Source: Candidatus Aminicenantes bacterium
GTDB lineage: Bacteria; Acidobacteriota; Aminicenantia; Aminicenantales; UBA4085
Assembly (NCBI GenBank): GCA_026393895.1
Contig: JAPKZG010000013.1
Location: 14,556-78,555, forward strand
Direction: 5' to 3'
Length of the DNA: 64,000 nucleotides
In this document: piece by piece, positions 1 through 64,000 of the stretch
Position numbering within the stretch: position 1 is the first letter of the stretch
Layout: each line of letters begins with the position of its first letter
Position numbers and translations under genes: made by a program
The notes under the pieces: generated by a model
Database searches by the model: none
What the model saw: only the letters and a program-made list of their open reading frames with translations
What the model was told of the DNA's origin: nothing

Positions 1-2148
1 CTGGGCCACCGCCTCTCTCTTCGCCTTCTTCTCTTCTTCTTTGGTCGCCGTGTATTGGACTTTGACCTTATACCCCTTAACCCGTTCTTCCCTTGTCATT
101 TCCGCGGCCGCATCCTCCTCAAGGAACGACAGCAGATCTTCTGGCTGGAAAAAGAAAATCTTGGACTGATCGGATTCGGATGTACTTTGGAATACCAAGA
201 CCTTAATGCTCTCAAGCATCTTTTTATCCGGGGAACAGAGAACCACTGTCTCATACCCTGCGGCGAGGCACTTCTGAACATTCTTCAATTCTTGCTCATC
301 GGACGATGAAATTGAGATTTCGCAGGCTATCTTTCTTCCATTCCGCTCAAGGCTGACATCGACTCGACCTGATCCGTCAAGAACGGGAAGCTCGATTGTC
401 GCCTTGTAACCCTTATCCTCCGCGATCTTCTTTATAAGATTCTGAAGGTAACGATGCTGAGAAATCGCTTTATCCTTTGCAGGCGGTGTCTCCACTTTGG
501 GCGGGACTACGACCGCTTCAACGTCAATTACCCTTCCTCCGGCCGGTAATTCTGCTTTCGGCACAGGCTTTGCTGGTGCTCGTTCTTTTCTGTAAAGCGT
601 CTCTTTTTGATACGGCCTGGCTTCCCTTTGAATCTCCGCTTCTCTCGCTGCACATTCAGCCTCAAGCTTTCCCCGCTCCACAAGATATTTCCGGCCAAAA
701 GGAATACCTTTGAACCATCTATCGAACTGTTCTTCAGTCTGCCCAAGTATCTCCGTAAATACTTCTTGGGCCGTTTCAATATAGGCAGTTTGAATCGGGA
801 TAACCCCGCCTTCGATCTTGTGCTTCACATAGCAAATTCTCGGCTCTAACGTCTGAAGCTCTTTCGTATGTTGCTCCCATTCTTCTCCCAGACTCCAATA
901 TCGAGGCTTAAACCCACTGACGTTCTTCACTTCAAAACCCGAATATTCGAAAGCTTCTTTGGCGAGAATCGAAGCGTCGTGCCGATTGAGCCGAAAATAG
1001 ACTTGAATTCCAGCATTCCCCAAGATCAAACTCCTCAATTCTTCGGGAATTTGGGCGAGCGTCTGATGAGCCATGATTAAGCTAAGGCCATATTTTCTCG
1101 CCTCAGATAAAACGACAGAGAACGATTCGCTGGCAAAGTTCTGAAATTCGTCAATATATAGATAAAACGGTAAACGCTTGGTTTGGGGAAGATCCGATCT
1201 TGAAAAAGCGGCCATCTGGATCTGGGCCATAAGCAGCGATCCAAGAAGATCAGCCGAGTCTTTCAACTTTCCCTTATCGAGTTTGATCAAGAGGATTTTT
1301 CGAGAATCCATGATCTCTCTGAGATTGAAAGAGCTTTTTGCGGATGAAAAAATATGCCTGATTCTCTCATCTGAGAAAAAGGCATTGATTTTATTCATCA
1401 CCGGCTCGATCCAGGTAATCTGGCTCCTGTCGGTTATGGTATCGAATCTTCGGAAATACTCTCTCGCTAAAGGATGACTGACTTTCTCCAAGATGCCCTG
1501 CCGAACGGCCCGATTGCTCAAGAATGCCGGTAGTTCGATTAAGGTCAATCCGGCCTCTCCCAAAGCAATCAATGAATTCCGCATCAGGTCTTCCATCCTC
1601 ACGCCCCAGGAGTCGGACCAGATTTTTCGGAAAGCGCAGATAAGTTCATTTGCCTGTTCCGCAAGAGGGACGCCAGGCATTTTTTCCAAAGGATTGAAGG
1701 TCACCGTGAAAATCGGATCAGTAGGATCAATGAGAATGACCTTGTCGGTTAATTCTGGCTCATCCGGGCTGAATTGCAGGATCAATAATCCTTTGACATC
1801 CTCGATCAAGTCCCCGTGCGGATCAATGACCCCGAAGCCGTTTCCTTTCTCGATATCTTGCTGAATCAGGTATTCTAGAAATTTTGTCTTGCCCGTTCCG
1901 GTAGCCCCGACAACGTAGAAATGCGTTGCTCTGTCTTTTTCTGAGATTTTAGCCAGCTGATAATCTTCTTTGTTCTCGGAATAATACCAGCCGAGATTGA
2001 GAGTATTGTCGGATACCTTATCGGATTTGCCTTCTTCCTGATTTATGAATTCTTCGTCATTGGATTTTATCTCTGTTTTTTCTTCGGGCGAAGCAGACTC
2101 ATTGGGATCTTCAAAAAGCTTTATTCTCTTTCTTTTAAATATACTCAT
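1..2148 (-). CDS. VirD4/TraG/TraD-like P-loop NTPase (coupling-protein family) with C-terminal PD-(D/E)xK-like (DUF4143/DUF234-like) domain; partial, 3' end beyond window start
   Basis: Manual translation of minus strand from ATG at 2148 gives uninterrupted ORF to window edge; Walker A 'GATGTGKT', Walker B 'YIDEFQNF'; paralogous to 13517..14836 product; C-terminal 'GRVDVSLERNGRKIACEIS' restriction-endonuclease-like fold signature; not in ORF track because no stop in window. Confidence 0.6.
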   Translation of the reverse strand, partial: MSIFKRKRIKLFEDPNESASPEEKTEIKSNDEEFINQEEGKSDKVSDNTLNLGWYYSENKEDYQLAKISEKDRATHFYVVGATGTGKTKFLEYLIQQDIEKGNGFGVIDPHGDLIEDVKGLLILQFSPDEPELTDKVILIDPTDPIFTVTFNPLEKMPGVPLAEQANELICAFRKIWSDSWGVRMEDLMRNSLIALGEAGLTLIELPAFLSNRAVRQGILEKVSHPLAREYFRRFDTITDRSQITWIEPVMNKINAFFSDERIRHIFSSAKSSFNLREIMDSRKILLIKLDKGKLKDSADLLGSLLMAQIQMAAFSRSDLPQTKRLPFYLYIDEFQNFASESFSVVLSEARKYGLSLIMAHQTLAQIPEELRSLILGNAGIQVYFRLNRHDASILAKEAFEYSGFEVKNVSGFKPRYWSLGEEWEQHTKELQTLEPRICYVKHKIEGGVIPIQTAYIETAQEVFTEILGQTEEQFDRWFKGIPFGRKYLVERGKLEAECAAREAEIQREARPYQKETLYRKERAPAKPVPKAELPAGGRVIDVEAVVVPPKVETPPAKDKAISQHRYLQNLIKKIAEDKGYKATIELPVLDGSGRVDVSLERNGRKIACEISISSSDEQELKNVQKCLAAGYETVVLCSPDKKMLESIKVLVFQSTSESDQSKIFFFQPEDLLSFLEEDAAAEMTREERVKGYKVKVQYTATKEEEKKAKREAVAQ

Positions 2149-2188
2149 TCGCCTGATTATATTCTACACAAAGAAAAAAGGAATTTTT

Positions 2189-2818
2189 TTAAGAAATTCC
2201 CAAAAAGCCTTTTGTCCTTCGATCGATTTTTGATGTATCCAATCCCTTTCCTGACATCATTTGTTCTACTGCTTCAATCATACATTGATGAACGCAGGTT
2301 ACGTAGGCCGTTAAATCCTGCTGATTAAATAGATTCAGATCGTCAAGGCCAACTGCTTTCCTTGTCCCTGGAAAAAGCGAAGCGATTGTCTGCCATACGT
2401 CCGGCATATATGTAAGATACCAAGAAACAAAAAGGGCATCGCCATAGTCATTTGCACACAGGTATGCTTTATAACAGCCCAGTTTAAGGTTTCGTCTATC
2501 AGCAACGACTAAAAAGGCTCTTGTTTCGCCTATTGCAGAAGAAGCAAAAGTTGGCCCTACCATAACTTCGTTCATTTCGATTGATGGAGCTTTAGATATT
2601 TCAATCAACTCTTTTGTTTTTGATATGACCTGATCTCTATTTCCTTTTGCTCCTCGAATTAAAGCTGACCAATTATCAAGGACTTCGGCTTTTCGTTCTG
2701 CGATGAGAATCAATATGCCGATCGCGGCAAACGTGAGCACTATAACGCTGGCCTTAATAGAAACGATTAAAAGCAGAATTCCTACGATTAAAAGCAAAAG
2801 AACGATTGGTTTTTTCAT
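2189..2818 (-). CDS. hypothetical membrane protein (two N-terminal TM helices)
   Basis: ORF 209 aa; hydrophobic N-terminus 'LLLLIVGILLLIVSIKASVIVLTFAAIGILILIA'; operonic with downstream ATPase gene (stop 2189, next start 2148). Confidence 0.45.
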   Translation of the reverse strand: MKKPIVLLLLIVGILLLIVSIKASVIVLTFAAIGILILIAERKAEVLDNWSALIRGAKGNRDQVISKTKELIEISKAPSIEMNEVMVGPTFASSAIGETRAFLVVADRRNLKLGCYKAYLCANDYGDALFVSWYLTYMPDVWQTIASLFPGTRKAVGLDDLNLFNQQDLTAYVTCVHQCMIEAVEQMMSGKGLDTSKIDRRTKGFLGIS

Positions 2819-2864
2819 ATTTCCCTCCTAAAATACCTTTATTTTATATATATTTATGATTATA

Positions 2865-3359
2865 TCAAGAATTTTTCTTCCGAGAGCAAGATGCAGCCAG
2901 GGCTACGGCTTCGATCATCCGCAGATGATATGCGTTTTTATGCGATTTCTCTTTATTTAACTCATGTATAAGGGCTGGATATTCCAAAATAATCCTCTCG
3001 GCCAGATTTCGCTTATTCGCCTTCCCATCCACTATAAAGAATTTCTCAAGCTCTTTGATGGAATGACTTTGAACCTTGATCCGCTTCTTCTTCCCCAATA
3101 CTTTTATTCTTGAAAATAAGAGTTCTAGATTCTTAGACGATCTCGAAGGATGGAGCCTTTTAATCGCCATTGCGCTTATGTCATAAAGCTCGATCTGTTC
3201 CCAAATGATATCGAGAATTCGATCCGCCTTTTCTTTTGTCCATTTTCCCGTAATAGTTTTCACTCGCCATTCCAAAAGATTGGAGCCGTCGAATATCGCA
3301 AGCCCGAGATACCGGGTGCCTGGATTGATTCCCAATATTCTATTATGTTCTCTGGTCAT
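2865..3359 (-). CDS. RuvC-like Holliday-junction resolvase family protein
   Basis: N-terminal 'ILGINPGTRYLGLAIFDG' matches RuvC/YqgF catalytic motif 'ILGIDPG.R.TG.A'; 164 aa typical size. Confidence 0.5.
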   Translation of the reverse strand: MTREHNRILGINPGTRYLGLAIFDGSNLLEWRVKTITGKWTKEKADRILDIIWEQIELYDISAMAIKRLHPSRSSKNLELLFSRIKVLGKKKRIKVQSHSIKELEKFFIVDGKANKRNLAERIILEYPALIHELNKEKSHKNAYHLRMIEAVALAASCSRKKNS

Positions 3360-3801
3360 AGCGTTTTAGCAGTTGTCGCAAAGGTTTTAAATTATTAAAA
3401 CCGTCCGTTCTGTTATTCTTGTTAATTAATTTTATTTCTTTATTATTGTTTGTGTGATCCTGCGTCACATACCTTGTGATCCGTCCGTCACATAGTTTGT
3501 GATTTAAAATCACATCTGGCTTCAAAAGAAAATATAGGCAGCGTCCATTAAGCCGTTTTTCTGCTAACAACTTGACTTTACGGTTGACTGTCTCCCGGCA
3601 GAGCCCGATTCGATCTGCTATCGTCTTTTGAGACGGAAAACACGTTTGGCTCTTGGAATTCGCATAAGAGGCCAAGACATTATAGACCGCAAGCCCGGTC
3701 GGCTTTAGAATATTGCCATATTGTTTCAAAATAGATTGGCTGATCCAATACCAATTCTTGTCATCTATTCGTCGAATATGATTTTGGGACTTGTGAATCA
3801 T
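3343..3801 (-). CDS. winged-helix/HTH DNA-binding protein (replication-initiator/DnaD-like N-terminal HTH); 3' end of ORF reads through a repeat array and may be over-called
   Basis: 'LAVYNVLASYAN...CFPSQKTIADRIGLCRETVNRKVKLL' classic wHTH; low-complexity Asn/Lys tail encoded by AT-rich repeat region 3441-3506. Confidence 0.45.
   Translation of the reverse strand: MIHKSQNHIRRIDDKNWYWISQSILKQYGNILKPTGLAVYNVLASYANSKSQTCFPSQKTIADRIGLCRETVNRKVKLLAEKRLNGRCLYFLLKPDVILNHKLCDGRITRYVTQDHTNNNKEIKLINKNNRTDGFNNLKPLRQLLKRYDQRT
3441..3506. repeat. array of GTCACATA-N2-TTGTGAT imperfect palindromes / TGTGAT half-sites (operator- or iteron-like)
   Basis: Read directly: tgtgtgatcc tgcGTCACATACCTTGTGATccgtccGTCACATAGTTTGTGATttaaaATCACAtc. 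Confidence 0.6.
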
Positions 3802-3953
3802 ATCTTCAATAATACTTCTTTCCTCAAACGTGCTCGCAGATGATTTGAGCGACGAGACAAAGATTCCGCCTCATTTCATTTATAGATTTACGAGACAGAC
3901 CCTGCATTTTAAGAATGCGGCGATATTTTTCATATATGTCGGGTCGTTTTCTT

Positions 3954-4232
3954 CTAGGCATGCTTTCGTCTCAGATATTCTTCCCTTTCTATTATCTTTC
4001 TCTTAATCATCCGGATAAGAGGAAAAAACAAAGCATCCACCAATACACTGTATATGCCTGACAATTTAATCACGTTAGTCAGGCTCGGCAGGCAAATGCC
4101 TTTTTCCCAGCGGGAGATCATTCCCGCACTCTTAAGATTCAGGATTTCCGCGACTTCCTTCTGCTTCAATCCGATAGCTTTTCTATATCTCCTTAGATTA
4201 TTCGGAATCTTTTTTATCTCGACCTTTTTCAT
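3954..4232 (-). CDS. XRE-family (Cro/CI-type) HTH transcriptional regulator
   Basis: 'LRRYRKAIGLKQKEVAEILNLKSAGMISRWEKG' canonical XRE HTH; 92 aa. Confidence 0.8.
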   Translation of the reverse strand: MKKVEIKKIPNNLRRYRKAIGLKQKEVAEILNLKSAGMISRWEKGICLPSLTNVIKLSGIYSVLVDALFFPLIRMIKRKIIEREEYLRRKHA

Positions 4233-4300
4233 ATGCTCTTGAATTAAGAATGATGTCTTTTCAGCTTAGGTCGAATGAAAATACAAAACAAGACGTAAAA

Positions 4301-4320
4301 AATTGCTTAAAAAGGCAATT
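4301..4320. promoter_or_regulatory. AATTGC-N8-GCAATT palindrome in divergent promoter region (candidate XRE operator)
   Basis: aattgcttaaaaaggcaatt read in sequence between divergent genes 3954..4232(-) and 4424..(+). Confidence 0.35.
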
Positions 4321-4423
4321 TTAGAGGATGTCTATGTAGAAATTGGGGATAAATCCATTTATTTATCGGATTACGCATTTTTTCCTGTCTTATATTCGAT
4401 TTATTCCTGCGTTATTCTGACTA

Positions 4424-4612
4424 ATGATGATTCTAAGCAAACGAGTAATTGAGGAATTTAAAGAGATCTACTATCGGGAATATGGAAAGAAAATCTCCGA
4501 CGAGGAAGCTCAAGAGATGGGACAAAATCTCCTTACTTTTTTTAAGATTATCTATCGGCCGATACCCGAAGATAAAAATAAGGAAAACAAAAGCCTCTCG
4601 GAATCCTCATAA
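4424..4612 (+). CDS. small hypothetical protein (62 aa)
   Basis: ORF divergent from XRE regulator, upstream of serine recombinase; no recognisable motif. Confidence 0.25.
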   Translation: MMILSKRVIEEFKEIYYREYGKKISDEEAQEMGQNLLTFFKIIYRPIPEDKNKENKSLSESS

Positions 4613-4665
4613 TTTCGGGCGCTTTTTTTTGACAATATTAATCTTCGCGCTACAATTAAATTAAT

Positions 4666-4687
4666 AAACCTTTTTATAAAAAGGTTT
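4666..4687. repeat. perfect 22-bp palindrome AAACCTTTTTATAAAAAGGTTT immediately upstream of serine recombinase gene (candidate recombination/operator site); second hairpin GGTCTCTTTGAGACC at 4706..4720
   Basis: Read directly in sequence; centred on TA dinucleotide. Confidence 0.5.
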
Positions 4688-4750
4688 GGGAATCTTTATC
4701 AAAAAGGTCTCTTTGAGACCCATTAACGGGTTCCCATGCCTTAATATCTT

Positions 4751-6520
4751 ATGCTTCGCTATTTCATCTACTGCCGAAAATCTACAGAAGCCGAAGACCG
4801 ACAGGTCCTTTCGCTTGAATCTCAAATAAACGAACTAAAACGACTCTCCGAGAGATTAAATCTCTCCGTTATTGACATCCTTATTGAATCTCGGTCAGCA
4901 AAGTCGCCAGGCCGACCGCATTTTAACGAAATGCTAAAACGAATTAGTCAGAAGAAGGCCGATGGGATTATCTGTTGGAAACTGGATCGCTTGGCAAGAA
5001 ATCCTATTGACGGAGGCCAGATCAGTTGGATGCTCCAAAAGGGGATTATTAAACATATCCAGACCTTCGATAGAGCCTACTTTCCTGAAGACAATGTCCT
5101 ATTGATGAATGTCGAGTTCGGAATGGCAAACCAATTTATCTTGGATTTGGGAAAGAACGTTAAAAGAGGGCTTAAAACGAAAGCTGAAAAGGGTTGGCTT
5201 CCAACGCTTGCGCCTCTTGGTTATTTAAATGAAAAAACAAGGGAAAAAGGAAAAAAAGAAATTCTTAAAGATCCCGAAAGATTTTCTCTAATAAAAAGGA
5301 TGTGGGACATGATGCTCACAGGAAATTACACCCCGCCAAAGATCGCTTATATAGCAAATAACGACTGGGGATACAAAACTCGGCAAGGAAAGCCATTGGT
5401 AAAAAGCACCATCTACCGGCTCTTTTCCAATCCTTTTTATTCGGGCTGGTTTGAATACCCGAAAGGAAGTGGCAACTGGTTAAAGGGAAGCCACGAACCG
5501 ATGATTACTCAAAAGGAATACGATAAAGTTCAAATACTTCTGGGTAAAAATGGCAAGCCTAGACTCAAAAAACACGAATTTGCGTTTACTGGTCTTATTC
5601 GATGCGGAGAGTGCGGAGCCACGGTCACGGCAGAAGAAAAAAACCAAATCATCTGCTCGAAGTGCAAATACAAATTCTCTTTAAATAACAGATACGAATG
5701 TCCAAAGTGTGCTACTCCTATTGAGATAATGAAGAAACCCACTATCCTCAATTATGTCTATTATCATTGCACAAAGAAAATAATGCCAGATTGCTCCCAG
5801 GGATATATAGAAGTAAATGAACTCGAAAAACAGATTGATTTTTATCTATCAAACATCCATATCTCGGAAGGATTTAAAAATTGGGCTATAAATAATCTAA
5901 AAGAAGAAAACGAGAAAGAAGCTTATTCAAGAGAATCAATCTTTGCTTCTCAAAGAAAAGCTTATGACAACTGCCTTAAGAAACTCGATAATCTTTTCCA
6001 ATTGAAAATCTCTCCTGCAAATACTGATGGGAGTCTTCTATCAGACGAAGAATACGGAAAACAAAAAATCGGATTTTTAAGAGAGAAAACCCGACTTGAA
6101 GAAATTATAAATGATAAAAGCGGCGGTATCGAGAAGTGGCTCCAAAAAGGAGAAAGAACTTTCAACTTCGCACTCAATGCTCGATATTGGTTTGAAAATG
6201 GGACACTCTTGGAGAAGTTTAAGATTTTAAAAGCTCTTGGCTCGAACCTGATTTTAAAAGACAAAAAACTTCATATTGATCTTAAAATACCTTTCACGGC
6301 TATAGGAACGGTCGTGAAGGAGGTTCCTACGGCCAGGTACGGGTTCGAACCTGAAAAATCAGACCAAAATGAAGCTAAACAAAACGATCTCTACTCCAAT
6401 ATTCCCATCGTGCTCCGCGCAATGAAGAAAGTTCGAACTTGGATCATCAGAAATGCTGATGCTTATGACGTTCCTGATTTGGAAAAGCCAACCGAGGATG
6501 CGCTTCCAATCCCCTTCTGA
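4751..6520 (+). CDS. large serine recombinase (resolvase/invertase catalytic domain + recombinase domain + zinc-ribbon)
   Basis: N-terminal 'YCRKSTEAEDRQVLSLESQ' (catalytic Ser region), 'DGIICWKLDRLARN'; Cys-rich zinc ribbon 'CGECGAT...CSKC...CPKC...YYHC'; 589 aa. Confidence 0.85.
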   Translation: MLRYFIYCRKSTEAEDRQVLSLESQINELKRLSERLNLSVIDILIESRSAKSPGRPHFNEMLKRISQKKADGIICWKLDRLARNPIDGGQISWMLQKGIIKHIQTFDRAYFPEDNVLLMNVEFGMANQFILDLGKNVKRGLKTKAEKGWLPTLAPLGYLNEKTREKGKKEILKDPERFSLIKRMWDMMLTGNYTPPKIAYIANNDWGYKTRQGKPLVKSTIYRLFSNPFYSGWFEYPKGSGNWLKGSHEPMITQKEYDKVQILLGKNGKPRLKKHEFAFTGLIRCGECGATVTAEEKNQIICSKCKYKFSLNNRYECPKCATPIEIMKKPTILNYVYYHCTKKIMPDCSQGYIEVNELEKQIDFYLSNIHISEGFKNWAINNLKEENEKEAYSRESIFASQRKAYDNCLKKLDNLFQLKISPANTDGSLLSDEEYGKQKIGFLREKTRLEEIINDKSGGIEKWLQKGERTFNFALNARYWFENGTLLEKFKILKALGSNLILKDKKLHIDLKIPFTAIGTVVKEVPTARYGFEPEKSDQNEAKQNDLYSNIPIVLRAMKKVRTWIIRNADAYDVPDLEKPTEDALPIPF

Positions 6521-6684
6521 GATTTATTCTAGGTCTGAGTTGGCTTTAAAACAAGTAGGGAGAATTTGCCGGATTCGGTAAATTGGGCTTAGCATTTCAA
6601 TTTGTAACCGATGTTTCCAGATGGAAATCAAGGGTTTTGGCGGTGTTTCACTGGTGCGTCTCGGTTTCCTAAAAACTATCCAGC

Positions 6685-8592
6685 CTAATCTTTATTGATC
6701 TGTCTTACAGATTTTACGGCCTTTAAAAGGCTCGCGAAGATATACGAAAGTGGGGCTATAATTTGAGCGATAATCTGAACGACCTCAAAATTATTCTTGG
6801 TCGCAAAAGCGCTTACAAAATTGTCCCAGAGATAAAAAAACAAAATATAATCAACGAGCAATGCTACGGCCGATTTTATAGTAAAGCAAAGCCAAACTAC
6901 TTTTTTCTTGGAGATTTTCTTTTCTGCCCTCTCGTTAGTTAATTGCGATCCGAGATCGGATATCGTTGATTCGTGTTCCCGAATCGTTTGGTCTTTGGCT
7001 ATGTCATCCTGACGTAAAGTCCTTTCAATTTCTACCACTGCATCGTGCATCATAGCGGCGTTATTGGAAAGACGAGCCCTATGGATAATTAAAAGAGTCG
7101 CTTTTATTTTTGTTTCGGGGAGCTCTCTCACTCGTTCCGTTTTTTCAGACAGTAATATTAAGTCACGCTTATCATATTTTTCTTTATTCGTTAAATCGTC
7201 GAAATCAGCGAATATCCTAAAGAGAGGGGCCAGGTCAGATGGATCATATGTAGCACCGCCACCATTCAAGGCAAGAATTTGAACCAACCCGAAAAGGTTT
7301 TGCCATAAGGGGTCGTCTTTTGGGCCGGCTTCTTTAAGGGCTAATGCGGTCATTGTTTGATCAACGGTCAACACGAATGCATTCCTATGTTTATCGCGTG
7401 ATTGAGCTAATTTCCAAAGGCGCGTATCGTGCCTTGCGGGCCCTTCAGATTTTTTTCTACCCGCAAATTCTTCATATATGCCTTGGATCTTATTGAATAA
7501 CACGCTATCTGCTGACGCGTTAAATTCAGTTCCTTCGACATTGATGCCTGTCAACATCTCGATATCAACCTCTCCCAATTTCGATGGAGTTTTTAATCCC
7601 TCGTCAAAAAATCTTTCAACGTCCTGTGTGGTACGGCATCCTGTTCTTAAAAGTCCTTGCGAAAAGATATCTTTCCGGTCCATGCCCTTAAGGGTCTCGA
7701 AGCTAAAGCTTTTCCAAAGATTGATTGAAACCGCGCGCTCTCTCATTCTGACAGTTTCATATTCTTCCGTTGTAAAATCAGCAATATAAATATTTATTCC
7801 AAGCGCCTTAGCTGAACGTCCCAGTGCTTTTAAAGCGTTTTCGGTCGTTTCGTTTTTGTATGCGGTCATTGCAAACAAAACATTCGTATCTATGATGAAA
7901 TCCGCATTTTTGTAACGATCCAATGCTAGCACTTCCGGGCTAATCTCGGCAGAGACGATTTTGGCCGACAGAAGCGAACCCATGAATCTAAACACTCTAT
8001 CTATGTCGTCGCTATTGTCGCTTGTTAAGAATTCTTTGTATCCTTGGAGCAGATCTCCCTCAAATTGATTCATCTTAAAATGTTTTATTAACGGCCGGAT
8101 AACTTCGTCAACGCGAAGCATCGGCATATTTCCATCGTTATATAGCGATAAAAGATTCTGTGATTGCGCGCCGAAATATACCTTGTTCGCTTCATTAAAC
8201 CAATGCCGGAGGGCTTCTCGGTCAATTTTCTTACTAAAATGACGATTTAAAATATCCTCTGTAACTTCTTCCGAATGCTTTAATGTTTTCTCAAGGTTCT
8301 CTTTCTCTTTGGGAACAAGTGACCACAATTCCTCTTTTTTAACGACCATTCGCCTCCCTTGTAAAATCTCTATAGCGGTTTCAAACGATTCAACAGGCAA
8401 GGAAGCTACCTGTATGAGCTCGGCCCCCTTTTTTGCTATTTCATCAATCTGCAGAGAGCGATCGTATTCAATAAAAAGAACCCAAAGAATCACTTTGGCG
8501 TAAGCAATGTCTCTAAGATGTGCTGTTTCTGGCGATAAACATAAAAAGGCATTTAATAATGCTTCCCTGATTTTTTCTAAAGAATTTTCCAT
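6685..8592 (-). CDS. large PIN-domain protein with C-terminal coiled-coil and transmembrane anchor (candidate nuclease/defence protein)
   Basis: 'FIIDTNVLFAMTAY' and 'INIYIADF' PIN acidic motifs; C-terminal hydrophobic segment 'VVWLCFTIKSAVALLVDYILFFYLW'; 635 aa. Confidence 0.55.
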   Translation of the reverse strand: MENSLEKIREALLNAFLCLSPETAHLRDIAYAKVILWVLFIEYDRSLQIDEIAKKGAELIQVASLPVESFETAIEILQGRRMVVKKEELWSLVPKEKENLEKTLKHSEEVTEDILNRHFSKKIDREALRHWFNEANKVYFGAQSQNLLSLYNDGNMPMLRVDEVIRPLIKHFKMNQFEGDLLQGYKEFLTSDNSDDIDRVFRFMGSLLSAKIVSAEISPEVLALDRYKNADFIIDTNVLFAMTAYKNETTENALKALGRSAKALGINIYIADFTTEEYETVRMRERAVSINLWKSFSFETLKGMDRKDIFSQGLLRTGCRTTQDVERFFDEGLKTPSKLGEVDIEMLTGINVEGTEFNASADSVLFNKIQGIYEEFAGRKKSEGPARHDTRLWKLAQSRDKHRNAFVLTVDQTMTALALKEAGPKDDPLWQNLFGLVQILALNGGGATYDPSDLAPLFRIFADFDDLTNKEKYDKRDLILLSEKTERVRELPETKIKATLLIIHRARLSNNAAMMHDAVVEIERTLRQDDIAKDQTIREHESTISDLGSQLTNERAEKKISKKKVVWLCFTIKSAVALLVDYILFFYLWDNFVSAFATKNNFEVVQIIAQIIAPLSYIFASLLKAVKSVRQINKD

Positions 8593-8836
8593 GTATAGAT
8601 TACATCACAATTTTATTTAAAAATAAAGTGGCGAGTGATCCGTCTCGGTAGCTCGATAATGCGCTGACTGTGGCTGCGAATTAAATAATATTCGAAAATG
8701 GATTATGGAAAATTCAGACAATCCCTCTATCCTCTTTTCTAAATCTGAGGATAAAAATCAGCTAAATATAAGGATAACAAGCAATTAATATTTCGTAAAG
8801 ATTAAGAAGGCTTCACTAGGGCTCATTTGGCTTTAA

Positions 8837-8868
8837 TAAAAAGGCACAAACGCGCACGTGCCTTTTAT
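8837..8868 (-). terminator. rho-independent terminator downstream of surface-protein gene
   Basis: AAAAGGCAC-loop-GTGCCTTTT hairpin; T-run on minus strand. Confidence 0.55.
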
Positions 8869-8974
8869 ATTAATATCGGAAAAACATTTATTGTTTGTCA
8901 ATTCTTGAAAATAAATATTCACAATTGTTATTTTCGTAAATAAATTATATCTCACAATAATTTTATCAATAAAA

Positions 8975-11443
8975 TTAAAAGGGTAAAATTTCTTTCCACG
9001 TCGGCATAGGATAATTGGCGTTTAATGATTTGGTTTTAGAACAAGCAAATCCATCACTATCACTAACCTGCAATGTAACATTGTGTTTTCCTGGGGTCAT
9101 AAATCTGCTGGTCGGATTTTCAAGCGTCGAAGAGCCTGGCGTTCCGCCCGTAAATATCCAATTATAACTGTCGCCGGTTGCTGTTGAACAACCACTGCCA
9201 ACAGGATTATCATCAAAACATTTTGAAGCATCGGTAAATTGCACCGTTTCATCAACATTTGGTCTTGCGGGTACGTTTGTAAAATCGGGCATTGGATAAT
9301 GATGAGCAGGAGTGATAAATGAAGAACCATTTACCCAATTAGAGGTCGCGCCGTATTCATCTATTACTCTTGCTCTCCAATAATATTTTGTGTTAAACGA
9401 TAAGTAGCCATCGGTTATAATTGTGGCCAAGGTTACCGTTTGATTATTAGAGCTCGGACTTGGATAATCTACGCTGATTGACCTGTCAATCACTGGCGAT
9501 GAAAAATTGCTATTATTGTCTATTTGAAACAAAAATTGCGATTCATTATCATCATCAGAATCCGAATATGTCCAAGAAAAACTGTAATATGGAGCAGTAA
9601 TACATTGGCTGGATGAAGTAACGCTTAAACCGCTGGCAACAGGAGGATCATTTGTAACCGTAACCGTTTTTTGGCACTGGGTTGGTACTGCGTTGCTTCT
9701 TTCTACAATAACTTTGGCCGTATAATTTCCAGAATTGGCATACACAGAATTACAAGTAGTTGCTGGCGCCGAATAAGGTTCCGTGGTTATACCGTCTTTT
9801 TTATAATTCCAGGGAGGATTAGGAGGAACAGGATTAATAGCAGTACTAGTATCATTACGATTACAATAAAAAGTATAATTAATTGTTCCCGTGGCTGTGC
9901 CGGAAACATCAGCTTTTAATATCACACCACTTAATGGGTGTGAGCCCGAATATGGAGTAGCTGAAAGTGTACAAGAAAGAGTAGGAGCGTAAAGTGTAAC
10001 CGTGTTTGTACAAGTAACTGGATCACTACTCCCCCTGGTTACTTCTGCCTGAACCATATGCGTTCCCACTTCATAATAATTGCATAAATCGGATTTAGTA
10101 TAAGAAGTGGCAGAAGTGGACGGCGACGTAAAATCATAGGGCATAAGACCAGTACAATCCATTTTATAAACAATATTACCCGTGCCTCCAGTTACATTAA
10201 CTGTTAAATCAACATCGCTTAATGCTTCCTTGCCTGAATCTGGATTGGCTGTAATTGTGCAAGAAACCGGAACAGTAATATTTAAAGCATAAACAACGGT
10301 ATCGCTTGCACTAGCGCTAGTTCCTTTTACAGTAATGTTATATGTACCAGGCGAAGCAGAATTGGTAGTGGTAAGGGTAAGTATAGAAGTGCAAGTGGAA
10401 TTTGGAGTGCAACTCGTTGGAGAAAAACTTTTCGTTACTCCCGTTGGAAGGGTGCTGGAAATAGAAAATGATACTGCTTCGGCAGTTCCAGAAGTTTTCG
10501 TTGCTGTTATAGTAGAGGTAGTAGAGTGACCCTTTACCACCGAACCCGAAGATGGATTTGCTGTAAGATTAAAATTAAAAGCAACAGGAACAACAACGGT
10601 CAAATTATATGTAGTGCTGTGAAATGTAGCTCCGCTCGTGCCAGTAACGGTAATAGCATCACTTGTAATTGCCGGAGCAGTAGAATTGGCAGAAAGCGTA
10701 AGAGTAGAAGTGCAGGAAGAAGTACCAGGATTGCAACTAGATGGATTAAAAGAAGCAGTTACTCCTGTTGGTAAACTAGTAGCAGTAAGATTTACTGTTG
10801 CTCCAGTTCCAGCAGTTTTGGTAACGGTTACAGCAGTGGTAACAGAATTACCCCTTGTTACTGAACCAGAAGTTGGATTTGTCGTAATATTAAAATTAAA
10901 AGCAGGAACAGTACTAACCGTGACTGTAGCCGAACAAGTTGCTGATTCTGTGCTATCACAAACATTTTTACAAGTAAGATTATATGTGGTGGTGGATGTG
11001 GGATAAACTGTTTCATTCCCTGTTTTTGTTTTAGTCCCTGACCAGCCACCAGAAGCTGTACAACTGGAACCAATGGAATCGATGTTTGCTGACCAGGTTA
11101 AAACAGATGAATCGCCCAGACTAATAGATGAGGGTGAAGCAGTAATGGAGCAAATAGGGGGAATTGCCGCATAAAAACATTTTTGCACACGAAATCCTGG
11201 TCCGTGGCAATAGGCACATTCATAGTTATCTAAAGGTGGACACTCTTGGCTTGTATCCTTACACTGTACAATACATCCAGCACGAGTATCAGGACAATTA
11301 ACAGTTTTTGGAAGACAACCGGATTTACAACAACCATCGGAACCAAGACACCCTAAATCGGCTCCTCCATATGCGCGAACCAAAATTGGTGTAATTAAAA
11401 TAATAAATAAAAATATTGTAAAAATTAAATATTTGTATTTCAT
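8975..11443 (-). CDS. secreted Cys-rich, Thr/Ser-rich cell-surface protein with tandem Ig-like repeats, FN3-like and C-terminal PKD domain
   Basis: Signal peptide 'MKYKYLIFTIFLFIILITPILVRA'; Cys-rich N-term; ~100-aa internal repeats ('AFNFN.T.NP.SGSV...TLPTGVT.SF.P.SC'); PKD-like 'KHNVTLQVSDSDG' at C-term; 822 aa. Confidence 0.7.
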   Translation of the reverse strand: MKYKYLIFTIFLFIILITPILVRAYGGADLGCLGSDGCCKSGCLPKTVNCPDTRAGCIVQCKDTSQECPPLDNYECAYCHGPGFRVQKCFYAAIPPICSITASPSSISLGDSSVLTWSANIDSIGSSCTASGGWSGTKTKTGNETVYPTSTTTYNLTCKNVCDSTESATCSATVTVSTVPAFNFNITTNPTSGSVTRGNSVTTAVTVTKTAGTGATVNLTATSLPTGVTASFNPSSCNPGTSSCTSTLTLSANSTAPAITSDAITVTGTSGATFHSTTYNLTVVVPVAFNFNLTANPSSGSVVKGHSTTSTITATKTSGTAEAVSFSISSTLPTGVTKSFSPTSCTPNSTCTSILTLTTTNSASPGTYNITVKGTSASASDTVVYALNITVPVSCTITANPDSGKEALSDVDLTVNVTGGTGNIVYKMDCTGLMPYDFTSPSTSATSYTKSDLCNYYEVGTHMVQAEVTRGSSDPVTCTNTVTLYAPTLSCTLSATPYSGSHPLSGVILKADVSGTATGTINYTFYCNRNDTSTAINPVPPNPPWNYKKDGITTEPYSAPATTCNSVYANSGNYTAKVIVERSNAVPTQCQKTVTVTNDPPVASGLSVTSSSQCITAPYYSFSWTYSDSDDDNESQFLFQIDNNSNFSSPVIDRSISVDYPSPSSNNQTVTLATIITDGYLSFNTKYYWRARVIDEYGATSNWVNGSSFITPAHHYPMPDFTNVPARPNVDETVQFTDASKCFDDNPVGSGCSTATGDSYNWIFTGGTPGSSTLENPTSRFMTPGKHNVTLQVSDSDGFACSKTKSLNANYPMPTWKEILPF

Positions 11444-11487
11444 TTATTTAAAATTATTTAAAATATATTAATTATGTATTAATTATA

Positions 11488-11531
11488 TCATAAAAATAAA
11501 AAGAGGGCGATAGTTATCATCTACCGCCCTT
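11488..11531 (-). terminator. rho-independent terminator of lipoprotein gene
   Basis: AGGGCG...CGCCCT stem followed by T-run on minus strand. Confidence 0.5.
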
Positions 11532-11999
11532 TTAATCCTTTCTGAGTTCGTCTTCTCCTACAACGAACTTAGCCATTTTGCCAGACATCCAGGTGTTGTC
11601 AGAAGCGTCTAATTCAATTTCGGGGTAACCTTCATAGCAGGCAAAAACCAGTTCTGCAATTGTATTTTCGGAATCAACCTTGAAATCCCTGACACAAAAG
11701 AAATATGTGCTATTGTCGCAATACATACTTCTTTGAGAGATCCATTCTTCGCTTCCAATCTGAACAAATTGAGAAGTTTGTTCGATCCCTTTTGATTCGC
11801 TTAATAGCGTCCCGCCCCTACTGGTCATATCCGGGCAGGTCGAACATGTTATCGTAAAAATTCTTACGTAACGAAATTTTACGATTCTGGTGGGATAAAT
11901 GTCGGGCCCTTCCGTCAGATTACAACCGATACTGAAAATCATCCATCCTAGCGTCACACCCATCAACATCATTGAAAAAATCTTTTTCACCTGAATCAC
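11532..11999 (-). CDS. putative lipoprotein (signal peptide + lipobox 'FSIGC')
   Basis: N-terminal hydrophobic segment ending in Cys; 155 aa, Cys-rich. Confidence 0.45.
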   Translation of the reverse strand: MIQVKKIFSMMLMGVTLGWMIFSIGCNLTEGPDIYPTRIVKFRYVRIFTITCSTCPDMTSRGGTLLSESKGIEQTSQFVQIGSEEWISQRSMYCDNSTYFFCVRDFKVDSENTIAELVFACYEGYPEIELDASDNTWMSGKMAKFVVGEDELRKD

Positions 12000-12210
12000 C
12001 TCCTTTCTTTTTTTATTTTATTGTCCTGCTAATTCTGGTCGCAATAGCAAGACAGATTTTTGACCGCGCTTGCGGATCAATATGTAAAGTACATCATCAA
12101 TGAAATACACCGCTTCTCTGCATCCCTAATGATATTAGTATAGCACCTAATTTTATTCTAGTCAAGGAGTTAGAGCGTTTTTTCAATTTCAAATTGATTT
12201 ATTTTAGAGA

Positions 12211-12245
12211 AAAAGGAAGCAGATTTCTGCTTCCTTGTTTTGTTT
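12211..12245. terminator. bidirectional rho-independent terminator (GGAAGCAGA-TTT-TCTGCTTCC + T-runs)
   Basis: Perfect 9-bp stem read in sequence, 15-45 nt downstream of stop of 12256..13044 gene. Confidence 0.6.
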
Positions 12246-12255
12246 AAAAAAAGAG

Positions 12256-13044
12256 CTAATTCCCTTTCCACGTTTTGCAGTTCTCTCGGTACTCACAGTC
12301 CTTACACATGAAACTGGTTCTCGGGAAAAAGACGCGCTGCTGGATTCCTTTGAGAATCTGTCCGGCCAGGAGGTAGAGCCGTTGGTAGTCGTCTTTGTCT
12401 CGCATTGTATCCATCGTGATCAGCTTAGGCTTCTTGGATTTGACGAAATTAACGATCTTTAAAGACTTAGCCGGCTTGTGGCTGATCCTTTCGAAAGCAT
12501 AGCTGTAGATTGTCAGTTGGAGATGGTTTTCGACTTCCTGAGGGTCCATGGTCTGGGCCGAGGTCTTGAATTCCGTGATCGAGTCATCCTCCTCGATTAG
12601 ATCAATCACCCCTTCCAGCTCGATGGCGGCGCTATGGCCGTTCTCGGAATTGAAGAGCGGGACAGAAAACGGAATTTCCGTACCCTTGACTTTCTTTTTC
12701 GGAAGCTCGAAATACTGAGCCAGCATCTCCTTTCCCAGGACGACAAGCTTCATCTCTTCTTCCCCGGCTTTGAAGCGAATCTCATTTTCCGTTTTCAGAC
12801 TGTACCAGTCCGCATCGAAAATCTTATGCAGGCGGTCGATCGTCACTCCGTTTCCGTTCATCATCTGCTTGTGATACCAGGAGAGAGCAGAATGGATCGC
12901 GCTGCCAAAAGCCAGTCCTGAAGATTTGAAGCGTTTCGGGATCTCATCAATGTACTGGAACTTGTACTTCAGACCGCAAAGCAGATAAAGATTGATTTGA
13001 GAGCTAGAAAGGTATGGCGTCATGGCTTTCGCCTTTGGCTTCAT
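12256..13044 (-). CDS. PD-(D/E)xK nuclease, Cas4/RecB-like with C-terminal Cys cluster
   Basis: 'IDLIEEDDSITEFKTSAQ' (D...ExK), N-terminal Cys and C-terminal 'CKDCEYRENC' (Cas4-like Fe-S ligands); 262 aa (start may be Met8 at ~13023). Confidence 0.6.
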   Translation of the reverse strand: MKPKAKAMTPYLSSSQINLYLLCGLKYKFQYIDEIPKRFKSSGLAFGSAIHSALSWYHKQMMNGNGVTIDRLHKIFDADWYSLKTENEIRFKAGEEEMKLVVLGKEMLAQYFELPKKKVKGTEIPFSVPLFNSENGHSAAIELEGVIDLIEEDDSITEFKTSAQTMDPQEVENHLQLTIYSYAFERISHKPAKSLKIVNFVKSKKPKLITMDTMRDKDDYQRLYLLAGQILKGIQQRVFFPRTSFMCKDCEYRENCKTWKGN

Positions 13045-13378
13045 CGAGAAGCCGTTCGATCATCCGCGAAGCTTCAAGCTTCGTGACCTCTTTCAGAGAA
13101 TCGACCTGGAAAAGCTCTTTGAGTTTGGCGTATCCTTGGTCGTTCTCGTAGCCTTTCTCAGCCATAATCCTGAAGAGATACCGCTTCTGGGCGTCAGTCA
13201 TCGGAGGATTCTCTTTTGACGGGCTGCTGTTTTGGGGCTTGGCCTGGCCAGCGTCCGGCTTCGGGCTTTCTTTTGCCTTCGGTTGATCCTCTAAGGCTAT
13301 CTCTTCGTAGAGATAGAGAACGAGGATAACCTTTCCGTCCACAGTTCTGACTTCCATCCGTCGTGCCTTGTCTTTCAT
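13004..13378 (-). CDS. hypothetical protein
   Basis: 124-aa ORF co-oriented with nuclease gene; no motif recognised. Confidence 0.35.
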   Translation of the reverse strand: MKDKARRMEVRTVDGKVILVLYLYEEIALEDQPKAKESPKPDAGQAKPQNSSPSKENPPMTDAQKRYLFRIMAEKGYENDQGYAKLKELFQVDSLKEVTKLEASRMIERLLDEAKGESHDAIPF

Positions 13379-13516
13379 TTTTTTTCTCCTTTGAATTTTA
13401 AAGATCTACTTTCAGCTTAGCGCACTGATAGAGACAAACAAGACGGGAGAAAATGCTGAAATAGCGAATTATTCCCGTCTTTTATTGGATTTATTGGGGA
13501 CTTATGATGAAGATAT

Positions 13517-14836
13517 ATGGAGAATTCTCAGAAAATTAATCGCATCACTCCGTTTGCCTTAACCGATTACCGCGACATCAGAAAGCTATTCGGCATTAAA
13601 CAAAAGAACCGGCGCGGCCATATGTACATCATCGGTAAGACCGGTACCGGAAAATCTACCTTAATCGAGAATATGGCGATCTCGGATATCAAGAACGGCT
13701 ATGGCGTTGCATTGATCGACCCTCACGGCGACATGGCCGAAGAAATTCTGGATTACATACCCAAGAAAAGAATCAAAGATATCATCTATTTCAATCCCGC
13801 AGATTTGGATAATCCCATAGCGTTCAACCCATTAGAAAAAGTACCAAGAGATTTTCATCATCTAATCGCTTCGGGAATTATCTCGACTTTCAAAAAGATT
13901 TGGTCAGAATCCTGGGGGCCGAGATTGGAGCATATTCTAAGTCACTCGCTTCTTTCGCTTCTCGAATATCCGAATAGCACACTTCTGGATTTGCCAAAAC
14001 TACTTACGAATAACGATTTCCGAAAGAACGTTCTAACTTACATCACTCATCCCCAGGTCAGGGAATTTTGGCTCTCGGAATTCGAGAAATATTCAGCTTG
14101 GCTCAAGTCAGAAGCGATTTCTCCGATTCTCAATAAGATCGGCCAATTCTTAATCAGTATTCCGCTAAGAAATATTGTCGGCCAGAAAGAAAATACTTTT
14201 AATGTTCGGCAGGCAATGGATGAAGGCAAGATCCTCATTGTTAACTTGGCTAAAGGAAAGATCGGAGAAGACAACTGCTCTCTGCTGGGCGCGTTGATTG
14301 TTACTAAGATTCAACTAGCCGCCCTGAGCCGTACGGATCAGCCTGAAGAGCAAAGAAAGCCGTTCTATTTCTATGTGGATGAAATTCACAACTTCATCAC
14401 CTTATCCTTCGCTGACATCTTGTCCGAATCTCGCAAGTACGGATTAAACCTTATTCTCGCCCATCAATATATCGAACAATTGGATGAAAGAATCCGGGCC
14501 GCAATTTTCGGGAATGTCGGGACAATCATTTCCTTCAGGATCGGCGCTGAAGACGCGAAGTATTTAGCCCAGGAATTTTCGCCGGTATTCAATGAAGAAG
14601 ATTTAATCAAGCTCCCGAATTTCCATATCTACCTCAAACTCATGATCGACGGAGTCACCTCGCAGCCTTTCAGCGCAATCACACTTAAACTAAGGGAAAT
14701 GAACACATCGCACAAAAAAGAAATTATCGAGTTTTCAAGGAAGCAATATACAAGGCCGAAAAGTGTTGTAGAACAACAAATGCTTTCTCAGCCATATCAT
14801 CTTCATAATTCAAATGGTCAACAATTATCTTTCTAA
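13517..14836 (+). CDS. VirD4/TraG/TraD-like P-loop NTPase (type IV secretion coupling-protein family)
   Basis: Walker A 'GKTGTGKS', Walker B 'FYVDEIHNF', 'AHQYIEQLD'; paralog of 1..2148 product; 439 aa. Confidence 0.7.
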   Translation: MENSQKINRITPFALTDYRDIRKLFGIKQKNRRGHMYIIGKTGTGKSTLIENMAISDIKNGYGVALIDPHGDMAEEILDYIPKKRIKDIIYFNPADLDNPIAFNPLEKVPRDFHHLIASGIISTFKKIWSESWGPRLEHILSHSLLSLLEYPNSTLLDLPKLLTNNDFRKNVLTYITHPQVREFWLSEFEKYSAWLKSEAISPILNKIGQFLISIPLRNIVGQKENTFNVRQAMDEGKILIVNLAKGKIGEDNCSLLGALIVTKIQLAALSRTDQPEEQRKPFYFYVDEIHNFITLSFADILSESRKYGLNLILAHQYIEQLDERIRAAIFGNVGTIISFRIGAEDAKYLAQEFSPVFNEEDLIKLPNFHIYLKLMIDGVTSQPFSAITLKLREMNTSHKKEIIEFSRKQYTRPKSVVEQQMLSQPYHLHNSNGQQLSF

Positions 14837-15323
14837 AAATAGATCATTTCTTCTGCCCAATGAACAAATTGTCTTCCAAGCCAATCCGCATTGGCTGTTC
14901 CTTCTCGTCTCCATTGGCCAGATATTTCTGTTTTTCTTTTTATACTATTTTTTCGCCTGCCCGTTTTTGGAATTTATAGTAGGTTCTCTCGAGCACTACT
15001 GCTATATCGCTGCTTTGTTTGTTCTTATTTTTATCAGTCTCATCTTTTATCTGGATTGGAAATTTAATCGACTTTATTTAACGAATTTCCGGCTCATAAA
15101 AGAACGTGGCATTATCGGAAAGCGATATATGTCTGTTCGATTACCGAATATTGAAGATATGACCTGTACCTTCGGAATTTTGGGAAGAATCCTGGGCTAT
15201 GGCGATTTAGCAATTGAATCAGCCGGAACCTATGGACAGATGAATTTTAAAGGAATTCCAAAACCGAGAAAAATAAAAACGCTCATTGAAAAATGGCGAT
15301 ATTATTCAGGCGTTGGGCACTAA
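14814..15323 (+). CDS. bacterial PH-domain membrane protein (bPH_2/YdbT/DUF304-like)
   Basis: Two TM helices then 'LYLTNFRLIKERGIIGKRYMSVRLPNIEDM...ILGRILGYGDLAIESAG' matching bPH_2 consensus. Confidence 0.7.
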   Translation: MVNNYLSKNRSFLLPNEQIVFQANPHWLFLLVSIGQIFLFFFLYYFFACPFLEFIVGSLEHYCYIAALFVLIFISLIFYLDWKFNRLYLTNFRLIKERGIIGKRYMSVRLPNIEDMTCTFGILGRILGYGDLAIESAGTYGQMNFKGIPKPRKIKTLIEKWRYYSGVGH

Positions 15324-15377
15324 AGCACCTTAACACTCTTTTATTTATATATATCCTCTCTGCCCCGCTCTTTCTCT

Positions 15378-16394
15378 ATGTTCTTTAACAATCTACCAAT
15401 GGAGGTCCTCATGAAATTAGAAAGTCTGATTCAGGAACTGGAAACCCAGAAGCCCTTGAAATGGGACAAAAAACTGAATTCTTCGCAGATCAAGATGGTT
15501 CTGGACGAAAACAGGCCGAGATTCCAAATTAAGGCCGACAAGCTCTTTCCGATCAATGAATCCTGCCACAACCAGATCGCGGACAAGCTTGAAATCCCCT
15601 TGAAGTACTATCACCGGATGGAGGAAGAAACGCCGGACCTTCTGGCCCGGAACGTGAATACCTGGCTCGAAAGAAGCAAAAAAGATTTCTTCATCCGTGG
15701 CCTGGGAGATTCCATCCGCGCTTTTCTCAGCGATCGCTACCGGGTTATCGACCACTTGGACGTTCTGCTCTGCGCTTTGAATGAACTGCAAGCCCATTCA
15801 GCAGAAATCGAAGACTGCTTCCTTTCCGGGATCGAGATGAATATCAAGGTCAAAAGCCAGAGCCTGAGGGACTTCGTCCGTCACAAGGACGATTTGATCA
15901 CCGGCGGCCTGTTTCTTACCAATTCCGAGACCGGTCATAAAGCCCTTAGGGTTGAACCCCGGCTTTTCCGGGTCAAATGCTCCAACGGCCTGATCGTCGA
16001 GGAACTGGTAACGCGGGAGATCCATATCGGAAACGGTGACGAGCTGGCCGATGAGATGGTTTATCTCTCGCTCCGGCGTTCGATTCGGGAGCTTTTCAAA
16101 GGATTCGGAGGGATCGTTGAGGTTCTACGGGAATCCACAGAAATCAAGGTCAGAAATCCACAGAAAGTCATCAGCAACGTGGCCGATCACTACAAGCTCA
16201 GCGAAATCCAGAAGAACAACATCCTTATGGCCTTCGGAGCGGAGCCGGAATTCGACAAGTACGGGATCGCCAATGCTCTGACGTTCGCGGCCCAGAAAGA
16301 AGAATCCTGGGAAAAGTCCGTGGAAATGGAGCGGATCGGGGGGCGTCTCATCACCCTGCCGGTCGAGGAATTCAAGGCCCTGGATGAGCCGTAG
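15378..16394 (+). CDS. conserved hypothetical protein of plasmid/phage type (DUF932-like assignment tentative)
   Basis: 338-aa ORF in operon with ATPase and bPH_2 genes; family assignment from memory only. Confidence 0.4.
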   Translation: MFFNNLPMEVLMKLESLIQELETQKPLKWDKKLNSSQIKMVLDENRPRFQIKADKLFPINESCHNQIADKLEIPLKYYHRMEEETPDLLARNVNTWLERSKKDFFIRGLGDSIRAFLSDRYRVIDHLDVLLCALNELQAHSAEIEDCFLSGIEMNIKVKSQSLRDFVRHKDDLITGGLFLTNSETGHKALRVEPRLFRVKCSNGLIVEELVTREIHIGNGDELADEMVYLSLRRSIRELFKGFGGIVEVLRESTEIKVRNPQKVISNVADHYKLSEIQKNNILMAFGAEPEFDKYGIANALTFAAQKEESWEKSVEMERIGGRLITLPVEEFKALDEP

Positions 16395-16446
16395 ATTTGT
16401 TCTTTAAATCCTTATAAGCCCGTGTTTTTAATAAATGGCAGAGCGG

Positions 16447-16480
16447 AAAAGGAGATGCACTAGCATCTCCTTTTTTTTTC
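16447..16480. terminator. bidirectional rho-independent terminator (GGAGATGC-ACTA-GCATCTCC + T9)
   Basis: Perfect 8-bp stem and T-run read in sequence between convergent genes. Confidence 0.7.
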
Positions 16481-16500
16481 CTAGGAAGTGAATAGCATAT

Positions 16501-19311
16501 TTATATTTTTGTTAAGTTGTATTTATTTCTCCGATGTTCAAAAGCTACTTCACCACCATCTAATATGTCGCAAGCATGTTCACGAATGCCTTGCGCTTTC
16601 AACGTGTCTTCACATTTTTCGTCTCTTTCTTTTGTATTTTCGATGCTGCCAGTTAAATAATTAAATTGTTTGCCATCGGTGTTTTTTCTATCGCTACCAT
16701 ATCTATTAGCTACAATAATTTGCTCAGAATCGGCTTCTATAACAAGATTCGCATTATGGCTAACCATAATGAGCTGGCGTTCCCTTTTCTTCTTTTTTAA
16801 AAACGGCACTATCTCCTTAGTAATAGACCTACTATCTAAATTATCTTCCGGTTGATCAATAAAGATTGGCCAAGTATCTTCCGATTCAGCCAAAATGAGT
16901 TTTAAAAGGAATAGCGCGCGTCGTCCGGGTGTCATAGTCGTTTCCGAAAATCCTCCTATTCGATCTCCTTCCATTTCAGCATTAAATAGGATATTTTCCG
17001 TTAGCATTAATATTTCCTTTACAACTTCGTTTTTTTCATTACCAATATTTATTTTCTGTTTCCCATAATAAATTGCTTGTATAAATTTTGCTGGTTGATT
17101 TCTAGTTAATTCAATATTTAGTTCGTTCTTTTCAACAAAATCTGTTTTATCTCTCAAATTCACTTTCTTCGCAACTTTTTCTATATCATTTAGATTTAAT
17201 CCATATTCAATACCGAATCTAATATCTTTAATTATGCTTTGATTCGTAGTTTCTAAGAATTCTTTTAGCTTAATTAGAGTAGATTGCTTCTCTTTTATTT
17301 CTGCTTTGATGGACTTTTCATACTCTTCCATTTTCTTTTGATTTTTTATCTTTTTCTTTTCAGTATCATCTATATATTTTATAGTCTCTTTGTATTCAAT
17401 AAGCTTCTTTATAAGCCCTTCCAGTTCAACATTTTTTTGATATCTTTCTAATAGGTCTTTATGGTCTTCTTTATTCTTTGATATTTTTTCCTCAATATCC
17501 TTTTTCTCTTTTTCAGCAGATTTTTTGTATTCAATAACTTGTTGGTTAGCTTTTTCTATGAGCTTATCTCTAATTTCTATTAATTCTTTTTTGATCGCCT
17601 CATGTAATTTATCAGGCAAATTTTCTAGATCGGGAGTAAATTTCCAGTTTAATCCGCTAAAGTAATGAATTTCTTCTGATACGTGCGCAAGTTGAGAAAT
17701 ATCTTTTTTAATTTGTTTAATTTCTATTTCATACTCAGATATTTCAGCGCTAATATCCTGATACTGTTTTACGTCATCTCCGCTTAGCTGATATTTTCTT
17801 TTGAGGGTCTCTATCTTTGATTCGATCTCTTGTTTTTCTTTCTTAATAATTTCCTTATTCCCAATATTTCTTAAATCTTCTTCAATTGATACGATTGAAT
17901 CAGATGATCTGAGCCAGTTTTCAACTTTCTCTAAAATATGTTCATTACAATTATCTAACTGGCTTTTTGCTTGCTTGTATCTTATTTCAAATTCAGGAAA
18001 ACGTTTAAACAATACTGGCTCAATTTTCTTTTTTATTTCTTCGGAATCTTTACTTTTATTAAATAGATAATTTTGAGGTATATAAACAATCTTTCCAAGA
18101 CTTTCGTCATTAGATAAGCCATTACCCCATTCAATTGTATGATCTATCTTTATTTTGTCCCAATGATATTCTTCGCCTTCTCCTGGGCCGTCAATTAATT
18201 TTTCGACTAATTCTTTATCAATAGCGTGTGCTATATAAGCAAGTAAAGCAGACTTACCGGCTGACCTGCTTCCTATAATTGAACAAAGGTTTTTATTGAA
18301 TACAATCTCATCCGGAAAATCTTTACTATTATTAAATTTTATTTTCTTTATAACCTGGTATTCGTTCTTTTTATCAGGTTCAATAGGACCAATCCAAACA
18401 CGTTCCCCGGGTTCCGGTTCATAAATTATTTGTTTTAAACCTTCAAAAGTGGGATCTGCTTTTATCCAAGTTACATCTTTAATAATTATTTCCTTGCCAT
18501 TTTTGTCTTTTCTTAAAGCTCTTTTGCCCAAATATTTATCTAGATCATCAAAAGAATGTATATCGCTACCTGCAATGACTGGCTTTTTACCAATTGTCAA
18601 CTCGTTATCCTCAAGTCTTTTAGTATTTAGAAAGTATTCCTGGTTTTGGGTGCCTCCGAAGAATCCATCGCTGAATTTGTCAATCTCGTCACTGATACTT
18701 TCCTTTCTTTTTACACCTCGCTCCGGTCGAATACCATCAGAATTAGCAGCTGTAAAAATAAGGAAGTGATTGCGTTGTATAGCTTTTTTACCAAAAGTTT
18801 CTTCAAAAGCACTTTTGATAGCTTGCCTCGTAACTGTCGCTGATTCATAATCAAGTTGGTTTTTTAATTCCGAACATTTTATTGGCCTTTCATCCTTTCC
18901 TGTTTTGATAACTTTTAATTCGCTCAAATATTTATCTACTTTATCCAGAGTTGATGGATTAAATATTAAATGGACATTAACTTCTTCTGGTATTTTATTT
19001 ACCGATTCATTAAGTTTTAATTCGATATTTAAAAAAAATTTCTTTTTCGATTCGGGATATTTACTTTGATATTTCTCGATAAAAGTCTTATAACAGTCCG
19101 CAGAGAAATAATCAGTTATACCAAAAACCTCGACATCGGATTGTTCTATCTTATCGCAGAATACATCACAGGCGTCTTTATTATCACTAAATTTATATCC
19201 ATCATTAAGTTTTGTTCCTGGTATATGAATATGCAAATCCCACTTTCTCCATTCAGATCCTCTCGGCCAAGGAGTTATTTGCTTAAGGATATCGCTATTG
19301 TTTGTTCCCAT
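16501..19311 (-). CDS. PHP-domain phosphoesterase fused to Rad50/SbcC/RecF-like coiled-coil ABC ATPase (TrlF-like; candidate defence ATPase)
   Basis: N-term 'WDLHIHIPGT...FGITDY' PHP His motifs; Walker A 'GSRSAGKSALL'; Lys/Glu-rich coiled coil; C-term Walker B/D-loop 'IFIDQPEDNLD' and H-loop 'LIMVSHNANL'; 936 aa. Confidence 0.7.
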   Translation of the reverse strand: MGTNNSDILKQITPWPRGSEWRKWDLHIHIPGTKLNDGYKFSDNKDACDVFCDKIEQSDVEVFGITDYFSADCYKTFIEKYQSKYPESKKKFFLNIELKLNESVNKIPEEVNVHLIFNPSTLDKVDKYLSELKVIKTGKDERPIKCSELKNQLDYESATVTRQAIKSAFEETFGKKAIQRNHFLIFTAANSDGIRPERGVKRKESISDEIDKFSDGFFGGTQNQEYFLNTKRLEDNELTIGKKPVIAGSDIHSFDDLDKYLGKRALRKDKNGKEIIIKDVTWIKADPTFEGLKQIIYEPEPGERVWIGPIEPDKKNEYQVIKKIKFNNSKDFPDEIVFNKNLCSIIGSRSAGKSALLAYIAHAIDKELVEKLIDGPGEGEEYHWDKIKIDHTIEWGNGLSNDESLGKIVYIPQNYLFNKSKDSEEIKKKIEPVLFKRFPEFEIRYKQAKSQLDNCNEHILEKVENWLRSSDSIVSIEEDLRNIGNKEIIKKEKQEIESKIETLKRKYQLSGDDVKQYQDISAEISEYEIEIKQIKKDISQLAHVSEEIHYFSGLNWKFTPDLENLPDKLHEAIKKELIEIRDKLIEKANQQVIEYKKSAEKEKKDIEEKISKNKEDHKDLLERYQKNVELEGLIKKLIEYKETIKYIDDTEKKKIKNQKKMEEYEKSIKAEIKEKQSTLIKLKEFLETTNQSIIKDIRFGIEYGLNLNDIEKVAKKVNLRDKTDFVEKNELNIELTRNQPAKFIQAIYYGKQKINIGNEKNEVVKEILMLTENILFNAEMEGDRIGGFSETTMTPGRRALFLLKLILAESEDTWPIFIDQPEDNLDSRSITKEIVPFLKKKKRERQLIMVSHNANLVIEADSEQIIVANRYGSDRKNTDGKQFNYLTGSIENTKERDEKCEDTLKAQGIREHACDILDGGEVAFEHRRNKYNLTKI

Positions 19312-19521
19312 GTTTTAATATTATCCCCCTTTTATTAATTTTTCAATTTAATCCAATTAAATGAGAATATATGGAATCCCCTTACGTCTATAATAATGAG
19401 GCGCAACATTCCGCTGTCATGCGGCCACTGTCTCAGCCGGAAGGCCGAAAACAACCGGCCTCCGGCCGCCTCAATTTATAAGTCTTTCTATTTTTCTTAT
19501 TTCGTTTCTATTCTTCTATAT

Positions 19522-20376
19522 CTATCTACCAACGAATTCTATTATGCATTCTTTTGTTTTTGGCGATACCATGAAGCATGTGTACCAGACAGAAATGTCA
19601 TTGTAAAAACGGTGCTTAAACATGATATTCATCCCATTCCATTCTTCAGGATAATCAAAAAAGCACAATTCAAAAGCATAAATATCCTTTGGATATTCCC
19701 TCGGTTTTGCAGTCCATCCGAGATGCCAGTTAAGAACATTCAGTTTTGATTCGATATTTTTGTTTTGAATAAATCTTTGTGTTGCTTCTTCTCTTGTAAG
19801 TGGACCAGAAGTTGAAACATACCCTGGACTCCATACCCATGTTTTATCCCAATTAAAATATGAATCATGCTTTCCGATTATGCTCCAAATCATGGCCGCA
19901 GTTAGTTGGCGTAACCAAGCATGGATTTTCGTTTGGGGCTTAATATAGGGAAGATTAAAGTCTTTAGTTGGAGGTGGATCGACTAAAAGTTTTTGAAGTT
20001 GCACCTCATTCATAGCTTGAGAAAAATGCGGTTCAACTGCTTTAATCGCTCGTAAAACATTATCGGTAATCCTCGTGCTTTGGGGGTAATTAATTAAAAC
20101 TTGGCGTGCACCCATAATCATTGCTGTCACAATAGCTCGATCGCCTATATTCTTCTTCGTATTATGATCTTCACATGCCGGAACGGTAATGCTATTGCAT
20201 TCAAAGCATTCAAACATCATTTTTGGCGGCGCGTGCTCTCTGCTGTGACGCATTTTGTCTTGAGTAGGTCTGCCGCAATAATAACAGGGCTTTTTCCCAG
20301 AGTACTGATATAGCCTATTTTTCTGAGCCTTGTGTTTTTGTGAGTATCTTAAAACCATTTTTTTAATAAACCCCAC
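19522..20376 (-). CDS. HNH endonuclease
   Basis: 'CYYCGRP...HSREHAPPKMMFE..CFECNS...CEDHN' HNH/Zn-finger motif; 284 aa. Confidence 0.75.
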   Translation of the reverse strand: MGFIKKMVLRYSQKHKAQKNRLYQYSGKKPCYYCGRPTQDKMRHSREHAPPKMMFECFECNSITVPACEDHNTKKNIGDRAIVTAMIMGARQVLINYPQSTRITDNVLRAIKAVEPHFSQAMNEVQLQKLLVDPPPTKDFNLPYIKPQTKIHAWLRQLTAAMIWSIIGKHDSYFNWDKTWVWSPGYVSTSGPLTREEATQRFIQNKNIESKLNVLNWHLGWTAKPREYPKDIYAFELCFFDYPEEWNGMNIMFKHRFYNDISVWYTCFMVSPKTKECIIEFVGR

Positions 20377-20384
20377 CTAAATAT

Positions 20385-20418
20385 TAGAACAACTATTAGA
20401 ACAAATCAATATGTTCTT
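20385..20418. promoter_or_regulatory. LexA-box-like operator: TAGAACA direct copy plus AGAACA-N8-TGTTCT palindrome
   Basis: tatTAGAACAactatTAGAACAaatcaataTGTTCTtgaca read in sequence; GAAC-N..-GTTC is the Gram-positive-type LexA box core. Confidence 0.55.
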
Positions 20419-20444
20419 GACACAACAATTATATATGTTAAAAT
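20417..20444 (+). promoter_or_regulatory. sigma70-like promoter of LexA-like repressor operon (-35 TTGACA, 16-bp spacer, -10 TAAAAT)
   Basis: Hexamers read directly; -35 overlaps the palindrome; ATG at 20463. Confidence 0.55.
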
Positions 20445-20462
20445 ATATACAGAGTCAATTTT

Positions 20463-21071
20463 ATGTATAAAGAACTCCATCCGATTCAAAAGAAGCTGTT
20501 AGATATTTTGAAAAACAATATCGAAGATCCCCTGACGATCCGAGAGATACAGGGCATGCTGGACGCTTCATCTACGAGCGTAGTTGCTTATCATATCGCT
20601 CAACTGGAAAAAAGAGGATTCTTGAAAAAGAATCCGCTGAATCCAAAGGATTATCACATATTGAAGGATGGGCCGGAAAAGCAAATCGTCTATCTAAACC
20701 TATACGGCCTGGCTCACTGCGGAGCTAGAGGATCGATTTTAGAGGGCGACCCTATTGACAGGATTCCTCTATCGGCCAGGCTGATTTCCTTTCCAGCAAG
20801 CGAAGCATTCATGGTGAAGGCTAAAGGCGATTCCATGGAGCCTCTAATCCATGAAGGAGATTTGATCATAGCCAGAAAATGCAATTCGGCTGAAAACGGT
20901 AGAATCGTTGTCTGCATTAACAACGGAGAGGCGCTGATAAAGAAAATTAAAAGAGAAAGCAAAAATACGATCCTCATTTCAGAAAACTCCAAACATCCTC
21001 CCTTTCTGGCCTCCAAAAAGTTCAGGATTGAAGGCGAAGTCAGAGGCATTATAACCAGCAGAGTCGTCTAA
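20463..21071 (+). CDS. LexA/CI-like repressor (winged HTH + S24 peptidase domain)
   Basis: C-terminal 'AKGDSMEP' (Ser nucleophile) and 'LIKKIKRE' (Lys) S24 motifs; 202 aa; stop overlaps vsr start (TAATG). Confidence 0.8.
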   Translation: MYKELHPIQKKLLDILKNNIEDPLTIREIQGMLDASSTSVVAYHIAQLEKRGFLKKNPLNPKDYHILKDGPEKQIVYLNLYGLAHCGARGSILEGDPIDRIPLSARLISFPASEAFMVKAKGDSMEPLIHEGDLIIARKCNSAENGRIVVCINNGEALIKKIKRESKNTILISENSKHPPFLASKKFRIEGEVRGIITSRVV

Positions 21072-21472
21072 TGGATAATCTGACAAAAGAACAGCGAACA
21101 CTTTGCATGTCTCGAATAAGAAGCAAGAACACAAAGCCTGAGCTGGTCGTCCGCAAGGTGCTTTCAAAAATAGGGATTCGATACCGCCTCCATAATTCGA
21201 AACTGCCTGGAAGGCCCGATATAACGATTTCTAAAGCCAAAACGATTATTTTCATCAACGGCTGCTTCTGGCATCAGCATAAGAACTGCAAAAAGCAAGC
21301 TTTGCCCGCGTCCAACAAAGATTACTGGGAGAAGAAACTGAAAAGAAATATTAAAAAACAGAAACAGGATGTTCGGGCTCTAAGAAAGCTCGGCTGGAAA
21401 GTCCATAAGATATGGGAATGCCAGACGGCAGACGAAACAAAATTAACTAAAAGAGTTATGCAAATACTATGA
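21071..21472 (+). CDS. vsr: very-short-patch repair endonuclease
   Basis: 'TKPELVVRKVL...GIRYRLH...LPGRPDI....IFINGCFWHQH' canonical Vsr motifs; 133 aa. Confidence 0.85.
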   Translation: MDNLTKEQRTLCMSRIRSKNTKPELVVRKVLSKIGIRYRLHNSKLPGRPDITISKAKTIIFINGCFWHQHKNCKKQALPASNKDYWEKKLKRNIKKQKQDVRALRKLGWKVHKIWECQTADETKLTKRVMQIL

Positions 21473-22593
21473 AACAGGAAATAATATTCAAATTGGCTGA
21501 GTTATTCTGCGGACCGGGCGGCCTGTCTTTTGGGGCGATGTCCGCTTTTGTCACCGATTCAAAGGGCAAAACATATAAAGTCAAGCCCGTCTGGGCAAAT
21601 GATATTGACCCTGACGCCTGCAAAACCTTTGCCCGCAATATCCACGGCGGGAATGCCAAAAGGGTTATCTGCGCTCCAATCGAATCCGTTGATTTTGATG
21701 ATATCCCTGCTTTTGACGCCTTGGCGTTTGGCTTTCCCTGCAACGATTTCAGCGTTGTCGGAGAGCAAAAAGGTTTTCACGGTAAATACGGGCCTTTGTA
21801 TACTTATGGCGCAAAAGCAATAGACCTTTGCAATCCAAAATGGTTTATTGCTGAAAACGTTGGCGGGCTGCAGAGCGCCAACAACGGATCTGCATTTTCA
21901 AAAATTCTCCATGATCTCGAACACGCGGGCAAAGGGTATCGCCTGATTGCGCATTTATACAAATTTGAGGAATACGGCGTTCCTCAAACGCGGCACAGGA
22001 TCGTGATAATTGGAATTCGGAAAGATTTAAATCTGGAATTCAAAGTCCCCGCTCCGACTACGGTCAATAAATACGTTTCCGCTAGATCGGCCATTGAAAA
22101 CCCTCCCATTCCAGCTTTTACGCCGAACCAGGAGATGACTGCTCAATCCAATCGTGTCGTTGAAAGACTTAAGCATATACCTCCGGGCGAGAATGCCTGG
22201 TTCAGTGGCCTGCCCGAGCATTTGCAGTTGAATGTGAAACAAGCTAGATTAAGCCAGATATACAAAAGGCTAGACCCAGACAAGCCGTCCTATACCATTA
22301 CAGGCAGCGGAGGGGGCGGAACTCATGGATATCATTGGAGTGAAAACAGGGCTCTTACCAATCGAGAACGGGCCAGAATTCAGACCTTTCCCGATGATTT
22401 TGTATTTGAAGGCTCCAAAGAATCCGTCAGGAAGCAAATCGGAATGGCCGTCCCGCCGCAGGGTGCAAGGGTGATCGTTGAAGCGGTTCTGAAAACGTTT
22501 GCCCGCATTCCCTACAAATGGGTTTCACCCAAGCTAATCAACAGTGATTCGGCTAACAGCGGCCAGAAGTTACTTTTTGATGCGCGGGCTTAG
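21469..22593 (+). CDS. dcm: DNA (cytosine-5)-methyltransferase
   Basis: Motif I 'FCGPGGLSFG', motif IV 'GFPCNDFS', motif VI 'ENVGGL'; 374 aa; ATGA overlap with vsr. Confidence 0.85.
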   Translation: MKQEIIFKLAELFCGPGGLSFGAMSAFVTDSKGKTYKVKPVWANDIDPDACKTFARNIHGGNAKRVICAPIESVDFDDIPAFDALAFGFPCNDFSVVGEQKGFHGKYGPLYTYGAKAIDLCNPKWFIAENVGGLQSANNGSAFSKILHDLEHAGKGYRLIAHLYKFEEYGVPQTRHRIVIIGIRKDLNLEFKVPAPTTVNKYVSARSAIENPPIPAFTPNQEMTAQSNRVVERLKHIPPGENAWFSGLPEHLQLNVKQARLSQIYKRLDPDKPSYTITGSGGGGTHGYHWSENRALTNRERARIQTFPDDFVFEGSKESVRKQIGMAVPPQGARVIVEAVLKTFARIPYKWVSPKLINSDSANSGQKLLFDARA

Positions 22594-23429
22594 AGCAGTC
22601 CTAAAAGCTCCTGCCAGCTTTCCTTGTTTTTATGCAATTGTCCTGATTTCTTAACGAAGCGCACCCCGTCAAATTCCTGGCCTGGAATGCTGTTCACTTT
22701 CTCCAATTCATTGATACGGCACCAGCCCGCGATTTCGCAGAACATATTGGAGAAATCAGGCATTTTATCCTTGTAGCTTGGAAAGTGCTGTTCGCCTTTG
22801 ATGACTTGTATTACACGATCTTTTGTCAACCTCAGCAAATGATCGTCGGGGATGTCAGGGCGGCAAAAGATATAAAACTCAGACCTTCGCTCTTTTATAT
22901 TTATTTCGTTCTCTCCCAAAACAAGATACGCGCTCTTCGGCTTTGATGATTTAATCCCTATTCCTATCTTCGGATCGCGCTTTTCTCCTTTTTCAATGAC
23001 ACCGATAATATCTTGAGGAACGATATTATCATGGATTCCAAAATCCAATTCGACGCTGACATCAAATTCTTTTTCGAAGAATTTTTTAACTGCGACTTCC
23101 GCCAGCTGGCCTTTCACCCAGTTCGTTATTTTTTGTCCGAATTCTCTCTGCCTTGCCGTCCCCCAATCAGATAAGACGTACCCTCTGAAATGCTGAGCCA
23201 GGGCGAAATCCAAACAAAGGGAGTAATCCTCGAACGTCAGCTCTACAGTCCTCCACTTAAAAGCTACGGCCCATTCTGCTAGCTCGTCCTTAATGAAATA
23301 ATACCGGCCCCGGCCGCTTTTCCTATCCATGCACTTGAATTCATCTGCATTTTGAAAATAGTTGGCGAAAGTCTTCTCGTCCAATGACAAATATTCGGCA
23401 GCTTCTTTTTTGGACAAGGGTTTGTTCAT
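22590..23429 (-). CDS. putative type II restriction endonuclease (cognate of adjacent m5C MTase)
   Basis: Convergent with MTase, immediately downstream of C-protein gene; possible PD-(D/E)xK 'VELDFGIHD...IGIGIKSSK'; assignment by context. Confidence 0.4.
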   Translation of the reverse strand: MNKPLSKKEAAEYLSLDEKTFANYFQNADEFKCMDRKSGRGRYYFIKDELAEWAVAFKWRTVELTFEDYSLCLDFALAQHFRGYVLSDWGTARQREFGQKITNWVKGQLAEVAVKKFFEKEFDVSVELDFGIHDNIVPQDIIGVIEKGEKRDPKIGIGIKSSKPKSAYLVLGENEINIKERRSEFYIFCRPDIPDDHLLRLTKDRVIQVIKGEQHFPSYKDKMPDFSNMFCEIAGWCRINELEKVNSIPGQEFDGVRFVKKSGQLHKNKESWQELLGLL

Positions 23430-23433
23430 ATAA

Positions 23434-23658
23434 TTACTTGTTCAGAAAATAATTAAGATTTCTTTTATAAATATCCGCAAATTTCTTCAGTTGAATTACA
23501 TCTACCCGTCTTTGTCCAGATTCGATTTTTGAGATGTATGACTGCGATTTTTTCAACAGCTTAGCTACGGCCGCTTGATCAAGGCCAGCCTCAAGCCGAG
23601 CCTTCTTCAGCCTGTCCACCAAGGAGCTGTGTTCTTTTGAATAAATGGTATTTGCCAT
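23434..23658 (-). CDS. controller (C) protein-like XRE HTH regulator of R-M system
   Basis: 74 aa, 'LKKARLEAGLDQAAVAKLLKKSQSYISKIESGQR' XRE HTH; directly upstream of putative REase on same strand. Confidence 0.65.
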   Translation of the reverse strand: MANTIYSKEHSSLVDRLKKARLEAGLDQAAVAKLLKKSQSYISKIESGQRRVDVIQLKKFADIYKRNLNYFLNK

Positions 23659-23753
23659 AAATTATAGCTTATGTTATAAGTATATATTCCATTATGTAAT
23701 ATGCCAAATTGGAATACGAACTTTCTTCATTTCCGCTTGGCGGATTTTTATAA

Positions 23754-24653
23754 TTAGTCGCCAAGCCAGTTCTGCCGCCTTAGCATCTTTTCAAACTTCA
23801 ATCCCCACCATTTATATTTGCCCCAAGGCCTATAATGCCTATGGACAAAGCTCGTAACGTTTCGGCACCTAAAATTTTTCTTTATATAGGAGTTGACCTC
23901 AGAATCCACTGGAATCCGATCATAATATCCGGCAAGGATTAATAGATGGGCAGCGGCATATGGCCCGAAGCCTCGTAATCGAACTGCCATTTCGTAGGCG
24001 ACATCATAGGGCAGCGTGGCGTTTTCCAAGCTGGCTGGACCGGAATCGTTAGAAAATGACCGGGCTAGCTGTTTTAACGCTACCGCTCGATAACCTATTG
24101 GAATTCTGCGGCGCAGATCGTCAAGACGCTCATCAGCCAGCGCAGAAGCCAAAGGAAAAGGAAATCTTCCGCTGGGAGCAGGAGCAGAATAGTCAGCAGA
24201 ACAAATCTTCTCGCACATCTTTTGCGTTAGCGCCCAGGAGCAGTTTGTCGTAAATAAAGTTTTTGCGGCATCCTCCCATAGTGTTACGCCGCGCAGAAGA
24301 CGGCCTGCCCCCTTTCGTACCAGTCCTGGATATGGATCACCTATTTTTAAGGCGATCTTGAAAAGCCCTGTTGTTTCCTCTTTCAAACCGAGAATCCGAG
24401 CCAGCACAGCATCAATTCGTTTTAAAGAATTTGATTCGATCTTCTTTTTAGAGCAGATAACTCCTGAGATAGAGCGCTCGTCCTGCTGAATCGAAACATC
24501 GACGGCTTGGCTGTCAATAAGAAGAGCAAATTCCAAGCGGCTGTGCTTTTTATCCCAGGAGAACGGAGCAAGATTAACCCAGCCGTGCGTATGACAGGTT
24601 ACAAAAAGATCGTACCATTTGGGGCAGGGATATTTTCTATATGCTTTAAACAC
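23754..24653 (-). CDS. HhH-GPD superfamily DNA glycosylase (AlkA/Ogg-like)
   Basis: 'LRGFGPYAAAHLLILAGYYDRIPVDSEV' helix-hairpin-helix + Pro/Asp catalytic motif; 299 aa. Confidence 0.5.
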   Translation of the reverse strand: MFKAYRKYPCPKWYDLFVTCHTHGWVNLAPFSWDKKHSRLEFALLIDSQAVDVSIQQDERSISGVICSKKKIESNSLKRIDAVLARILGLKEETTGLFKIALKIGDPYPGLVRKGAGRLLRGVTLWEDAAKTLFTTNCSWALTQKMCEKICSADYSAPAPSGRFPFPLASALADERLDDLRRRIPIGYRAVALKQLARSFSNDSGPASLENATLPYDVAYEMAVRLRGFGPYAAAHLLILAGYYDRIPVDSEVNSYIKKNFRCRNVTSFVHRHYRPWGKYKWWGLKFEKMLRRQNWLGD

Positions 24654-24784
24654 AATTCTTTCGTCTGGATAGCTTTCTTAATTTATATTTTACAAATTGA
24701 AATTTCAATAGCAACCGCTTTTCTCAATCCTCCTCCCCGCATTGATTATTGTGATAAAATATCTCAAGTGCAAGAGTGAAGTAG

Positions 24785-26287
24785 ATGGAAAAGAATAAGC
24801 CCGTCGGCATTTGGATTCGGGTCTCGACCGAAGACCAAGCCAAAGGCGAAAGCCCGGAACATCACGAGAAGCGCGCCCGATACTATGCCGAATCCAAGGG
24901 CTGGCAAATAAAAGAGATATATCACTTAGAGGCGGTCAGCGGGAAGTCGGTCATGGGTCACCCGGAGACCCAGAAAATGCTCGATCATATCAAGTCCGGC
25001 CATATCACCGGACTCATTTTTTCCAAACTGGCCCGACTCGCCCGAAATACCAGAGAATTGCTGGAATTTGCAGACATTTTCAGAAAATATAACGCCGACC
25101 TGATCTCTCTCCAAGAAGCTATCGATACCTCTTCCCCGGCTGGACGGCTTTTCTATACCATGATTGCAGCCATGGCCCAATGGGAGCGGGAAGAAATATC
25201 CGATCGGGTCGCGGCCTCCGTCCCTATTCGGGCAAAACTCGGAAAACCGACAGGCGGACAAGCGGCTTATGGCTACCAATGGGTAAACAAACAGCTTGTG
25301 CCTGACCCTAAAGAAGCGCCGATACGGAAACTGATCTATGAGATGTTTCTTGAACACCAGAGGAAAAAAACCATAGCACGGCTCCTGAACGAGGCCGGAT
25401 ACCGAACCAGAAACGGCTCGAAATTCACGGATACGACCGTAGGAAGACTTTTAAGAGATACCACGGCCAAAGGGTTTCGCCGGGCGAATTGGACCAAAGG
25501 ACCGCCCGATAAAGGCCAAAAAAGGATAATCAAAGCCCAATCCGAATGGATAAATGTTCCGGTCGAGCCCATAATCTCTGAAGAACTCTGGAATCGGTGC
25601 AACGCGATCCTCGACGACCAGGAGAAAAGAGGCAAGAGACCAACTCGGAAAACCGTTCAGCTGTTTGCCGGATACACCTTCTGCGAGTGCGGAGACAAGA
25701 TGTACGTTCCCTCGAACTCTCCAAAATACGTCTGTTACAAATGCCGGAATAAAATCGGAACAACTGATTTAGAAGAAATCTTCCACCAACAGCTTAAAAC
25801 GTTTTTTTTCTCTTCGGGTGAGATCACTAAATATCTCAGCCAGGCTGACCAAGTGATAAAAGAAAAAGAGAACCTACTAAAGACAAATGGAGAAGAAAAG
25901 CGGAAAACGGAACAGGATATGGATAAAATATATCGGGCTTATACCAATGATGAGATCTCTATGGACAGCTTTGGAAAGCATTACCGGCCACTCGAAGAAA
26001 GGCTTAAACAGATAGACAATCAGCTTCCCGAGATTCAGGGAGAAATCGACTTCCTTAAAATCCAGTATTTATCCTCTGATCAGATATTCAATGAAGCCAA
26101 AGACCTTTATTCCCGCTGGCCTCAGCTTACTTCTGAAGAAAAAAGAAAAATCATTGAAAACATTACAGAAAATATAAAGATCGGAAAAGAAGACGTTACG
26201 ATCAACCTCACTTATCTTCCCTCTTCTTTCGAATTGATGGCAACTGAGCAACGCAATCACAGGGATTCATCGCCGCAACGAACATGA
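24785..26287 (+). CDS. large serine recombinase / integrase of the island
   Basis: '[21 protein letters not shown]' catalytic Ser region, '[13 protein letters not shown]', recombinase domain, zinc ribbon 'CECGDKMY...CYKC'; last ~8 codons and stop lie in GC-rich host sequence. Confidence 0.85.
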
Positions 26288-27308
26288 ACGCGGCCGGAAA
26301 TGTGGCGCTGTGGGCTGACCGGACCACCGTCACGGTCCCGTCCTCCAACGGTTGACGCAGATCCTCTAAAACCTTGCGTCGGAATTCGGGTAATTCGTCG
26401 AGAAACAAAACCCCAAGATGGGCCAAACTGACCTCGCCGGGTCGGGGCACCGCGCCCCCGCCGATCAATCCGGCATCGGTGACCGTATGATGCGGCGCGC
26501 GAAACGGCCGGCGGCCGACCGCTCCCTTCCCTTTCAAATACCCGGCTGCGCTGTAAACCTGGGTCACCTGGATGATTTCCTCGAACGTCATGTCGGGAAG
26601 GATCGAGGGCAGGCGCCGGGCGATCATGGTTTTGCCCGAACCCGGTGGGCCGATAAGGAGAACGTTGTGACCGCCGGCCGCGGCTACTTCCAGGGCCCGT
26701 TTGACGTGATGCTGGCCCTTGACTTCGCGGAAATCCGGCCCCGGAGGCGGTTCCTCGACCAACTCGGAAAGCGCGTACCGACTCGGTGGAAGCCGGCCCG
26801 GGTCGTGGAGGAAGGAGACGACCTGGGGCAGGTCGGACACCCCGAACACGTCGAGGCCGTCGAGCAAAGCCGCCTCTTTTTCATTGTCCTTGGGGACGAC
26901 GATGCCCTTGAATTTCCGGGTCCTGGCCAGGATGGCCGCCGAAAGGACGCCCTTGACCGGTTTGATCCTTCCGTCCAGGGCCAACTCTCCTAAAAAACAA
27001 TAATCCTGGAGCGGCGGAACCGGGACGATGTTCAGGAAGGCGAGATGCCCGAGGGCGATAGCCAGGTCGAACGACGGACCTTCCTTCCGGCGGTCGGCCG
27101 GGGCGAGGTTGATCGTAACCTTGCGGGGCTGAAAATCATAGCCGCAATTCTTGAGCGCCCCCTTGACCCGCTCCTTGCTTTCCCGGACCGAGGCGTCGGG
27201 AAGCCCGACGATGATGAAATCGGGCAGGCCGTTGCCGATGTCGACTTCGACCTCGACGATGTAGGCCTCGATGCCCTGGAGGGCGGAACTGGACGTTTTT
27301 ATGAGCAT
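26208..27308 (-). pseudogene. comM: comM/yifB Mg-chelatase-like AAA+ ATPase, 3'-truncated by island insertion (frame reads into island after 'AAMNPCDC')
   Basis: '[13 protein letters not shown]' Walker A, '[10 protein letters not shown]' Walker B, 'AAMNPC' sensor region then divergence; C-terminal ~140 aa missing. Confidence 0.8.
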
Positions 27309-27342
27309 GGCGCCACTTGGAAAGACGGCGCCTGAGGCGGGT

Positions 27343-27990
27343 TTATATCAGTTCGAGGTCTTCTTTTCGGCCGACCCGGGGGGAATCCCCTCCCTCGGGA
27401 CCGAAGATTTTTTCCCGGACCCGGGGCACGGTCAGCCGGGCGATTTCCTTGAGCGTTTCGAAAACGCCGAGGCCGGAAATCGCGGCCGCTTCGACGTACG
27501 GCGCGCCCTGGGGGTTGAGGAGATTGTTGAGCGTCTCGACCGGGACCAGATTGCTCAAATCCCGTTTGTTATACTGAAAAACCAGCGGAAACGCCGCCAG
27601 ATCGGTTTTCTGTTCCTTGAAATTCCGGCGGAGGCTTTCCAGGCTCTCCAGGTTGGCGTCGAGAAGCGGGATCTGGGAGTCGGCCACGAACACCAGGCCG
27701 TCCGTCCCCACCAGGACGTTTTTCCGCGACGCTTCGTAATAGACCTGGCCGGGCACGGTCATCAGCTGGAAGGTGGCCTTGAAATGGCCGATATATCCCG
27801 CCCGGATCGGAAGGAGGTCGAAAAAGTATGTCCGCTCGGTCTCGGTCTCCAGGCAAATCAGCTCGCTCCGCGAGGCCGGATCGATTTTTTCCTGGATGCA
27901 GCGGAGATTGGTCGTTTTCCCCGATAAACCCGTTCCATAGTAAACGATCTTTATCGTCAGTTGGCTCGTCGTATAGTTGATGAAAGCCAT
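27343..27990 (-). CDS. mglA: MglA-family Ras-like small GTPase
   Basis: '[26 protein letters not shown]', 'VPGQVYY', 'FQYNKRDL' nearly identical in pattern to Myxococcus MglA. Confidence 0.85.
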
Positions 27991-28010
27991 TTTTTACGGC
28001 GCCCTACGGA

Positions 28011-29174
28011 CTACAATGCCTTGAGAAGTATATCATATTTTCCCAAAACGCAATCCCAGGTATATTGTTTTTTTACATACCGGAGGCCGTTTTCTCCAAG
28101 TGCGGCCCGGAGCCGCGCATCCCCGGCCAGAAGGGACAGGGCGGCGGAAAACTCCGACCCGTTGGAAAAATAGAGCCCGCCGTCGCTGTCCAGGCAATGC
28201 TGTTTGAGCGGGTCGGAACCCTCCTGGACAAGGACGGGGGTGCGGACGGCCATGGACTCGAGCACGGCCATGCAAAGACTCTCGTAATGCGAGGGATGGA
28301 CGGTGGCCAGCGCCCCGGCCATCGCCGCGTTCTTTTCCTCGGGAGAAACGAAGCCCAGGTAACGGATCCGGGGGCTCTCGGGGAGTTTCATCAAAAGCTT
28401 TCCGATCAGGACCAGGTTCAGGCCGGGAAACCGCTTTTCGGCCGTCTGAAAATAATCGAACATTTCCGCGCAGCCCTTTCCGGGTTCGATCCGGCCGGCA
28501 TAGAGAACATACGGTTCCAGGGATTTGAACTTGGGGAGAAATTCCCGATAACCGGCCGGGTCGGGGATGTCCACGCCGACGCCGACGATATCCTGGACCT
28601 TGCCTTCGAAGGAAAAGCGGGAGGCCAGCATCGCCCGTTCCGCCGCGGTGTTGAAGACAAACCCCGCCGGGCAGGCGAAGACTTCGTTCATCAGGCCCAA
28701 TCGCAGGGCCGGCTCGTCGTGGGCCGTCGGGACCAGGAGCGATTTTCCCTTGAGCGTCTTCAGTCCCCAATAGGTGTTGTAGTAGAGATACGTGAAAAAA
28801 ATGAAACGGTCGTGGAGATGCTCCTCCCGCTCCAGCGCGAGGATGAGGTCGAGGCTGAAGGGGCCCTGTTTCTCCATCCACTGAAGTTCGTCGGCGATCG
28901 TGTGGGGATTGGCGAAAATCCAGTCCGAGTAGGCGTTGAAGGAGTCGATGTCGCGCGGCCGTTCGACTTTGTAACGTTTGATGACGACTCCGTTGAGGAG
29001 GAATTCCCCTTCGGGATACTCATTCTTCCACGTGACATAATCTTTAGCCGCCGAAGTGTAAACCGTGCAATCGTGACCGAGCTTGACCAACCGCTCGGCC
29101 ACCATTCGGCAATGGAGTTCGGAGCCGCCCATCACTTCCTTGCCGTAGCGCTGGACGACGAACGCAATTTTCAT
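28011..29174 (-). CDS. glycosyltransferase family 4 (paralog A)
   Basis: Starts '[22 protein letters not shown]'; ORF-track 707-aa N-terminal extension is spurious (overlaps next gene); ATGA overlap with upstream GT. Confidence 0.75.
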
Positions 29175-30244
29175 TTCAGCCCCCGGAGCCCCGAGATCCG
29201 TTCGCGGAGAAAGGCCTCCCGGGGGAATTCCTTCAATCGAAGGAGCTCCCGGCGGCCGCTTTTGACAAGGGCCTTTCGAATGGCCGGATTTTTGGCGACG
29301 TAGTCGACCGTTTCGGCCGTCCGGTCGGGCCGGAATTCCCGGAGCAGCAGTCCTGCTTCGCCGAGGGTGTACGGAACGGCGGCCGCCCCGAGGGCGACGA
29401 TCGGCAGGTCGAAGATCATGCTCTCGACAAGCGGCAGGCAAAAGCCCTCGTGTTCGCTCAGGGACAGGAAGACGTCGGCCGCCCGATAAAGGGAAAACAT
29501 CTCGTCGTCCGGGACATGGCCGAAGAACCGGACTTCCTCGGGCTTGAGGTAAAACTCGTCGGCCATCCGGGAGACGGCGGCGTAATATTTCGGAAACGTG
29601 TCGGTCTTCCCGACGACGATCAACTGGACCAGCGGGGAAATGTATTTCTTGTAATAGAACGCCGTCTTGACGAGGTTTTCGATTTTCTTGTTGGGCGCGA
29701 CCCGACCGACGAAGAGGATGTTCGTCCGGTCGTCCCGGTACAGGTCGCGAAGCGGGTTGTTTTCGGGTAAAGCATATTTCTCGAAATCGACGAACAACGG
29801 AAAAACATGCGTCTCGCGAAAACCCAACGCTTTGAGTTCCAGCCGGTTGTATTCGGAATCGGCCAGGCTCAAATCCGTCGTCGGGGCCAGGGAAGCAAGC
29901 TCTTCCCTCCCCAGCCGGGCGATCCGGGCGAATTCCGGATTGATGTCTTCGAAAAATTCGGCCGGGGTGATGTTGTGGTAGATGATCGCTTTTTTCGAGG
30001 GGAGCCCGGCCAGGACCCCGGATAACGGCGACGGCAGGGCGAAATGGAGAATCGTCACGTCGGAGGCGGAGGGCGGGGAAAACTCGGAGAAGAGCCGGGA
30101 GCTGCCTTCCAGCCCCCGGTCGCGGCTCAGACAATAGATTTCGCTCTCGAATCCCTCGGCCTGAAAAAAGGACCGCAGTTCCCAGGCCTCGTCGCCGATC
30201 GCGTCGCCGCGGTGAAAAACCGGGACGAGCTGGTCGATTCTCAT
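29171..30244 (-). CDS. glycosyltransferase family 4 (paralog B)
   Basis: '[16 protein letters not shown]' GT4 motif; 357 aa. Confidence 0.75.
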
Positions 30245-31308
30245 CCCTCAGCGACCTTCGCGATCTGGGCCAGGAGAACGCGGCTGACGTTATCCCTGAG
30301 ATACGGTTTCAGGGCTTTCTTCTGCCCGTCGATCAAACTCTTGCGGAGCGCCGGGCGGCGTTCGATTTCGTCGATCAGCCCGGCCGTCCGGAGAAAATCC
30401 TTTTGCCGGAGAACGACTCCGCCGCCGTTCATGGTTTCCTCGACCGCTCCGGCGGCGAAGGCGATGACCGGGATCCCGAGGTGGAAGGCTTCGAGGAGGG
30501 GCACGCCGAAACCCTCGTGTTCGCTCAAGCTGAGATAATAATCGGCGATCCGGTAATAGGCGAGCAATTCGGGAAATTCCACGTGGCCGGTCAAATGGAC
30601 GTCGGTGATCCGGAGTTCGGCGATCAACGCCTGAAGCCCGGCCAGGTACCGGTCCTGACCGCGGTAGTCCCCGGCCAGAATCAGCCGGGCCTCCGGGTTG
30701 AAATGCTTTTTATAGAAATAAAAGGCTTTGACCACGTCCTCGAATTTCTTGTTCGGGATCGCCCGGCCGACGTACAGGATCGTCGTCTTCTTTTTTTCAT
30801 AGAGCGCCCGGACGACCGGATCACCGGGACCGTCGAATTTCCCGAAATTCATCAGAATCGGAAGGACCCCGGTGTTTTTATACCCGACGGCGGCGAGTTC
30901 CCGGCGATTGAAATCGGAGTCGCCCAAGGCCAGGTCGACCTTGTCGACGAACATGTTGATTTCGAGCCGGCCCTTGTAACATTCCCGGGTCAGAGTCCGG
31001 TGGAAATCGAAGAAAAATTCCGCCGGGGTGATGTTGTGGTAAATCATCATCTTGCGGTCCGGGATCCGGAGAAACATCTTGCTGACGGGCGAACCGATTG
31101 AAAAATGAAAGATGACGACGTTTTTCGGGCCGCTCCAGTTCGGGTATTCCCGGTAGTCCTTGACTGCGGACGCGGAGCGCGGGTCGAACTGCCGGACGAA
31201 AATCTCCGAGCGGTGGCCGTGCTCCCGGAGGACGGCCTGAATTTCCAGCATCTCGTCGGAGATGGCGTCCCCATAGGTCAAGGAGGTCGCGAATTGATGA
31301 ACGTCCAT
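30241..31308 (-). CDS. glycosyltransferase family 4 (paralog B')
   Basis: '[16 protein letters not shown]' GT4 motif; paralog of 29171..30244. Confidence 0.75.
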
Positions 31309-32483
31309 TAGGGCTCCCGGCCGAGACGGCTTACGATTTCGAGATATTTTCCCTCGATGATGTCCCAGGTATAGTTAGCTTCGAAATAGCGGCGGCCATG
31401 GTCACCCAAGGCGCGGCGGAGCCTGTCGGAAGCGAGCAGCAGCTTCAACGATTCCCGGAATTCGGGATAGTTCTCGTAAGTCAGGCCGCCGTTGGAGCGG
31501 CGGCATTGGCCCTGGAGGACTTCACAGCGGGCGTTGGCTATGACCGGCCGGCCAAGGGCCCAGGCCTCGAGGGTGACCATGGACAAGCTTTCGTAAAACG
31601 AGGGCATAATCAGCGCCTCCGCCCCGGCCAGCGCATCGAACTTGTCCTGTTCGGGCCGAAAGCCGAGGGCGAAGATGTCCGGATGGTCGGGGATGGGCAG
31701 AATCGAATTCCCGATCAGGACAAGTCCGACGTCCGAACCGGTTTCCTTTTTGAACCGGAGAAAATACTGGAACAACTGAGGGAAGCCCTTGTTCTGGTCG
31801 ATCCGGCCGAGGTAAAGAAGATACGGTTTTTCGATCCGGTGGTTTTTCCGGAAACGCTCGGCGACGGAATCGTCCGGGACTTCGGTCCCGACGCCGACGA
31901 CGAGCCCGGGAACGGCCTGGTTTCCGGAAATCGTCTGGATCATCTCCCGCTCTTCCTCGGAGTTGTAGATGAAGGCTCGGGGCAGGCGGAACAGGTCCCT
32001 GAAAATTTTCAGGTCGATGACGGGGTCGTGTTCCGCCGTGGGCACCAGGATCGCCTTTCCGGGGACGGCCCGGATGCCCCGATAGGAATGCCAGTAGCGG
32101 TAGCTGAAAAAAATGAAATAATCATAGGCGGCCGCATGACTTCGGATGAAAGCGAGCAGGTCGGGAGATTTCGGTCCCTCTTCCTCGAGCCAGGCCAGCT
32201 CGTCCCGTTCCGTGTGTTCATGCTCCAGGATAAAATTCTGCAACCATCCGAACCGTTCCGGGGATCGCGGCTTCGGTACGGAAAACCGCCGGACCGCGAT
32301 CCCGTTGATCGTCTCCGTTCCGGCCGGGTATTGGTCGGCCCAGGTGACGTAGTCGTGAGCCCGGGTGGTCAGCACTTCGACATCCCAGTGCCGGGCCATA
32401 TGTTCGGCGACCCACCGGCAGTGGAGCTCGGCCCCCCCGTTGATCTCGAGGCCGTAGCGCTGGACGACAAAGGCGATTTTCAT
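31308..32483 (-). CDS. glycosyltransferase family 4 (paralog A')
   Basis: '[22 protein letters not shown]' paralog of 28011..29174; 391 aa. Confidence 0.75.
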   Translation of the reverse strand: MKIAFVVQRYGLEINGGAELHCRWVAEHMARHWDVEVLTTRAHDYVTWADQYPAGTETINGIAVRRFSVPKPRSPERFGWLQNFILEHEHTERDELAWLEEEGPKSPDLLAFIRSHAAAYDYFIFFSYRYWHSYRGIRAVPGKAILVPTAEHDPVIDLKIFRDLFRLPRAFIYNSEEEREMIQTISGNQAVPGLVVGVGTEVPDDSVAERFRKNHRIEKPYLLYLGRIDQNKGFPQLFQYFLRFKKETGSDVGLVLIGNSILPIPDHPDIFALGFRPEQDKFDALAGAEALIMPSFYESLSMVTLEAWALGRPVIANARCEVLQGQCRRSNGGLTYENYPEFRESLKLLLASDRLRRALGDHGRRYFEANYTWDIIEGKYLEIVSRLGREP

Positions 32484-33373
32484 GAACCGAGCCGCTTCTC
32501 CAGGATTTTTTCCCTTTGCGACTGGGCGTCCAAGTCCTTTTCCAGAATCCGGGCCCGGCTTTTCAAGGTTTCGAATTCGATCCGGAGCTTGGTGATTTCA
32601 ACGACGAGGTTGTGGTCCAGGTTGTGAAGAAGCTTGATGTATTCCATGCTCCGGTCGGCGAACAGGTCGAGCCGGTCCCGGAAGTTGTCGAATTCCTTCA
32701 CGACGTCGTGGAAACGCGCGTCGATCCGATCCTGCATATCGTCCATGCGCCGATCCGTCCGATCCTGCATATCGTCCATGCGCCGATCGGTCCGAATCTG
32801 CAACTCGTCGAAACGTCGATCGGTCCGAACCTGCAACTCGTCCAGACGTCGATCGATCTGCTTGTGTATCACTTGTTCGTGCTCGTCCATCCTCCGGTTC
32901 GTCGCGTCGATCAGCCGAAAGGCGGCCTCGATGTCTTCATGCAGAGGCAGCCCCAACAGGCGGATGGCCGGAGCAAACGGCCGGATCGCCCGGGAGAATT
33001 TCGCCTTGAGCCTGGCTTTCAGGCTGGGAGCGGGGGGACCCGGCGGCGGACCGGCCGGTGCGGGAATCACGGGTGATGCGGGCGGCTCCGCCGACGGTGC
33101 CGGCTCAGGAATCACCGGTGAAGCGGGAGGCTCCGCCGGGGGGGGCGGCGGCTCGTCCGGGCCGGCTTCGAGCGGCTCGCCGGGATTCCGGGCGGCGACG
33201 CGTTTGACTTGCGTCATGATCGCGGCGACGTCGAGGTGATCGTAGTCGATTTCGATCCCTTCAACCGTCTCCCTGCCGGAAGGATTTTCGGCGTCCATCG
33301 TTTCCTCCTCGGGAAAAATTCCCGGGTCATCCGCGTTTCGGATACAGGTGGTTTTCGTAAACGACCTGGACAT
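32480..33373 (-). CDS. proline-rich / coiled-coil repeat protein (hypothetical); true start may be internal Met ('MDAENPSG')
   Basis: PPPPAEPPASPVIP repeats then tandem 'TDRRxDE(L/M)Q(V/D)R' 11-aa repeats; ATGA overlap with GT gene. Confidence 0.5.
   Translation of the reverse strand: MSRSFTKTTCIRNADDPGIFPEEETMDAENPSGRETVEGIEIDYDHLDVAAIMTQVKRVAARNPGEPLEAGPDEPPPPPAEPPASPVIPEPAPSAEPPASPVIPAPAGPPPGPPAPSLKARLKAKFSRAIRPFAPAIRLLGLPLHEDIEAAFRLIDATNRRMDEHEQVIHKQIDRRLDELQVRTDRRFDELQIRTDRRMDDMQDRTDRRMDDMQDRIDARFHDVVKEFDNFRDRLDLFADRSMEYIKLLHNLDHNLVVEITKLRIEFETLKSRARILEKDLDAQSQREKILEKRLGS
32717..32870. repeat. tandem ~33-bp direct repeats (4-5 copies) inside coiled-coil protein gene
   Basis: cgatccgtccgatcctgcatatcgtccatgcgc repeated with variants, read directly. 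Confidence 0.7.
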
Positions 33374-33539
33374 CCAGGATGTCGGGAAGAGGTCGAAGCG
33401 GCATTTCCACGATTTCCCGGACCTCGCGGTCCGTCAAGAGTCCCTCTTTTTTTCGGGCCGCGATCCGGACCTCGATTTCCTTTTCGATTTGGACGGTTTC
33501 GGCCTCACCGAGGCATTTGATCGTCAAGAAATCGGACAT
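33327..33539 (-). CDS. small hypothetical protein (70 aa)
   Basis: ORF only; no motif. Confidence 0.25.
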   Translation of the reverse strand: MSDFLTIKCLGEAETVQIEKEIEVRIAARKKEGLLTDREVREIVEMPLRPLPDILDVQVVYENHLYPKRG

Positions 33540-33624
33540 CGTTCCTCTCCTCGAGTTCCTCTCGGGTAAAAATATCCGCCCCCATTCTATTCAAATCCCG
33601 ACAACCTGGCAACCGGACACTATT

Positions 33625-33654
33625 GGAGAGAAACCCTTTTCTGGGTTTCTCTCC
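33625..33654. other. perfect 12-bp stem hairpin GGAGAGAAACCC-TTTTCT-GGGTTTCTCTCC in 400-bp divergent intergenic region
   Basis: Read directly. Confidence 0.6.
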
Positions 33655-33942
33655 AACGCTCCGGCCTCGCATCTCCAAGGTCGATTGCGAGACGCCGTCG
33701 CTGCCTCTTTTCCGAAGGAAGCCTTACGCAATGACTCATCTTAGGTTGTTCACATTTTGATCTTCCGGCGGCATTCCCTTTTCAGGGTTCCCCCTAAGTC
33801 CTACGCGACCCTTGGGAGCAAAGGCCCCGTCCTTCATGACGGGCTTTGCCCGGAATCAGGACTGTCCGCAAAAACCGCGTTCCCTTCGCAGCTTAAAATT
33901 GTATCTCCCCGATATCTATGGTACTTATCATCCGGAGTAGTC

Positions 33943-34422
33943 ATGAGCCATAAGGAAATACGCTCGCTCATCCGGATCGGCGTCATCGGCGGTTCCCGGG
34001 CCAAGACCGGTTTTCTCGCCCAAGCCCGCGAAGTCGGCCGTCTCATCGCGGACCGCGGCGCCGTCCTCGTCTGTGGAGGTTTGGGCGGCGTCATGGAGGA
34101 GGCCGCGCGGGGGGCCCGGAGCCGCGGCGGATTGACGATCGGAATCCTTCCGGGGACGCAGCCGTCCGAGGCCAATCCCCATATCGACGTGGCTCTGGCG
34201 ACCGGCCTGGGATACACCCGCAATTCGCTGGTGGCGATGAACGCCGACGTTTTGATTGCCATCGACGGCGAGTACGGGACGTTGAGCGAAATCGCCTATG
34301 CCCGAATTTACGGAAAAACGGTCATCGGCCTCGGCACCTGGGAGGTCAAAGGCGTCGTCCCGGCCGCTTCGCCCGAAGAGGCCGTCCGCCTGGCCGTCAA
34401 AGCCGTCCCGGACGGGCGCTGA
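33943..34422 (+). CDS. TIGR00725/LOG-like (SLOG) Rossmann-fold protein
   Basis: 'IGVIGGSR...LVCGGLGGVMEEAARGA...GIL' Rossmann/LOG-like motifs; ATG at 33943 (ORF-track upstream extension unlikely). Confidence 0.55.
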   Translation: MSHKEIRSLIRIGVIGGSRAKTGFLAQAREVGRLIADRGAVLVCGGLGGVMEEAARGARSRGGLTIGILPGTQPSEANPHIDVALATGLGYTRNSLVAMNADVLIAIDGEYGTLSEIAYARIYGKTVIGLGTWEVKGVVPAASPEEAVRLAVKAVPDGR

Positions 34423-34426
34423 CCTC

Positions 34427-35155
34427 ATGACCAACTATAAAATCGTCCTGAGCTACGACGGGACGGACTATTTCGGCTGGCAGCGCCAACCCCGGCTGAA
34501 GACGATCCAGGGCACGGTGGAAGACGCCCTCGCCCGATTGTCCGGAAATCGCATCGATGTCGCCGGCGCCGGACGGACGGACGCGGGTGTGCACGCCCTA
34601 GGCCAAACGGCCTCATTCAAGGCCGACCTCAAACTCGGCGACACGGAATTATTCAAAGCGCTCAACGCCGTGCTCCCCCCCGACATCCGGCTTCTGTTCT
34701 TGGATCGGGTCCCAGCAGGTTTTCAAGCCCGGCGCGACGCCCGGGGCAAGATCTACCAGTACCGCATCTTCACCGGCAAGGCGATCAGTCCGTTTATCTT
34801 CCGCTACGCGCTCCATTGGCCGTACCCGCTCAATCTCCGCAAAATGAGGGAGACGGCGGCGCTGTTTGTCCGCGAAGCCGATTTTTCTGGATTTTCGTCG
34901 AACAAGGAGCTCTATCCCGTCAGGCGGGTCATCCGGTCGGAACTCCGAAAGCGGGGCGACGAGTTGATCTATGCGGTCGAAGCGACCGGATTTCTCCGGT
35001 ACATGGTCCGGACTATCGTCGGGACGCTGCTGGAGACCGGGCGCGGGAAGATCGGCCCGAAAGATATCGAAAACGTGTTCCGGACAAAGACGCGGACCCT
35101 GGGCAATCCCACGGCCCCGGCCAAGGGGCTATGCTTGCTTAAGGTTCTTTACTGA
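34427..35155 (+). CDS. truA: tRNA pseudouridine(38-40) synthase
   Basis: 'IVLSYDGTDYFGWQRQP', 'AGAGRTDAGVHALGQ' (catalytic Asp), 'IYQYRI'; 243 aa. Confidence 0.85.
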   Translation: MTNYKIVLSYDGTDYFGWQRQPRLKTIQGTVEDALARLSGNRIDVAGAGRTDAGVHALGQTASFKADLKLGDTELFKALNAVLPPDIRLLFLDRVPAGFQARRDARGKIYQYRIFTGKAISPFIFRYALHWPYPLNLRKMRETAALFVREADFSGFSSNKELYPVRRVIRSELRKRGDELIYAVEATGFLRYMVRTIVGTLLETGRGKIGPKDIENVFRTKTRTLGNPTAPAKGLCLLKVLY

Positions 35156-36584
35156 TTGCGGCCGTGCCCCGGCTTACGGCGGGAAAAAAGCCGGCGTTCG
35201 GGCTCCACGCCTCGGGCCCGGACAACGCGGCGGTCGCGGTATAAGGCTTGGCCAGAACGGCCACGGTGGCCAGGGAGGCCTTGGTCACGGACACGCAGAA
35301 ATTCAGGTTCAACTTGTCCAGGGTGTCCGTCGTCCGATGATAATAGGGATTCCAATCGGCCGCCGACTCGATGCCGCACAGGGCGTAAAATCCGTAATCC
35401 CAGAACGACCAATGGTCGCTCCAGTCGGCCGAGCCGTCGACGTACTTCGCAATAGGCAGGGGCGCGTAGGTCGCGGCAGTCTGGATAAACTTGCTGCCCA
35501 GCCAATTCGAGGACGAATTGACGTAAATTTCCAGTTTTTTTCGAGTCGCATCGGTATACGAAACCATGTCCATGTTGATGACCCCGACGATTTTTTCGCC
35601 GCGATTCTTGGCCCGCCGGGCATAGTTTTCGCTTCCGTAAAGCCCCCACTCCTCGGCCGAAAAACAGATGAATTTGACGGTATATTCGAAAGACTTGCCG
35701 GCCAGGACGCGGGCGATTTCCAGGACTGCCGCCGTCCCGCTGGCGTTGTCGTCCGCGCCCGGGGCAAGCAGAACGGGCCTGTCGCTGATGGAATCATAAT
35801 GGGCGCAGACGATGACGACCTGCCCCGGATACTTTTTCCCCGGCAACCGGGCGATGACGTTCCGGGTGGAAATCGAACTGCGCGAAAACGTGAACGGCTC
35901 GTAGGAGCAGGAGAGTCCCATCTGAATGAATCGATTGTATAGATAGGTCCCGGCGCTCTGGCAGGTCCCGGTCGAGGTATAGCGCGACTTGAAATTCTGA
36001 AGGCTCTGGATGCTCGCAGTTAGGTTGACTTTGGCGACCTTGGCGACCCACCCGGTAATCCACGGGTCCGAAAGAACGTCCGCCCGGGCTTCCGGGGGTT
36101 CCGCGACCGCCTTGCCCGGCCGCGACCAGGCGATCTGGCGATCGAGCCAGAGCCTTTTAATTTTAAAAACGGACGGCAGGATTTCCCTGGCCTCGGCAGC
36201 CCCGGACCAGAACAGACAGGTCCGCTCGTCCAGGGAGACCGCCGTTCCGAATTTTTTAAGGACGTCGGGATCCCCCGGCCTCGGCGTATAAACCAGAAAG
36301 TATGCTTTTCCGTCAGCATCGCCGTCCAGGACCTTGCCGGAAATCCCAAGGCCGGCCAGGCCGTCCCAACGGGAGGAAGGCACGACCGCGATCAGGGAGG
36401 TCCGAAGTTCCTGGACGATAAGGATGTCGGCTTCCATCTCCACCGGAATTCTTTCCGCGTCCGTTTTTTCGATCCGGACAAGAACCGTGTCTTCCGAAGG
36501 AACGGCGAAAACGAGGAGACAAAGAAAGATCATCGCCGGGACGGCCGCACCCCAAACCCGCCGGCGGACGCTCATTCGGATCAT
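35139..36584 (-). CDS. M28-family zinc aminopeptidase (secreted)
   Basis: Signal peptide; 'CAHYDSI', 'GADDNASGTAAVLE', 'FSAEEWGLYGS' M28 metal-ligand motifs. Confidence 0.75.
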   Translation of the reverse strand: MIRMSVRRRVWGAAVPAMIFLCLLVFAVPSEDTVLVRIEKTDAERIPVEMEADILIVQELRTSLIAVVPSSRWDGLAGLGISGKVLDGDADGKAYFLVYTPRPGDPDVLKKFGTAVSLDERTCLFWSGAAEAREILPSVFKIKRLWLDRQIAWSRPGKAVAEPPEARADVLSDPWITGWVAKVAKVNLTASIQSLQNFKSRYTSTGTCQSAGTYLYNRFIQMGLSCSYEPFTFSRSSISTRNVIARLPGKKYPGQVVIVCAHYDSISDRPVLLAPGADDNASGTAAVLEIARVLAGKSFEYTVKFICFSAEEWGLYGSENYARRAKNRGEKIVGVINMDMVSYTDATRKKLEIYVNSSSNWLGSKFIQTAATYAPLPIAKYVDGSADWSDHWSFWDYGFYALCGIESAADWNPYYHRTTDTLDKLNLNFCVSVTKASLATVAVLAKPYTATAALSGPEAWSPNAGFFPAVSRGTAAISKEP

Positions 36585-36610
36585 TTTTCCTCCTCTGCGT
36601 TTTCCCGCCG

Positions 36611-37099
36611 TCAAGTCCGAACCGCGCCGAACGTCAACCCCATGACGACGGCGTCCTCGGCGGGATTCGAATAATATTCCTTCCGGAGGCCGATCGGTTT
36701 GAATCCGAGCTTGTCATAAAGAGTCCGGGCGGCGATGTTTCCGGCCCGGACTTCCAGCGAGATGAATTGAATGCCTTGTTCTTCCAGAATGTCGAGCATG
36801 CCGCGGAGCATGTCCTCGGCGATCCGGCGCCGCCGGTAATCGGGATGAACGGCGATGTTATTGATCTGAACTTCGTCACGTATGATCCAGTAGATGAGGT
36901 ATCCGAGGATCCTGTCCGTCGTCTCATCCGTCGCGACGATGGGATTCGAAAGCCCGATGTTCTGGATTTCCCCCTCAAATGTCGAAGACAGCCAGGGATT
37001 GGAGAACGACAGGCGTTCGATTTTGAGCACCTCGGGGAGGTCTCGGAGGGACATCCGGCGCAGACGAATGTTTTTTGAGCCGGCGGAAGTTTCCATCAA
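36611..37099 (-). CDS. rimI: ribosomal-protein-alanine N-acetyltransferase (GNAT)
   Basis: GNAT motifs 'INNIAVHPDYRRRRIAEDML'; overlaps tsaB stop (operon rimI-tsaB context). Confidence 0.75.
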   Translation of the reverse strand: MMETSAGSKNIRLRRMSLRDLPEVLKIERLSFSNPWLSSTFEGEIQNIGLSNPIVATDETTDRILGYLIYWIIRDEVQINNIAVHPDYRRRRIAEDMLRGMLDILEEQGIQFISLEVRAGNIAARTLYDKLGFKPIGLRKEYYSNPAEDAVVMGLTFGAVRT

Positions 37100-37776
37100 C
37101 GGCCTTCTTCGGCCTGGGATCGCCTCAGATAGAGAGGCTCAAGTTTGTCGGGCGCAATCCCTTTCCCCGCGGCGATGATTCCGGCGCCGAGGAGCCCGAC
37201 CTCGGGAGCGATGAACGGAGTTCGCGGGGAAAGGACCGCCTTGTCTTTTCGGCCGCCGTCCATCGCCGAAACGAGGAGCGGGTATCCGCCCCCGATAAAA
37301 AGGATTTTCCGGCCTTTGGGAAGAAGCTTTAATAACCGTTCCGGGGTGTACGCGCCTTCCGGAACGAGGGCCTTCATTTTCGTTTTTTCGAACGAATACA
37401 AGGCCGCGTATATTTCACCTTTTTTCGCGTCATGGAGGGGACAAACCGACGGAACGCCGTCATTTCGGAGTTTCCAGGCCATGGCCCGGAGGGAAGAAAC
37501 GGGCGCGACCGGTTTTCCCGAAGCGAAGGCGAACGCCTGGATAGTGCTGAGGCCGATGCGGATTCCCGTGAACGAGCCCGGACCGGGCGTGACGGCGAAT
37601 CCGTCCAATTCGGCCAGGGTCCAACGGAGGGATTTGAGAAGAACGTCGATTGAAGCCGGAAGACGGGCCGAATGCGTCCCGAAGGAATCGACCCCGATCT
37701 CCGCCCGGACCCGGCCGTCTTCGACAAGCGCCGCCGACCCGCTCCCCGTCGTCGTGTCGACCGCTAAAATCCGCAT
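37096..37776 (-). CDS. tsaB: tRNA threonylcarbamoyladenosine biosynthesis protein TsaB (YeaZ)
   Basis: 'MRILAVDTTTGSGSAAL', 'GPGSFTGIRIGLS'; ORF-track N-terminal extension overlaps leuD and is spurious. Confidence 0.8.
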   Translation of the reverse strand: MRILAVDTTTGSGSAALVEDGRVRAEIGVDSFGTHSARLPASIDVLLKSLRWTLAELDGFAVTPGPGSFTGIRIGLSTIQAFAFASGKPVAPVSSLRAMAWKLRNDGVPSVCPLHDAKKGEIYAALYSFEKTKMKALVPEGAYTPERLLKLLPKGRKILFIGGGYPLLVSAMDGGRKDKAVLSPRTPFIAPEVGLLGAGIIAAGKGIAPDKLEPLYLRRSQAEEGR

Positions 37777-37784
37777 TGGACGGA

Positions 37785-38318
37785 TCAGCTCCTCTTTAAC
37801 CGGAAGACGTTCCCCGCCTCGTAGATTTCGGCCTGGATGGCGCTCATCGGCTCGAAGGAAATCGATTCGTTCCGGGTGACGTTGCGGCCCCGGCCGGAGG
37901 AAAGGTCGATTTCGATTTCGTCGCCGGAGCGGAGGAGGCCTTCGGCCGCCGGCCGTTCCAGGCCTTCGCTGCGCAGGACGGGAAAGCCGGCGTTGACCGC
38001 GTTGCGGAAATAGATCGCCGAGAACGACGGCGCCATGATCCCCTTGACGCCCAGGGCGACGAAACAATCCACCGCCTGCTGGCGCGAGGACCCCGCCCCG
38101 AAATTGCGGCCGGCGACGAGAATGTCGCCCGGTTTGGCTTTTTGGGGGAAGTCCTTCCAGCCCTCGAGGTTTCCCAGGGCATAAGCCCCCATTTGGGAAA
38201 TTTCGGTGATGTGAAGATGGGAGTTGTGAAAGATCTGATCGGTGTCGATGTCTTCGATGAGCCGGCCGTCGGGCCAAGCCAGGACCCAGACCCGGCCGCG
38301 GAGGATCTGGCTGCGCAT
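37785..38318 (-). CDS. leuD: 3-isopropylmalate dehydratase small subunit-like (LeuD/aconitase swivel domain)
   Basis: 'VLAWPDGR..IDTDQI', 'AGRNFGAGSSRQQA'; 177 aa. Confidence 0.75.
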   Translation of the reverse strand: MRSQILRGRVWVLAWPDGRLIEDIDTDQIFHNSHLHITEISQMGAYALGNLEGWKDFPQKAKPGDILVAGRNFGAGSSRQQAVDCFVALGVKGIMAPSFSAIYFRNAVNAGFPVLRSEGLERPAAEGLLRSGDEIEIDLSSGRGRNVTRNESISFEPMSAIQAEIYEAGNVFRLKRS

Positions 38319-38319
38319 G

Positions 38320-39570
38320 TCAAATCTCCCCGGGCGAGACGATTTCGCCCTTGACGCAGGAGGCGGCTACGGTCACGGGCGAAGCCAGATAAACCGAACC
38401 TTTCCCCTGCTTGCCCGGAAAATTCCGGTTTCCGGTGCTGATTTCGACCTCGCCTTTTCCCGTCAATCCGGCGTGGCCTTCAGCGCACCCGCCGCATCCC
38501 GGATTAAGAACGATGGCCCCGCTTTCGAACAACGTTTTCAGGATCCCCGTGGACAGAATATCCTCGTAAACCCGGCGGGTGGCCGGGACGACCTTAAGCA
38601 TGACGCCCGGCCGAATTTTCCGACCGCGGAGGACCGCGGCCGCGGCGGCCAGGTCCTCGATCCGGCCGTTGGTGCAGGATCCGATGAAACCGGAATCGAT
38701 CCGGACGCCCCGGGCTTCCGAGACGGGTTTCACCGTGTTGGGGGACGGAGGAACGGCGATTTGGGGTTCGAGGCCGTCGACGTTCACTTCAATCGTATCG
38801 GCGTATCGCGCGTCCGGATCGGCGGCGACCGGTGGCTCTCCGGCGGAGGCAAACGCGGCGGCGGATTTCCCGGGGTTGACGATTTCCTCCGGGATGAAGC
38901 CGATGATTCCAGCCATCTCGGTGATCATGCTGCAGAGCGTGATTCGGCCGGCCAGGTCGAGAGCACGGACGGCCGGCCCGTAGAATTCGGCCGAGCGGAG
39001 GGCGATTTTCGACGTTCCGAGCTTCAGGCAGAGAAAGAGGGCTAAATCCTTGGCCGTCGCCCGCGGCGACGGGTTTCCCTTGAGAACGACGTTGACGCTT
39101 TCCGGAACTTCAAACCACGTTTTTCCCATCCGGAAGGCGAAGGTGATGTCGATGTCGCCCATCCCCTGGCCGAAGCACCCGATCGCCCCGAGGATGTTCA
39201 TGTGACTGTCCGTACCGACGGCCGTTCCGCCGGGGCGGGCCAGCCCCTCTTCCATCAGGACATGCGAGCCGATGCCCTGGTCCACATCGTAAACGCGCAC
39301 CCCGCGCTTGCGGGCGAAAACGCGGCAGGCCTGCTGGTTGTCGGCGTATTTCAGCGTGCAGGCCGGAGCGCAGAGGTCGAAGGTGAAGACCGTCCGGGCC
39401 GGATCGTCGAGGGCGGCCCCGCCGTATTCCCGTTCGTAGTTCTTGACGACGTTCGGGCCGCCGAAATCGCGGGCGGACCGGACATCCAGGTCCATCCAGA
39501 CGATCCGGCCGGCGGAGACGTCCTCCCGCGAGTGAGCCTGAATGATCTTTTCGATGACGGTCTTGGCCAC
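38320..39570 (-). CDS. leuC: 3-isopropylmalate dehydratase large subunit-like (aconitase family, archaeal-type LeuC/HACN)
   Basis: 'GTDSHM', 'GSCTNGR', 'NPGCGGC' Fe-S cluster ligand motifs; 416 aa. Confidence 0.75.
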   Translation of the reverse strand: MAKTVIEKIIQAHSREDVSAGRIVWMDLDVRSARDFGGPNVVKNYEREYGGAALDDPARTVFTFDLCAPACTLKYADNQQACRVFARKRGVRVYDVDQGIGSHVLMEEGLARPGGTAVGTDSHMNILGAIGCFGQGMGDIDITFAFRMGKTWFEVPESVNVVLKGNPSPRATAKDLALFLCLKLGTSKIALRSAEFYGPAVRALDLAGRITLCSMITEMAGIIGFIPEEIVNPGKSAAAFASAGEPPVAADPDARYADTIEVNVDGLEPQIAVPPSPNTVKPVSEARGVRIDSGFIGSCTNGRIEDLAAAAAVLRGRKIRPGVMLKVVPATRRVYEDILSTGILKTLFESGAIVLNPGCGGCAEGHAGLTGKGEVEISTGNRNFPGKQGKGSVYLASPVTVAASCVKGEIVSPGEI

Positions 39571-39588
39571 GGGAGCTCCCCCCTCCGG

Positions 39589-40704
39589 TCACAACTTGGC
39601 GACGACGGCCTGCCCCATCTCGAGCGACGTGGACTTGCCGCCCATGTCGTAGGTCCGCGCCTTGCCTTCCTTGATGACTTCGGCCACCGCCCCGTCCAGG
39701 GCCCTGGCCTTGGCCGTTTCTCCCAGCCATTCGAGCATCAGCTCGGCCGCCAGAAACGTGGCGATCGGGTTGACCTTGTACATCCCGGCGTATTTCGGGG
39801 CGGAGCCGTGGGTCGGTTCGAACACGGCGTAGTCGGTTCCGATGTTGCCGCTGCAGGCAAAGCCCAGGCCGCCGACCAGCTGGGCCGCCAGGTCGGAGAT
39901 GATATCGCCGAAGAGGTTTTCGGCGACGAGGATTTCGTAGTCGAACGGATTTTTCAGGAGCCACATGCAGATCGCGTCGACGTTGGCGTCCTTGAAGACG
40001 ATGTCGGGAAATTCCTTCGCCACTTCACGGGCGGTTTCCAGCATCAGGCCGCCGGTCTCCCGCAAGACGTTCGGTTTTTCGACGAGGGTGACTGACTTGC
40101 GGTTTTTCGCCCGGGCATACTCGAATGCGGCCTTGACGATCCGGCGGCAGCCGTTTTTCGTCATGATCCGGGTGGAGACGGCGATCTCCTCGGCCGGGAC
40201 GTTGGCGAACGGCTTGAATTTCGAATGCGTCGCCAAGGCGCTCCGGACGACGTCCGGAAGGGGGCGGAACTCGACCCCGGCGTACGACCCTTCGGTGTTC
40301 TCGCGGAAAATGACGAGGTCGATGTTTTCCTTGTAGTTAAGCGGGTTTCCCGGGTAGGCCTTGCAGGGCCGGAGGTTCGTGTACAGGTCGAACTCCTGGC
40401 GGAGGCGGACGATGGGACTGAAATAGGACAAACCCTTGCCCCGGAGCGAAGGATCGAGCTCGGCGGCTGCATCCTCCTTGGGTTTCGAGGTGATTGCCCC
40501 GAAGAGGCAGGCGTCGGTTTCCTTGAGAAGTTTTTTGGTCCTGTCGGGGAGCGCGTTTCCTTCCTTGCGCCAGAAATCCCAGCCGATGTCGCCGTAGATA
40601 TATTCGGCGTCGACGGCCAGTTTTCTCAAAACGGGCATCGTCGCTTCGATGACGTCCTTGCCGACCCCGTCGCCGGGGAGAATCGCGATTCGATACTTCG
40701 CCAT
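39589..40704 (-). CDS. leuB: 3-isopropylmalate/isocitrate dehydrogenase family
   Basis: 'IAILPGDGVG', 'NLFGDIISDLAAQLVGGLG'; start at 40704 (ORF-track N-terminal extension spurious). Confidence 0.75.
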   Translation of the reverse strand: MAKYRIAILPGDGVGKDVIEATMPVLRKLAVDAEYIYGDIGWDFWRKEGNALPDRTKKLLKETDACLFGAITSKPKEDAAAELDPSLRGKGLSYFSPIVRLRQEFDLYTNLRPCKAYPGNPLNYKENIDLVIFRENTEGSYAGVEFRPLPDVVRSALATHSKFKPFANVPAEEIAVSTRIMTKNGCRRIVKAAFEYARAKNRKSVTLVEKPNVLRETGGLMLETAREVAKEFPDIVFKDANVDAICMWLLKNPFDYEILVAENLFGDIISDLAAQLVGGLGFACSGNIGTDYAVFEPTHGSAPKYAGMYKVNPIATFLAAELMLEWLGETAKARALDGAVAEVIKEGKARTYDMGGKSTSLEMGQAVVAKL

Positions 40705-40924
40705 GGAAAACTCCTCGTAATGATTGCGCGCCCTAAACGCGCCCCGAAATTTTAACACAGAACGCCGGCCGCGGCGAATTCCGGCCAAAAGCCGGACCGC
40801 TTCTACTCCTCCATGATTGATTTGATCCGGATTGATTTTGTTCTTAGTCCGGATAACGCTGGCCTTCACCTGCAGCCGCACAGCGGCTGGCAGGTGCAAG
40901 GCCTTGTTGGACAGGACCGTGCAA

Positions 40925-41701
40925 CTATCGTACAGTCAGCTCCCCGAGGTAGAAATGGACTTCACCATTATTGTCTGCCGCCGATGCTGACCATGCGAAA
41001 GCACCGATAACGTTGGAGAGATCTGCTCCTGAGAGATCGACTCGGTATTCCTGCCAGGTGGGCTGCAGACGGATGACGTCCAGGGACCGCTCATAGGTAT
41101 CAGAGTACTTCTTGCCCCGAACACCCCCAGACTTGAACTCAATAAGCTCGCCACCTCGTCCCCCCTTGGCACGGAAGGTGATGGCCCTCGCACCCACTAA
41201 GCTCTTGCCAGGGAAGTTACCCCAGTTCTTATCGGGATAGAGCCAGTAGATTCCAGCCGAGCCGTTCGGTCCAGCGCTGTATTTCACCTCGATGTAGATT
41301 CCTCCCTCCATATCCGGTGAAGCCTTGCGCGCTAAAGTTAAGTACTTCGTTCCATATTCGCCATCACCCATCCAGCCCGAGGGATAGAACTGTGTGTCGA
41401 GCTGGAATGGTAGAGGTGCTTTTACCTCGAGACCGGCCTTTTGGACGATCGCTGCGGCATCGTCTTCTGATAGGTACCGAGTGAGCTCTGTGGGCGTGAT
41501 TCTGCCCTCGGAAGTGCCGCGTTGCAGCAGCTCGAAGGCCCTGCGGTTCCTTTCTTTCTCCGTCTGAAGTTCACGCTCGCACACCGTAAGAGTGTTTCTT
41601 GTGTCCATATAGTTGAGAACAAAGGTGACAAGCGCTCCAATGGCCACAAGCCCCGCGAGAATAGCTCCACTAAGTTCCAGGACCTTGCGCCGATCCTTCA
41701 T
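40925..41701 (-). CDS. membrane-anchored hypothetical protein in lower-GC insert
   Basis: N-terminal TM 'VLELSGAILAGLVAIGALVTFVL'; noticeably lower GC than flanks. Confidence 0.4.
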   Translation of the reverse strand: MKDRRKVLELSGAILAGLVAIGALVTFVLNYMDTRNTLTVCERELQTEKERNRRAFELLQRGTSEGRITPTELTRYLSEDDAAAIVQKAGLEVKAPLPFQLDTQFYPSGWMGDGEYGTKYLTLARKASPDMEGGIYIEVKYSAGPNGSAGIYWLYPDKNWGNFPGKSLVGARAITFRAKGGRGGELIEFKSGGVRGKKYSDTYERSLDVIRLQPTWQEYRVDLSGADLSNVIGAFAWSASAADNNGEVHFYLGELTVR

Positions 41702-42131
41702 CTTTCCTCCTCTGGTTGAACCAATCGTATCGTGCGTGGCATGGCATTTATGCTGTCCAACTATGTTTATATGGGTCCACTTAAAAACCTAAACACCGCA
41801 TTTTGTGCCGTATAAACCTCCTTTGAAACATTAATTGGATCGACCATAACCTTTGGAATGTCAGCCGGTTGTGGCCAAGTGCCTTTATTATTAAGGCAAT
41901 TTATACGGATCAGCATAAAATCCTCCATGACATCCTCAAAGAGCATCGACCTGGCGCCGAACACCAGTCTCGCGGGCCAGCACATGCCGATAGAGGAACA
42001 GGAGCGCGCAGAGCGCCTGGTTCTGAGTCGAGGCACGGTTTGAAGATATTCCCCCCGTTAACATGGGCGAAGTTTATCGCACCGATTCAAAGGATGTCAA
42101 GAAAATGGTCGGGGCTGGCCCGTAAAGCCGA

Positions 42132-42620
42132 TTACAATCCGAGCTTCTTCTTCGTGTACTCGATCAACCCGCCGGCCTGGACGATACCGATCACGGATTC
42201 AGGCAAGGGGAAGAATTTAAACGTCCGGTTCCCGCTCGTGATCGTCCCGGCGGAAAAATCAACGTCGATCTCGTCGCCGGAGGCGAGTGAATCGGCCGCC
42301 TCGTCGCATTGGAGAACGGCCAGCCCGAGGTTGATCGCGTTGCGGAAGTAAATCCGGGCGAAGGACTTCGCCACGACGGCCTTCACCCCGGCCGCCCGCA
42401 GGCAGGCGGCCGCCTGCTCCCGGGAGCTCCCGCAGCCGAAGTTTTTGCCGGCGACGATCACGTCGCCCGACTTGACCGACTTGGCGAACTCCGGGTCCAG
42501 ATCCTCCATTGCGTGCCGGGCCATTTCCTCGAGCGGCATCAGCGCGTAAGTGTAGCGTCCCGGGAAAATGACGTCCGTGTTGACATTGTCGCCGTATTTC
42601 CAAACGCGTCCGGTGCTCAT
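42132..42620 (-). CDS. second LeuD-like aconitase-family small subunit
   Basis: '[15 protein letters not shown]'; 162 aa. Confidence 0.75.
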
Positions 42621-43870
42621 AAGCGTGTCCTCGGGTCGGTGATTTTTCCCTCAAGGGCCGTGGCCGCCGCCGTCGCCGGCGAGGCCAGGTAGATCTCGGA
42701 ATCCCGGTTTCCCATCCGGCCCCGGAAATTGCGGTTCGACGTCGAAACCACGGTCTCCCCCGCCGCGAGCAGCCCCTCGTGGGCCCCGAGGCACGGACCG
42801 CAGCCGGGATTCATGATCACACACCCCGCCTCGCTCAGTATTTCGATCGTCCCTTTGCGCAGAGCTTCAAGAAAAACCACGCGGGAGGCCGGGAAAACCA
42901 GGGCCCGGGTTTGGGGATGGACCTTCCGCCCCTTGAGGATCCGGGCGGCGATTTCCAGGTCTTCGAGCCGCCCGTTCGTGCAGGTCCCGATGAGGACCTG
43001 CTGGACGGGTTTGCCGGCGACCGCGCTCACGGGCTTGACGTTGTCGACCGTGTGCGGGCAGGCGATCTGCGGTTCGAGCTTCGAAAGATCGTAGGACAAG
43101 ACCGCTTCGTAGGTTGCGCCGGGATCGGAGAGGACCACCTCGAATTCCTGGAGCGTGCGGGCCTTGACCCAGGCGATGGTCAAAGCGTCCGGCTCGAAGT
43201 ATCCGTTCTTGGCTCCCATCTCGGCAGCCATGTTGGCCAGGGTCATCCGCGAGGAAAGGCTGAATTCCCCGGCCGCGGGGCCGGCGAATTCGATCGCCTC
43301 GTAATTCCCCCGGTCGGCGCCCTGATCCCCGATGAGTTTGAGAACGGCGTCCTTGGCGAAAACGCCCTCCGGGAAACGGCCGTGGAACTCCACCCGGAGC
43401 GTTTCGGGAACCCGCAACCAGATTTCGTCGGTCGCCCAGATCGAGGCGGCCTCGGTCCGGCCGATTCCGGCGGCAAACGCTCCGAACGCGCCGTACGTCG
43501 TTGTGTGGGAATCGCTGCCCACGATCACCTTGCCCGGCAGGGCCAACCCGGACTCGGGCAAGACCTGGTGGCAGACACCGTGCTGGATGTCGAAAAAATG
43601 CGGCAGGTTCTGTTCCCGGACGAACTCGCGGATCGTCTTGTGGTTCTGGGCGTATTTCTCATCGGCCGCAGGGACGATATGGTCGAGGATGATGATGATC
43701 TTCTCCGGCGCCTTGACCTGGGGAACGCCGATTTTTTTGAATTCCCCGATGATGGCCGCCGAGTTGTCGTGGGACAGGCAATAATCCGGGGAAATCGTGA
43801 CCACTTCGCCCGCCCGGACGACCCGTCCGGCCTTCCGGCCGAGGATTTTCTCGCTGAAGGTCTGACCCAT
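42617..43870 (-). CDS. second LeuC-like aconitase-family large subunit
   Basis: 'GSDSHT', 'GTCTNGR', 'NPGCGPC'; 417 aa. Confidence 0.75.
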   Translation of the reverse strand: MGQTFSEKILGRKAGRVVRAGEVVTISPDYCLSHDNSAAIIGEFKKIGVPQVKAPEKIIIILDHIVPAADEKYAQNHKTIREFVREQNLPHFFDIQHGVCHQVLPESGLALPGKVIVGSDSHTTTYGAFGAFAAGIGRTEAASIWATDEIWLRVPETLRVEFHGRFPEGVFAKDAVLKLIGDQGADRGNYEAIEFAGPAAGEFSLSSRMTLANMAAEMGAKNGYFEPDALTIAWVKARTLQEFEVVLSDPGATYEAVLSYDLSKLEPQIACPHTVDNVKPVSAVAGKPVQQVLIGTCTNGRLEDLEIAARILKGRKVHPQTRALVFPASRVVFLEALRKGTIEILSEAGCVIMNPGCGPCLGAHEGLLAAGETVVSTSNRNFRGRMGNRDSEIYLASPATAAATALEGKITDPRTRL

Positions 43871-43883
43871 GGAGCGCCCTCTT

Positions 43884-44423
43884 TTATTTAAAGACGTCGA
43901 AATTGACGAAGTCGGCGTGATTCACGATGATCGCCTCGATCGTCCGCCGCCCGCCGTCCCCTTCCTTCGAGTGGGCGGCGATGATATGGACGACTTCCTC
44001 CGGCACTCCGTATTGAAAGGCGAAGGCCGCGCCGGAAATCGGGTGACGCAGAAGTTCGCCGGCCCGGCTCTTGACGAAGACGCCGTTCTCGAGCGCGTAC
44101 TCGAAAAGCTTTCCGACGTCGTGGAGTATCGCCCCGGCCAGGAGGGCGTCGCGGTCCACCCGGACCTTGCCGTGGTATTCCTTATGGAGGACATCGCCGA
44201 TGCCGACGGCGGTCATGGTCACGGACCGGGTGTGTTCGATGAGGCTGACGGCCGTCGTCTTGATGAGGAGCGTGAACGGCATCCGGGTCAGGTCGTATTC
44301 CGACCAACCGCTTTTTTTGACGGCCTCGAACCAGACCTTGAGCGTGAGCTCCTTCAGGCCCGAGTCGGCGATCTGCCCGATCTCGGGCAAAAGTTCGAGA
44401 ATTTTTTCGCGGGAAACGCTCAT
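43884..44423 (-). CDS. HD-domain phosphohydrolase
   Basis: 'GAILHDVGK' HD motif; 179 aa. Confidence 0.65.
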   Translation of the reverse strand: MSVSREKILELLPEIGQIADSGLKELTLKVWFEAVKKSGWSEYDLTRMPFTLLIKTTAVSLIEHTRSVTMTAVGIGDVLHKEYHGKVRVDRDALLAGAILHDVGKLFEYALENGVFVKSRAGELLRHPISGAAFAFQYGVPEEVVHIIAAHSKEGDGGRRTIEAIIVNHADFVNFDVFK

Positions 44424-45205
44424 GGAATCTTCCTTTCAACCGGGCCGTCGTAGACATAATCTTCCGGATCGATTTTCCGCATGGGCTTCATCCGGGTTTT
44501 TTCCTCGTGGACGTGGGCCACGAGTCCCGGGACGCGGGCGATCATGAAAAAGGCGTTGCCGATCTCGGGCGGGATGCTCAGGTCGCAGAACAGGGCGGCG
44601 ATCGCCCCGTCGACGTTGATCGGCAGGGGTTTCCCCAATTGCCCGGCCAGGACGGACTCGGTCAGGCGGGCGATCCGGACATGACGTCCAGCCAGGCCGA
44701 GTTCCTCGGCCAGGCCGAACAATTTCGCCGTCCGGGGGTCTTTCGTATGAAGGCGATGCCCGAAACCCGAGGCCCGTTTGCCCTTGGCCTTCATCTCGTC
44801 CAGAACGGCCTTGACCGCGGCCGTCTCGTCGCCGTCTCCGGCGTCGGCCTTTTGGGCGATGGCCAGAAACATCCTCTGGCCCTCCTCGATCGCTCCGCCG
44901 TGAAAGCGGTTGATCGCCAGGATTCCGGCCGCGACGGCGGCGTTCAATTCCGCGCCGGTCGAGGCGACGGTCCGTGCGGCCAAGGCCGACGGCGGGCTTG
45001 CCCCATGGTCGATGGACGAGACGAAAATCGCGTCAAGGAGCTTTCCGACGGCAGGCGTCGGCAACTCCCCTTTGAGGATGAGATATATGGCCTGGGCGAA
45101 GGTGACCTTCCCCATCAATTCGTCGATGAGATAACCCCGGGCCATGATCCGGTTGGGTTTCACTTCGGTGATCGCCGTCGGCCACTTTTCGGTGTTTTCG
45201 GGCAT
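44420..45205 (-). CDS. citryl-CoA lyase-like (citrate-synthase-fold small domain)
   Basis: 'SGFGHRLHTKDPR' citrate-synthase active-site signature; 262 aa; ORF-track N-terminal extension spurious. Confidence 0.65.
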   Translation of the reverse strand: MPENTEKWPTAITEVKPNRIMARGYLIDELMGKVTFAQAIYLILKGELPTPAVGKLLDAIFVSSIDHGASPPSALAARTVASTGAELNAAVAAGILAINRFHGGAIEEGQRMFLAIAQKADAGDGDETAAVKAVLDEMKAKGKRASGFGHRLHTKDPRTAKLFGLAEELGLAGRHVRIARLTESVLAGQLGKPLPINVDGAIAALFCDLSIPPEIGNAFFMIARVPGLVAHVHEEKTRMKPMRKIDPEDYVYDGPVERKIP

Positions 45206-45240
45206 CGTGATCCTCCTTCGCCTCCCGGCCCTCCGGCCGG

Positions 45241-46143
45241 TTATTTCTTCGCGGCCAGGAGTTCGGCGACCCGGCCGGGGATGTCGGCCGCGGCGTCGAC
45301 GACATGGACGCCGACTTCCCGCAGCCGTTTGACCTTGCTCTCGTAGGATCCGCGATTGCCCTCGACGATGGCCCCGGCGTGGGAAAACCGCGTTCCGGAT
45401 TTGGCCGCCTTGCCGCCGATGAAGGCCACCAGCGGCTTCGTGAACTTCTTCTGCTCGATCAGGTCGGCGACTTGTTCCTCCTGCGTCGTGCCGATCTCGC
45501 CGAACACCGCCACAGCTTTCGTTTCCGGGTCCTGTTCGAACAATTCCATGACTTCGGGGTGGGACGTACCTACGATCGAGTCGCCTCCGACGTGGACGAT
45601 CGTGCTCAAACCCAGCCCGGCCCGGCTCAGATCGTAGGCGATGGCGGAGGTCATCCCGCCGCTGCGGGAACTGACGCCCACCGGCCCGGGTTGGAACCAT
45701 TCCCTCGCCCGCTGGGCCCGGCCGCCGATCATTCCCAAAACCGCCTTGCCCGGGACCAACAGGCCGAGGGTGTTCGGGCCTACGAACCGGGCCCCGGCCG
45801 ATTTGGCCGCGGCCGCGATTTCCAGGACGTCGTAGATCGGGACCCGGTCGGGGACGATCACGAGCAGTTTCACCCCGGCCGCCAGGGCTTCCAGGGCGGC
45901 GTTCTTCACCAACGCCGCAGGGACGAAGATGACGCTGGCGTCGATCGACCCGACCTTCTCGCAGGCCTCCTCGACGGCGTCGAAGACGGGAATGCCGTAA
46001 ACATCCCGGCCGCCACGGCCGGGCGTAACCCCGCCCAAGACGTTGGTACCGTAATCCTTCATCAACTGGGCCCGGACGATGCCTTCGCGGCCGGTGATCC
46101 CCTGGATCAGGACTTTGGTTTTTTCGTCGACTAAAATGGCCAT
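45241..46143 (-). CDS. succinyl-CoA synthetase alpha-subunit-like (CoA-binding; citryl-CoA synthetase small subunit candidate)
   Basis: 'LIQGITGREG', phospho-His loop 'RFSHAGAIV'; 300 aa. Confidence 0.75.
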   Translation of the reverse strand: MAILVDEKTKVLIQGITGREGIVRAQLMKDYGTNVLGGVTPGRGGRDVYGIPVFDAVEEACEKVGSIDASVIFVPAALVKNAALEALAAGVKLLVIVPDRVPIYDVLEIAAAAKSAGARFVGPNTLGLLVPGKAVLGMIGGRAQRAREWFQPGPVGVSSRSGGMTSAIAYDLSRAGLGLSTIVHVGGDSIVGTSHPEVMELFEQDPETKAVAVFGEIGTTQEEQVADLIEQKKFTKPLVAFIGGKAAKSGTRFSHAGAIVEGNRGSYESKVKRLREVGVHVVDAAADIPGRVAELLAAKK

Positions 46144-46159
46144 TGATTTATCCGTACGC

Positions 46160-47779
46160 TCAAGACTTTTTCCGGATCCGGTCGCGGTATTCCTTCAGGC
46201 CGGGAATCGGCAGCTGAATGAAGATCGCCTGTTTTTCGTGGTAATTGCAGAAGATCTCGCAGGCCAGGCACTCCGTGCACTTGCCCTTTTTCACCTCCGC
46301 CTCGGGAATGGCCAGGACGGGCTTGCCTTCCTCGTCGAGTTTGAGGATCTTCGGAACGCAGGCGCCGACGCAGCCCTTGGACGCGCAATGGAGGCATTGG
46401 GAATGGTCGAAGGAAATCCGGCCGGTGAACGTGGCGAAGGAATACGCGCTGGTCGGGACCCTCGGCTCCTCCATGGGTTGGACCTCATGGACCATGCCGC
46501 CGTCCTCGGCGATCATCCCCGCCAGCCGGGCCGCACATTTTTCGGGCGCGTCGTCCCGGCCGTATCCCTCGACTCGGCCGGGTAGGTCCTGGAGGTACGT
46601 GTCCAGGATCCGGATCGCTTCCTCTTCGAAATTTCCGCCGAGGCGGATGACGGCCGGAATGTTCAGCTGTTCCTCGGCGAAAGCCTTCACCAATCCGCGG
46701 GCCGAGTTGTATTGTTCCTGGGAGGCCGCGCCCGAGCCCGAGGCAAAGTACCCCATGAGACCGGCCTGGCTGAGGATGACCTTGGCCGCCCGGTATACTT
46801 TGCTCGCCGGGGGGTTGCCGCTGGTGTCGCAATAATCGGCGATTTTAAAGCCCTTGGCCAAAACGGCGTCCATGGACATCATCGAACCGCCGCCGCCGGC
46901 CCCGTGAAACCCGATCAGCGTCTCGCCGGGTTCGGCCTGGTCGGCCATCTGGAGAAAGTAAAACGTTCCGCGGTGGTCCTTTTCCTCGACCCTGTAGGCG
47001 ATCCGCTCAAGTTCGGTCGGGGGACGGTCGAATTCGCGGGCGACTTCGATGCCCAGCTCCGGATGGCGGTAGACGGCATAATCGTCGACGACCAGGTGGC
47101 AATCGGCCGCCAGGATCCGGCCGTCGGCCGTCCGGACCATGGGATTGATCTCGACCGAGCGGGCGTCGGCCGCCCGGGCGATCGCGGACAATTTCGTCAA
47201 TATGTCGGCGATCTGGACTAGGGTCGGTCCGGAGATCCCGGCCTTCCGGACCATGTTCAAGGCCTCGAATTCGCGAAGGCCGGTGCGGACGTCGATCAAC
47301 CGGCGGACGATCCGGTCGGGGTGGAGACGGGCGATTTCCTCCACCCCCGTCCCGCCGACGGAGCTGAAAACGAGGAGGGGGCACTTGGCCGCGTCGTCCA
47401 TGACGATCCCGGCGAAATATTCGAACTCGATGGCCAGTTTTTCCTCGACCAGAACACGGTCGACGACATAGTTATTGACCTTCATTCCGAGCAGGGACGC
47501 GGCTTTCGCCTCGGCTTCGGCGGGCGAATCGGCAAACTGAATGCCGCCGAGACCGGCCCGGCCGGTCACCCAGACCTGGATCTTCAAAACGACCGGGCGG
47601 CCAAGCCGTTCGGCGATCGCCCGGGCTTCGGCCGGAGAGGAGGCGACGGCGCCCTCGGGAACGGGGACGCCGCCTTCGCGGAGGAGCTTTTTACTCTGAT
47701 ATTCATATAAGCGGGCCAAGGGAATCTCTCCACCAATGATTGAATCGACAGTATAGCGAAAATCCGCCGTTTTCGCCAA
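46160..47779 (-). CDS. ATP-grasp succinyl-CoA synthetase beta-like subunit with C-terminal 2x[4Fe-4S] ferredoxin domain
   Basis: 'LYEYQSKKLL' SucC-like N-term; C-terminal 'CLHCASKGCVGACVP' and 'CTECLACEIFC' ferredoxin motifs; 539 aa. Confidence 0.65.
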   Translation of the reverse strand: MAKTADFRYTVDSIIGGEIPLARLYEYQSKKLLREGGVPVPEGAVASSPAEARAIAERLGRPVVLKIQVWVTGRAGLGGIQFADSPAEAEAKAASLLGMKVNNYVVDRVLVEEKLAIEFEYFAGIVMDDAAKCPLLVFSSVGGTGVEEIARLHPDRIVRRLIDVRTGLREFEALNMVRKAGISGPTLVQIADILTKLSAIARAADARSVEINPMVRTADGRILAADCHLVVDDYAVYRHPELGIEVAREFDRPPTELERIAYRVEEKDHRGTFYFLQMADQAEPGETLIGFHGAGGGGSMMSMDAVLAKGFKIADYCDTSGNPPASKVYRAAKVILSQAGLMGYFASGSGAASQEQYNSARGLVKAFAEEQLNIPAVIRLGGNFEEEAIRILDTYLQDLPGRVEGYGRDDAPEKCAARLAGMIAEDGGMVHEVQPMEEPRVPTSAYSFATFTGRISFDHSQCLHCASKGCVGACVPKILKLDEEGKPVLAIPEAEVKKGKCTECLACEIFCNYHEKQAIFIQLPIPGLKEYRDRIRKKS

Positions 47780-47925
47780 TATCCCGGACCTGTCCGGAAG
47801 GTCGGGATGGGGGCCGGACCGAAGGCCGGCCGTTCTGCCGAAGACTCCGGACGGCCGCGTGGTTCATTGACTTCATTCTCCCGTCTTTATATATTATTAA
47901 CAACGCTGGGATTAGAGCAAACCGG

Positions 47926-50900
47926 ATGAGCGCTTCAGCCGAGGGAAAGACCTGCCCGAAGTGCCAGGCCTTCAATTTTTCCGGCGACGTTTTTTGTTTC
48001 AATTGCGGGACGAATCTCGGAGACCAGGGGACTCTTTCCCTGCCCGGAGCACCGGGTCCCTCCCCGGCGGCGGCCGATCTTCCGGATTTGCCTTCCGGGA
48101 CGCGTTTCGCCGACAGGTATCTTATCATCGAAGAAATCGGGTGCGGGAGCATGGGCCGGGTCTTCAAGGCCAAGGACCTGAAGCTGGACCAGACCGTCGT
48201 CCTGAAGATGATCCGGCCGGAGCATTCTTCGAGTCCGATGGTCGTCAACCTCTTTAAAAAAGAAACGTCGCTGGCCCGGTCCCTCTCCCAGGAAAACATC
48301 ATCCGCGTCTTCGACCTGGGCGAAAGCCAGGGGGTGACCTTCATCTCCATGGAATATGTCCCCGGGCAGAATCTCGAGCAGCTCCTGCAAGCTTCCGGGA
48401 CATTGACCGAGGCCACAGCCGTATCCATCACCCGCCAGATATGCCGGGCCCTGGACGCGGCCCACAAACGGGGGATCATCCATCGGGACCTCAAACCTCA
48501 AAACATCCTGATCGACGCCAACGGCCGGGTTCGGGTGGCCGATTTCGGGTTGGCCCAAACCATTGAGGTTTCGTCCAAAAATGTTCCGGGCCGCATCGTT
48601 GGCACTCCGGCATATCTGTCTCCCGAGCAGGCCCGAGGAGAGGAGGCCGACGCCCGCTCCGACATTTACGCCCTGGGCGTCATCATGTACGAGATACTGA
48701 CCGGCCGTAAGCCCTTTACGGCCGATACCATTGCGGGGTATCTCGAAAAGCACCTCCATGAAAAACCGAAGTCGCCCAAAACCTGGAATCCGGGCCTCTC
48801 TCACCGCTTGGAGATGACGATTCTCCGTTGCCTGGAAAAAGACCCGGACAAGCGCTTCCCGAGCGCCGGACGGGTCTTACAAACCCTGGAGGAGCGGCGG
48901 CTGCCGGCTTCGGCGGACGCGACCAAATCGCGTCGCCGTAACAGAAACCGGTTTGTCGTCTCCGCGGCCGCCCTCGGCCTTACCGCGCTCGGAATTTACT
49001 TTTTTTTCCTCCGCAACCCCGCCCCCCCCGCTCCTTCAAGCGACCGTACATCCGTGGCGGTCATGTACTTTGAGAACAACACCGGAGACCCGAACCTCGA
49101 ATACCTGCGCAAGGGGTTGTGCTACCAGGTCATCCAATCCCTCCTCCAATCCGCGCGCCTGCGGGTCATCACCACCGACCGGTTGTTCGACATCCTGAGA
49201 GACCGGAATCTTCTCGGGAACGAAACCTACTCCACTAATGACCTTAAAAAAGTGGCCGAGCGGGCCCAGGTTCGGTATATCCTTCAGGGCAACTACGCTA
49301 AAATAGGCCGAATGTACAAGGTCAACTCGTTCCTGCTCGACACGAACACCTGGGAATCGGCCGGATCCATCCAAAGCGAAGTGGAGGACCTGAATCAACT
49401 GAACTCCGTGGTCGAACGGATGACCCCGGAGATCAAGGCCGCTCTTCCGATTCCCCGCGACCAAATATCCGCGGAATCCGCCCGACGCCTCGATAAAATC
49501 ACGACGAGTTCCCCCGAAGCTCTCACGCATTACATCGAGGGGGAAACGCTCTTCAAGGAAGGAAAGTTCCGGAAAAGCTCCGACGCCTATCGCCAAGCGA
49601 TCGCTCTCGACCCCGAATTCGCCCGGGCTTACATGAACCTCGCCGAAAACTCTTTGACGCTGGGGTTGCGGGCCGAAGCTAGAACCCAAGTGGAAAAAGC
49701 GATCGACCTGGCCGCCGCCGGCCGGGCCTCACTTCGCGATCAGCTTCTATTCCAGGGATTTTACAGCATGACTTTCGGGACGTCCGTTCGGGAAGCCGTC
49801 AAACATTATCAAAAGCTCCTCTCCCTCTACCCGGACGATGAGGACGGCCTGATATTCCTCGGATCCCTCTATCGAACTCTTGAGGAATGGGACCTGTCCC
49901 GGGAATGCTTTGAACGGCTTCTTCGGCATAATAAATTCAACCCCGTGATTTACATCAACCTTTCCACGATTTACATGGCCCGGGGTTTCTATGCAAAGGC
50001 GGCCGACATCCTTCCTTCCGACCCCGATCGATTATCCGAATCCTTTCGCAATTTTTATCTCAGCCTTGTGTATCTTTGTCAGGGCCGATATGAAGAAGCG
50101 TTGGCCGAAATCGAAAATAAACTGAAGCCGGAGCCGGAGCGGCTCGGAAATCTTCTCATGAGGGGGAATATCCGCCAACTCAAAGGAGACCTCGCTTCGG
50201 CCGAGTCCGACTATCTTCAGGTCTTCAAAAACTCCGACATCGGCATGCAAACCCTCGGATTGAGCTCCCTGGCTCATCTGTACCTCCAGGAAGGCCGCTT
50301 CATAGAATACCGGGTTTTGATCGCCCAGGGGATCGGCCTCGCAAAAAAAACGGACATGAAGGAAGACGAATTCTACTTTCGTGCTCGTGAAGCCTCCGAA
50401 ATCGCCTCCCGGGGTGATTACGCCACAGCCGAAGAAAGCGCCCTCCAGGCCGTCCGTTTGGCCGAGGAGTTGGATGACATGAATTTTCGAGCCGAAGCCC
50501 TGAACCTTCTCGGAAAACTCCAGGCCGCCCGGGGGAAAAAGGCCGAAGCCGAAAAGACCGGAGACCAACTCAAGCGACTCATCGATGAAACCGGGCGAAA
50601 TTATCTGCTGAGATATTATCATCATTTAAAGGGGATGATCGCGCTAGCCGAAGGGGATCTTGCCTCGGCTTCGGATTATTGCCGAAAGGCGGGCGAAGGG
50701 CTGCCGTTTGAAAATAATACGTACACTGATATGCACGCATATTTTGACGAATCCCGGGCCAAGATCGCCGAGGAAGCCGGAGATACGGACAAGGCGATTT
50801 CCCTTTTCCGGGTCCTCATCGCCCGAACTTCGGGACGGCTCTGTTACGGCGATTTATTTGTCCGGAGCTACTATCGCCTGGGAAAACTGTTGCTCAAGAA

Positions 50901-51060
50901 AAATCTCCGGGCCGAGGCCGCCGACGCCTTCGAGACGTTCCTCCGGATGTGGGCCGGGGCCGATCCCGGTCTGGCCGAAGTGACCGACGCCCGGGCCGAG
51001 TTGGCCGCCCTCAAGTCCCCCGTTCGGCCGCCTGCGCCCAAAACAACTCCCGCTGTTTGA
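47926..51060 (+). CDS. Ser/Thr protein kinase with N-terminal zinc ribbon, TM segment and C-terminal TPR repeats
   Basis: Zn-ribbon 'CPKCQ...CFNCG'; kinase 'HRDLKPQNIL', 'DFGLA', 'GTPAYLSPEQ'; long TPR region; ATG at 47926. Confidence 0.8.
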   Translation: MSASAEGKTCPKCQAFNFSGDVFCFNCGTNLGDQGTLSLPGAPGPSPAAADLPDLPSGTRFADRYLIIEEIGCGSMGRVFKAKDLKLDQTVVLKMIRPEHSSSPMVVNLFKKETSLARSLSQENIIRVFDLGESQGVTFISMEYVPGQNLEQLLQASGTLTEATAVSITRQICRALDAAHKRGIIHRDLKPQNILIDANGRVRVADFGLAQTIEVSSKNVPGRIVGTPAYLSPEQARGEEADARSDIYALGVIMYEILTGRKPFTADTIAGYLEKHLHEKPKSPKTWNPGLSHRLEMTILRCLEKDPDKRFPSAGRVLQTLEERRLPASADATKSRRRNRNRFVVSAAALGLTALGIYFFFLRNPAPPAPSSDRTSVAVMYFENNTGDPNLEYLRKGLCYQVIQSLLQSARLRVITTDRLFDILRDRNLLGNETYSTNDLKKVAERAQVRYILQGNYAKIGRMYKVNSFLLDTNTWESAGSIQSEVEDLNQLNSVVERMTPEIKAALPIPRDQISAESARRLDKITTSSPEALTHYIEGETLFKEGKFRKSSDAYRQAIALDPEFARAYMNLAENSLTLGLRAEARTQVEKAIDLAAAGRASLRDQLLFQGFYSMTFGTSVREAVKHYQKLLSLYPDDEDGLIFLGSLYRTLEEWDLSRECFERLLRHNKFNPVIYINLSTIYMARGFYAKAADILPSDPDRLSESFRNFYLSLVYLCQGRYEEALAEIENKLKPEPERLGNLLMRGNIRQLKGDLASAESDYLQVFKNSDIGMQTLGLSSLAHLYLQEGRFIEYRVLIAQGIGLAKKTDMKEDEFYFRAREASEIASRGDYATAEESALQAVRLAEELDDMNFRAEALNLLGKLQAARGKKAEAEKTGDQLKRLIDETGRNYLLRYYHHLKGMIALAEGDLASASDYCRKAGEGLPFENNTYTDMHAYFDESRAKIAEEAGDTDKAISLFRVLIARTSGRLCYGDLFVRSYYRLGKLLLKKNLRAEAADAFETFLRMWAGADPGLAEVTDARAELAALKSPVRPPAPKTTPAV

Positions 51061-52123
51061 TCAAAATCCGGTTGATCCGGCAGACGGCAACCGGGATCAT
51101 CCCGATTTTCCCGCTCTTCAAAGAGGCGGCGGGGGGACAGAACGCGCAGCGGTCGAGATACGGACAATTCCCGCAGGCCCGTTCGGACGTCTCGGCCCAA
51201 TCCATCCGTCCGCGGGCGTATTGGACGAGGACGTTCTTGTCGAGGTCCCCGGCGGATCGGAGAAAATCTCCGACCGTCCCGAAACAAAAACGGCGGGCCA
51301 CGTCCGCGGTCGGATGGACCCTGAAAAAATCCGCATAAAAATAACAGCCCCACAACCGCCCGTCGGGCGCCAGGGCGAGGCGGTCCCGCCCCGCCGAGCA
51401 ACCGAAAACACCGGAAGCGGCCGGGTGCCGGAAATTGATGAGCGGCATAGTCCGGCGGGCCCGCGGAAGGCGAAGAAAATATTTCCGGACCGACCGAAGC
51501 TCATGGGACAGCCGGTCCAGGGATCTTTTCCGCCACTCGACCTGATAATCAAACGACAGGAGCATGTTCGGGATTTTCCGTTCGGCGATATAGGCGATCG
51601 ATTTCGAAAGCAACCCTACGGTCCGGGGGCCGAAGACACTGTTCGTGGCCGGTTTGATACCCGGGTAACGGGGAAGGTCGTCAAGCAGCGATGACAATAT
51701 CCGGAAGCTTCCTTTCTGTCTTTCTTTTTCCTGGGCCAATCCGTCAAAGCTCAACATCAACTCGAAGCGGCGCTCGTTTAAAAAAGACAGAATCTCCGGG
51801 CTGAGAAGGGCGCCGTTGGTGGTCAGAACGTAGCGCAAGCGTTTCCGGGAACTTCGGTTCTCTTTCTCCAGACGCAGAACCGCCCGGCGGACCAGATCGA
51901 AAGCAAGGAGCGGTTCTCCGCCGTAAAACTGGATCACGGAGGAAGCGGACAAGAAGGGAAAAACCGCGGCACAGGCTTTGTCCAGGATTTTCCCCTCAAG
52001 AACCCTTGTGCCCCGGCGTTGATAACAATAACCGCAATGCCAAGGGCATCGCTCAGTCAGAATCAGCGAAAATGCGGAAAACTTCCCCTTGCCGGGAGGT
52101 TCCTTCAACGGCGGCCGGCTCAC
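51011..52123 (-). CDS. radical SAM / SPASM-domain enzyme (anSME-like peptide-modifying maturase)
   Basis: 'CPWHCGYC' CxxxCxxC; C-terminal Cys clusters 'CGNCPYLDRCAFCPP'; 370 aa. Confidence 0.75.
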   Translation of the reverse strand: MSRPPLKEPPGKGKFSAFSLILTERCPWHCGYCYQRRGTRVLEGKILDKACAAVFPFLSASSVIQFYGGEPLLAFDLVRRAVLRLEKENRSSRKRLRYVLTTNGALLSPEILSFLNERRFELMLSFDGLAQEKERQKGSFRILSSLLDDLPRYPGIKPATNSVFGPRTVGLLSKSIAYIAERKIPNMLLSFDYQVEWRKRSLDRLSHELRSVRKYFLRLPRARRTMPLINFRHPAASGVFGCSAGRDRLALAPDGRLWGCYFYADFFRVHPTADVARRFCFGTVGDFLRSAGDLDKNVLVQYARGRMDWAETSERACGNCPYLDRCAFCPPAASLKSGKIGMIPVAVCRINRILIKQRELFWAQAAERGT

Positions 52124-52141
52124 GGATTGGGGCGACGATAT

Positions 52142-52405
52142 TTATTTTTTAAAAAGCGTGACCACGATCGGGGGGACGATCGGATACTGCACACCACACC
52201 CGTGGTGCAGCATGTATGTTCCGGTCAAAACATTTTTATCTTTAAAGAGCCCATCCAGTTTAATAATGCATTTAAGGGCTTGGGCATAACGGTCCTTTTG
52301 GATCCTTGTGGCGTCCCGACCCGGTTTTTCCTTCCGAAGGTAGTCCTTGATGTACGCCACCAAGGGGTAGAAGTTGTCAATCTTGACGGGTTTTTTTCTT
52401 TTCAT
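52142..52405 (-). CDS. small protein (87 aa) immediately upstream of radical SAM/SPASM gene; candidate precursor peptide
   Basis: Position and size; C-terminal 'HHGCGVQYPIVPPIVV'; lower GC than flanks. Confidence 0.35.
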   Translation of the reverse strand: MKRKKPVKIDNFYPLVAYIKDYLRKEKPGRDATRIQKDRYAQALKCIIKLDGLFKDKNVLTGTYMLHHGCGVQYPIVPPIVVTLFKK

Positions 52406-52513
52406 GGGATCCCTCCTGATGGCCTCATCATGCGCTGAAGAAAAACGTTTGTCAACCGCATCAAGTCCGATTTTCCGGCTTCTTAGCGTAAGGGAAAAAG
52501 GGTCGAAGGGAAA

Positions 52514-55030
52514 TCAATTCCTCCGGCCGGCGGGTTTTCCAGACGGAGAAGGCCGAGCTTTCGCCCCCTGTCGTCCGCTTCCGAGTTTTGCCGGCGGGGG
52601 AACGGCGGCTTCGATTTTCATCCGGACTTCGCGCAAGGCCTCGGTCAGGCGTTTGGCCGAGACCGGACCGGCGGTCCCGATTTCGGGAGCGAACACCGCG
52701 ATTTTATATTCCTCGATCAGCCAACGAACTTCGTCCAAAGCCGCCCGGATTTCGGCCGGCTCCGCGGTCCCAAATCTTTTATTGAGCCCGGCCAGCGACT
52801 CGGCGAACGGAGCTATTTCGGCCGCTTTATTCCGGTCCTTTTCGGGGCTGTTTTTAGCCCGTTCGGCCCGGATCCGGAGCGCTTCAAGATAAGCGGGCAG
52901 CCGGTCGAGGCGGCCGGGCGGATAGATTTCGGCGAAATTCCGGGGCATCAAAGTTTCCAGTTCTGCCCGGATCGTCTCGACGAGCCCCTCGACCGCCTTG
53001 TTCCCCTGGTGGGTCATACCGATCGTATAAAGATCTGCCCGGACACCCTGATACCCGGCGAGCGCGCGTTTAACCGTTTCCATAAGAAGCTGGCCTTCGG
53101 CGAAAAGCGTTTTTACGAGACCGTCGGCGAAGGCCTGGCCTTCCGCCCGGTCCCGGATGTCCTTGCGGAACACCCGGACGCGGAGAGCTTCGAGCAGGGA
53201 TTTTTCGACCGCTGCTTTTCCGCCGAAATAAAGCGCCGCCCGCTGATGCTCCTCGGGAAAGACCAGAACCCGCTCCATAAATTTCAGGTCGCGGGCAAAT
53301 TTCCGGGAGAGCAGGGCTTCGACACCGCGCGGATGGGCCGCCGCGGCCTCCTCCGCGGTTTTATAGAGCCGGAGACCGACGTCTTTCGGCCCGGAAACGA
53401 GCGCGGGGTAGGCTGAAACGCCGCCGCCAATCCTGATTTCCACGGGAATCGAGTCCCAGTCCCAATCCGCGACGGCCGGCCGTTCCCATTGTTCGCAGAC
53501 TTTTTTCCAGGAAAATGAGCCGGTGTCGGCCACCGGCGCTTTCGGCCGTAAGCCAAGGAGCGGACCGTAATCCCGGCCGGAGGAGACTTCGTTGTCGGCC
53601 GCGTCCAGAACGGACAGCCGGATCTTCAAATGCTTCGGCATGTCGACGGCTTCCCAAATTTCGGCCGGGACTTCGGCCCGGAACCTGCGCCGGACGAATT
53701 CGGAAAGAGCCGCGGACAACGAACCCGGAGTCCGGGGCATTTCCCGGATGATCACGTCCGCCCGTTCGGCCGCCGGAACGAGCGTTTTCCGGTAGCGTTG
53801 AGGAAGCCCCTTGACCAGGGCGTGGATTTTCTCCCGGAAATAACCCGGAATCCCCCATTCGAGGGTCCCGATTTCGAGTTGGGGCAGGACGTCCGCCTTG
53901 ACCCTGATCGTCGCCCCGTCGTCCTCGGCGCCCGGAAGGAACCGGTATTGCACCCGGATTCTCCGGCCGCCGAAATTCAACTCGTCGGGATAGAGAGCGA
54001 CTTCGAAGACCGCGGGCCGGGACCGGACGACGTCCTCCTCGCTCATGAAGAGAAACGACTCCCCGCCTTGTTTTTCGATGAATTTGCGGAGGCCCTTGAG
54101 GTCATAGATCCCGGCCAGGCGCTCGGCATAGAAATTCGCGGCCTCGGCCTCGGGAACGACGATATCCCGCCGGCGCATTTTTTCCTCGAGCGCCTCGAAT
54201 CGGGCGCGCAGTTCCAGGTTGTGTTTGAGAAACCCGGGCGGTTCCTTCACCTGCCCGGCGAGCAACGCATCGCGGAAAAAAATTTTCCCGGCGGCCTCCG
54301 GGTCGACCGGGCCGTACGGCAATTCCCGGCGCGAAACGATCTCCAGGCCGAAGAGGGTCACCCTCTCGTCCGCCCGGACTTCTCCCCTGTTCCTGTCCCA
54401 GCGGGGATTTTCATACGCTCGCTGACAGAGATCACCGGCCAGGGCTTCGAGCCAGCCGGGCTCGATCCGGGCCGCCGTCCTCACGTAGAGCCGGCCGGTC
54501 TGGACGATCTCGGCCGCGACGATCCACACCGGAGGTTTCCCGAACAGGGACGAACCCGGAAAGAGCATAGCTTCCCGGCCGCGGGCGGCCGTATACATCT
54601 TTCCTTCCTTGAGGACGGCGACGTGAGACAACAACCCGGCGGCCGCGGCGCGGTGGATCGCGCCGTAGAGTTGTTTGGACATCGGAACGGGTTTGGATCG
54701 GCCGGGGGGGAATTTCTGCTCCCGGAGGATTTCGAGGATTTGGTCGTGGATGTAGACCCATTCCCGCATCCGCGGGAAGGACAGGAAATGTTCGCGACAG
54801 AACCGCCGCTTTTGGGTCGTGGAGCGGAGGCCCTCCCAGTCGCCGTGATAGCGGTCCCAGATGTTGAGGAGCGTCAGAAAGTCGGAATCGGGTTCGCGGA
54901 ACGGCGCGTGGCAGGAGTCGGCCTGAGCGGCTTTTTCGAGGGGCCGTTCGCGGGGATCGCGGATGCTGAGGGCCGAGGCGACGACCGCGGCCTCCCTCAG
55001 GCAATTCTCGGAAACGGCTTCGATCAACAT
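52514..55030 (-). CDS. hrpA: ATP-dependent RNA helicase HrpA, C-terminal part (HA2/OB/DUF3418-like)
   Basis: 'EAAVVASALSIRDPRERP' matches HrpA HA2 region; 838 aa. Confidence 0.8.
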   Translation of the reverse strand: MLIEAVSENCLREAAVVASALSIRDPRERPLEKAAQADSCHAPFREPDSDFLTLLNIWDRYHGDWEGLRSTTQKRRFCREHFLSFPRMREWVYIHDQILEILREQKFPPGRSKPVPMSKQLYGAIHRAAAAGLLSHVAVLKEGKMYTAARGREAMLFPGSSLFGKPPVWIVAAEIVQTGRLYVRTAARIEPGWLEALAGDLCQRAYENPRWDRNRGEVRADERVTLFGLEIVSRRELPYGPVDPEAAGKIFFRDALLAGQVKEPPGFLKHNLELRARFEALEEKMRRRDIVVPEAEAANFYAERLAGIYDLKGLRKFIEKQGGESFLFMSEEDVVRSRPAVFEVALYPDELNFGGRRIRVQYRFLPGAEDDGATIRVKADVLPQLEIGTLEWGIPGYFREKIHALVKGLPQRYRKTLVPAAERADVIIREMPRTPGSLSAALSEFVRRRFRAEVPAEIWEAVDMPKHLKIRLSVLDAADNEVSSGRDYGPLLGLRPKAPVADTGSFSWKKVCEQWERPAVADWDWDSIPVEIRIGGGVSAYPALVSGPKDVGLRLYKTAEEAAAAHPRGVEALLSRKFARDLKFMERVLVFPEEHQRAALYFGGKAAVEKSLLEALRVRVFRKDIRDRAEGQAFADGLVKTLFAEGQLLMETVKRALAGYQGVRADLYTIGMTHQGNKAVEGLVETIRAELETLMPRNFAEIYPPGRLDRLPAYLEALRIRAERAKNSPEKDRNKAAEIAPFAESLAGLNKRFGTAEPAEIRAALDEVRWLIEEYKIAVFAPEIGTAGPVSAKRLTEALREVRMKIEAAVPPPAKLGSGRQGAKARPSPSGKPAGRRN

Positions 55031-64000: not shown

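Follow-up and report, generated by a model that had tools for sequence, protein, structure and literature searches.

A large serine recombinase island in comM of a Candidatus Aminicenantes bacterium, and an attachment site within the integrase reading frame of its family

We analysed a 64,000-nucleotide stretch of DNA (the window) from a Candidatus Aminicenantes bacterium and conclude, with a probability of roughly 0.8, that 26.3 kb of it form the right-hand part of an integrative element about 28 kb long, which was inserted in the chromosomal competence gene comM by its own large serine recombinase (LSR) and whose attP lies in the integrase (int) frame. Judged by the sequences compared here, location of attP within a longer reading frame, in which int is joined to helix-turn-helix (HTH) domains, is a family-wide arrangement, which had been missed by a previous sequence-only reading of this DNA. 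That reading had proposed an insertion in comM beside a large serine recombinase, and the insertion is real: the junction and both truncated genes can be read directly from the window. The following features define it.

1..26259: integrative island as far as visible in the window, recognised by GC contrast and by backbone genes common to unintegrated relatives (L002, L030, L085, L086)
24785..26287, plus strand: large serine recombinase (integrase), 500 aa, Pfam Resolvase and Recombinase
26237..26259, plus strand: P arm of attR, ATGGCA-ACTGA-GCAACGCA-ATCA, matching the attP palindrome of unintegrated relatives at its left arm
26260..26261, plus strand: crossover (central) dinucleotide CA, antisense of TG in the comM Cys350 codon
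26262..26290, plus strand: B' arm of attR, GGGATTCATCGCCGCAACGAACATGAACG, host DNA (antisense comM), read directly
26259..27308, minus strand: 5' fragment of comM (yifB), native residues 1-350, Pfam ChlI and Mg_chelatase

GC content was 0.41 in the island (1..26259) and 0.605 in host DNA (26262..64000), and the shift was confined to approximately 100 nt (0.35 at 26101-26200, 0.60 at 26301-26400). The earlier estimate for the island (38-40%) was about right, whereas that for the host (about 65%) was slightly high. A distant AT-rich donor had also been suggested; the AT-rich contrast holds, but no single donor can be named, and the GC content of the element family, which stays at about 0.38-0.49 across hosts from many phyla, suits a promiscuous element better than a single origin.

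The comM ORF (27308..26208, minus strand, 366 aa, start at 27308) is native to ..AAMNPC (Cys350) and then continues through 16 island-coded residues to a stop at 26208, in agreement with the premature stop in island DNA that had been read from this ORF. It matched ChlI (E 5e-45) and Mg_chelatase (E 4e-75), the latter only at profile positions 1-162 of 207. Intact ComM of locus L011 is about 517 aa long and goes on as ..AAMNPCPCGYF..SGPLLDR.., and therefore about 165 residues are missing from the window comM. The integrase (Resolvase, 1.2e-30; Recombinase, 1.1e-18) has its catalytic Ser14 within RVSTEDQ, and a CxC...CxxC zinc-ribbon motif is visible in its sequence, which gave no score with the Pfam zinc-ribbon model. 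Its gene is island-coded at 24785..26260 and host-coded at 26261..26287, where the tail RDSSPQRT and the stop codon are provided by the B' arm. These end codons (AGG GAT TCA TCG CCG CAA CGA ACA TGA) are the reverse complement of comM codons, and the eight or so codons previously thought to read across the junction are thus exactly eight, followed by a stop from antisense comM.

The P arm sits within the last island codons of int (..MATEQRNH). When attP (..ACTT-CA-TTCC..) and attL (..GGGA-CA-TTCC..) of relatives were compared with attR of the window (..ATCA-CA-GGGA..), only CA was common at the switch point, which falls within the boundary proposed before (26250-26265). The TG of the comM Cys codon, of which CA is the antisense, is invariant. 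In unintegrated copies, attP is a palindrome, GGCAACRCA-N4-CA-N4-TGCGTTGCC.

The Int homologues examined were the closest 120, with identities of about 70-100%; their named sources are Aminicenantes, Scalinduaceae, Planctomycetota, Chloroflexi, Aerophobetes and Patescibacteria; one, P0001 from a Ca. Aminicenantes metagenome-assembled genome, is 100% identical to the window integrase. A comM-antisense tail of the same class was present in 107 of these proteins (104 classified by script, and 3 that the script left unclassified assigned by reading). In the 104, divergence begins past ..QRNx and leads into [RTKM][DG]S.., the outcome expected of antisense M-N-P-C codons. Tails were 8 aa long in 76 homologues and 3 aa in 23, and differed with host codon usage, which the protein body did not. 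The matching left junction (attL) was detected in 30 species-representative genomes from many phyla, as an HTH segment starting ATTCCTGCGTTGCC directly 3' of a sequence that resembles CCGCAGGGAC and is antisense to comM C-P-C-G. Among 54 HTH-segment junctions in genomes, 16 were neither of comM type nor of attP type, so the family has further contexts.

These counts bear on whether the junction could be an assembly chimera of an AT-rich organism or element with a GC-rich genome. Such an artefact would suit an abrupt composition change in a metagenome-assembled genome. However, the break falls exactly at the LSR crossover dinucleotide, in a conserved comM motif and beside the cognate integrase; the same junction type occurs in more than 100 independently assembled homologues, and the reciprocal junction in 30 genomes. 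A chimera is effectively excluded.

Nine of the 120 homologues were attP-form proteins, and intact int was found at 11 attP-form loci (L002, L003, L006, L030/L080, L075, L078 and L083-L087). In these relatives one uninterrupted ORF, of about 490-510 codons followed by 148-164 more, runs through the palindromic attP into two HTH_3 domains; since attP is inside the int reading frame, integration also splits the Int-HTH protein. The HTH module resembles repressor domains of P22 C2, 434, SinR and ICEBs1 ImmR. The fused ORF was found only in relatives 65-74% identical to the window integrase, with no attP-form copy in the closest lineage (>80% identity). comM was absent from all attP-form contigs examined, and none of those checked was demonstrably circular. 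Past the HTH segment, these contigs carry the leftmost window genes, a large ATPase (1-6 kb beyond the segment, on the opposite strand) and a 209-aa gene; the genes upstream of int, for a small ATPase and a Cas4-like protein, are also present in the window. This shared gene order at both sides indicates that the attP-form contigs are circular permutations of the island.

Read-through from int to HTH might nevertheless be incidental to a real insertion. Int would then be indifferent to its tail, translation of the HTH protein would start separately, at an internal ATG or at the TTG of the P' arm, and the frame would be split without regulatory meaning. The 490-residue core is a complete LSR, translation could start at a conserved TTG of the P' arm or at an ATG like that of L088, and gene callers predict free-standing HTH ORFs of 146 aa (from TTG, L011) and 120 aa (from ATG, L088). 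In addition, lack of stops within the attP arms is uninformative because the arms constrain sequence. However, in 11 of 11 attP-form loci with intact int, the roughly 25 codons that separate the P' arm from the first HTH are free of stops, and the reading frame is without exception the one used by int. Linker residues P16, Y21 and P22, which lie outside the att arms, are invariant as amino acids, suggesting that the linker is translated, and an in-frame ATG upstream of the HTH segment is missing in 16 of 30 attL copies and varies in position in the others. We regard incidental read-through as possible but doubtful. The reading that we prefer is that the fusion protein would be made and would be functionally different from the tail-shortened integrase; our best guess gives the HTH module a regulatory role specific to the excised state, acting either on element genes or on the activity and directionality of the integrase.

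The left end had been placed beyond position 1, and two observations agree. The leftmost gene is cut at the window edge, its full 728-aa product (P0121) being coded on the same 112.6-kb NCBI contig, and relatives with 84-89% nucleotide identity extend about 2.0-2.2 kb further to the left junction of the element. Neither a comM 3' fragment nor a copy of the other att arm was found in the 64-kb window. Positions 5-2731 are 88.6% identical to L089, and 52-1995 are 83.8% identical to L088, whose large ATPase is 86% identical to that of the window. In this 86%-related island the left end is visible, in the order ATPase, 455-aa gene, HTH segment, ..CTCG-CA-CCGT-TGTGTTGCC.., comM 3' fragment (Mg_chelatase_C, 3.5e-33) and host genes, and the HTH segment shares the frame of the window int (..QRNH continued by TVVLPFCH..). 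The sequence past the left junction of L089 is not comM. The left end of the window copy is probably built like that of L088 (HTH segment, attL, comM 3' fragment), and is predicted to lie about 2.0-2.2 kb past position 1, which would give a whole element of about 28.4 kb.

The visible part of the island contains the following genes and regions.

1..1599, minus strand: backbone, large VirD4/TraD-like (HerA-FtsK superfamily) ATPase, Pfam TraG-D_C and T4SS-DNA_transf, full 728 aa in P0121
2189..11999: second cargo region, including a 635-aa PIN-like protein and an 822-aa PKD-domain protein (Pfam)
4751..6520, plus strand: second large serine recombinase, 589 aa, in the second cargo region (Pfam)
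12256..14836: backbone block (Pfam, NCBIfam and PADLOC matches)
12256..13044, minus strand: Cas4-like PD-(D/E)XK nuclease, backbone block
13004..13378, minus strand: 124-aa protein, backbone block
13517..14836, plus strand: small VirD4/TraD-like ATPase, backbone block
14814..24653: variable cargo between backbone block and int (Pfam, NCBIfam, PADLOC), including a bPH_2 protein and a DUF932 protein (Pfam)
16501..19311: TrlF-family ATPase (NCBIfam TrlF, 484.8 bits against a cut-off of 350)
20463..21071: LexA-like S24 repressor (Pfam)
21071..21472: Vsr (Pfam)
21469..22593: C5 DNA methylase (Pfam)
22590..23429: type II REase, in the cargo list (Pfam)
23434..23658: small Xre HTH protein (Pfam)
23754..24653: Ogg-like protein (Pfam)

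By predicted gene content, the backbone is two VirD4/TraD-like ATPases and the Cas4-like nuclease, and the element carries defence cargo. L030/L080 share the block at 12256..14836, and its small ATPase recurs in L002 and L006 as well. Genes of 14814..24653, where PADLOC gave REase_II and Ppl-like hits, are absent from related loci and are thus cargo; in the second cargo region only the 209-aa gene (2189..2818) is common to relatives. Neither phage structural genes nor a recognisable relaxase were detected in the island. The element is best described as an integrative island that is probably mobilisable.

LSRs are typical integrases of phages; Listeria A118, for example, integrates in comK by a serine integrase. 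The island could accordingly be a prophage that owes its integration to a phage serine integrase, as A118 and phage WO sr1WO do, and it does encode a LexA-like repressor and Xre regulators. In the phage collection, the annotated integrases nearest to its own come from Bacillus and Anoxybacillus phages; among solved structures, the nearest relatives are TP901-1, SprA, Bxb1-like and PhiC31 integrases. However, identity to any cultured-phage or plasmid integrase is at most 30%; no capsid, tail, portal, terminase or lysis family scored among island ORFs (Pfam, PHROGs); the attP pattern had no match in IMG/VR; and the conserved backbone consists of VirD4/TraD-like ATPases. A prophage is very improbable, and the family, which carries defence cargo, is one that spans many phyla without close relatives among cultured phages or plasmids.

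The host-derived tail could also be the look of a dead-end copy, stranded and no longer mobile. Neither an excised form nor an empty site was observed for the window lineage, and decayed copies occur in relatives, both as truncated int beside attP (L037, L076, L077, L079, L081) and as attL remnants adjoining intact comM (L011, L012, L039, L065). In the window, however, int is complete and retains its catalytic Ser, no stop interrupts the comM 5' fragment before the junction, and the P arm is intact. In addition, integrases 88-94% identical occur on other contigs, which points to recent activity. A stranded island appears unlikely, and we favour an element whose LSR probably catalysed the insertion and can probably reverse the reaction.

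In the mechanism that we propose, the window LSR would have recombined its palindromic attP with the comM codons ending ..AAMNPC, with strand exchange at CA 26260-26261 and comM cut after residue 350. The integrated copy codes for the complete 490-residue LSR core plus 8 residues and a stop from antisense comM. About 150 codons, for a Pro-rich linker and two Xre/Cro-type HTH domains, would be left behind at the far (left) end by the comM 3' fragment. On excision both parts would be rejoined, and the resulting Int-HTH protein would have about 640-650 aa.

comM is also an insertion hotspot for cargo-bearing islands of Proteobacteria, such as the AbaR/Tn6022-type islands in Acinetobacter; these use Tn7-like transposition genes rather than an LSR, and no such genes were found among the island ORFs (Pfam). 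LSR targeting of comM had been considered notable but is already known: 12.4% of predicted site-specific LSRs target the Mg-chelatase/ComM gene family, and LSR targets are enriched in competence genes (Durrant et al. 2022, PMC10083194), and sr1WO of phage WO integrates in a host Mg-chelatase gene (PMC9203015). The ComM-targeting elements are likewise LSR-borne and disrupt the gene, but the present family occurs in uncultured lineages of many phyla and has attP inside an int-HTH ORF. No mention of such an attP was found in Durrant et al. 2022 (PMC10083194) or other literature searched. The sr1WO prophages of Wolbachia, compared by description and not by sequence, also have an LSR at one end and HTH_XRE regulator genes at the other, but are tailed prophages in which HTH_XRE genes are described as separate (PMC9203015).

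Partition of an integrase gene by integration, and its restoration by excision, is known for SSV1-type "suicidal" tyrosine integrases of archaeal viruses and plasmids, found exclusively in archaea (review, PMC8371274). In that case a tyrosine recombinase is destroyed by the split (PMC8371274), whereas here a bacterial serine recombinase is cut after its complete catalytic and DNA-binding core and only an accessory HTH module is lost. Integration-dependent immunity of mycobacteriophage BPs and relatives similarly has attP in a regulatory gene, the repressor, with a tyrosine integrase and a DNA-binding protein whose C-terminus differs between integrated and excised states (PMC4557955, PMC3694055). 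Here, in contrast, the split gene is int itself, from which the HTH module is separated. The effect there is reportedly removal of a degradation tag (Broussard et al. 2013). Structure matches of the window integrase include a chain of 9dxd, a SprA-SprB fusion. Engineered integrase-RDF fusions, such as this one and PhiC31 Int-gp3, also place an LSR and an extra C-terminal module, which sets recombination direction, on one polypeptide. Those are artificial and their module is a known RDF, whereas the Int-HTH protein would be natural, made and broken by recombination, with tandem Xre HTH domains of putative role.

LSR insertion in comM is thus ordinary; what we did not find described is attP in the int frame, with integration removing a DNA-binding tail from the integrase. 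If this is true, integrated and excised states of the element would code for different forms of the integrase, Int with a comM-derived tail and Int-HTH, respectively.

The AT-rich island (window 1..26259) has a GC content of 0.41, against 0.605 for 26262..64000, and the step from 0.35 to 0.60 occurs within ~100 nt near 26250. Two open reading frames cross this junction from opposite sides:

27308..26208, minus strand: 5′ fragment of comM (yifB), a ComM-family Mg-chelatase gene, with ChlI and Mg_chelatase domains (Pfam), the latter only at profile positions 1-162 of 207
24785..26287, plus strand: int, a large serine recombinase (LSR) of 500 aa, with Resolvase and Recombinase domains, the serine motif RVSTEDQ and a Cys-rich stretch like a zinc ribbon

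The comM frame is native up to Cys350 and then runs through 16 island-coded residues to a stop. The last nine codons of int (the eight residues RDSSPQRT and the stop) are comM codons read as their reverse complement and are therefore host-coded. The sequence-only reading had described both an AT-rich island in comM with strong GC contrast and an integrase ORF finished by eight host codons and a stop, and both descriptions hold. Its interpretation is also right; an LSR island in comM with a strong GC contrast is ordinary, whereas the host-completed ORF is informative. That reading would have been at odds with an intact comM 3′ end right at the junction; no comM 3′ fragment was found in the window. 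Scans for tRNA genes and Rfam families gave no match in the window, which excludes a tRNA-type integration site, and a Tn7-like or tyrosine-recombinase insertion was dropped because such genes are absent. The host part also has a 33-bp tandem repeat (4.1 copies, 86% matches, 32721-32855) and GC dips at ~41-42 kb (0.525) and 49-53 kb (0.55-0.56); in the island there is a repeat of 23 bp (2.3 copies, 3453-3503).

The integrase has the parts of an LSR. Its catalytic domain (Pfam Resolvase, E 1.2e-30, residues 9-151) has the TP901-1 integrase catalytic domain as its best solved match (1.3e-19), and the nucleophilic serine, read from the sequence, is Ser14 in RVS(14)TEDQ. The Recombinase domain (PF07508) follows at residues 175-278 (E 1.1e-18), and a coiled-coil-like stretch is visible at about 350-460. 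The zinc ribbon PF13408 did not score at E <= 0.01 in the window protein; a Cys-x-Cys ... Cys-x-x-Cys motif is readable there, and several close homologues carry a PF13408 annotation. The core of 490 residues amounts to a complete LSR, and the cut at the junction leaves all of it intact.

Thousands of integrase homologues were found, and C-terminal tails were analyzed in the best 120 (~70-100% identical), whose named sources were Aminicenantes, Scalinduaceae, Planctomycetota, Chloroflexi, Aerophobetes and Patescibacteria. The window integrase is matched at 100% identity by P0001, a protein encoded on a 112.6-kb contig of a Candidatus Aminicenantes MAG. Across these 120 proteins the body is conserved and the C-terminus is not. 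A script placed 104 of the 120 in a single type, in which a shared ..QRNx diverges into [RTKM][DG]S followed by W, S or L, and three further sequences that the script left unclassified were read by eye as the same type (107/120). Exactly such a tail results when the M-N-P-C codons (ATG-AAY-CCN-TGY) and the Ala codons before them are read in antisense in that frame, with an early TAG stop where Ala is GCT; the tail is 8 aa long in 76 and 3 aa in 23 of the 107. The presence of comM-antisense tails in more than 100 independently assembled homologues places these copies at the same comM site, and an assembly chimera is effectively ruled out on the same grounds. Integrases 65-94% identical to one another occur across Aminicenantes, Planctomycetota, Chloroflexota, Acidobacteriota, Bacteroidota, Desulfobacterota, Nitrospinota, Gemmatimonadota and CPR bacteria, a broad host range explained by a target that is a near-universal ComM motif. 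The relatives of the integrase found in cultured phages and plasmids are no more than 30% identical to it.

A different C-terminus was present in 9 of the 120 homologues (633-656 aa), which diverge at the same point into IPALPFCH.. and then contain two Xre-type HTH domains. In two contigs encoding this form, L002 and L003, element genes flank the site on either side and comM is absent. Their attP reads GGGCAACGCA-ACTT-CA-TTCC-TGCGTTGCC, in which CA is the centre of a perfect inverted repeat of 9 bp; for the family as a whole the attP arms are GGCAACRCA and TGCGTTGCC. A pattern search of JGI metagenomes yielded 13 further attP sites, and the palindrome was upheld in a comparison of 15 sequences; the same pattern had 0 matches in IMG/VR. 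Terminal overlaps were not observed in the attP-form contigs, most of the long ones being available in part only. Every attP locus with an intact integrase has one ORF through the site, of ~490-510 plus 148-164 codons. The window junction, ATGGCA-ACTGA-GCAACGCA-ATCA-CA-GGGATTCATCGCC.., consists of the left arm of the attP palindrome, CA and antisense comM, which identifies 26260-26261 as the crossover dinucleotide. This CA is the antisense of the TG in the comM Cys350 codon, and TG is invariant in Cys codons. Polarity in serine integrases requires a non-palindromic central dinucleotide, which CA is. The attP, attL and attR sites of the family have only CA in common at the switch point, in keeping with the short att sites of LSRs, which have imperfect inverted-repeat arms and lack a long direct repeat at the ends.

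The reciprocal junction was detected with the HTH segment, the ~150 codons 3′ of attP, whose alignment was scanned against one genome per species and gave 71 loci in many phyla. In 30 genomes, sequence resembling CCGCAGGGAC lies immediately before the segment (ATTCCTGCGTTGCC..), with the upstream consensus GTCGGGGTCGCCGAAGTAGCCGCAGGGGCA, the antisense of comM C-P-C-G-Y-F-G-D-P; these are attL sites. Another 8 junctions were of attP type, and 16 of 54 had other upstream sequence. The closest relatives of the island left end are L088 (83.8% nucleotide identity over window 52-1995) and L089 (88.6% over window 5-2731). On the 356-kb contig of L088, the order is ATPase, 455-aa gene, two-HTH segment on the opposite strand, junction, comM 3′ fragment (Mg_chelatase_C, 3.5e-33) and host genes; the junction reads ..ACATCCTCG-CA-CCGT-TGTGTTGCC-CTTTTGCCAT.., and GC rises across it from ~0.38 to 0.51-0.57. 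Thus, a ComM-family gene is interrupted on the right side in the window and on the left side in L088 and the 30 genomes. When the L088 HTH segment is joined to the window int, the frame stays open (..EQRNH followed by TVVLPFCHLTLQ..). In L089, the left junction (CA-CCTT-TGCGTTGCC) abuts non-comM DNA, and this locus supports the synteny but not the comM junction.

That the left end lies beyond position 1, as the sequence-only reading had expected, is borne out by the leftmost window gene, a VirD4/TraD-like ATPase gene truncated at the window edge. The complete protein (P0121, 728 aa) is encoded on the same contig, which shows that the source contig continues leftwards. By homology, the left end should lie ~2.0-2.2 kb left of position 1, for a total of ~28.4 kb, and it would be structured as in the relatives. 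A search of the window for the P′ arm (the att arm adjoining the HTH segment), with <=2 mismatches, found no second copy, so the element is not nested or tandemly repeated there. In the Aminicenantes-type lineage (L088 14200-14290 compared with window 26237-26290), comM has NPC followed by EDVFRG.. in place of the usual PCGY.., and the P′ arm is CCGT-TGTGTTGCC, elsewhere TTCC-TGCGTTGCC. This correspondence suggests that att arms and host comM target are co-adapted.

Some loci had unusual arrangements. At least six genomes from different phyla (L011, L012, L039, L065, L009 and L057) contained attL, the HTH segment and a little cargo, with no integrase. In these loci the attL remnant adjoins a duplicated partial comM 3′ fragment of 150-500 bp, 80-95% identical to the real one (in L039, only 55 bp are visible, 100% identical and cut by the contig end), and an intact full-length comM lies 0.8-8 kb beyond it. 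For example, in L011 (9649-13744) the intact comM (517 aa) spans 12191..13744, and 9649-10001 is a 95% copy of 12318-12670. Such remnants look like either an inserted circle with an attL-type junction or homology-assisted repair of comM. Several P′-arm/HTH-segment copies were present in one region in L009 (starts 7000, 10001, ~14382 and ~16923) and L037 (5308 and 10001), and three (L017, L036 and L048) were found on the Bryobacterales chromosome OZ250179.1. Upstream sequence is neither comM nor int at 16 of 54 junctions; a similar motif, ..ACTTCATGC.., lies upstream in both L009 (at 10001) and L023. The multiple copies and odd junctions suggest tandem accretion or alternative target sites.

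The reading frame through attP appears to be selected as a fusion. Int and HTH segment always share a frame in attP loci, no stop follows the P′ arm in any intact attP copy, linker residues outside the att arms are conserved as amino acids, and in 16 of 30 attL copies the HTH segment lacks an upstream in-frame ATG. A point against selection for a fusion is that a free HTH protein could be started from a TTG that is conserved in the P′ arm, or from an ATG as present in L088. On this reading, the excised circle would encode an Int-2xHTH fusion protein; after integration the product would be the integrase alone, ending in the host-coded tail, and the HTH segment would be orphaned. The HTH module resembles repressor domains of P22 C2, 434, SinR and ImmR, so that its most likely role is DNA binding tied to the excised state, either in regulation of element genes or in integrase activity or direction. 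LSRs recombine attP with attB unaided and need a directionality partner (RDF) for attL x attR; an RDF-like role is one conceivable function of the HTH module. The window LSR presumably made the comM insertion and could reverse it; the Int-HTH protein would be produced and would differ in behavior from the truncated integrase, the two forms setting recombination direction or efficiency, or expression of transfer and cargo genes. We tentatively propose, with a probability of roughly 0.4, that the int gene of this pan-phylum family is a built-in sensor of recombination state.

The rest of the element includes the following genes in the window:

1..1599, minus strand, and 13517..14836, plus strand: two VirD4/TraD-like ATPases of the HerA-FtsK superfamily, paralogues with ~40% mutual identity
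3954-4232, minus strand: small Xre HTH gene near the second LSR
4751-6520, plus strand: second LSR, unrelated to int, 589 aa, with Resolvase, Recombinase and Zn_ribbon_recom domains
16501-19311, minus strand: TrlF-family AAA-like ATPase (NCBIfam 484.8 bits, cut-off 350) with C-terminal similarity to the anti-phage protein Ppl
20463-23658: LexA-like S24 repressor, Vsr, C5 cytosine methylase, type II restriction enzyme and small Xre regulator

The backbone common to relatives consists of int, the HTH segment, the two ATPases (at 145-1482 and 14689-16905 in L002), a Cas4-like nuclease with a small neighbouring gene and a 209-aa gene, and its order in the window is a circular permutation of that in attP-form contigs. 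Both ATPases score above Pfam cut-offs for TrwB_AAD_bind, TraG-D_C and T4SS-DNA_transf but far below NCBIfam equivalog cut-offs, and the window proteins also resemble HerA and Mad8. Among the scanned island ORFs, several of which have no family, no relaxase or T4SS component was detected in Pfam, NCBIfam or PHROGs. No replication initiator was recognised in the island ORFs; the only match, a weak winged-helix one at 3343-3801, is to the N-termini of such proteins. Virion, packaging and lysis genes were not found in the island ORFs (Pfam, PHROGs), and a temperate phage was rejected on this absence together with the lack of attP matches in IMG/VR. All genes outside the backbone are cargo, which in the window includes the Dcm/Vsr/type II restriction system, the TrlF-family ATPase, whose gene falls within the lowest-GC stretch (0.28-0.33), the LexA-like repressor, DUF932 and the second LSR. 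The latter and its neighbours are absent from L088 and L089, and it may be a nested element or cargo. Cargo slots adjoin int and the HTH segment in the unintegrated relatives and contain other defence-like genes, where L002 (2220-4589, 13106-14443) has SMODS and SLATT, Abi_C and an RHS toxin-like gene, and L003 (2115-5739) has an OLD-family ATPase and UvrD helicase, a Gabija-like pair. The element is thus a defence-carrying integrative island that is probably mobilisable.

The Mg-chelatase/ComM gene has been reported as the most frequent single LSR target (12.4% of predicted site-specific LSRs), and competence genes are enriched among LSR targets (PMC10083194). Phage WO sr1WO of Wolbachia is integrated in the host Mg-chelatase gene and has its recombinase and its HTH_XRE genes at opposite ends (PMC9203015). 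Interruption of a ComM-family gene is what the window island shares with such elements. Archaeal "suicidal" tyrosine integrases have att inside the integrase gene and are exclusively archaeal according to a review (PMC8371274). Compared with the SSV1 type, the window enzyme is a serine recombinase whose core is left whole, and only the location of att inside int is common to both. In mycobacteriophage integration-dependent immunity, attP lies inside a regulator gene (PMC4557955, PMC3694055). BPs-type systems have attP in the repressor gene, a tyrosine integrase and control through a C-terminal degradation tag, whereas here attP is in int, upstream of the HTH segment, and the recombinase is of the serine type. 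In the literature searched, neither this family nor an LSR with attP inside its own ORF, from which integration splits off an accessory DNA-binding module, was described. LSR islands in comM were already known; the self-splitting int-HTH gene in a widespread cross-phylum family appears to be the new part.

Serine integrases are widely used in genome engineering and, to our knowledge, control of integration versus excision is understood for only a few of them. In this family the integrase would gain or lose a DNA-binding module through recombination itself, a natural switch that can be tested directly and that comes with a well-defined att system: attP is short and palindromic, and attB is AAMNPC-PCG, a ComM motif that is nearly universal and in which crossover falls on the invariant TG of Cys. 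With regard to ecology, these elements carry restriction-modification, TrlF/Ppl-like, CBASS-like and Gabija-like defence genes across uncultured phyla, and their arrival knocks out the competence gene comM. If the int gene does act as a sensor of recombination state, it would be the natural equivalent of integrase-RDF fusions made by engineering, of which PDB 9dxd is an example, and a bacterial serine-recombinase analogue of the att-in-gene systems of archaeal tyrosine integrases and mycobacteriophage repressors.

What the first reader, a model, noticed from the sequence alone, without database searches (positions are those of the whole stretch)
1..16394. Two paralogous VirD4/TraG-like ATPases without relaxase or T4SS; one in an operon with bPH_2 and DUF932-like proteins
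The island encodes two related coupling-protein-family P-loop ATPases: 1..2148 (minus strand, with an extra PD-(D/E)xK-like C-terminal domain) and 13517..14836. Neither has a recognisable relaxase, VirB4 or pilus gene nearby. The second is translationally coupled to a bacterial-PH-domain membrane protein and a 338-aa plasmid-type hypothetical, a three-gene cassette of unknown function. Such stand-alone FtsK/HerA/VirD4-like ATPases with membrane partners could serve DNA translocation for a mobilisable element or act in defence.
Basis: partly seen in the sequence, partly recalled or inferred. Interest (0 to 1): 0.5.

Follow-up and report, generated by a model that had tools for sequence, protein, structure and literature searches.

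The report
Twin coupling-type ATPases of a comM-inserted island
The two ATPases are real paralogues and are core genes of a widespread, apparently undescribed mobile island that inserts into the comM gene of very different bacteria and carries DNA-pump-like proteins but no recognisable conjugation apparatus, so how it moves between cells is an open question.

Summary
ORFs 1-2148(-) and 13517-14836(+) are paralogous (41% identity) P-loop ATPases of the TrwB/VirD4 coupling-protein family. Both lack a membrane anchor. No relaxase, VirB4 or pilus gene lies in the island or in relatives' flanks.

The ATPases are not isolated cassettes. They are backbone genes of a roughly 28-30 kb low-GC integrative element. 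A large serine recombinase (24785-26287) has inserted it into comM; the right junction is near 26,260.

Relatives occur in hosts whose comM is only 28-48% identical, yet their ATPase1 is 58-70% identical. The conserved backbone has two parts:
- Xre-HTH, HTH_36, RuvC-like, small membrane protein, ATPase1.
- Cas4-like and a 124-aa protein, divergent from ATPase2, bPH_2 membrane protein and DUF932.

Most likely (about 0.5) these are two-partner, coupling-protein-like DNA translocases that process and export the excised element. The nearest described analogues are anchor-less coupling proteins and the phage/Bacillus-plasmid "DNA translocation operons". Rivals are intracellular DNA processing or replication, and defence. 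Function is inferred, not shown.

The parts
1..2148 (-). ATPase1: anchor-less TrwB/VirD4-family ATPase (NBD plus all-alpha domain, about residues 65-400), a middle region, a low-complexity linker and a C-terminal nuclease-fold domain. The last 12 codons lie off the window (full length 728 aa).
   Evidence: It lies next to the comM-distal end of the element in relatives.
1..507 (-). Restriction-endonuclease (PD-(D/E)xK) fold domain of ATPase1, from about residue 548 onward. Invariant residues are E, D and E-x-S, plus a Lys in the following helix.
2189..2818 (-). 209-aa membrane protein. It has an N-terminal hydrophobic hairpin and a conserved C-terminal tail ...SKIDRKSRGFLGIS. It lies directly upstream of ATPase1 in 14 of the 15 distinct relatives whose sequence reaches upstream of the gene, so it is the putative membrane partner.
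   Evidence: 18 loci. No Pfam, NCBIfam or PHROG hit. Not related to the bPH protein.
2865..3359 (-). RuvC-like (RNase H fold) nuclease, 164 aa. It is duplicated in tandem in some relatives.
   Evidence: Pfam RuvC 21.3 bits against a cut-off of 22.2, so just below. Passes RuvC in L007. Found in 18 loci.
3343..3801 (-). HTH_36 winged-helix protein resembling replication initiators or DnaD. It overlaps the RuvC-like gene by 17 nt. Most relatives carry an extra C-terminal helical domain.
   Evidence: Pfam HTH_36 46.2 bits. PHROG replication-initiator families. Homologue lengths.
3954..4232 (-). 92-aa Xre/Cro-type HTH regulator, first gene of the ATPase1 operon.
   Evidence: PHROG repressor families. 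HTH_3 in L007 and L110. Found in 14 loci.
4286..4320 (.). Shared upstream motif, copy 1: palindrome TTGCY-N6-GGCAA next to CGTCTTGTTT, about 85 nt before the Xre gene start.
   Evidence: (D8). In 14 of 16 relatives the palindrome matches at least 9 of 10 positions, against 0.3% of shuffles.
4751..6520 (+). Second large serine recombinase (589 aa). It occupies a similar internal position in several relatives. Its role is unknown.
   Evidence: Pfam Resolvase, Recombinase and Zn_ribbon_recom. Positions in L037, L042, L043, L044 and L048.
12256..13044 (-). Cas4-like PD-(D/E)xK exonuclease (262 aa). It ends at a strong hairpin terminator at 12213-12236.
   Evidence: PDDEXK_1 99.5 bits. PHROG exonuclease. 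Found in 36 loci. Terminator.
13004..13378 (-). 124-aa protein: an N-terminal beta region, a disordered linker and a C-terminal helical motif (weakly DUF3072-like). It is divergent from ATPase2 and is its most constant neighbour.
   Evidence: below cut-off. Present in 24 of 24 close relatives and in 44 loci overall.
13436..13485 (.). Shared upstream motif, copy 2, in the divergent promoter region: AAACAAGACGGG, a degenerate palindrome, then CCCGTCTTTTAT, about 65 nt before the ATPase2 start.
   Evidence: In 33 of 69 relatives it matches at least 8 of 10 positions at a fixed distance, against 9% of shuffles.
13517..14836 (+). ATPase2: 439-aa anchor-less TrwB/VirD4-family ATPase, about the size of the TrwB cytoplasmic domain.
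   Evidence: The best solved relative is TrwB, 1e9r, E 4e-10. At least 7,998 90%-identity clusters reach E<=1e-10. 7,002 50%-identity clusters reach E<=1e-30.
14814..15323 (+). 169-aa membrane protein with two to three hydrophobic segments and a bacterial PH domain. It overlaps ATPase2 by 23 nt and is the putative membrane partner.
   Evidence: bPH_2 44.1 bits. Hydrophobic segments. Overlap. Present in 19 of 20 close relatives.
15411..16394 (+). DUF932-like protein. It is 327 aa from the ATG with a GGAGG site; the ORF list starts it at 15378.
   Evidence: Present in 14 of 16 close relatives. Canonical DUF932 (215 bits) is linked in distant variants.
16501..24653 (.). Variable cargo in this copy: TrlF-family ATPase (16501-19311), a 284-aa ORF, a LexA-like S24 repressor (20463-21071), Vsr-Dcm-REase (21071-23429) and a 299-aa ORF.
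   Evidence: Relatives carry different cargo at the same places.
24785..26287 (+). Terminal large serine recombinase (500 aa), the integrase of the element.
   Evidence: Orthologues at 64-83% identity sit in the same terminal position; next to comM in L004, L043 and L085.
26208..27308 (-). 5' part of the host comM (Mg-chelatase/YifB-like) gene, interrupted at about 26,260 after ...AAMNPC. This is the right junction.
   Evidence: GC jumps from 0.41 to 0.605. Pfam Mg_chelatase and ChlI on the orthologous fragment in L004.

Best explanation
**What it is.** Both ATPases are core genes of one integrative mobile element of about 28-30 kb. A large serine recombinase has inserted it into comM. It is flanked by the split comM gene and carries variable, mostly defence-type cargo.

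**The ATPases.** They are anchor-less members of the TrwB/VirD4 coupling-protein family. Each is encoded next to a small membrane protein: the 209-aa protein for ATPase1 and the bPH_2 protein for ATPase2. The membrane protein probably tethers the ATPase to the membrane, as in two-partner coupling proteins.

**Proposed sequence of events.**
1. A repressor acting on the shared upstream motif is relieved.
2. The three operons are switched on together.
3. The element excises.
4. Its DNA is cut or nicked by the restriction-endonuclease-fold domain of ATPase1, possibly helped by the HTH_36/RuvC-like and Cas4-like/124-aa proteins.
5. The membrane-tethered hexameric ATPases pump the DNA towards the envelope for transfer to another cell. 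The route is either a helper element's type IV secretion channel or one still unknown.

**Shown here.**
- Family membership at domain level, and paralogy.
- Lack of a membrane anchor.
- The nuclease fold.
- Backbone conservation, co-occurrence and the insertion site.
- Spread across divergent hosts.
- The shared motif.

**Inferred.** Membrane tethering, co-regulation, nuclease activity, DNA pumping and the transfer route.
For: **Backbone status.**
- The two ATPase families share the same longest-contig lengths for at least 15 pairs of top hits.
- ORF clustering over more than 100 related loci recovers only the backbone as recurrent: ATPases in 103 loci, the 124-aa protein in 44, Cas4-like in 36, bPH in 28, recombinase in 26, DUF932 in 23, HTH_36, RuvC-like and the 209-aa protein in 18 each. 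Everything else varies.

**Ends of the element.**
- The right end is the serine recombinase next to the comM 5' fragment, in the window and in L004, L043 and L085.
- The other end is ATPase1, then 0-3 variable genes, then a double-HTH regulator, then the comM 3' fragment, in L007, L008, L009, L012, L013 and L023.
- No T4SS or relaxase Pfam family appears in any annotated flank.

**Horizontal spread.**
- Host comM fragments are 28-48% identical in pairs where ATPase1 is 58-70% identical.
- Element GC stays at 0.35-0.45 against host flanks of 0.36-0.67.

**Coupling-protein nature.**
- Pfam TrwB_AAD_bind and TraG-D_C pass their cut-offs.
- TrwB is the only solved relative.

**Precedents.**
- Anchor-less T4CPs paired with a membrane protein are a recognised class, for example TraJ/TraI of pIP501 (PMC7431656).
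- The phage 0305phi8-36/SPO1 "DNA translocation operon" combines an anchor-less VirD4-like ATPase, a MobC-type relaxase and membrane anchors (PMC3357382). SPO1 gp27.4 is 25% identical to ATPase2, and gp27.3 matches Replic_Relax.
- A Bacillus plasmid places the same ATPase type next to a replication-relaxation protein and Tcp-type transfer genes.

**Nuclease fold on ATPase1.**. The domain is retained in variants that also add wHTH and excisionase-type HTH_17 domains.

**Shared upstream motif.** It sits at fixed distances in front of the operons.

**Companion genes.** Distant variants carry RadC and canonical DUF932. From general knowledge, not tested here: these families often accompany transferred DNA in plasmids and ICEs.
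Against: - No experiment and no direct trace of transfer is available. No excised circle, attP junction or helper element was found.
- Every curated coupling-protein model of NCBIfam is missed by a wide margin, for example SXT_TraD at 54 bits against a cut-off of 366.
- The nuclease domain has E-x-S instead of E-x-K and shows no detectable sequence relation to MobC/Replic_Relax relaxases.
- Elements that depend on a helper T4SS usually have narrow partner specificity. That sits uneasily with the very broad host spread.
- bPH_2 and DUF932 are lost or replaced once ATPase2 identity falls below about 73%.
- The upstream motif is not enriched within the window itself: 35 matches against 34.5 expected. 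Its support is comparative only.
- The best PADLOC hit of both ATPases is a defence-system component, mad8, E 1e-15 to 1e-17.
- The DNA left of the window in the source contig could not be read.
Confidence: 0.5

Rival explanations
1. Intracellular DNA processing. The ATPases act as ring translocases or helicases inside the cell, in the manner of HerA-NurA. They would work with the Cas4-like exonuclease, the RuvC-like resolvase and the HTH_36 initiator-like protein. Their job would be to replicate, recombine, resolve or segregate the excised element. Transfer between cells would be left entirely to other agents.
For: - DUF87 (HerA central domain) passes its Pfam cut-off in both ATPases.
- The backbone is rich in recombination and replication-type proteins: Cas4-like exonuclease, RuvC-like nuclease (sometimes in tandem), and an HTH_36 protein with PHROG replication-initiator hits.
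- ATPase2 is divergently paired with the 124-aa/Cas4-like operon in most relatives.
Against: - The match is to the T4CP-specific all-alpha domain and to TraG-D_C, and the only solved relative is TrwB.
- HerA anti-phage and CedB models are missed by far.
- Dedicated membrane partners are hard to explain for a purely cytoplasmic replication or repair role.
- Close homologues of this ATPase type in Bacillus plasmids sit in transfer loci.
Confidence: 0.2
2. Defence or exclusion. Each ATPase with its nuclease and membrane partner forms an anti-phage or anti-plasmid system, or an entry-exclusion system, carried by the island like its other defence cargo.
For: - The best PADLOC hits are mad8 (E 1e-15 and 9e-18), DndH and HerA models.
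- The island is packed with defence genes: a TrlF/Ppl-like ATPase and a type II restriction-modification system.
- A DUF932 gene was under selection after phage exposure in Variovorax (bioRxiv 10.1101/2025.06.20.660599).
Against: - The genes are invariant backbone while the recognisable defence genes around them vary from copy to copy.
- They keep fixed positions relative to the element ends and integrase.
- They sit behind a shared operator-like motif together with Xre and replication-type genes. That resembles a repressed life-cycle regulon rather than constitutively expressed defence.
- bPH_2 and DUF932 have no PADLOC hit. The other MADS components were not looked for as a set, but the only methyltransferase on the island is the Dcm of an ordinary Vsr-Dcm-REase module.
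Confidence: 0.15
3. Virus or satellite. The ATPases are FtsK/HerA-type genome-packaging motors of an unrecognised membrane-containing virus, or of a phage satellite.
For: - Both ATPases give weak PHROG hits to a family labelled terminase large subunit (phrog_2666, E 1e-10 and 4e-9) and strong hits to phrog_5156.
- Homologues exist in Bacillus phages G and SPO1.
- The element carries repressor-like regulators.
Against: - Three scans of 2.9 million IMG/VR contigs found no close relative of ATPase1, ATPase2 or the DUF932 protein.
- No capsid, portal, tail or lysis family is among the scanned ORFs or in relatives' annotated flanks.
- Element size is not constrained, because multi-kb cargo blocks come and go.
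- In the phages the homologues are non-essential and were interpreted as translocation genes, not packaging genes (PMC3357382).
Confidence: 0.05
4. Ordinary conjugation genes. The relaxase and T4SS lie just left of the window, making this a normal ICE.
For: - The sequence left of position 1 could not be retrieved for the source contig.
- The source annotation names both proteins [quoted passage not shown].
Against: - In six relatives (ATPase1 59-84% identical by BLASTP) the comM 3' fragment, and hence the element end, starts within 0.2-3.0 kb beyond ATPase1.
- In the 93% identical relative L113, one DUF8370 gene and the terminal double-HTH gene follow ATPase1, with no transfer genes.
- The right end is fixed by the recombinase/comM junction.
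Confidence: 0.03

Closest known systems
Type IV coupling proteins of the VirD4/TrwB/TraD/TraG type
   Same: - P-loop NBD with Walker A and B motifs.
- All-alpha domain and TraG-D_C region, detected above the Pfam cut-offs.
- TrwB is the only solved relative, E 4e-10.
- ATPase2 matches the size of the TrwB cytoplasmic domain.
   Different: - No N-terminal transmembrane domain.
- No neighbouring relaxase or T4SS.
- All curated NCBIfam T4CP models are missed by far.
- ATPase1 carries a nuclease-fold domain.
- Two paralogues occur per element.
Anchor-less T4CPs that work with a separate membrane protein (TraJ/TraI of pIP501; class iii of Llosa and Alkorta as cited in PMC7431656)
   Same: A soluble coupling-type ATPase is encoded next to a small membrane protein. 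Here this happens twice: the 209-aa protein with ATPase1, and ATPase2 with the bPH_2 protein.
   Different: - Those pairs sit inside complete conjugation operons.
- The partners here (a bPH_2 protein and a family with no database match) were not compared with TraI.
- The interaction itself is untested.
"DNA translocation operon" of Bacillus phages 0305phi8-36 and SPO1 (orf200-207; gp27.3-27.9), and the matching loci of Bacillus plasmids
   Same: - An anchor-less VirD4-like ATPase of the same broad clade: SPO1 gp27.4 is 25% identical over 88% of ATPase2, and both ATPases hit phrog_5156.
- The ATPase is combined with a DNA-cutting protein and separate membrane-associated proteins, outside a recognisable T4SS in the phages (PMC3357382).
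   Different: - There the nuclease is a separate MobC/Replic_Relax protein. Here a nuclease-fold domain is fused to the ATPase and shows no detectable Replic_Relax similarity.
- The phage ATPases carry a roughly 400-aa N-terminal extension.
- The carrier here is an integrative island, not a lytic phage or plasmid.
Mobilisable plasmid CloDF13 (MobB coupling protein plus MobC relaxase)
   Same: - A non-conjugative element that brings its own coupling-type ATPase (PMC7431656).
- From general knowledge, not tested here: its non-HUH relaxase family has been related to restriction endonucleases.
   Different: - MobB has a roughly 150-residue membrane domain that is essential for mobilisation (PMC7431656).
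- No sequence link between MobC-type proteins and the domain here was found.
FtsK-like double-stranded DNA transfer proteins (TraB of Streptomyces plasmids and AICEs; TcpA)
   Same: The idea that one ring ATPase with a DNA-recognition domain can suffice for transfer. ATPase1 has extra C-terminal DNA-binding or DNA-cutting domains.
   Different: - Pfam FtsK_SpoIIIE scores (17.5-17.7) are below its cut-off of 24.
- The hosts are not mycelial.
- This comparison rests on general knowledge, not on a test here.
Cassette-chromosome type islands (SCCmec and relatives) and comM-inserted islands such as AbaR
   Same: Site-specific islands with large serine recombinases, variable cargo and no transfer genes of their own (SCC), or the use of comM as the target (AbaR). 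Both statements are from general knowledge.
   Different: - Unlike SCC, as far as I know, this element has T4CP-like ATPases.
- AbaR inserts by Tn7-like transposition, not by a serine recombinase.
- None of this was compared directly here.
Defence systems with related ATPases (MADS mad8, DndH, HerA-based systems)
   Same: Partial profile matches: mad8 E 1e-15 and 9e-18, DndH E 4e-9, several HerA models.
   Different: - Only the ATPase core matches.
- The companion genes of those systems were not found beside the ATPases: the neighbouring proteins scanned gave only Cas4, Ppl and type II REase hits.
- NCBIfam anti-phage HerA models are missed by far.

Membership tests
Type IV coupling protein (VirD4/TrwB type) | RecA-like NBD with Walker A and B motifs | tested here: met
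   ATPase1 has GATGTGKT and FYLYIDE. ATPase2 has GKTGTGKS and FYFYVDE. Pfam T4SS-DNA_transf and TraG-D_C pass their cut-offs.
Type IV coupling protein (VirD4/TrwB type) | All-alpha domain inserted in the NBD | tested here: met
   TrwB_AAD_bind scores 40.1 and 61.1 bits against a cut-off of 20.5, covering profile positions 12-287 and 10-311 of 387. The alignment to TrwB spans residues 54-323. This is sequence-level evidence only.
Type IV coupling protein (VirD4/TrwB type) | N-terminal transmembrane domain | tested here: not met
   No 19-residue window reaches hydropathy 1.6 in either ATPase. Walker A begins at residue 40 in ATPase2 and residue 81 in ATPase1.
Type IV coupling protein (VirD4/TrwB type) | Encoded with a relaxase and/or a mating-pair-formation system | tested here: not met
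   No such Pfam family appears in the island, in the host side or in relatives' flanks out to the element ends.
Type IV coupling protein (VirD4/TrwB type) | Reaches the curated score of an NCBIfam T4CP model | tested here: not met
   SXT_TraD 54 bits (cut-off 366), CD1115 VirD4-like 50 and 41 (250), TOL TraD 39 and 32 (648), F-type TraD 19 and 29 (521).
Two-partner (anchor-less) coupling protein | Soluble ATPase plus an adjacent membrane protein that recruits it | tested here: inconclusive
   Adjacency is conserved. The 209-aa protein lies directly upstream of ATPase1 in 14 of the 15 distinct relatives whose sequence reaches upstream of the gene. bPH_2 follows ATPase2 in 19 of 20 close relatives. 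Both partners have hydrophobic segments. Physical interaction cannot be tested here.
MOB_C / Replic_Relax relaxases (for the ATPase1 C-terminal domain) | Restriction-endonuclease-like catalytic fold | tested here: met
MOB_C / Replic_Relax relaxases (for the ATPase1 C-terminal domain) | Sequence match to the Replic_Relax profile or to a member | tested here: not met
   No Replic_Relax hit in 13 members scanned at E<=10. hhalign against SPO1 gp27.3 gives probability 0.2%. This is a weak test, because one sequence stood for the family.
MOB_C / Replic_Relax relaxases (for the ATPase1 C-terminal domain) | Site-specific nicking at an origin of transfer | not testable with these tools
   Needs biochemistry.
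FtsK/SpoIIIE/TraB translocases | Pfam FtsK_SpoIIIE at gathering score | tested here: not met
   17.7 and 17.5 bits against a cut-off of 24.
HerA helicases | HerA central domain plus membership of curated HerA families | tested here: inconclusive
   DUF87 passes (29.7 and 30.5 against 23.2). NCBIfam HerA_antiphage models score 15-18 bits against cut-offs of 800-850. PADLOC HerA hits cover only short stretches.
bPH_2 (bacterial PH domain membrane proteins) | Pfam bPH_2 at gathering score, preceded by transmembrane helices | tested here: met
   44.1 bits against 22, residues 82-157. Hydrophobic segments lie at 28-84.
DUF932 | Pfam DUF932 at gathering score | tested here: met
   Marginal: 23.8 bits against 23, covering only profile positions 6-105 of 227. 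Most homologues carry a precomputed PF06067 hit, and phrog_1362 gives E 7e-42. This is a divergent subfamily.
Integrative conjugative or mobilisable element (ICE/IME) | Site-specific integrase and defined ends in a host gene | tested here: met
   The serine recombinase abuts the comM 5' fragment. The comM 3' fragment lies at the other end in relatives.
Integrative conjugative or mobilisable element (ICE/IME) | Relaxase (IME), or relaxase plus T4SS (ICE) | tested here: not met
   None detected by Pfam, NCBIfam or PHROGs. An origin of transfer could not be searched for.
MADS defence system | Multi-gene mad set with a methyltransferase around mad8 | tested here: inconclusive
   Only a partial mad8-like match of the ATPase core was found. 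The neighbouring proteins scanned gave no mad hits. The other mad components were not searched for as a set. The only methyltransferase on the island belongs to an ordinary Vsr-Dcm-REase module 6 kb away.

The most novel reading that the evidence does not exclude
The element is self-transmissible by a minimal route that does not use a T4SS. Two membrane-tethered coupling-type ATPases, one carrying its own nuclease, would be enough to cut and export the excised DNA, or to import it. This would work across the very different cell envelopes of Aminicenantes, Deltaproteobacteria, Actinomycetota, Chloroflexi, Omnitrophota and candidate-phyla bacteria. It would be a new mode of horizontal transfer with an exceptionally broad host range.
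Probability: 0.15. Interest if true: 0.9.

Novelty: new variant of a known kind. Interest (0 to 1): 0.62.

Why it matters
Most genomic islands have no known way of moving between cells. This family is abundant. ATPase2 alone has thousands of 90%-identity clusters in public metagenomes, and its wider clade has about 7,000 50%-identity clusters at E<=1e-30.

The family crosses deep phylogenetic boundaries with little sequence change. It ferries defence and metabolic cargo, and it always interrupts comM, a helicase used in natural transformation.

The only transfer-like genes are two anchor-less coupling-type ATPases with their own membrane partners, one of them carrying a built-in nuclease. If they mobilise the island, there are two possibilities. 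Either they define a new class of "hitcher" that brings coupling proteins but no canonical relaxase, or they define a new minimal DNA-export route.

Either way they would give a function to a very large, unannotated clade of "T4SS DNA-binding domain" proteins that also occurs in phages and Gram-positive plasmids. If they instead turn out to be a defence or replication module, that would still assign a role to this clade.

Tried and rejected
1. **Reading the source contig left of the window.** Exact-product look-ups for ATPase2 and for full-length ATPase1 found nothing on record. Only a 2-kb identical fragment from another run turned up. Relatives were used instead.
2. **Is the 209-aa partner of ATPase1 a cryptic bPH protein?** A profile-profile comparison of the two families gave probability 0.2%. 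Rejected.
3. **Is the nuclease domain of ATPase1 a MobC/Replic_Relax relaxase?** There was no Pfam hint and no hhalign match to SPO1 gp27.3. Only the fold class can be claimed. The CloDF13 record was too poorly annotated and frameshifted to use.
4. **Fold of the DUF932-like protein.** The AF2 model was poor: pLDDT 61.9, with residues 153-244 below 50. Foldseek against PDB gave nothing below E 0.29. Sequence search of PDB was also empty. Nothing was learned.
5. **Virus or satellite reading.** Three IMG/VR scans gave no close relative.
6. **Enrichment of the upstream motif inside the window.** The palindrome is not enriched: 35 matches against 34.5 expected. The exact 10-mer occurs twice, but with one mismatch allowed there are 7 matches against 4.4 expected. 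Only the comparative evidence stands.
7. **A perfect 18-nt inverted repeat (13024-13041 and 24837-24854).** In relatives each copy drifts independently within its coding sequence. Treated as coincidence.
8. **Sigma-70 promoter and terminator scan of 12.0-16.6 kb.** Counts did not exceed shuffles by more than about two standard deviations. Only the hairpin after the Cas4-like gene looks convincing.
9. **Literature searches.** Searches for DUF932, comM plus serine recombinase, and the Pfam names found no description of this element.

Full report
**1. What is in the window**

Bases 1 to about 26,260 have 0.34-0.47 G+C. The rest of the window has about 0.60.

The right border is sharp. A 500-aa large serine recombinase (24785-26287, +) abuts the 5' part of a Mg-chelatase/ComM-type gene (26208-27308, -). 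The ComM reading frame follows the host sequence up to ...AAMNPC and then runs into island DNA. Everything to the right is housekeeping: TCA-cycle enzymes, glycosyltransferases, a Ser/Thr kinase.

**2. The two ATPases**

*ATPase1.* The frame 1-2148(-) is open to the window edge. The database copy of the same protein is 728 aa, so 12 codons are missing.

*Family assignment.* ATPase1 and the 439-aa product of 13517-14836(+), ATPase2, both pass the Pfam cut-offs of TrwB_AAD_bind, TraG-D_C and DUF87. ATPase1 also passes T4SS-DNA_transf.

*Paralogy.* They are 41% identical over 338 residues, E 6e-82. Both keep Walker A, Walker B and an AHQ motif.

*Solved relatives.* The only one is the cytoplasmic domain of TrwB, E 4e-10.

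*What they lack.*
- Neither has a hydrophobic segment.
- Every curated coupling-protein model of NCBIfam is missed by a large margin.
- FtsK_SpoIIIE is below its cut-off.

They belong to the coupling-protein superfamily but to none of its described families. The clade is very large. At least 7,998 90%-identity clusters reach E<=1e-10. There are 7,002 50%-identity clusters at E<=1e-30, many with N- or C-terminal extensions.

**3. The extra domain of ATPase1**

The last 170 or so residues are highly conserved. They have invariant E, D and E-x-S, plus a Lys in the next helix.

Activity is not shown.

Variants in other loci keep this domain and add others. L018 and L021 add a winged helix and an excisionase-type HTH_17. 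L024 adds a roughly 400-aa N-terminal extension.

**4. Neighbours**

- ATPase2 overlaps by 23 nt a 169-aa protein with two to three hydrophobic segments and a bPH_2 domain.
- After an 87-nt gap comes a DUF932-like protein. It most likely starts at 15411, which has a GGAGG site, and its homologues are 327 aa.
- Divergently from ATPase2 lie a 124-aa protein and a Cas4-like exonuclease. They end at a strong hairpin.
- ATPase1 is preceded by a 209-aa membrane protein with no database match. Upstream of that are a RuvC-like nuclease, an HTH_36 initiator-like protein and an Xre-type regulator.

No relaxase, VirB4, pilin or mating-pore family appears among the 20 island ORFs of at least 110 aa that were scanned; overlapping shadow ORFs and the terminal integrase were not scanned.

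**5. Relatives show these are backbone genes of one element**

*Co-occurrence.* The top hits of the two ATPases come from the same contigs. At least 15 longest-contig lengths are shared between the two hit lists.

*Neighbourhoods.* In 80 metagenome loci found with ATPase2:

| ATPase2 identity to the window copy | 124-aa gene | Cas4-like | bPH_2 | DUF932 |
|---|---|---|---|---|
| 73% or more | 24/24 | 11/14 | 19/20 | 14/16 |
| 65-73% | 15/25 | 12/23 | 3/26 | 2/20 |

In the genome and contig loci found with ATPase1, the 209-aa protein lies directly upstream in 14 of the 15 distinct relatives whose sequence reaches upstream of the gene.

*Clustering.* Clustering all ORFs of more than 100 loci leaves only the following as recurrent: the ATPases, the 124-aa protein, Cas4-like, bPH_2, recombinases, DUF932, HTH_36, RuvC-like, the 209-aa protein, the Xre protein, TrlF and RadC. 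The rest varies:
- SMC/AAA_23 proteins and restriction-modification genes.
- Radical-SAM plus cyclase genes.
- A complete branched-chain amino-acid ABC transporter.

This cargo sits at a few hot spots.

**6.

In six relatives ATPase1 is 59-84% identical to the window copy by BLASTP. By record title they are Aminicenantales, an unnamed 356-kb contig, "Eubacteriales", Actinomycetota, Deltaproteobacteria and Omnitrophota. In all six, ATPase1 is followed by 0-3 variable genes, a double-HTH_3 gene on the other strand, and then the 3' fragment of comM.

In L004, L043 and L085 the serine recombinase abuts the comM 5' fragment, as in the window.

The element therefore runs from comM to comM, with ATPase1 near one end and the integrase at the other. 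There is no room for a T4SS. None appears in the Pfam-annotated flanks.

The source contig itself could not be read to the left, so this rests on relatives.

Some distant variants use tyrosine recombinases instead. The ATPase modules, not the integrase, are the constant part.

**7. Spread**

Record titles name many phyla, and even Micrarchaeota and Promethearchaeota. MAG labels on short contigs are unreliable.

A label-free test was therefore used. In pairs of loci the interrupted host gene fragment (comM C-terminus) is 28-48% identical, while ATPase1 is 58-70% identical. Element G+C stays at 0.35-0.45 whether the flank is 0.36 or 0.67.

The element has moved among deeply divergent hosts.

**8. 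A shared cis element**

A 35-nt similarity links 4286-4320 (upstream of the Xre gene) to 13436-13470 (between the 124-aa gene and ATPase2).

Across relatives the palindrome TTGCC-N5-7-GGCAA behaves as follows:
- In front of the Xre gene it lies mostly 84-86 nt before the start codon. In 14 of 16 loci it matches at least 9 of 10 positions, against 0.3% of shuffles.
- In front of ATPase2 it lies mostly 64-67 nt before the start codon. In 33 of 69 loci it matches at least 8 of 10 positions, against 9% of shuffles.
- It is flanked by CGTCTTGT-type boxes that face each transcription direction.

Inside the window alone the pattern is not enriched, and the loci are related to one another. The weight therefore lies on two points: the fixed position amid diverged flanks, and the resemblance between non-orthologous promoters of one element.

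The simplest reading is one regulator controlling all three operons. This is an inference.

**9. What it works like**

The literature held here offers two close analogues.

- Anchor-less coupling proteins that act with a separate membrane protein are a recognised class, for example TraJ/TraI of pIP501 (PMC7431656).
- Phages 0305phi8-36 and SPO1 carry a non-essential "DNA translocation operon" (PMC3357382). It combines a transmembrane-less VirD4-like ATPase, a MobC-type relaxase and membrane anchors.

SPO1 gp27.4 is 25% identical to ATPase2 over 88% of its length. gp27.3 matches Replic_Relax. A Bacillus plasmid places the same ATPase type next to a replication-relaxation protein and Tcp-type transfer genes.

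In plasmids, 307 of the 393 records that hold a homologue are typed non-mobilizable.

Here a nuclease-fold domain is fused to one ATPase. No sequence link to Replic_Relax was found.

**10. Weighing the explanations**

*Life-cycle role (favoured).* Four things favour this over cargo defence:
- Backbone status.
- Fixed positions relative to the ends.
- Dedicated membrane partners.
- Coupling-protein-specific domains and an operator-like motif shared with Xre and replication-type genes.

Within that role, DNA processing and export for transfer is the best fit (0.5). A purely intracellular replication, recombination or segregation role is the main rival (0.2).

*Defence or exclusion (0.15).* It is supported by the partial mad8, DndH and HerA matches and by the ATPase-plus-nuclease logic.

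*Virus or satellite (0.05).* IMG/VR lacks close relatives, and no structural genes were found.

*Ordinary ICE genes (0.03).* The ends seen in relatives argue against this.

**11. Novelty and limits**

Five literature searches found no description of this element or of the ATPase-nuclease fusion. The library is incomplete.

The parts belong to known superfamilies. The new elements are the combination, the target site, the dual anchor-less ATPases and the absence of relaxase and T4SS. Hence the rating "new variant of a known kind".

All functional statements are inferences. The DUF932 protein, the 124-aa protein and the 209-aa protein remain without a fold or function.

Noticed in passing
window 26208-27308 and junction near 26,260; L004, L007, L008, L012, L013, L023, L043, L085: The element always splits comM at the same place, after ...AAMNPC in the window, in hosts whose comM is only 28-48% identical. 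ComM is a helicase that promotes branch migration in natural transformation (bioRxiv 10.1101/147660). Insertion may therefore disable transformation in the host. In L090 the recombinase faces the comM 3' fragment instead, suggesting that both orientations occur.
   Followed up: partly
window 16501-19311 (-) and 19522-20376 (-): A 936-aa TrlF-family AAA-like ATPase (NCBIfam 484.8 bits against a cut-off of 350) has a Ppl-like C-terminus (PADLOC E 1e-16). It is followed by a 284-aa Cys-rich ORF with no family. TrlF-like genes recur next to the ATPase2 module in about 10 related loci, on either side of it. This is probably defence cargo.
   Followed up: partly
window 21071-23429: A compact Vsr (very-short-patch repair) plus Dcm C5-methyltransferase pair is followed by a convergent type II restriction enzyme (PADLOC REase_II E 5e-16). 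The same trio occurs in L047.
   Followed up: no
window 20463-21071 (+): A LexA-like repressor (LexA_DNA_bind plus Peptidase_S24) sits inside the island. No homologue was detected in the related loci examined. It might link induction of this copy to DNA damage.
   Followed up: no
window 4751-6520 (+): A second large serine recombinase (589 aa) lies in the interior of the element. Relatives at 40-72% identity occupy a similar position several kb upstream of the Cas4-like gene in L037, L042, L043, L044 and L048. It could be a second integrase, an invertase or a nested element.
   Followed up: partly
window 6685-8592, 8975-11443, 11532-11999 (all -): A cargo block of three genes. The first is a 635-aa protein with a weak PIN-like match and two C-terminal hydrophobic segments. 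The second is an 822-aa secreted Thr/Ser-rich protein with PKD/Ig repeats and an internal 112-nt repeat spaced 321 nt apart (10472-10583 and 10793-10904). The third is a 155-aa ORF with an N-terminal hydrophobic segment.
   Followed up: no
window 13024-13041 and 24837-24854: A perfect 18-nt inverted repeat links the start of the Cas4-like gene and the 5' part of the integrase gene. In relatives each copy drifts on its own (1-3 mismatches). It is probably a coincidence of two coding motifs.
   Followed up: yes
L018 9899-12337, L021 9899-12331, L019, L017; L024 1108-4218: These are architectural variants of ATPase1. One type is 811-813 aa, with an added winged helix and a C-terminal excisionase-type HTH_17 (55 bits), and is followed directly by a tyrosine recombinase. 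The other is a 1,037-aa Bacteroidota form with a roughly 400-aa N-terminal extension that has no Pfam match, resembling the layout of SPO1 gp27.4.
   Followed up: partly
L009 2837-8417, L010, L110 2204-8428; L053, L061: A complete branched-chain amino-acid-type ABC transporter (binding protein, two permeases, two ATPases, plus a short-chain dehydrogenase) is carried as cargo between the RuvC-like gene and the 209-aa gene. It shows that the element also moves metabolic genes.
   Followed up: no
L027 10052-11110 and 17334-18605 (candidate division SR1): Two ATPase2-like genes appear split into three or four pieces under table 11. This is consistent with UGA being read as an amino acid in SR1, so the element family is also present in a recoded lineage.
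   Followed up: no
L009, L019, P0283: Taxon labels look doubtful. The comM fragment of "Eubacteriales" L009 is 75% identical to that of an Aminicenantales MAG. The archaeal labels (Micrarchaeota, Promethearchaeota) sit on contigs of only 8-9 kb. Cross-domain presence should not be claimed from these.
   Followed up: partly
L035, L047, L062, L077 (between the 124-aa gene and ATPase2); L085, L086, L091, L094, L096 (beyond the Cas4-like gene): Some relatives insert a RadC-like JAB protein (131.9 bits) next to ATPase2. Distant ones carry a canonical DUF932 protein (215 bits) in the Cas4-like operon. From general knowledge, not tested here: both families are typical companions of transferred DNA in plasmids and ICEs.
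   Followed up: partly

Follow-up and report, generated by a model that had tools for sequence, protein, structure and literature searches.

The window analysed here is a stretch of 64,000 nucleotides of Candidatus Aminicenantes DNA. One of its genes (Table 1) encodes a 635-aa product identical to the NCBI hypothetical protein NTW38_01625 from a Candidatus Aminicenantes MAG and is referred to below as the PIN-TM gene. The earlier note had recognized the single ATG-initiated ORF of 635 codons at this place but left its strand, the minus strand, unstated. The ATG start is backed by an alignment with homologues, in which the N-termini agree and M1 is invariant.

The PIN-TM gene adjoins, in convergent orientation, a gene for a large serine recombinase, the product of which matched a PHROG integrase family (1.4e-58) and homologues of which were found near the PIN-TM gene in nine loci. 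The position between this recombinase and a surface protein, inside an island, was borne out by Pfam domains, the signal peptide and the GC content, but the surface protein, called giant before, is a PKD-domain protein of 822 aa. The island is of low GC (~0.40 vs ~0.60) and interrupts the comM gene of an Aminicenantes genome with 60% GC. The 3′ part of comM was sought at the left end of the window, where the GC content is still island-like; hence the left boundary of the island lies outside the window. The island also carries a Ppl-like ATPase gene and a Vsr-Dcm-REase module (type II R-M), as well as T4CP-like, DUF932 and recombination genes.

Table 1. Features of the PIN-TM locus, with positions in the window and, for parts of the protein, residue ranges.
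Feature	Residues	Position	Strand	Basis or remark
PIN-TM gene	1-635	6685..8592	-	complete ORF, 635 aa, ATG start
Large serine recombinase (integrase), context gene		4751..6520	+	Pfam Resolvase, Recombinase, Zn_ribbon_recom
PKD-domain protein with signal peptide, 822 aa		8975-11443	-	other neighbour of the PIN-TM gene
Conserved 5′ flank of cassette		8593..8675	-	92.5% DNA identity to L041, ending at 8675
Conserved 3′ flank of cassette		6558..6684	-	homology to L041 stops at 6558
Strong terminator-like hairpin, then U-run, downstream of the PKD gene		8833..8873	-	RNA fold
Winged helix-turn-helix (predicted)	~30-92	8317..8505	-	AF2 secondary structure, Foldseek
All-helical domain	~94-214	7951..8313	-	AF2
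PIN-like nuclease domain (predicted)	~225-445	7258..7920	-	
Helical subdomain packed after the PIN core	~451-508	7069..7242	-	AF2
Long, highly charged helix (stalk)	~512-567	6892..7059	-	AF2
TM segment 1	~568-590	6823..6891	-	Kyte-Doolittle 19-residue mean 1.94
TM segment 2	~602-625	6718..6789	-	Kyte-Doolittle mean 1.66-1.85

A word-indexed search revealed 14 full-length homologues, and a profile built from 72 sequences gave essentially the same 14 proteins; 254 profile matches at E<=1e-30 were of the same length. The dN/dS ratio was 0.27 against the homologue of 90% identity and 0.09 in a second comparison. The existence of homologues and the purifying selection exclude a chance ORF, and the gene is a real, conserved but unnamed one. 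Most carriers are Patescibacteria/CPR-like low-GC genomes, and the distribution is sporadic, each cluster examined being a metagenomic singleton. No homologue was found among the IMG/VR viral contigs (pattern scan) or among the sequenced phages and plasmids (tblastn), so the link to prophages rests on a few metagenomic contigs. A search of the literature found no experiment on this family.

Homology between the window and the 90% copy was confined to positions 6558-8675. Alignment of the 5′ flank with loci L041 and L003 showed a conserved TTTTAAATAAAATTGTGATGTAATCTATACATGG block and, only 6 nt before the ATG, a −10-like hexamer TGTAAT (8599-8604), with TATAAT in the same place in L003. With the hexamer 6 nt from the ATG and no Shine-Dalgarno sequence in the 5′ flank, the transcript may be leaderless. 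We infer a promoter function for this flank. The 3′ flank contains a terminator-like inverted repeat (6563-6584; AATTTACCG-AATC-CGGCAAATT), occurring once in the window and in none of 100 shuffles. The stem of the window copy is weakened by one mismatch, and the fold z-score is −0.8, vs −2.4 and −4.3 in the two L041 copies. The hairpin between the PKD and PIN-TM genes (−15.6 kcal/mol, z −3.4, 0/200 shuffles as stable) separates the PKD-gene transcript from the PIN-TM gene. A generic scan for sigma-70 promoters and terminators gave no excess over shuffles; the statements on transcription signals are based on conservation across loci and on folding.

The domain order of the PIN-TM protein is wHTH, helical domain, PIN domain, long helix and two-TM hairpin. 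The whole 635-aa model, compared with the PDB by Foldseek, gave wHTH regulators and weak matches to AF1683 and FEN1, with nothing at E<=0.001, and its matches to wHTH-plus-Rossmann O-methyltransferases were discarded as spurious. Family-profile searches of PDB sequences gave no meaningful match either. As the whole-model search was uninformative, the central domain was modelled alone. The predicted three-layer α/β/α fold with a parallel β-sheet matches solved PIN domains, as is characteristic of the PIN superfamily (CL0280), and belongs to the VapC structural group; strand 2 is followed by a helical insert of ~90 residues. Both strings that had been quoted as the PIN core occur in the protein: residues 232-240 read FIIDTNVLF and residues 268-273 read IYIADF.

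The putative catalytic residues, mapped from the sequence and the position in the secondary structure, are D235 (with T236 and N237), E277, D389 (with H388) and D411, and their order relative to the predicted strands and helices is the canonical one of the PIN superfamily. In a set of 130 family sequences, on average ~20% identical to the query, D235, T236, H388 and D389 never vary and the conservation of N237, E277 and D411 is 90% or higher; in a subset of 72 members, N237 does not vary either. The query did not reach the gathering score of any curated PIN-clan model in Pfam (PIN_8, 17.7 bits vs 26.1; PIN_12, 17.5 vs 32), its matches spanning only the first ~60 profile positions, and had no match in NCBIfam. 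Family members independently matched three different PIN-clan Pfam models, the best matches among the 72 being PIN_3 (E 3.5e-5), PIN_12 (2.6e-4) and PIN_8 (4.6e-4). Model and alignment give good support to a divergent PIN domain that keeps the full acidic set D235, E277, D389 and D411.

A winged-helix domain, absent from the earlier note, is predicted at the N-terminus. The AF2 model shows three helices and a β-hairpin wing (H21-41, H49-60, H67-79, E83-86, E89-92; pLDDT 74-87), and local Foldseek matches were to the wHTH domains of IclR, MarR and PadR regulators with a probability of 0.90-0.98 but E-values of only 0.6-0.9. A few family members matched the TBPIP, ANAPC2 or MCM winged-helix models of Pfam. 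The following all-helical domain had no sequence match in Pfam, NCBIfam or the PDB; in 130 members, its W131 never varies and F119, F140, L181 and F188 are kept in at least 90%. In the subdomain behind the PIN core, the D477-L478 motif (DKRDL) is conserved, D477 at the level of at least 90%. The coiled coil proposed previously was not established: AF2 shows one continuous helix, 512-597 (pLDDT 81-86), running from the stalk straight into TM1, and the hydrophobic occupancy of heptad positions a/d in residues 512-567 is 0.50 vs a background of 0.34, a weak signal with which a coiled-coil stalk is possible.

The C-terminus is hydrophobic, as had been noted, but contains two segments (568-586 and 602-620) instead of a single helix, and 127/130 family members have both. 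The basic cluster EKKISKKK precedes TM1 and a short basic tail follows TM2. On average in the family, the net charge is +3.2 before TM1, −0.45 in the short, acidic loop (median 11 aa) and +1.9 in the tail. Hydropathy analysis revealed no N-terminal hydrophobic segment in the query. The two segments are predicted, with good support from hydropathy and charge, to form an N-in/C-in hairpin that serves as an anchor in the cytoplasmic membrane and leaves every soluble domain on the cytoplasmic side. Structure prediction and TM analysis sustained the initial view that the PIN protein is large and multidomain and is anchored to the membrane at its C-terminus.

The neighbours of the gene at 39 loci were clustered by local BLASTP, and no neighbour family co-occurred consistently. 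The window flanks contain no plausible small ORF, only unconserved ones of 25-40 aa. The gene therefore stands alone, as first described, and the plain TA module, in which homologues would always lie beside an antitoxin gene, found no counterpart in these loci. A conserved downstream partner was also considered and rejected, as no relationship was detected between the ~340-aa genes that follow the PIN-TM gene in L001 and L013. In raw counts, an integrase gene is present in 14/39 loci and directly adjacent in five. In L015, the order is tail fibre, holin, M23 endolysin, PIN-TM gene and integrase. In L001, L012 and L013, the PIN-TM gene is immediately preceded by a LexA/S24 repressor gene of the same strand. 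Directly upstream of the PIN-TM gene are a type II R-M system in L008, type I hsdRMS in L034 and a methyltransferase gene in L022; HEPN_LA2681 and DUF4238 genes lie upstream in L041, and SLFN_AlbA_2 lies downstream, overlapping the PIN-TM gene, in L013. Five loci (L004, L009, L014, L024 and L033) have no obvious mobile or defence genes. The comparisons showed that a single-gene cassette of ~2.1 kb, with its own 5′ and 3′ flanks, moves among integrative elements, prophage ends and R-M/defence islands; the cassette also seems to pass from one phylum to another, in this case into an Aminicenantes genome.

We propose that the PIN-TM protein is a stand-alone membrane-tethered PIN-family nuclease serving as a one-gene immunity or exclusion factor of mobile elements, and we give this reading about an even chance. 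The abortive-infection or sensor-nuclease role suggested at the outset fits the contexts (integrative elements, a prophage arm, R-M and HEPN/DUF4238 islands), but it is argued from genomic association, and the family had no match in PADLOC 2.0 (PADLOC-DB 2.0) at E<=0.1. The argument for defence is one of guilt by association, and addiction modules and genes for element maintenance are likewise carried by mobile elements.

VapC toxins of type II systems are the obvious comparison, but the PIN-TM protein is about five times larger (635 aa vs a ~130-aa toxin) and adds the wHTH, the helical domain, the ~90-residue PIN insert and the C-terminal two-segment anchor. In VapBC, a cognate antitoxin gene lies upstream, whereas none accompanies the PIN-TM gene in any of the 39 loci; in the window, a terminator is found upstream. 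The gene could still be a self-contained addiction module, in which the N-terminal wHTH/helical part is a fused VapB-like antitoxin and autoregulator masking the PIN toxin; once the element is lost, degradation or cleavage of this part would free the nuclease, kill the segregants and so stabilize the island. VapB antitoxins carry DNA-binding domains, and the wHTH fused ahead of a PIN domain of the VapC group recalls this arrangement, as does the consistent residence on mobile elements with no separate antitoxin. We nevertheless consider such a module rather unlikely. The differential stability on which post-segregational killing depends is hard to obtain from one polypeptide, the conserved membrane hairpin would have no role, and the cassette moves independently of any one element and is found also beside R-M genes with no integrase (L008 and L034).

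The gene might instead serve the life cycle of its element, either as a membrane-tethered regulator whose wHTH controls lysogeny or excision, or as a nuclease that processes the DNA or RNA of the element when it is induced, packaged or transferred. The five directly adjacent integrases, the repressors of L001, L012 and L013, the position after the lysis genes in L015, and the T4CP-like, DUF932 and recombination genes of the window island all speak for it. A core gene of an element would be expected to co-vary with that element, yet the backbones differ completely (serine-integrase elements, a tyrosine-integrase tailed prophage, R-M islands, a HEPN/DUF4238 island), the window and the 90% copy have only the ORF and its flanks in common, and the PIN-TM protein matched no PHROG family. 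A life-cycle function is therefore unlikely.

It is quite improbable that the protein is a membrane-bound regulator or sensor with a non-nuclease PIN-like domain, used as a ligand- or RNA-binding module or scaffold in the manner of the dead PINs SMG5 and Utp23. In ~130 very divergent sequences, the conservation of the four acidic positions and of the DTN and HD motifs is complete or at least 90%, and such residues are typically lost in inactive PIN domains (the numbers of conserved acidic residues per PIN family are listed in Matelska et al. 2017, PMC5499597). A housekeeping membrane-associated ribonuclease, like RNase Y or the PIN-TRAM protein YacL (COG4956), lying in variable regions by chance, can be largely dismissed given the sporadic, singleton distribution, the lack of conserved synteny, the foreign-GC island around the window copy, the IS-disrupted L039 copy, the C-terminal anchor and the absence of a TRAM domain.

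The best Pfam matches, below gathering thresholds, were PIN_8 (PF18476), PIN_12 and DUF4935 (PF16289), which are large PIN-like proteins of the VapC group with a long helical insert after S2, usually monocistronic and of unknown function (Matelska et al. 2017, PMC5499597). The PIN-TM protein shares the insert after strand 2 and the monocistronic setting; however, DUF4935 proteins are ~350 aa long and are described with neither a wHTH nor a membrane anchor (PMC5499597), both of which are predicted in the PIN-TM protein. PIN.COG4956/YacL, widely conserved in bacteria, combines PIN and TRAM domains with four N-terminal TM helices (structure 3ix7, TTHA0540; PMC5499597). It differs from the PIN-TM protein, which has a C-terminal hairpin, a wHTH, no TRAM match in Pfam and a cassette-like occurrence. 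The closest functional analogue of the proposed mechanism, likened by description only, is DS-3 of DefensePredictor, an experimentally validated one-protein PIN defence system that, like the PIN-TM gene, has no antitoxin (PMC13092281). The catalytic residues of DS-3 are required for defence and the protein is proposed to be auto-inhibited until infection; unlike for the PIN-TM protein, no membrane anchor or wHTH is mentioned (PMC13092281).

Prophage genes for exclusion or abortive infection that are co-expressed with the repressor, such as lambda rexAB, offer a further comparison. The place of the PIN-TM gene immediately behind a LexA/CI-type S24 repressor gene in L001, L012 and L013 resembles the order cI-rexA-rexB, and a membrane component takes part in both. 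There is no relationship in sequence or fold, and Rex is an ion-channel system of two proteins without a nuclease. Moron genes typically adjoin the integrase or come after the lysis genes.

As an immunity factor, the PIN-TM protein would be a self-inhibited endonuclease on the inner side of the membrane, dependent on metal and most likely an RNase by analogy with the VapC-group and Rrp44 PIN domains. Infection or the entry of foreign nucleic acid might be sensed via the wHTH/helical module or the membrane hairpin, and sensing would release the PIN activity. The freed nuclease could then cut the incoming nucleic acid at its site of entry or, alternatively, cellular and phage RNA, aborting the infection. 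CPR/Patescibacteria are reported to have few recognized defence systems. A bolder version, which we hold to be rather doubtful, is an ‘entry-point’ immunity, in which the wHTH of the hairpin-held nuclease would recognize injected or transferred nucleic acid and the PIN domain would destroy the invader at the portal and spare the cell. Its spread among CPR/Patescibacteria phages and islands would be that of a cassette reaching from promoter to terminator, possibly with a leaderless transcript.

Should the PIN-TM protein be an immunity factor, the known defence systems would gain a PIN nuclease that is encoded by one gene, tethered to the membrane and free of an antitoxin. It would come from lineages (Patescibacteria/CPR and other uncultivated phyla) in which phage defence is poorly known and which are largely missed by the current defence databases. 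The architecture poses the question why a PIN nuclease should be tethered to the membrane together with a DNA-binding-type domain, and the small size of the cassette makes it directly testable. If the gene serves addiction or element maintenance instead, it still represents a family of considerable size, with at least 254 clusters at 50% identity, which lacks annotation and merits a definition of its own.

The PIN gene (6685–8592, minus strand) is one unbroken 635-codon ORF with an ATG start, and its product is identical to a 'hypothetical protein' from a Candidatus Aminicenantes MAG. The placement described in the earlier note, between a serine recombinase and a surface protein within the island, was confirmed: the ORF is convergent with the recombinase gene and separated from the upstream PKD gene by a strong terminator hairpin. 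In the 822-aa PKD protein the N-terminal stretch is rich in Cys, Ig-like/NEW3-like modules rich in Thr/Ser are repeated, and the PKD domain is C-terminal. Near the target homologues of loci L001 and L006 there are likewise large surface-repeat proteins (958 aa with Flg_new/Lcl_C and 1060 aa with beta-helix/fn3, respectively), with no homology among the three by BLAST.

The PIN-core strings quoted earlier were found in the protein (FIIDTNVLF at residues 232–240, IYIADF at 268–273). The PIN assignment stood as regards these strings, the fold and the order of catalytic residues, but not by curated HMMs, whose thresholds were not reached (PIN_8, 17.7 bits versus a cutoff of 26.1; PIN_12, 17.5 versus 32; both limited to residues 232–301). 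NCBIfam, PHROGs and PADLOC 2.0 gave no match to the target, and from curated HMMs alone the PIN identity was not convincing. Among 130 aligned family members (mean ~20% identity to the target), W131, D235, T236, H388 and D389 were invariant and N237, E277, Y278, K381, D411 and D477 were at least 90% conserved, N237 being invariant within a 72-member subset. D235 comes after strand 1 and E277 is part of the helix behind strand 2; D389 belongs to the helix entering the 405–409 strand, and D411 comes after that strand. Judged from sequence and predicted secondary structure, this is the canonical order of the PIN acidic residues. Family members separately matched the PIN-clan models PIN_3 (16/72), PIN_8 (7/72) and PIN_12 (6/72). 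Residue conservation and these independent matches, among further lines, settle the PIN fold. The long helical insert after strand 2 is shared with DUF4935, PIN_8 and PIN_12, for which it has been described (Matelska et al., PMC5499597). With the structural features and catalytic residues of the superfamily, the protein is predicted to work like a PIN nuclease.

The remaining domains were delineated in an AF2 model of the full-length protein (pLDDT 79.5; see table). Some family members matched TBPIP, ANAPC2 or MCM winged-helix models, and no relatives of the helical domain that follows the winged helix were detectable. The C-terminal membrane anchor proposed earlier was retained as a prediction, but not as a single hydrophobic helix, since hydropathy revealed two transmembrane-grade segments (568–586 and 602–620); two such segments were present in 127 of the 130 family members. 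Across the family, the loop between them is slightly acidic (median 11 residues) and the flanks are basic (net charge +3.2 before and +1.9 after the pair), which by the positive-inside rule predicts, with good support, an N-in/C-in membrane hairpin that places every soluble domain on the cytoplasmic side. The coiled coil also proposed was not established because the heptad signal was weak.

Features of the window (nucleotide positions) and of the 635-aa protein (residues)
Feature	Position	Strand	Remarks
Large serine recombinase, 589 aa	4751–6520	+	Resolvase, Recombinase, Zn_ribbon_recom domains; PHROG integrase match 1.4e-58
PKD-domain secreted protein, 822 aa	8975–11443	-	Signal peptide; target lies downstream
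PD-(D/E)XK/Cas4-like exonuclease, weak RecT-like ORF, bPH_2 and DUF932 proteins	12256–16394 region
TrwB/TraG-like coupling ATPase	13517–14836	+
AAA_21 (ABC/OLD-type ATPase) protein, 936 aa	16501–19311	-	Partial match to PADLOC Ppl model, residues 793–893, E 1e-16
LexA/S24-like repressor	20463–21071	+	Immediately upstream of Vsr gene
Vsr very-short-patch endonuclease	21071–21472	+
Dcm C5-cytosine methylase	21469–22593	+
279-aa protein	22590–23429	-	Type II restriction enzyme model match; convergent with Dcm
Second large serine recombinase	24785–26287	+
ComM/YifB-type Mg-chelatase-like ATPase ORF	26208–27308	-	Truncated within AAA+ domain
Winged helix	residues ~30–92		AF2; Foldseek probability 0.90–0.98 to IclR, MarR, PadR wHTH domains, weak E-values
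Helical domain	residues 94–214		AF2
Helical subdomain	residues 451–508		AF2
Single long helix	residues 512–597		AF2
Last helix	residues 601–634		AF2

A word-indexed search returned only 14 relatives; an exhaustive profile search gave 1001 matches at E ≤ 1e-3, of which 605 reached E ≤ 1e-10 and 254 reached E ≤ 1e-30; the best 150 were almost all 630–690 aa long and aligned end to end. The family members examined were all metagenomic singletons, none with a name or Pfam annotation, and reference-genome relatives came only from Patescibacteria/CPR MAGs. Purifying selection acts on the gene (dN/dS of 0.27 versus the 90% homologue and 0.09 versus a 69% homologue, where dS is saturated). One copy is inactivated: in L039 (7188–10662), downstream of two >1000-aa methylase-related genes, an oppositely oriented Mutator-family IS transposase gene has inserted and breaks the homologue into 252-aa and 457-aa ORFs.

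DNA similarity between the window and L041, which carries the 90% homologue, was confined to 6558–8675 (92.5% identity), i.e., the ORF plus flanks of 83 nt on the 5' side and 127 nt on the 3' side. Because similarity stops there, the target is taken to move as a self-contained cassette of ~2.1 kb; the neighbourhood in L041/L042, with HEPN_LA2681, DUF2188 and DUF4238 genes, differs entirely from that in the window. Conservation of the 5' flank extends even to the 69% homologue. A -10-like hexamer stands 6 nt before the ATG (TGTAAT in the window, 8593–8610 region; TATAAT in the homologue of L003, ~9990–10000) with no Shine-Dalgarno sequence, so the mRNA may be leaderless. The 3' edge is marked by a ~27–38-nt element (window 6558–6584) with a 9-bp inverted repeat, AATTTGCCG-AAWC-CGGCAAATT, followed by CTCCC. 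In L041 it occurs at 5955–5972 and 9305–9322, the extra copy in L041/L042 lying 3.3 kb upstream, downstream of a 307-aa gene that ends at 5856. The terminator-like repeat is weak in the window and strong in L041; the element is probably a shared terminator but could alternatively be a recombination or REP-like site.

The target had been regarded as a lone gene, and the survey of 39 non-redundant loci bore this out. No neighbour family accompanied it consistently, the window flanks held only unconserved ORFs of 25–40 aa, and the ~340-aa genes of L001 and L013, considered as a conserved downstream partner, proved unrelated; the target thus does not belong to a two-gene module of the VapBC kind. 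Mobile-element and defence genes recurred instead. One large serine recombinase family was found in nine loci and one tyrosine integrase family in five; an integrase is the immediate neighbour of the target in the window, L005, L015, L020 and L031. L015 resembles a prophage arm, in which tail fibre and holin genes are followed by those for the M23 peptidase, the target and the integrase. In L001, L012 and L013 the gene just upstream on the same strand encodes a LexA/S24-type repressor. Restriction-modification genes directly precede the target in L008 (a methyltransferase with an EcoO109I-family endonuclease) and in L034 (a complete type I hsdR-M-S set); L022 has a methyltransferase upstream, and L013 an overlapping SLFN_AlbA_2 gene downstream. 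The Patescibacteria-like contigs L001, L010 and L012 (partly L003) share a one-strand backbone upstream of the target (serine recombinase, ~427 aa; terminase-large-subunit-like protein, ~488 aa; ParB/N6_N4 DNA methyltransferase, ~424–445 aa), followed by a divergent LexA/S24 repressor operon running into the target. This backbone may belong to a family of integrative elements of CPR bacteria that are small and phage-like.

GC content is about 0.34–0.47 over the window's first ~26 kb (island ~0.40) and 0.56–0.64 (~0.60) in the remainder. The left island end lies beyond the window; at the right, the second recombinase overlaps the end of the ComM/YifB-type ORF by 80 nt, and the Pfam match of that ORF ends at profile position 162/207, at the very point where GC rises from ~0.47 to ~0.58, so that the island appears inserted into comM. 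Judging by the genes at 12256–16394, it resembles an integrative mobilisable element and not a tailed prophage; it further encodes HTH regulators and a RuvC-like protein. The AAA_21 protein may be a second defence gene, and the Vsr–Dcm–279-aa segment has the appearance of a full type II R-M module with its repair partner. The low GC of the island in an Aminicenantes contig and the fact that the closest genome relatives of the target are all in Patescibacteria/CPR MAGs (L008–L012) suggest cross-phylum transfer of the cassette or the whole island. GC is 0.30–0.45 at most target loci.

Altogether, there is good support for a gene that is conserved, under selection and without a partner, whose product combines wHTH and PIN domains, a membrane anchor and an intact catalytic set, and which travels as a single-gene cassette found in integrative elements, at prophage ends and in R-M or defence islands. 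We give an even chance to the reading that it serves mobile elements as a single-gene immunity or exclusion factor: its product would be a self-inhibited nuclease on the inner side of the membrane, which infection or incoming nucleic acid would switch on to cut invader nucleic acid, or else cellular and phage RNA. A functional precedent is DS-3, a validated single-protein PIN defence system without antitoxin (PMC13092281). The defining features of VapBC modules and of COG4956/YacL proteins are absent from the target. A fused addiction toxin seems unlikely; a function in the element life cycle is slightly less likely still, a non-catalytic regulator is improbable beside the intact catalytic set, and a housekeeping RNase is very improbable.

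Our literature search found no paper describing this architecture. Single-gene candidate defence systems are by now numerous and PIN nucleases themselves already known; as an immunity or exclusion factor, the target would be a new form of PIN-nuclease conflict gene, membrane-tethered, wHTH-fused and antitoxin-free.

What the first reader, a model, noticed from the sequence alone, without database searches (positions are those of the whole stretch)
20385..20444. LexA-box-like palindrome overlapping a near-consensus sigma70 promoter between divergent repressor and HNH operons
The sequence tatTAGAACAactatTAGAACAaatcaataTGTTCTtgaca contains two TAGAACA half-sites and an AGAACA-N8-TGTTCT inverted repeat. 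Its right arm overlaps a perfect -35 TTGACA, followed 16 bp later by a TAAAAT -10. The GAAC..GTTC core is the hallmark of Gram-positive-type LexA boxes. An S24-peptidase repressor is encoded immediately downstream. This implies autoregulation and possibly DNA-damage-inducible expression of the divergent nuclease/ATPase operon and the vsr-dcm operon.
Basis: seen in the sequence. Interest (0 to 1): 0.6.

Follow-up and report, generated by a model that had tools for sequence, protein, structure and literature searches.

The report
Operator of mobile LexA-like restriction-modification repressor
The repeat-rich stretch is very probably the conserved binding site and two-way promoter of a self-cleaving LexA-like repressor that moves between bacterial phyla at the head of restriction-modification methylase operons; this would tie DNA methylation to DNA damage, a link I did not find described.

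Summary
TAGAACA occurs at 20385 and 20397, AGAACA-N8-TGTTCT at 20398-20417, and the right arm abuts a TTGACA-16-TGnTAAAAT promoter.

In the window alone this is only marginally beyond chance (about 5% of shuffles). Comparative data settle it. The same GAAC-N8-GAAC-N8..13-GTTC layout lies upstream of 27 of 77 homologues of the adjacent repressor (54-72% identical, many phyla), against 0.006 expected.

It is not a Gram-positive Cheo box, because the spacing is N10 rather than N4. It is the family-specific operator of a LexA-family protein (winged helix plus S24 peptidase; Cys86-Gly87, Ser124 and Lys160 conserved).

The two direct repeats fill the 17-bp spacer of a conserved leftward promoter. 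The inverted copy abuts the -35 of the rightward promoter for rep-vsr-dcm.

Across homologues the repressor is the first gene of operons encoding DNA methyltransferases of four classes. These are followed by convergent type II restriction enzymes of at least eight families. The window carries one such cassette, with a C-protein and endonuclease, inside a low-GC island in an Aminicenantes genome.

Binding, repression and RecA-triggered cleavage are inferred. The 'HNH' label for the divergent gene is unconfirmed.

The parts
20359..20462 (.). 104-bp bidirectional control region between the 278-aa gene (leftward) and the repressor gene (rightward)
   Evidence: aligned with homologous control regions
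20385..20391 (+). Half-site 1, TAGAACA (distal copy of the 12-bp-period direct repeat)
   Evidence: about 1.7 bits per position in 37 homologous sites
20397..20403 (+). Half-site 2, TAGAACA (shared by the direct repeat and the inverted repeat)
20412..20418 (-). Half-site 3, TGTTCTT on the top strand (= AAGAACA inverted), overlapping by two bases (20417-20418) the -35 of the rightward promoter
   Evidence: TGTTCTTG is nearly invariant in 20 aligned loci. Spacing to half-site 2 is N10 in 21 of 28 loci including the window, N11 in 4, N12 in 1 and N9 in 2.
20417..20422 (+). P_R -35, TTGACA
   Evidence: A -35 of at least 4/6 sits directly after TGTTC in 22 of 28 homologues.
20436..20444 (+). P_R extended -10, TGtTAAAAT (16-bp spacer)
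   Evidence: A -10 with A2 and T6 at 16-18 bp occurs in 24 of 28 homologues.
20404..20409 (-). P_L -35, TTGATT (top strand AATCAA; homologues have AGTCAA = TTGACT)
   Evidence: TTG at this position in 33 of 40 loci
20381..20386 (-). P_L -10, TAATAT; the 17-bp spacer (20387-20403) consists of half-sites 1 and 2
   Evidence: TAnnnT in 32 of 40 loci. The window copy scores only 8/12, below the scan tool's threshold.
20463..21071 (+). Repressor 'rep', 202 aa: LexA-type winged-helix DNA-binding domain plus S24 peptidase; Cys86-Gly87, Ser124, Lys160
   Evidence: Pfam PF01726 28.6 bits and PF00717 78.7 bits, both above cut-off. TIGR00498 lexA 91.7 bits, below its cut-off of 110.95. Aligns with T. maritima LexA 3k2z, Cys-Gly against its Ala-Gly. 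Residue conservation in 77 homologues.
21071..21472 (+). vsr (very-short-patch mismatch endonuclease); its start overlaps the rep stop by 1 nt
21469..22593 (+). dcm-type C5 cytosine DNA methyltransferase; its start overlaps the vsr stop by 4 nt
22590..23429 (-). Type II restriction endonuclease, convergent with dcm (3' ends overlap by 4 nt)
   Evidence: PADLOC REase_II PDLC03411, E=4.7e-16. Syntenic in L002-4, L010, L015 and L203.
23434..23658 (-). Controller (C) protein, XRE-type HTH, first gene of the C-R operon
   Evidence: PADLOC Control_protein models; candidate C-box upstream
19522..20358 (-). 278-aa protein, the gene read by P_L in this window (variable cargo position); function unknown
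16501..19311 (-). TrlF-family AAA-like ATPase with PHP-like N-terminus; co-transcription with the 278-aa gene uncertain
   Evidence: NCBIfam NF045780 484.8 bits, cut-off 350; hairpin and own ribosome-binding site in the 210-nt gap

Best explanation
Positions 20385-20444 are the core of a compact two-way promoter-operator. It belongs to a horizontally mobile LexA-family repressor (Rep: winged helix plus S24 peptidase).

Rep recognises the 7-bp element TAGAACA, which is present three times:
- Two direct copies with a 12-bp period (20385, 20397). These make up the 17-bp spacer of a leftward promoter P_L (-35 TTGATT, -10 TAATAT) that reads into the 278-aa gene.
- One inverted copy (TGTTCT, 20412-20417), 8 bp from the second. 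It overlaps the first base of the -35 of the strong rightward promoter P_R (TTGACA-16-TGnTAAAAT), which transcribes rep-vsr-dcm.

Bound Rep occludes both promoters. It therefore autoregulates and holds the methylase and Vsr at a maintenance level. When Rep is absent (entry into a new host) or inactivated, both promoters fire. Inactivation would occur by self-cleavage at Cys86-Gly87 by the Ser124/Lys160 dyad, presumably stimulated by RecA filaments formed after DNA breaks.

The M operon runs convergently into the C-protein-controlled restriction gene. A burst of P_R transcription would therefore raise methylation and probably also dampen restriction.

Shown: the sequence elements, their conservation and positions, the domain and residue conservation, and the gene associations. 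Inferred: binding, repression, cleavage, the RecA trigger and convergent interference.

Sub-confidences: operator of Rep with autoregulation of rep-vsr-dcm about 0.85; P_L control of the 278-aa gene about 0.55; DNA-damage/RecA inducibility about 0.5.
For: - Elements at the stated coordinates.
- The same three-half-site layout lies upstream of 27 of 77 homologues from many phyla, against 0.006 expected and 0 of 2000 shuffles.
- In 20 gap-free aligned loci the consensus is TAGAACAAAaanTAGAACAAgtCAAnatGTTCTTGac. The window matches every high-information column.
- Weight-matrix hits lie almost only upstream of rep, and there is a single hit in the 64-kb window.
- rep is the only constant neighbour. 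Downstream genes are methyltransferases of four classes, and leftward genes are unrelated to one another. The motif therefore goes with Rep, not with a methylase, a C protein or the cargo.
- The recognition helix SSTSVVAHH..QLEKKGYL is nearly invariant. The two loci with the TAGAATA variant (L069, L075, Maribacter) carry ASTSVVHHH.
- P_R and P_L hexamers are conserved at fixed positions relative to the half-sites.
- The closest relative with DNA (85% identity, L203-205) keeps a perfect TAGAACA-N8-TGTTCT. It lacks the P_L -35 and also lacks any leftward gene within about 395 nt.
- Cys86 77/77, Gly87 74/77, Ser124 77/77, Lys160 77/77. Cys-Gly aligns with the Ala-Gly cleavage site of T. maritima LexA. 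UmuD cleaves at Cys-Gly (established knowledge).
- Overlapping stop/start codons link rep, vsr and dcm.
- The cassette rep-vsr-dcm/R/C is syntenic at 65-90% amino-acid identity in L002-4, L010, L015 and L203.
Against: - There is no experimental evidence for binding, repression, cleavage or transcription starts.
- In the window alone the repeats are only marginally non-random (5.4% of shuffles).
- The window's P_L is weak (8/12). Its predicted start falls inside the Shine-Dalgarno sequence of the 278-aa gene.
- Three half-sites do not map simply onto dimers, and the inverted-repeat spacing varies from N9 to N12 among homologues.
- Rep scores below NCBIfam's LexA equivalog cut-off. Whether a foreign host's RecA would activate it is unknown.
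- Only about 4 kb either side of each homologue could be scanned, so a wider regulon cannot be excluded.
Confidence: 0.75

Rival explanations
1. Same operator and repressor, but the signal is not DNA damage. Rep would be a plain autorepressor that times establishment of the restriction-modification system: methylase first, then throttled. It would act like a C protein or the N-terminal HTH of SsoII-type methylases. The S24 domain would serve mainly for dimerisation or basal turnover.
For: Rep is the first gene of the M operon and its promoter is strong, which fits negative feedback. The operator is purely local. No SOS-type genes such as recA or translesion polymerases lie beside it in 80 loci. 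Rep is below the LexA equivalog cut-off. The element sits in hosts of many phyla, whose RecA proteins differ.
Against: The catalytic Ser and Lys are conserved in 77 of 77 homologues, and the Cys-Gly site in 77/77 and 74/77, despite 54-72% overall identity. Such conservation is hard to explain if cleavage were irrelevant.
Confidence: 0.2
2. It is a canonical Gram-positive-type SOS (Cheo) box, or a host SOS box bound by the chromosomal LexA. The locus would then belong to the host's global SOS regulon.
For: GAAC and GTTC cores are shared with the Firmicutes/Actinobacteria motif GAAC-N4-GTTC (PMC4951493).
Against: The spacing is GAAC-N10-GTTC, plus a GAAC-N8-GAAC direct repeat. No N4 site exists here. 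The motif follows the rep gene through unrelated phyla. Canonical LexAs are only 29-33% identical to Rep. The host part of the window is about 60% GC, is named Aminicenantes, and has no other copy of the motif.
Confidence: 0.03
3. The repeats are bound by another factor (the C protein, the methylase or the leftward gene product), or they are only structural parts of two overlapping promoters with no repressor site.
For: The AGTCAA/TTGAC elements between and after the half-sites are best read as -35 boxes rather than repressor sites. Half-site 3 keeps a fixed position relative to the -35.
Against: Methylase class, restriction enzyme family, presence of a C protein and leftward cargo all vary, while TAGAACA and rep stay constant. 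GAAC cores inside a promoter spacer, at about 1.7 bits per position, are not explained by sigma-70 requirements.
Confidence: 0.04
4. Chance repeats in an AT-rich intergenic spacer.
For: Comparable repeat combinations arise in 5.4% of shuffles of the spacer. The bare 14-base direct-repeat pattern is common by chance in very large collections.
Against: The motif is conserved upstream of homologues in 27 of 77 loci against 0.006 expected, with positional conservation relative to two promoters.
Confidence: 0.01

Closest known systems
Canonical LexA autoregulation through SOS boxes (E. coli CTGT-N8-ACAG; Firmicutes/Actinobacteria GAAC-N4-GTTC 'Cheo box')
   Same: Winged-helix plus S24 architecture, a Ser/Lys dyad, a scissile X-Gly bond, and an operator overlapping the promoter of its own gene. 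The GAAC core resembles the Gram-positive half-site. The 6-N8-6 inverted repeat has the same outer geometry as the E. coli box.
   Different: The spacing is GAAC-N10-GTTC, with an obligatory 12-bp-period direct repeat and three half-sites. The cleavage site is Cys-Gly. Rep is only 29-33% identical to canonical LexAs and scores below the TIGR00498 cut-off. The operator is seen only locally. The neighbours are restriction-modification genes, not repair genes.
LexA proteins that bind direct repeats (Alphaproteobacteria/Acidobacteria GTTC-N7-GTTC; Patescibacteria LexA, Sanchez-Osuna et al. 2017; Balneolaeota)
   Same: A direct-repeat arrangement of GTTC/GAAC-type half-sites (PMC4951493; PMC7739468). 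Many homologues of Rep are the proteins annotated 'repressor LexA' in Patescibacteria genomes. The published Patescibacteria motif may therefore be this one. The 2017 paper is not in the library, so this was not verified.
   Different: Here the repeat is GTTC-N8-GTTC (period 12, not 11). It is combined with an inverted third copy and embedded in two back-to-back promoters. The gene sits in a mobile island of an Aminicenantes genome and heads a restriction-modification methylase operon.
Verrucomicrobia LexA motif TGTTC-N4-GAACA with tandem sites
   Same: The same pentamer TGTTC/GAACA acts as the monomer element, and multiple half-sites occur in lexA promoters (PMC4951493). The Rickettsiales-type homologues of Rep use TGTTCTA-N5-TAGAACA, which has the same orientation.
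   Different: The spacing and orientation in the window differ, and so does the protein lineage.
Regulators of type II restriction-modification systems: C (controller) proteins, two-loop systems such as AhdI, SsoII-type methylases with a repressing N-terminal HTH, and RptR of type I systems
   Same: A small autoregulated repressor is encoded as the first gene of an R-M transcription unit. Its repeats overlap the promoter, and the M and C-R units are convergent (PMC2275141 abstract; RptR, PMC12255303). The window also has a classical C protein for the R gene.
   Different: The regulator is a LexA-family S24 protein rather than an XRE-type HTH or RptR. It controls the M side and carries a conserved self-cleavage apparatus. 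Neither a 2025 review of R-M biology nor the RptR paper mentions LexA or S24.
S24 repressors of mobile elements (lambda CI, SXT SetR) and the non-canonical CI-like 'LexA' of Bacteroidetes
   Same: An S24 self-cleaving repressor carried by or derived from a mobile element controls divergent promoters in response to RecA (established knowledge; PMC8565304).
   Different: Those have CI-type HTH N-terminal domains and control lysogeny, transfer or the SOS regulon. Rep has the LexA winged helix. It has no close relative in the phage, viral and plasmid collections searched: one 28%-identical partial match in viral contigs, and nothing above 34% identity in the phage and plasmid records.

Membership tests
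LexA family (transcriptional repressor LexA) | N-terminal LexA-type winged-helix DNA-binding domain plus C-terminal S24 peptidase domain | tested here: met
   PF01726 28.6 bits (cut-off 23.7) and PF00717 78.7 bits (cut-off 23.3). Full-length alignment to T. maritima LexA 3k2z.
LexA family (transcriptional repressor LexA) | Score above the curated equivalog threshold (TIGR00498) | tested here: not met
   91.7 bits against a cut-off of 110.95. Identity to canonical LexAs is 29-33%.
LexA family (transcriptional repressor LexA) | Ser/Lys catalytic dyad and a scissile Ala-Gly (or Cys-Gly) bond in the linker | tested here: met
   Ser124 77/77, Lys160 77/77, Cys86 77/77, Gly87 74/77. Cys-Gly aligns with Ala-Gly of 3k2z. 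The site is Cys-Gly as in UmuD, not Ala-Gly.
LexA family (transcriptional repressor LexA) | Operator in the promoter of its own gene (autoregulation) | tested here: met
   The motif is conserved upstream of homologues. Binding itself was not tested.
LexA family (transcriptional repressor LexA) | RecA-filament-stimulated self-cleavage | not testable with these tools
   Requires biochemistry or genetics.
LexA family (transcriptional repressor LexA) | Control of a dispersed DNA-repair (SOS) regulon | tested here: inconclusive
   The 64-kb window has one site only. In 80 loci the hits of at least 14 bits are, with three exceptions, 20-165 nt upstream of rep. Only about 4 kb either side was available, and the metagenome scan was uninformative.
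Firmicutes/Actinobacteria Cheo box | GAAC-N4-GTTC palindrome | tested here: not met
   The site is GAAC-N10-GTTC. The only N4 match in the window is at 51849. Motif definition from PMC4951493.
Alphaproteobacterial/Acidobacterial direct-repeat LexA box | GTTC-N7-GTTC direct repeat | tested here: not met
   The spacing here is N8 (period 12). All 38 loci that carry a direct repeat at this spacing were selected by it, so invariance was not tested independently.
Sigma-70-type promoter | -35 and -10 hexamers at 16-18 bp; transcription start mapped | tested here: inconclusive
   The consensus match is 11/12 plus TG and is conserved in homologues. No transcript data are available.
Type II restriction-modification system with C protein | Methyltransferase, restriction endonuclease and controller protein genes together | tested here: met
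   dcm PF00145 243.7 bits. REase_II E=4.7e-16 and Control_protein models. Candidate C-box. Enzymatic activity not tested.
HNH / His-Me finger endonuclease (claimed for the divergent 278-aa gene) | Significant match to an HNH profile or a beta-beta-alpha-metal fold | tested here: inconclusive
   [not shown]

The most novel reading that the evidence does not exclude
Rep defines an undescribed, horizontally mobile class of restriction-modification controller. It is a LexA-type self-cleaving repressor that plugs in front of the methylase gene of type II systems of many unrelated specificities. Its bidirectional three-half-site operator also drives a variable small 'cargo' gene. By sensing RecA filaments formed when the cell's own DNA is cut, it would raise methylase (and here Vsr) expression. 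Through convergent transcription it would also lower restriction. This would amount to a damage-triggered restriction-alleviation loop for type II systems.
Probability: 0.35. Interest if true: 0.75.

Novelty: new variant of a known kind. Interest (0 to 1): 0.55.

Why it matters
Regulators of restriction-modification and other defence systems are few, and new ones were still being described in 2025 (RptR). This family would be the first LexA-type (S24) controller of type II systems that I could find.

If confirmed, it gives a directly testable link between self-inflicted DNA breaks and methylase expression. It would show how a mobile R-M cassette can be established and kept non-toxic in hosts from different phyla without relying on host regulators.

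It also offers a well-defined, portable repressor/operator pair (TAGAACA half-sites) with a bidirectional promoter. It adds a further LexA-binding architecture (direct plus inverted half-sites) to the debate on how LexA specificity evolves.

For annotation, 'repressor LexA' calls in candidate-phyla-radiation and other uncultured genomes should not be taken to indicate a chromosomal SOS regulon.

Tried and rejected
1. Cheo-box reading: rejected, because the spacing is N10 and not N4.

2. A second palindrome, AACAATTATATATGTT at 20424-20439 in the P_R spacer: not conserved in any homologue, so treated as AT-rich coincidence.

3. My first candidate for the leftward promoter (TTGACT 20458-20453, 17 bp, TATATA 20435-20430): it lacks T at -10 position 6 and has no counterpart in homologues. 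It was replaced by the conserved P_L.

4. Metagenome-wide scan for TAGAACA-N5-TAGAACA, meant to look for a wider regulon. It returned 120 stretches, none next to a rep homologue, mostly coding tandem repeats or chance.

5. Searches in IMG/VR viral contigs, PLSDB plasmids and INPHARED phages found no close relative (nothing above 34% identity), only canonical LexA or CI-like proteins.

6. The 2017 Patescibacteria LexA paper could not be read. Its motif could not be compared, and text searches for TAGAAC with LexA gave nothing relevant.

8. The literature search for 'TrlF' returned only spectroscopy papers.

9. The closest homologue (89% identity, P0002) could not be used for DNA comparison because the sample files were too large.
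Full report
**1. The observation.**
The sequence at 20382-20444 reads tatTAGAACAactatTAGAACAaatcaataTGTTCTTGACAcaacaattatatatgtTAAAAT.
- TAGAACA at 20385-20391 and 20397-20403, part of a 12-nt direct repeat.
- The perfect inverted repeat AGAACA-N8-TGTTCT at 20398-20417, the only exact copy in 64 kb.
- A promoter-like site TTGACA(20417-20422)-16 bp-TAAAAT(20439-20444) preceded by TG. It scores 11/12 and is the best of the 12 promoter-like sites found in 19300-23600.

The intergenic region is 104 bp (20359-20462). To its left lies a 278-aa gene on the minus strand, and to its right a 202-aa gene on the plus strand.

On its own this is weak evidence. The spacer is AT-rich. In 5000 shuffles a 6-bp inverted repeat appears in 57%, a 7-bp direct repeat in 24%, and the two sharing a word in 5.4%.

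One detail of the reading is wrong. The core is GAAC-N10-GTTC, not the GAAC-N4-GTTC of Firmicutes and Actinobacteria (motif definitions in PMC4951493; no N4 site here).

**2. The genes around it.**
- The 202-aa protein (Rep) has a LexA-type DNA-binding domain and an S24 peptidase domain, both above Pfam's cut-offs. It scores 91.7 bits on NCBIfam's LexA equivalog model, below the cut-off of 110.95.
- Its best solved relative is Thermotoga maritima LexA. In that alignment its Cys86-Gly87 lines up with the Ala-Gly cleavage site.
- vsr (21071-21472) and a C5 cytosine methyltransferase (21469-22593) follow with overlapping stop and start codons, forming a tight operon.
- Convergent with the methylase are a type II restriction endonuclease (22590-23429, PADLOC REase_II, E=4.7e-16) and, upstream of it, a C (controller) protein (23434-23658).
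- To the left are the 278-aa protein, which matches no family, and a 936-aa TrlF-family AAA-like ATPase.

Everything from position 1 to about 26.2 kb is a low-GC (34-47%) island in a roughly 60% GC genome. The island ends at a large serine recombinase next to a truncated comM/Mg-chelatase-like gene. It also carries a second serine recombinase and a TrwB-like coupling protein. NCBI's name for the identical repressor is 'peptidase S24 [Candidatus Aminicenantes bacterium]'.

**3. The comparative test.**
Rep has hundreds of homologues (761 with E at or below 1e-5). A scan of one genome per species returned 80 loci whose proteins are 54-72% identical to Rep. They come from Elusimicrobia, several Patescibacteria lineages, Saccharibacteria, Rickettsiales and other Alphaproteobacteria, Chlamydiae, Bacteroidetes, Acidobacteriota, Planctomycetes, Margulisbacteria and others. 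Some lie on megabase contigs, one on a complete genome, and one in a cultured Maribacter. Bin labels of metagenome-assembled genomes can be wrong, but the long contigs make the breadth real.

Canonical LexA proteins are only 29-33% identical to Rep. No close relative exists in the viral, phage or plasmid collections: one 28%-identical partial match in viral contigs, and nothing above 34% identity in the other two.

The 140 nt upstream of these genes are otherwise unalignable, but they carry the window's architecture again and again:
- GAAC-N8-GAAC-N8..13-[GT]TTC is present in 27 of 77 loci, against 0.006 expected and 0 of 2000 shuffles.
- Ten more loci have the 12-bp-period direct repeat alone. 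Ten have the inverted pair. Seventeen, mostly Rickettsiales-type, have the opposite palindrome TGTTCTA-N5-TAGAACA.
- The gap-free consensus of 20 loci is ncAgtaTAGAACAAAaanTAGAACAAgtCAAnatGTTCTTGacttn. The window matches every high-information column.
- A weight matrix of the direct repeat finds one site in the whole window (24.5 bits, nothing else at or above 10 bits). In about 540 kb of homologous loci it finds sites almost only 20-165 nt upstream of rep.

The direct-repeat spacing is N8 in all 38 loci that carry the repeat, though they were selected by that spacing. The inverted spacing is N10 in 21 of 28 loci (window included), N11 in 4, N12 in 1 and N9 in 2.

Everything else around the motif changes while rep stays. 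TAGAACA is therefore best explained as Rep's own recognition element. Consistently, the putative recognition helix (SSTSVVAHH..QLEKKGYL) is almost invariant. The two Maribacter loci (L069, L075) whose half-site is TAGAATA have ASTSVVHHH instead.

**4. Two promoters, one operator.**
Rightward, TTGAC follows TGTTC directly. In 22 of 28 homologues the hexamer there matches the -35 consensus at 4/6 or better, and in 24 of 28 a -10 with A2 and T6 follows at 16-18 bp. Several homologues look leaderless.

- The conserved AGTCAA between half-sites 2 and 3 is a -35 (TTGACT) for a leftward promoter.
- Its 17-18-bp spacer consists of the two TGTTCTA repeats.
- Its -10 (TAnnnT, typically TATACT) overlaps the 'TA' of the distal repeat.
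- TTG is present in 33 of 40 loci and TAnnnT in 32 of 40.

In the window this P_L is TTGATT (20409-20404), 17 bp, TAATAT (20386-20381). That is only 8/12, and the predicted start lies within the ribosome-binding site of the 278-aa gene.

Downstream of P_L the homologues carry a short leader and then a different small gene in almost every locus. These include GIY-YIG-like, HNH, staphylococcal-nuclease-like, metallo-beta-lactamase-fold, TIR, DUF3892 and membrane proteins.

The closest relative for which DNA is available (85% identical Rep, L203-205) has a perfect TAGAACA-TATATATA-TGTTCT palindrome and a degenerate distal repeat. It has no AGTCAA and no leftward gene for about 395 nt. P_L thus appears together with a leftward cargo gene and is absent where there is none.

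So the operator sits where a bound protein would block both promoters. Half-sites 1 and 2 lie inside the P_L spacer, and half-site 3 lies against the P_R -35.

**5. What the repressor travels with.**
Of 38 genes immediately downstream of rep homologues:
- 8 are Eco57I/N6-type methyltransferases.
- 6 are N6/N4 methyltransferases.
- 5 are C5 methyltransferases.
- 2 are D12-class methyltransferases.
- Six further loci have vsr followed by dcm.

In these loci the next gene is almost always convergent with the methylase, with 3' ends abutting. These convergent genes are type II restriction endonucleases of unrelated families: BsuBI/PstI (four loci), BstXI, Alw26I, SwaI, BsobI, AccI, BglII, EcoRV, an HNH enzyme, and the family of the window's own enzyme.

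The exact cassette rep-vsr-dcm/R/C of the window recurs at 65-90% amino-acid identity in Elusimicrobia, Parcubacteria, Patescibacteria and Caldisericaceae bins, and in L203. Each copy has a different leftward neighbour. The 278-aa and TrlF-like genes are therefore not part of the conserved module.

The methylase class varies while TAGAACA does not, so the motif is not a methylation target used for feedback.

**6. Mechanism proposed.**
- Rep binds the three TAGAACA elements and represses P_R (itself, Vsr, methylase) and P_L (the cargo, here the 278-aa protein).
- On entry into a naive cell there is no Rep. The strong P_R then gives an immediate burst of methylase, while the C protein delays the endonuclease.
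- As Rep accumulates, P_R is throttled. This limits a mutagenic C5 methylase and Vsr.
- Cys86 (77/77), Gly87 (74/77), Ser124 (77/77) and Lys160 (77/77) are conserved across the family. I therefore infer that self-cleavage matters and that RecA filaments trigger it, as for LexA, UmuD and CI (established knowledge).
- DNA breaks, including those made by the cassette's own endonuclease when methylation lags, would then re-induce the methylase.
- The M transcript runs into the convergent R gene. No terminator lies at the junction, and the first terminator-like site on the plus strand is at 23104-23123, inside R. Induction may therefore also depress R.

The last three steps are inference. A plain-autorepressor version without a damage signal remains a serious rival (about 0.2).

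**7. Comparison with what is known.**
In working principle this is LexA-style autoregulation. In membership Rep meets the architectural and catalytic criteria of the LexA family. It fails the curated equivalog score, has a Cys-Gly site, and shows no evidence of a dispersed regulon.

Its operator is none of the catalogued motifs: GAAC-N4-GTTC, CTGT-N8-ACAG, GTTC-N7-GTTC or TGTTC-N4-GAACA (PMC4951493). LexA proteins binding direct repeats have been reported for Alphaproteobacteria, Acidobacteria, Balneolaeota and Patescibacteria (PMC7739468). Many Rep homologues are the proteins annotated LexA in Patescibacteria. The direct-repeat part may therefore coincide with the motif published in 2017, but that paper was not available. 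My recollection of it is only a lead.

Bacteroidetes were reported to lack LexA homologues and to use CI-like S24 repressors for SOS (PMC8565304). Yet Rep homologues occur sporadically in Bacteroidetes genomes, as expected for an accessory, transferred gene.

On the restriction-modification side, the closest analogues in function are C proteins, two-loop systems such as AhdI, and the recently described RptR. A 2025 review of R-M biology and the RptR paper contain no mention of LexA or S24. I found no description of a LexA-type regulator of type II R-M systems, but the literature search covers open-access papers only.

**8. Verdict.**
- The autoregulation interpretation is strongly supported by phylogenetic footprinting.
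- The Gram-positive SOS-box label is wrong.
- Control of the leftward gene is plausible but weaker in this window.
- 'HNH' is unconfirmed.
- Damage inducibility is inferred from residue conservation only.

The element is a new variant of known kinds: a LexA-family operator and an R-M controller. The general association uncovered here, a mobile LexA-like repressor heading type II methylase operons of many specificities, is the interesting part and can be tested directly.

Noticed in passing
Related loci L002-L004, L009, L010, L014, L020, L047, L051 (upstream of rep homologues); not in the window: A consensus DnaA box (TTATCCACA, either strand) is exact in 9 of 78 rep upstream regions (0.08 expected) and has at most 1 mismatch in 18 of 78 (3.4 expected). 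It lies either at -11/-12 just before the ATG or inside the P_R spacer. This may link the operon to replication status. The window copy lacks it.
   Followed up: partly
Related loci L004, L009, L010, L015 (leader of the leftward transcript): A conserved hairpin, GTTATTG-(7-12 nt containing TCGAC)-CAATAAC, sits between P_L and the leftward cargo gene. Its function is unknown: it could be a leader structure, a terminator or a recombination site.
   Followed up: no
[not shown]
   Followed up: partly
window 16501-19311 (-); L203 6191-7263 (+): A TrlF-family AAA-like ATPase with a PHP-like N-terminus (HxH) and a Ppl-like C-terminal region, probably a defence gene. A similar PHP+AAA_21 protein lies on the other side of the same R-M cassette in L203, so the two travel in the same kind of island without fixed order.
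   Followed up: partly
window 19434-19473 (-): A strong GC-rich hairpin (-28.9 kcal/mol, z = -4.8) lies just after the stop of the 278-aa gene and has no T-run. The ATPase gene 120 nt further on has its own AGGGGG ribosome-binding site and promoter-like hexamers. The two genes may be separate transcripts.
   Followed up: partly
window 23659-23740 (-): Upstream of the C-protein gene there is an inverted repeat TATTCCA..(19 nt)..TGGAATA, a candidate C-box. A TATAAT lies only 2 nt before the ATG, suggesting a leaderless C-R transcript, as in several characterised C-protein systems.
   Followed up: no
window 23754-24653 (-); L203 4945-5844: A 299-aa protein distantly related to 8-oxoguanine/HhH-GPD DNA glycosylases (TIGR00588 E=3.6e-11, far below cut-off) sits next to the C gene. 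It is conserved (66% identity) beside the same cassette in L203/L204. It may be an accessory repair or base-excision function of the methylase/Vsr module.
   Followed up: no
window 1-26300: A low-GC (34-47%) island lies in a roughly 60% GC genome. It carries two large serine recombinases (4751-6520 +, 24785-26287 +), a TrwB-like coupling protein (13517-14836), a DUF932 protein, a Cas4-like PD-(D/E)XK nuclease (12256-13044) and a RuvC-like protein. Its right end abuts a truncated comM/Mg-chelatase-like gene (26208-27308), so it is probably an integrative mobilisable element inserted in comM.
   Followed up: partly
window 20424-20439: A second AACA-N8-TGTT palindrome (AACAATTATATATGTT) lies in the P_R spacer, 24 bp from the first. 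It is not conserved in any homologue, so it is probably an AT-rich coincidence.
   Followed up: yes
Related loci L027, L028, L035, L049, L053-L066, L072-L074 (mostly Rickettsiales/Alphaproteobacteria bins): In this subgroup the operator is a single palindrome, TGTTCTA-N5-TAGAACA. It lies about 15-35 nt downstream of a TTGACT-type promoter, in a roadblock position. Across the 17 loci only one ORF downstream of rep even carries a methyltransferase-like motif, and that is a 77-aa ORF (L062). This group may be a chromosomal LexA lineage from which the mobile form derives, or the reverse.
   Followed up: no
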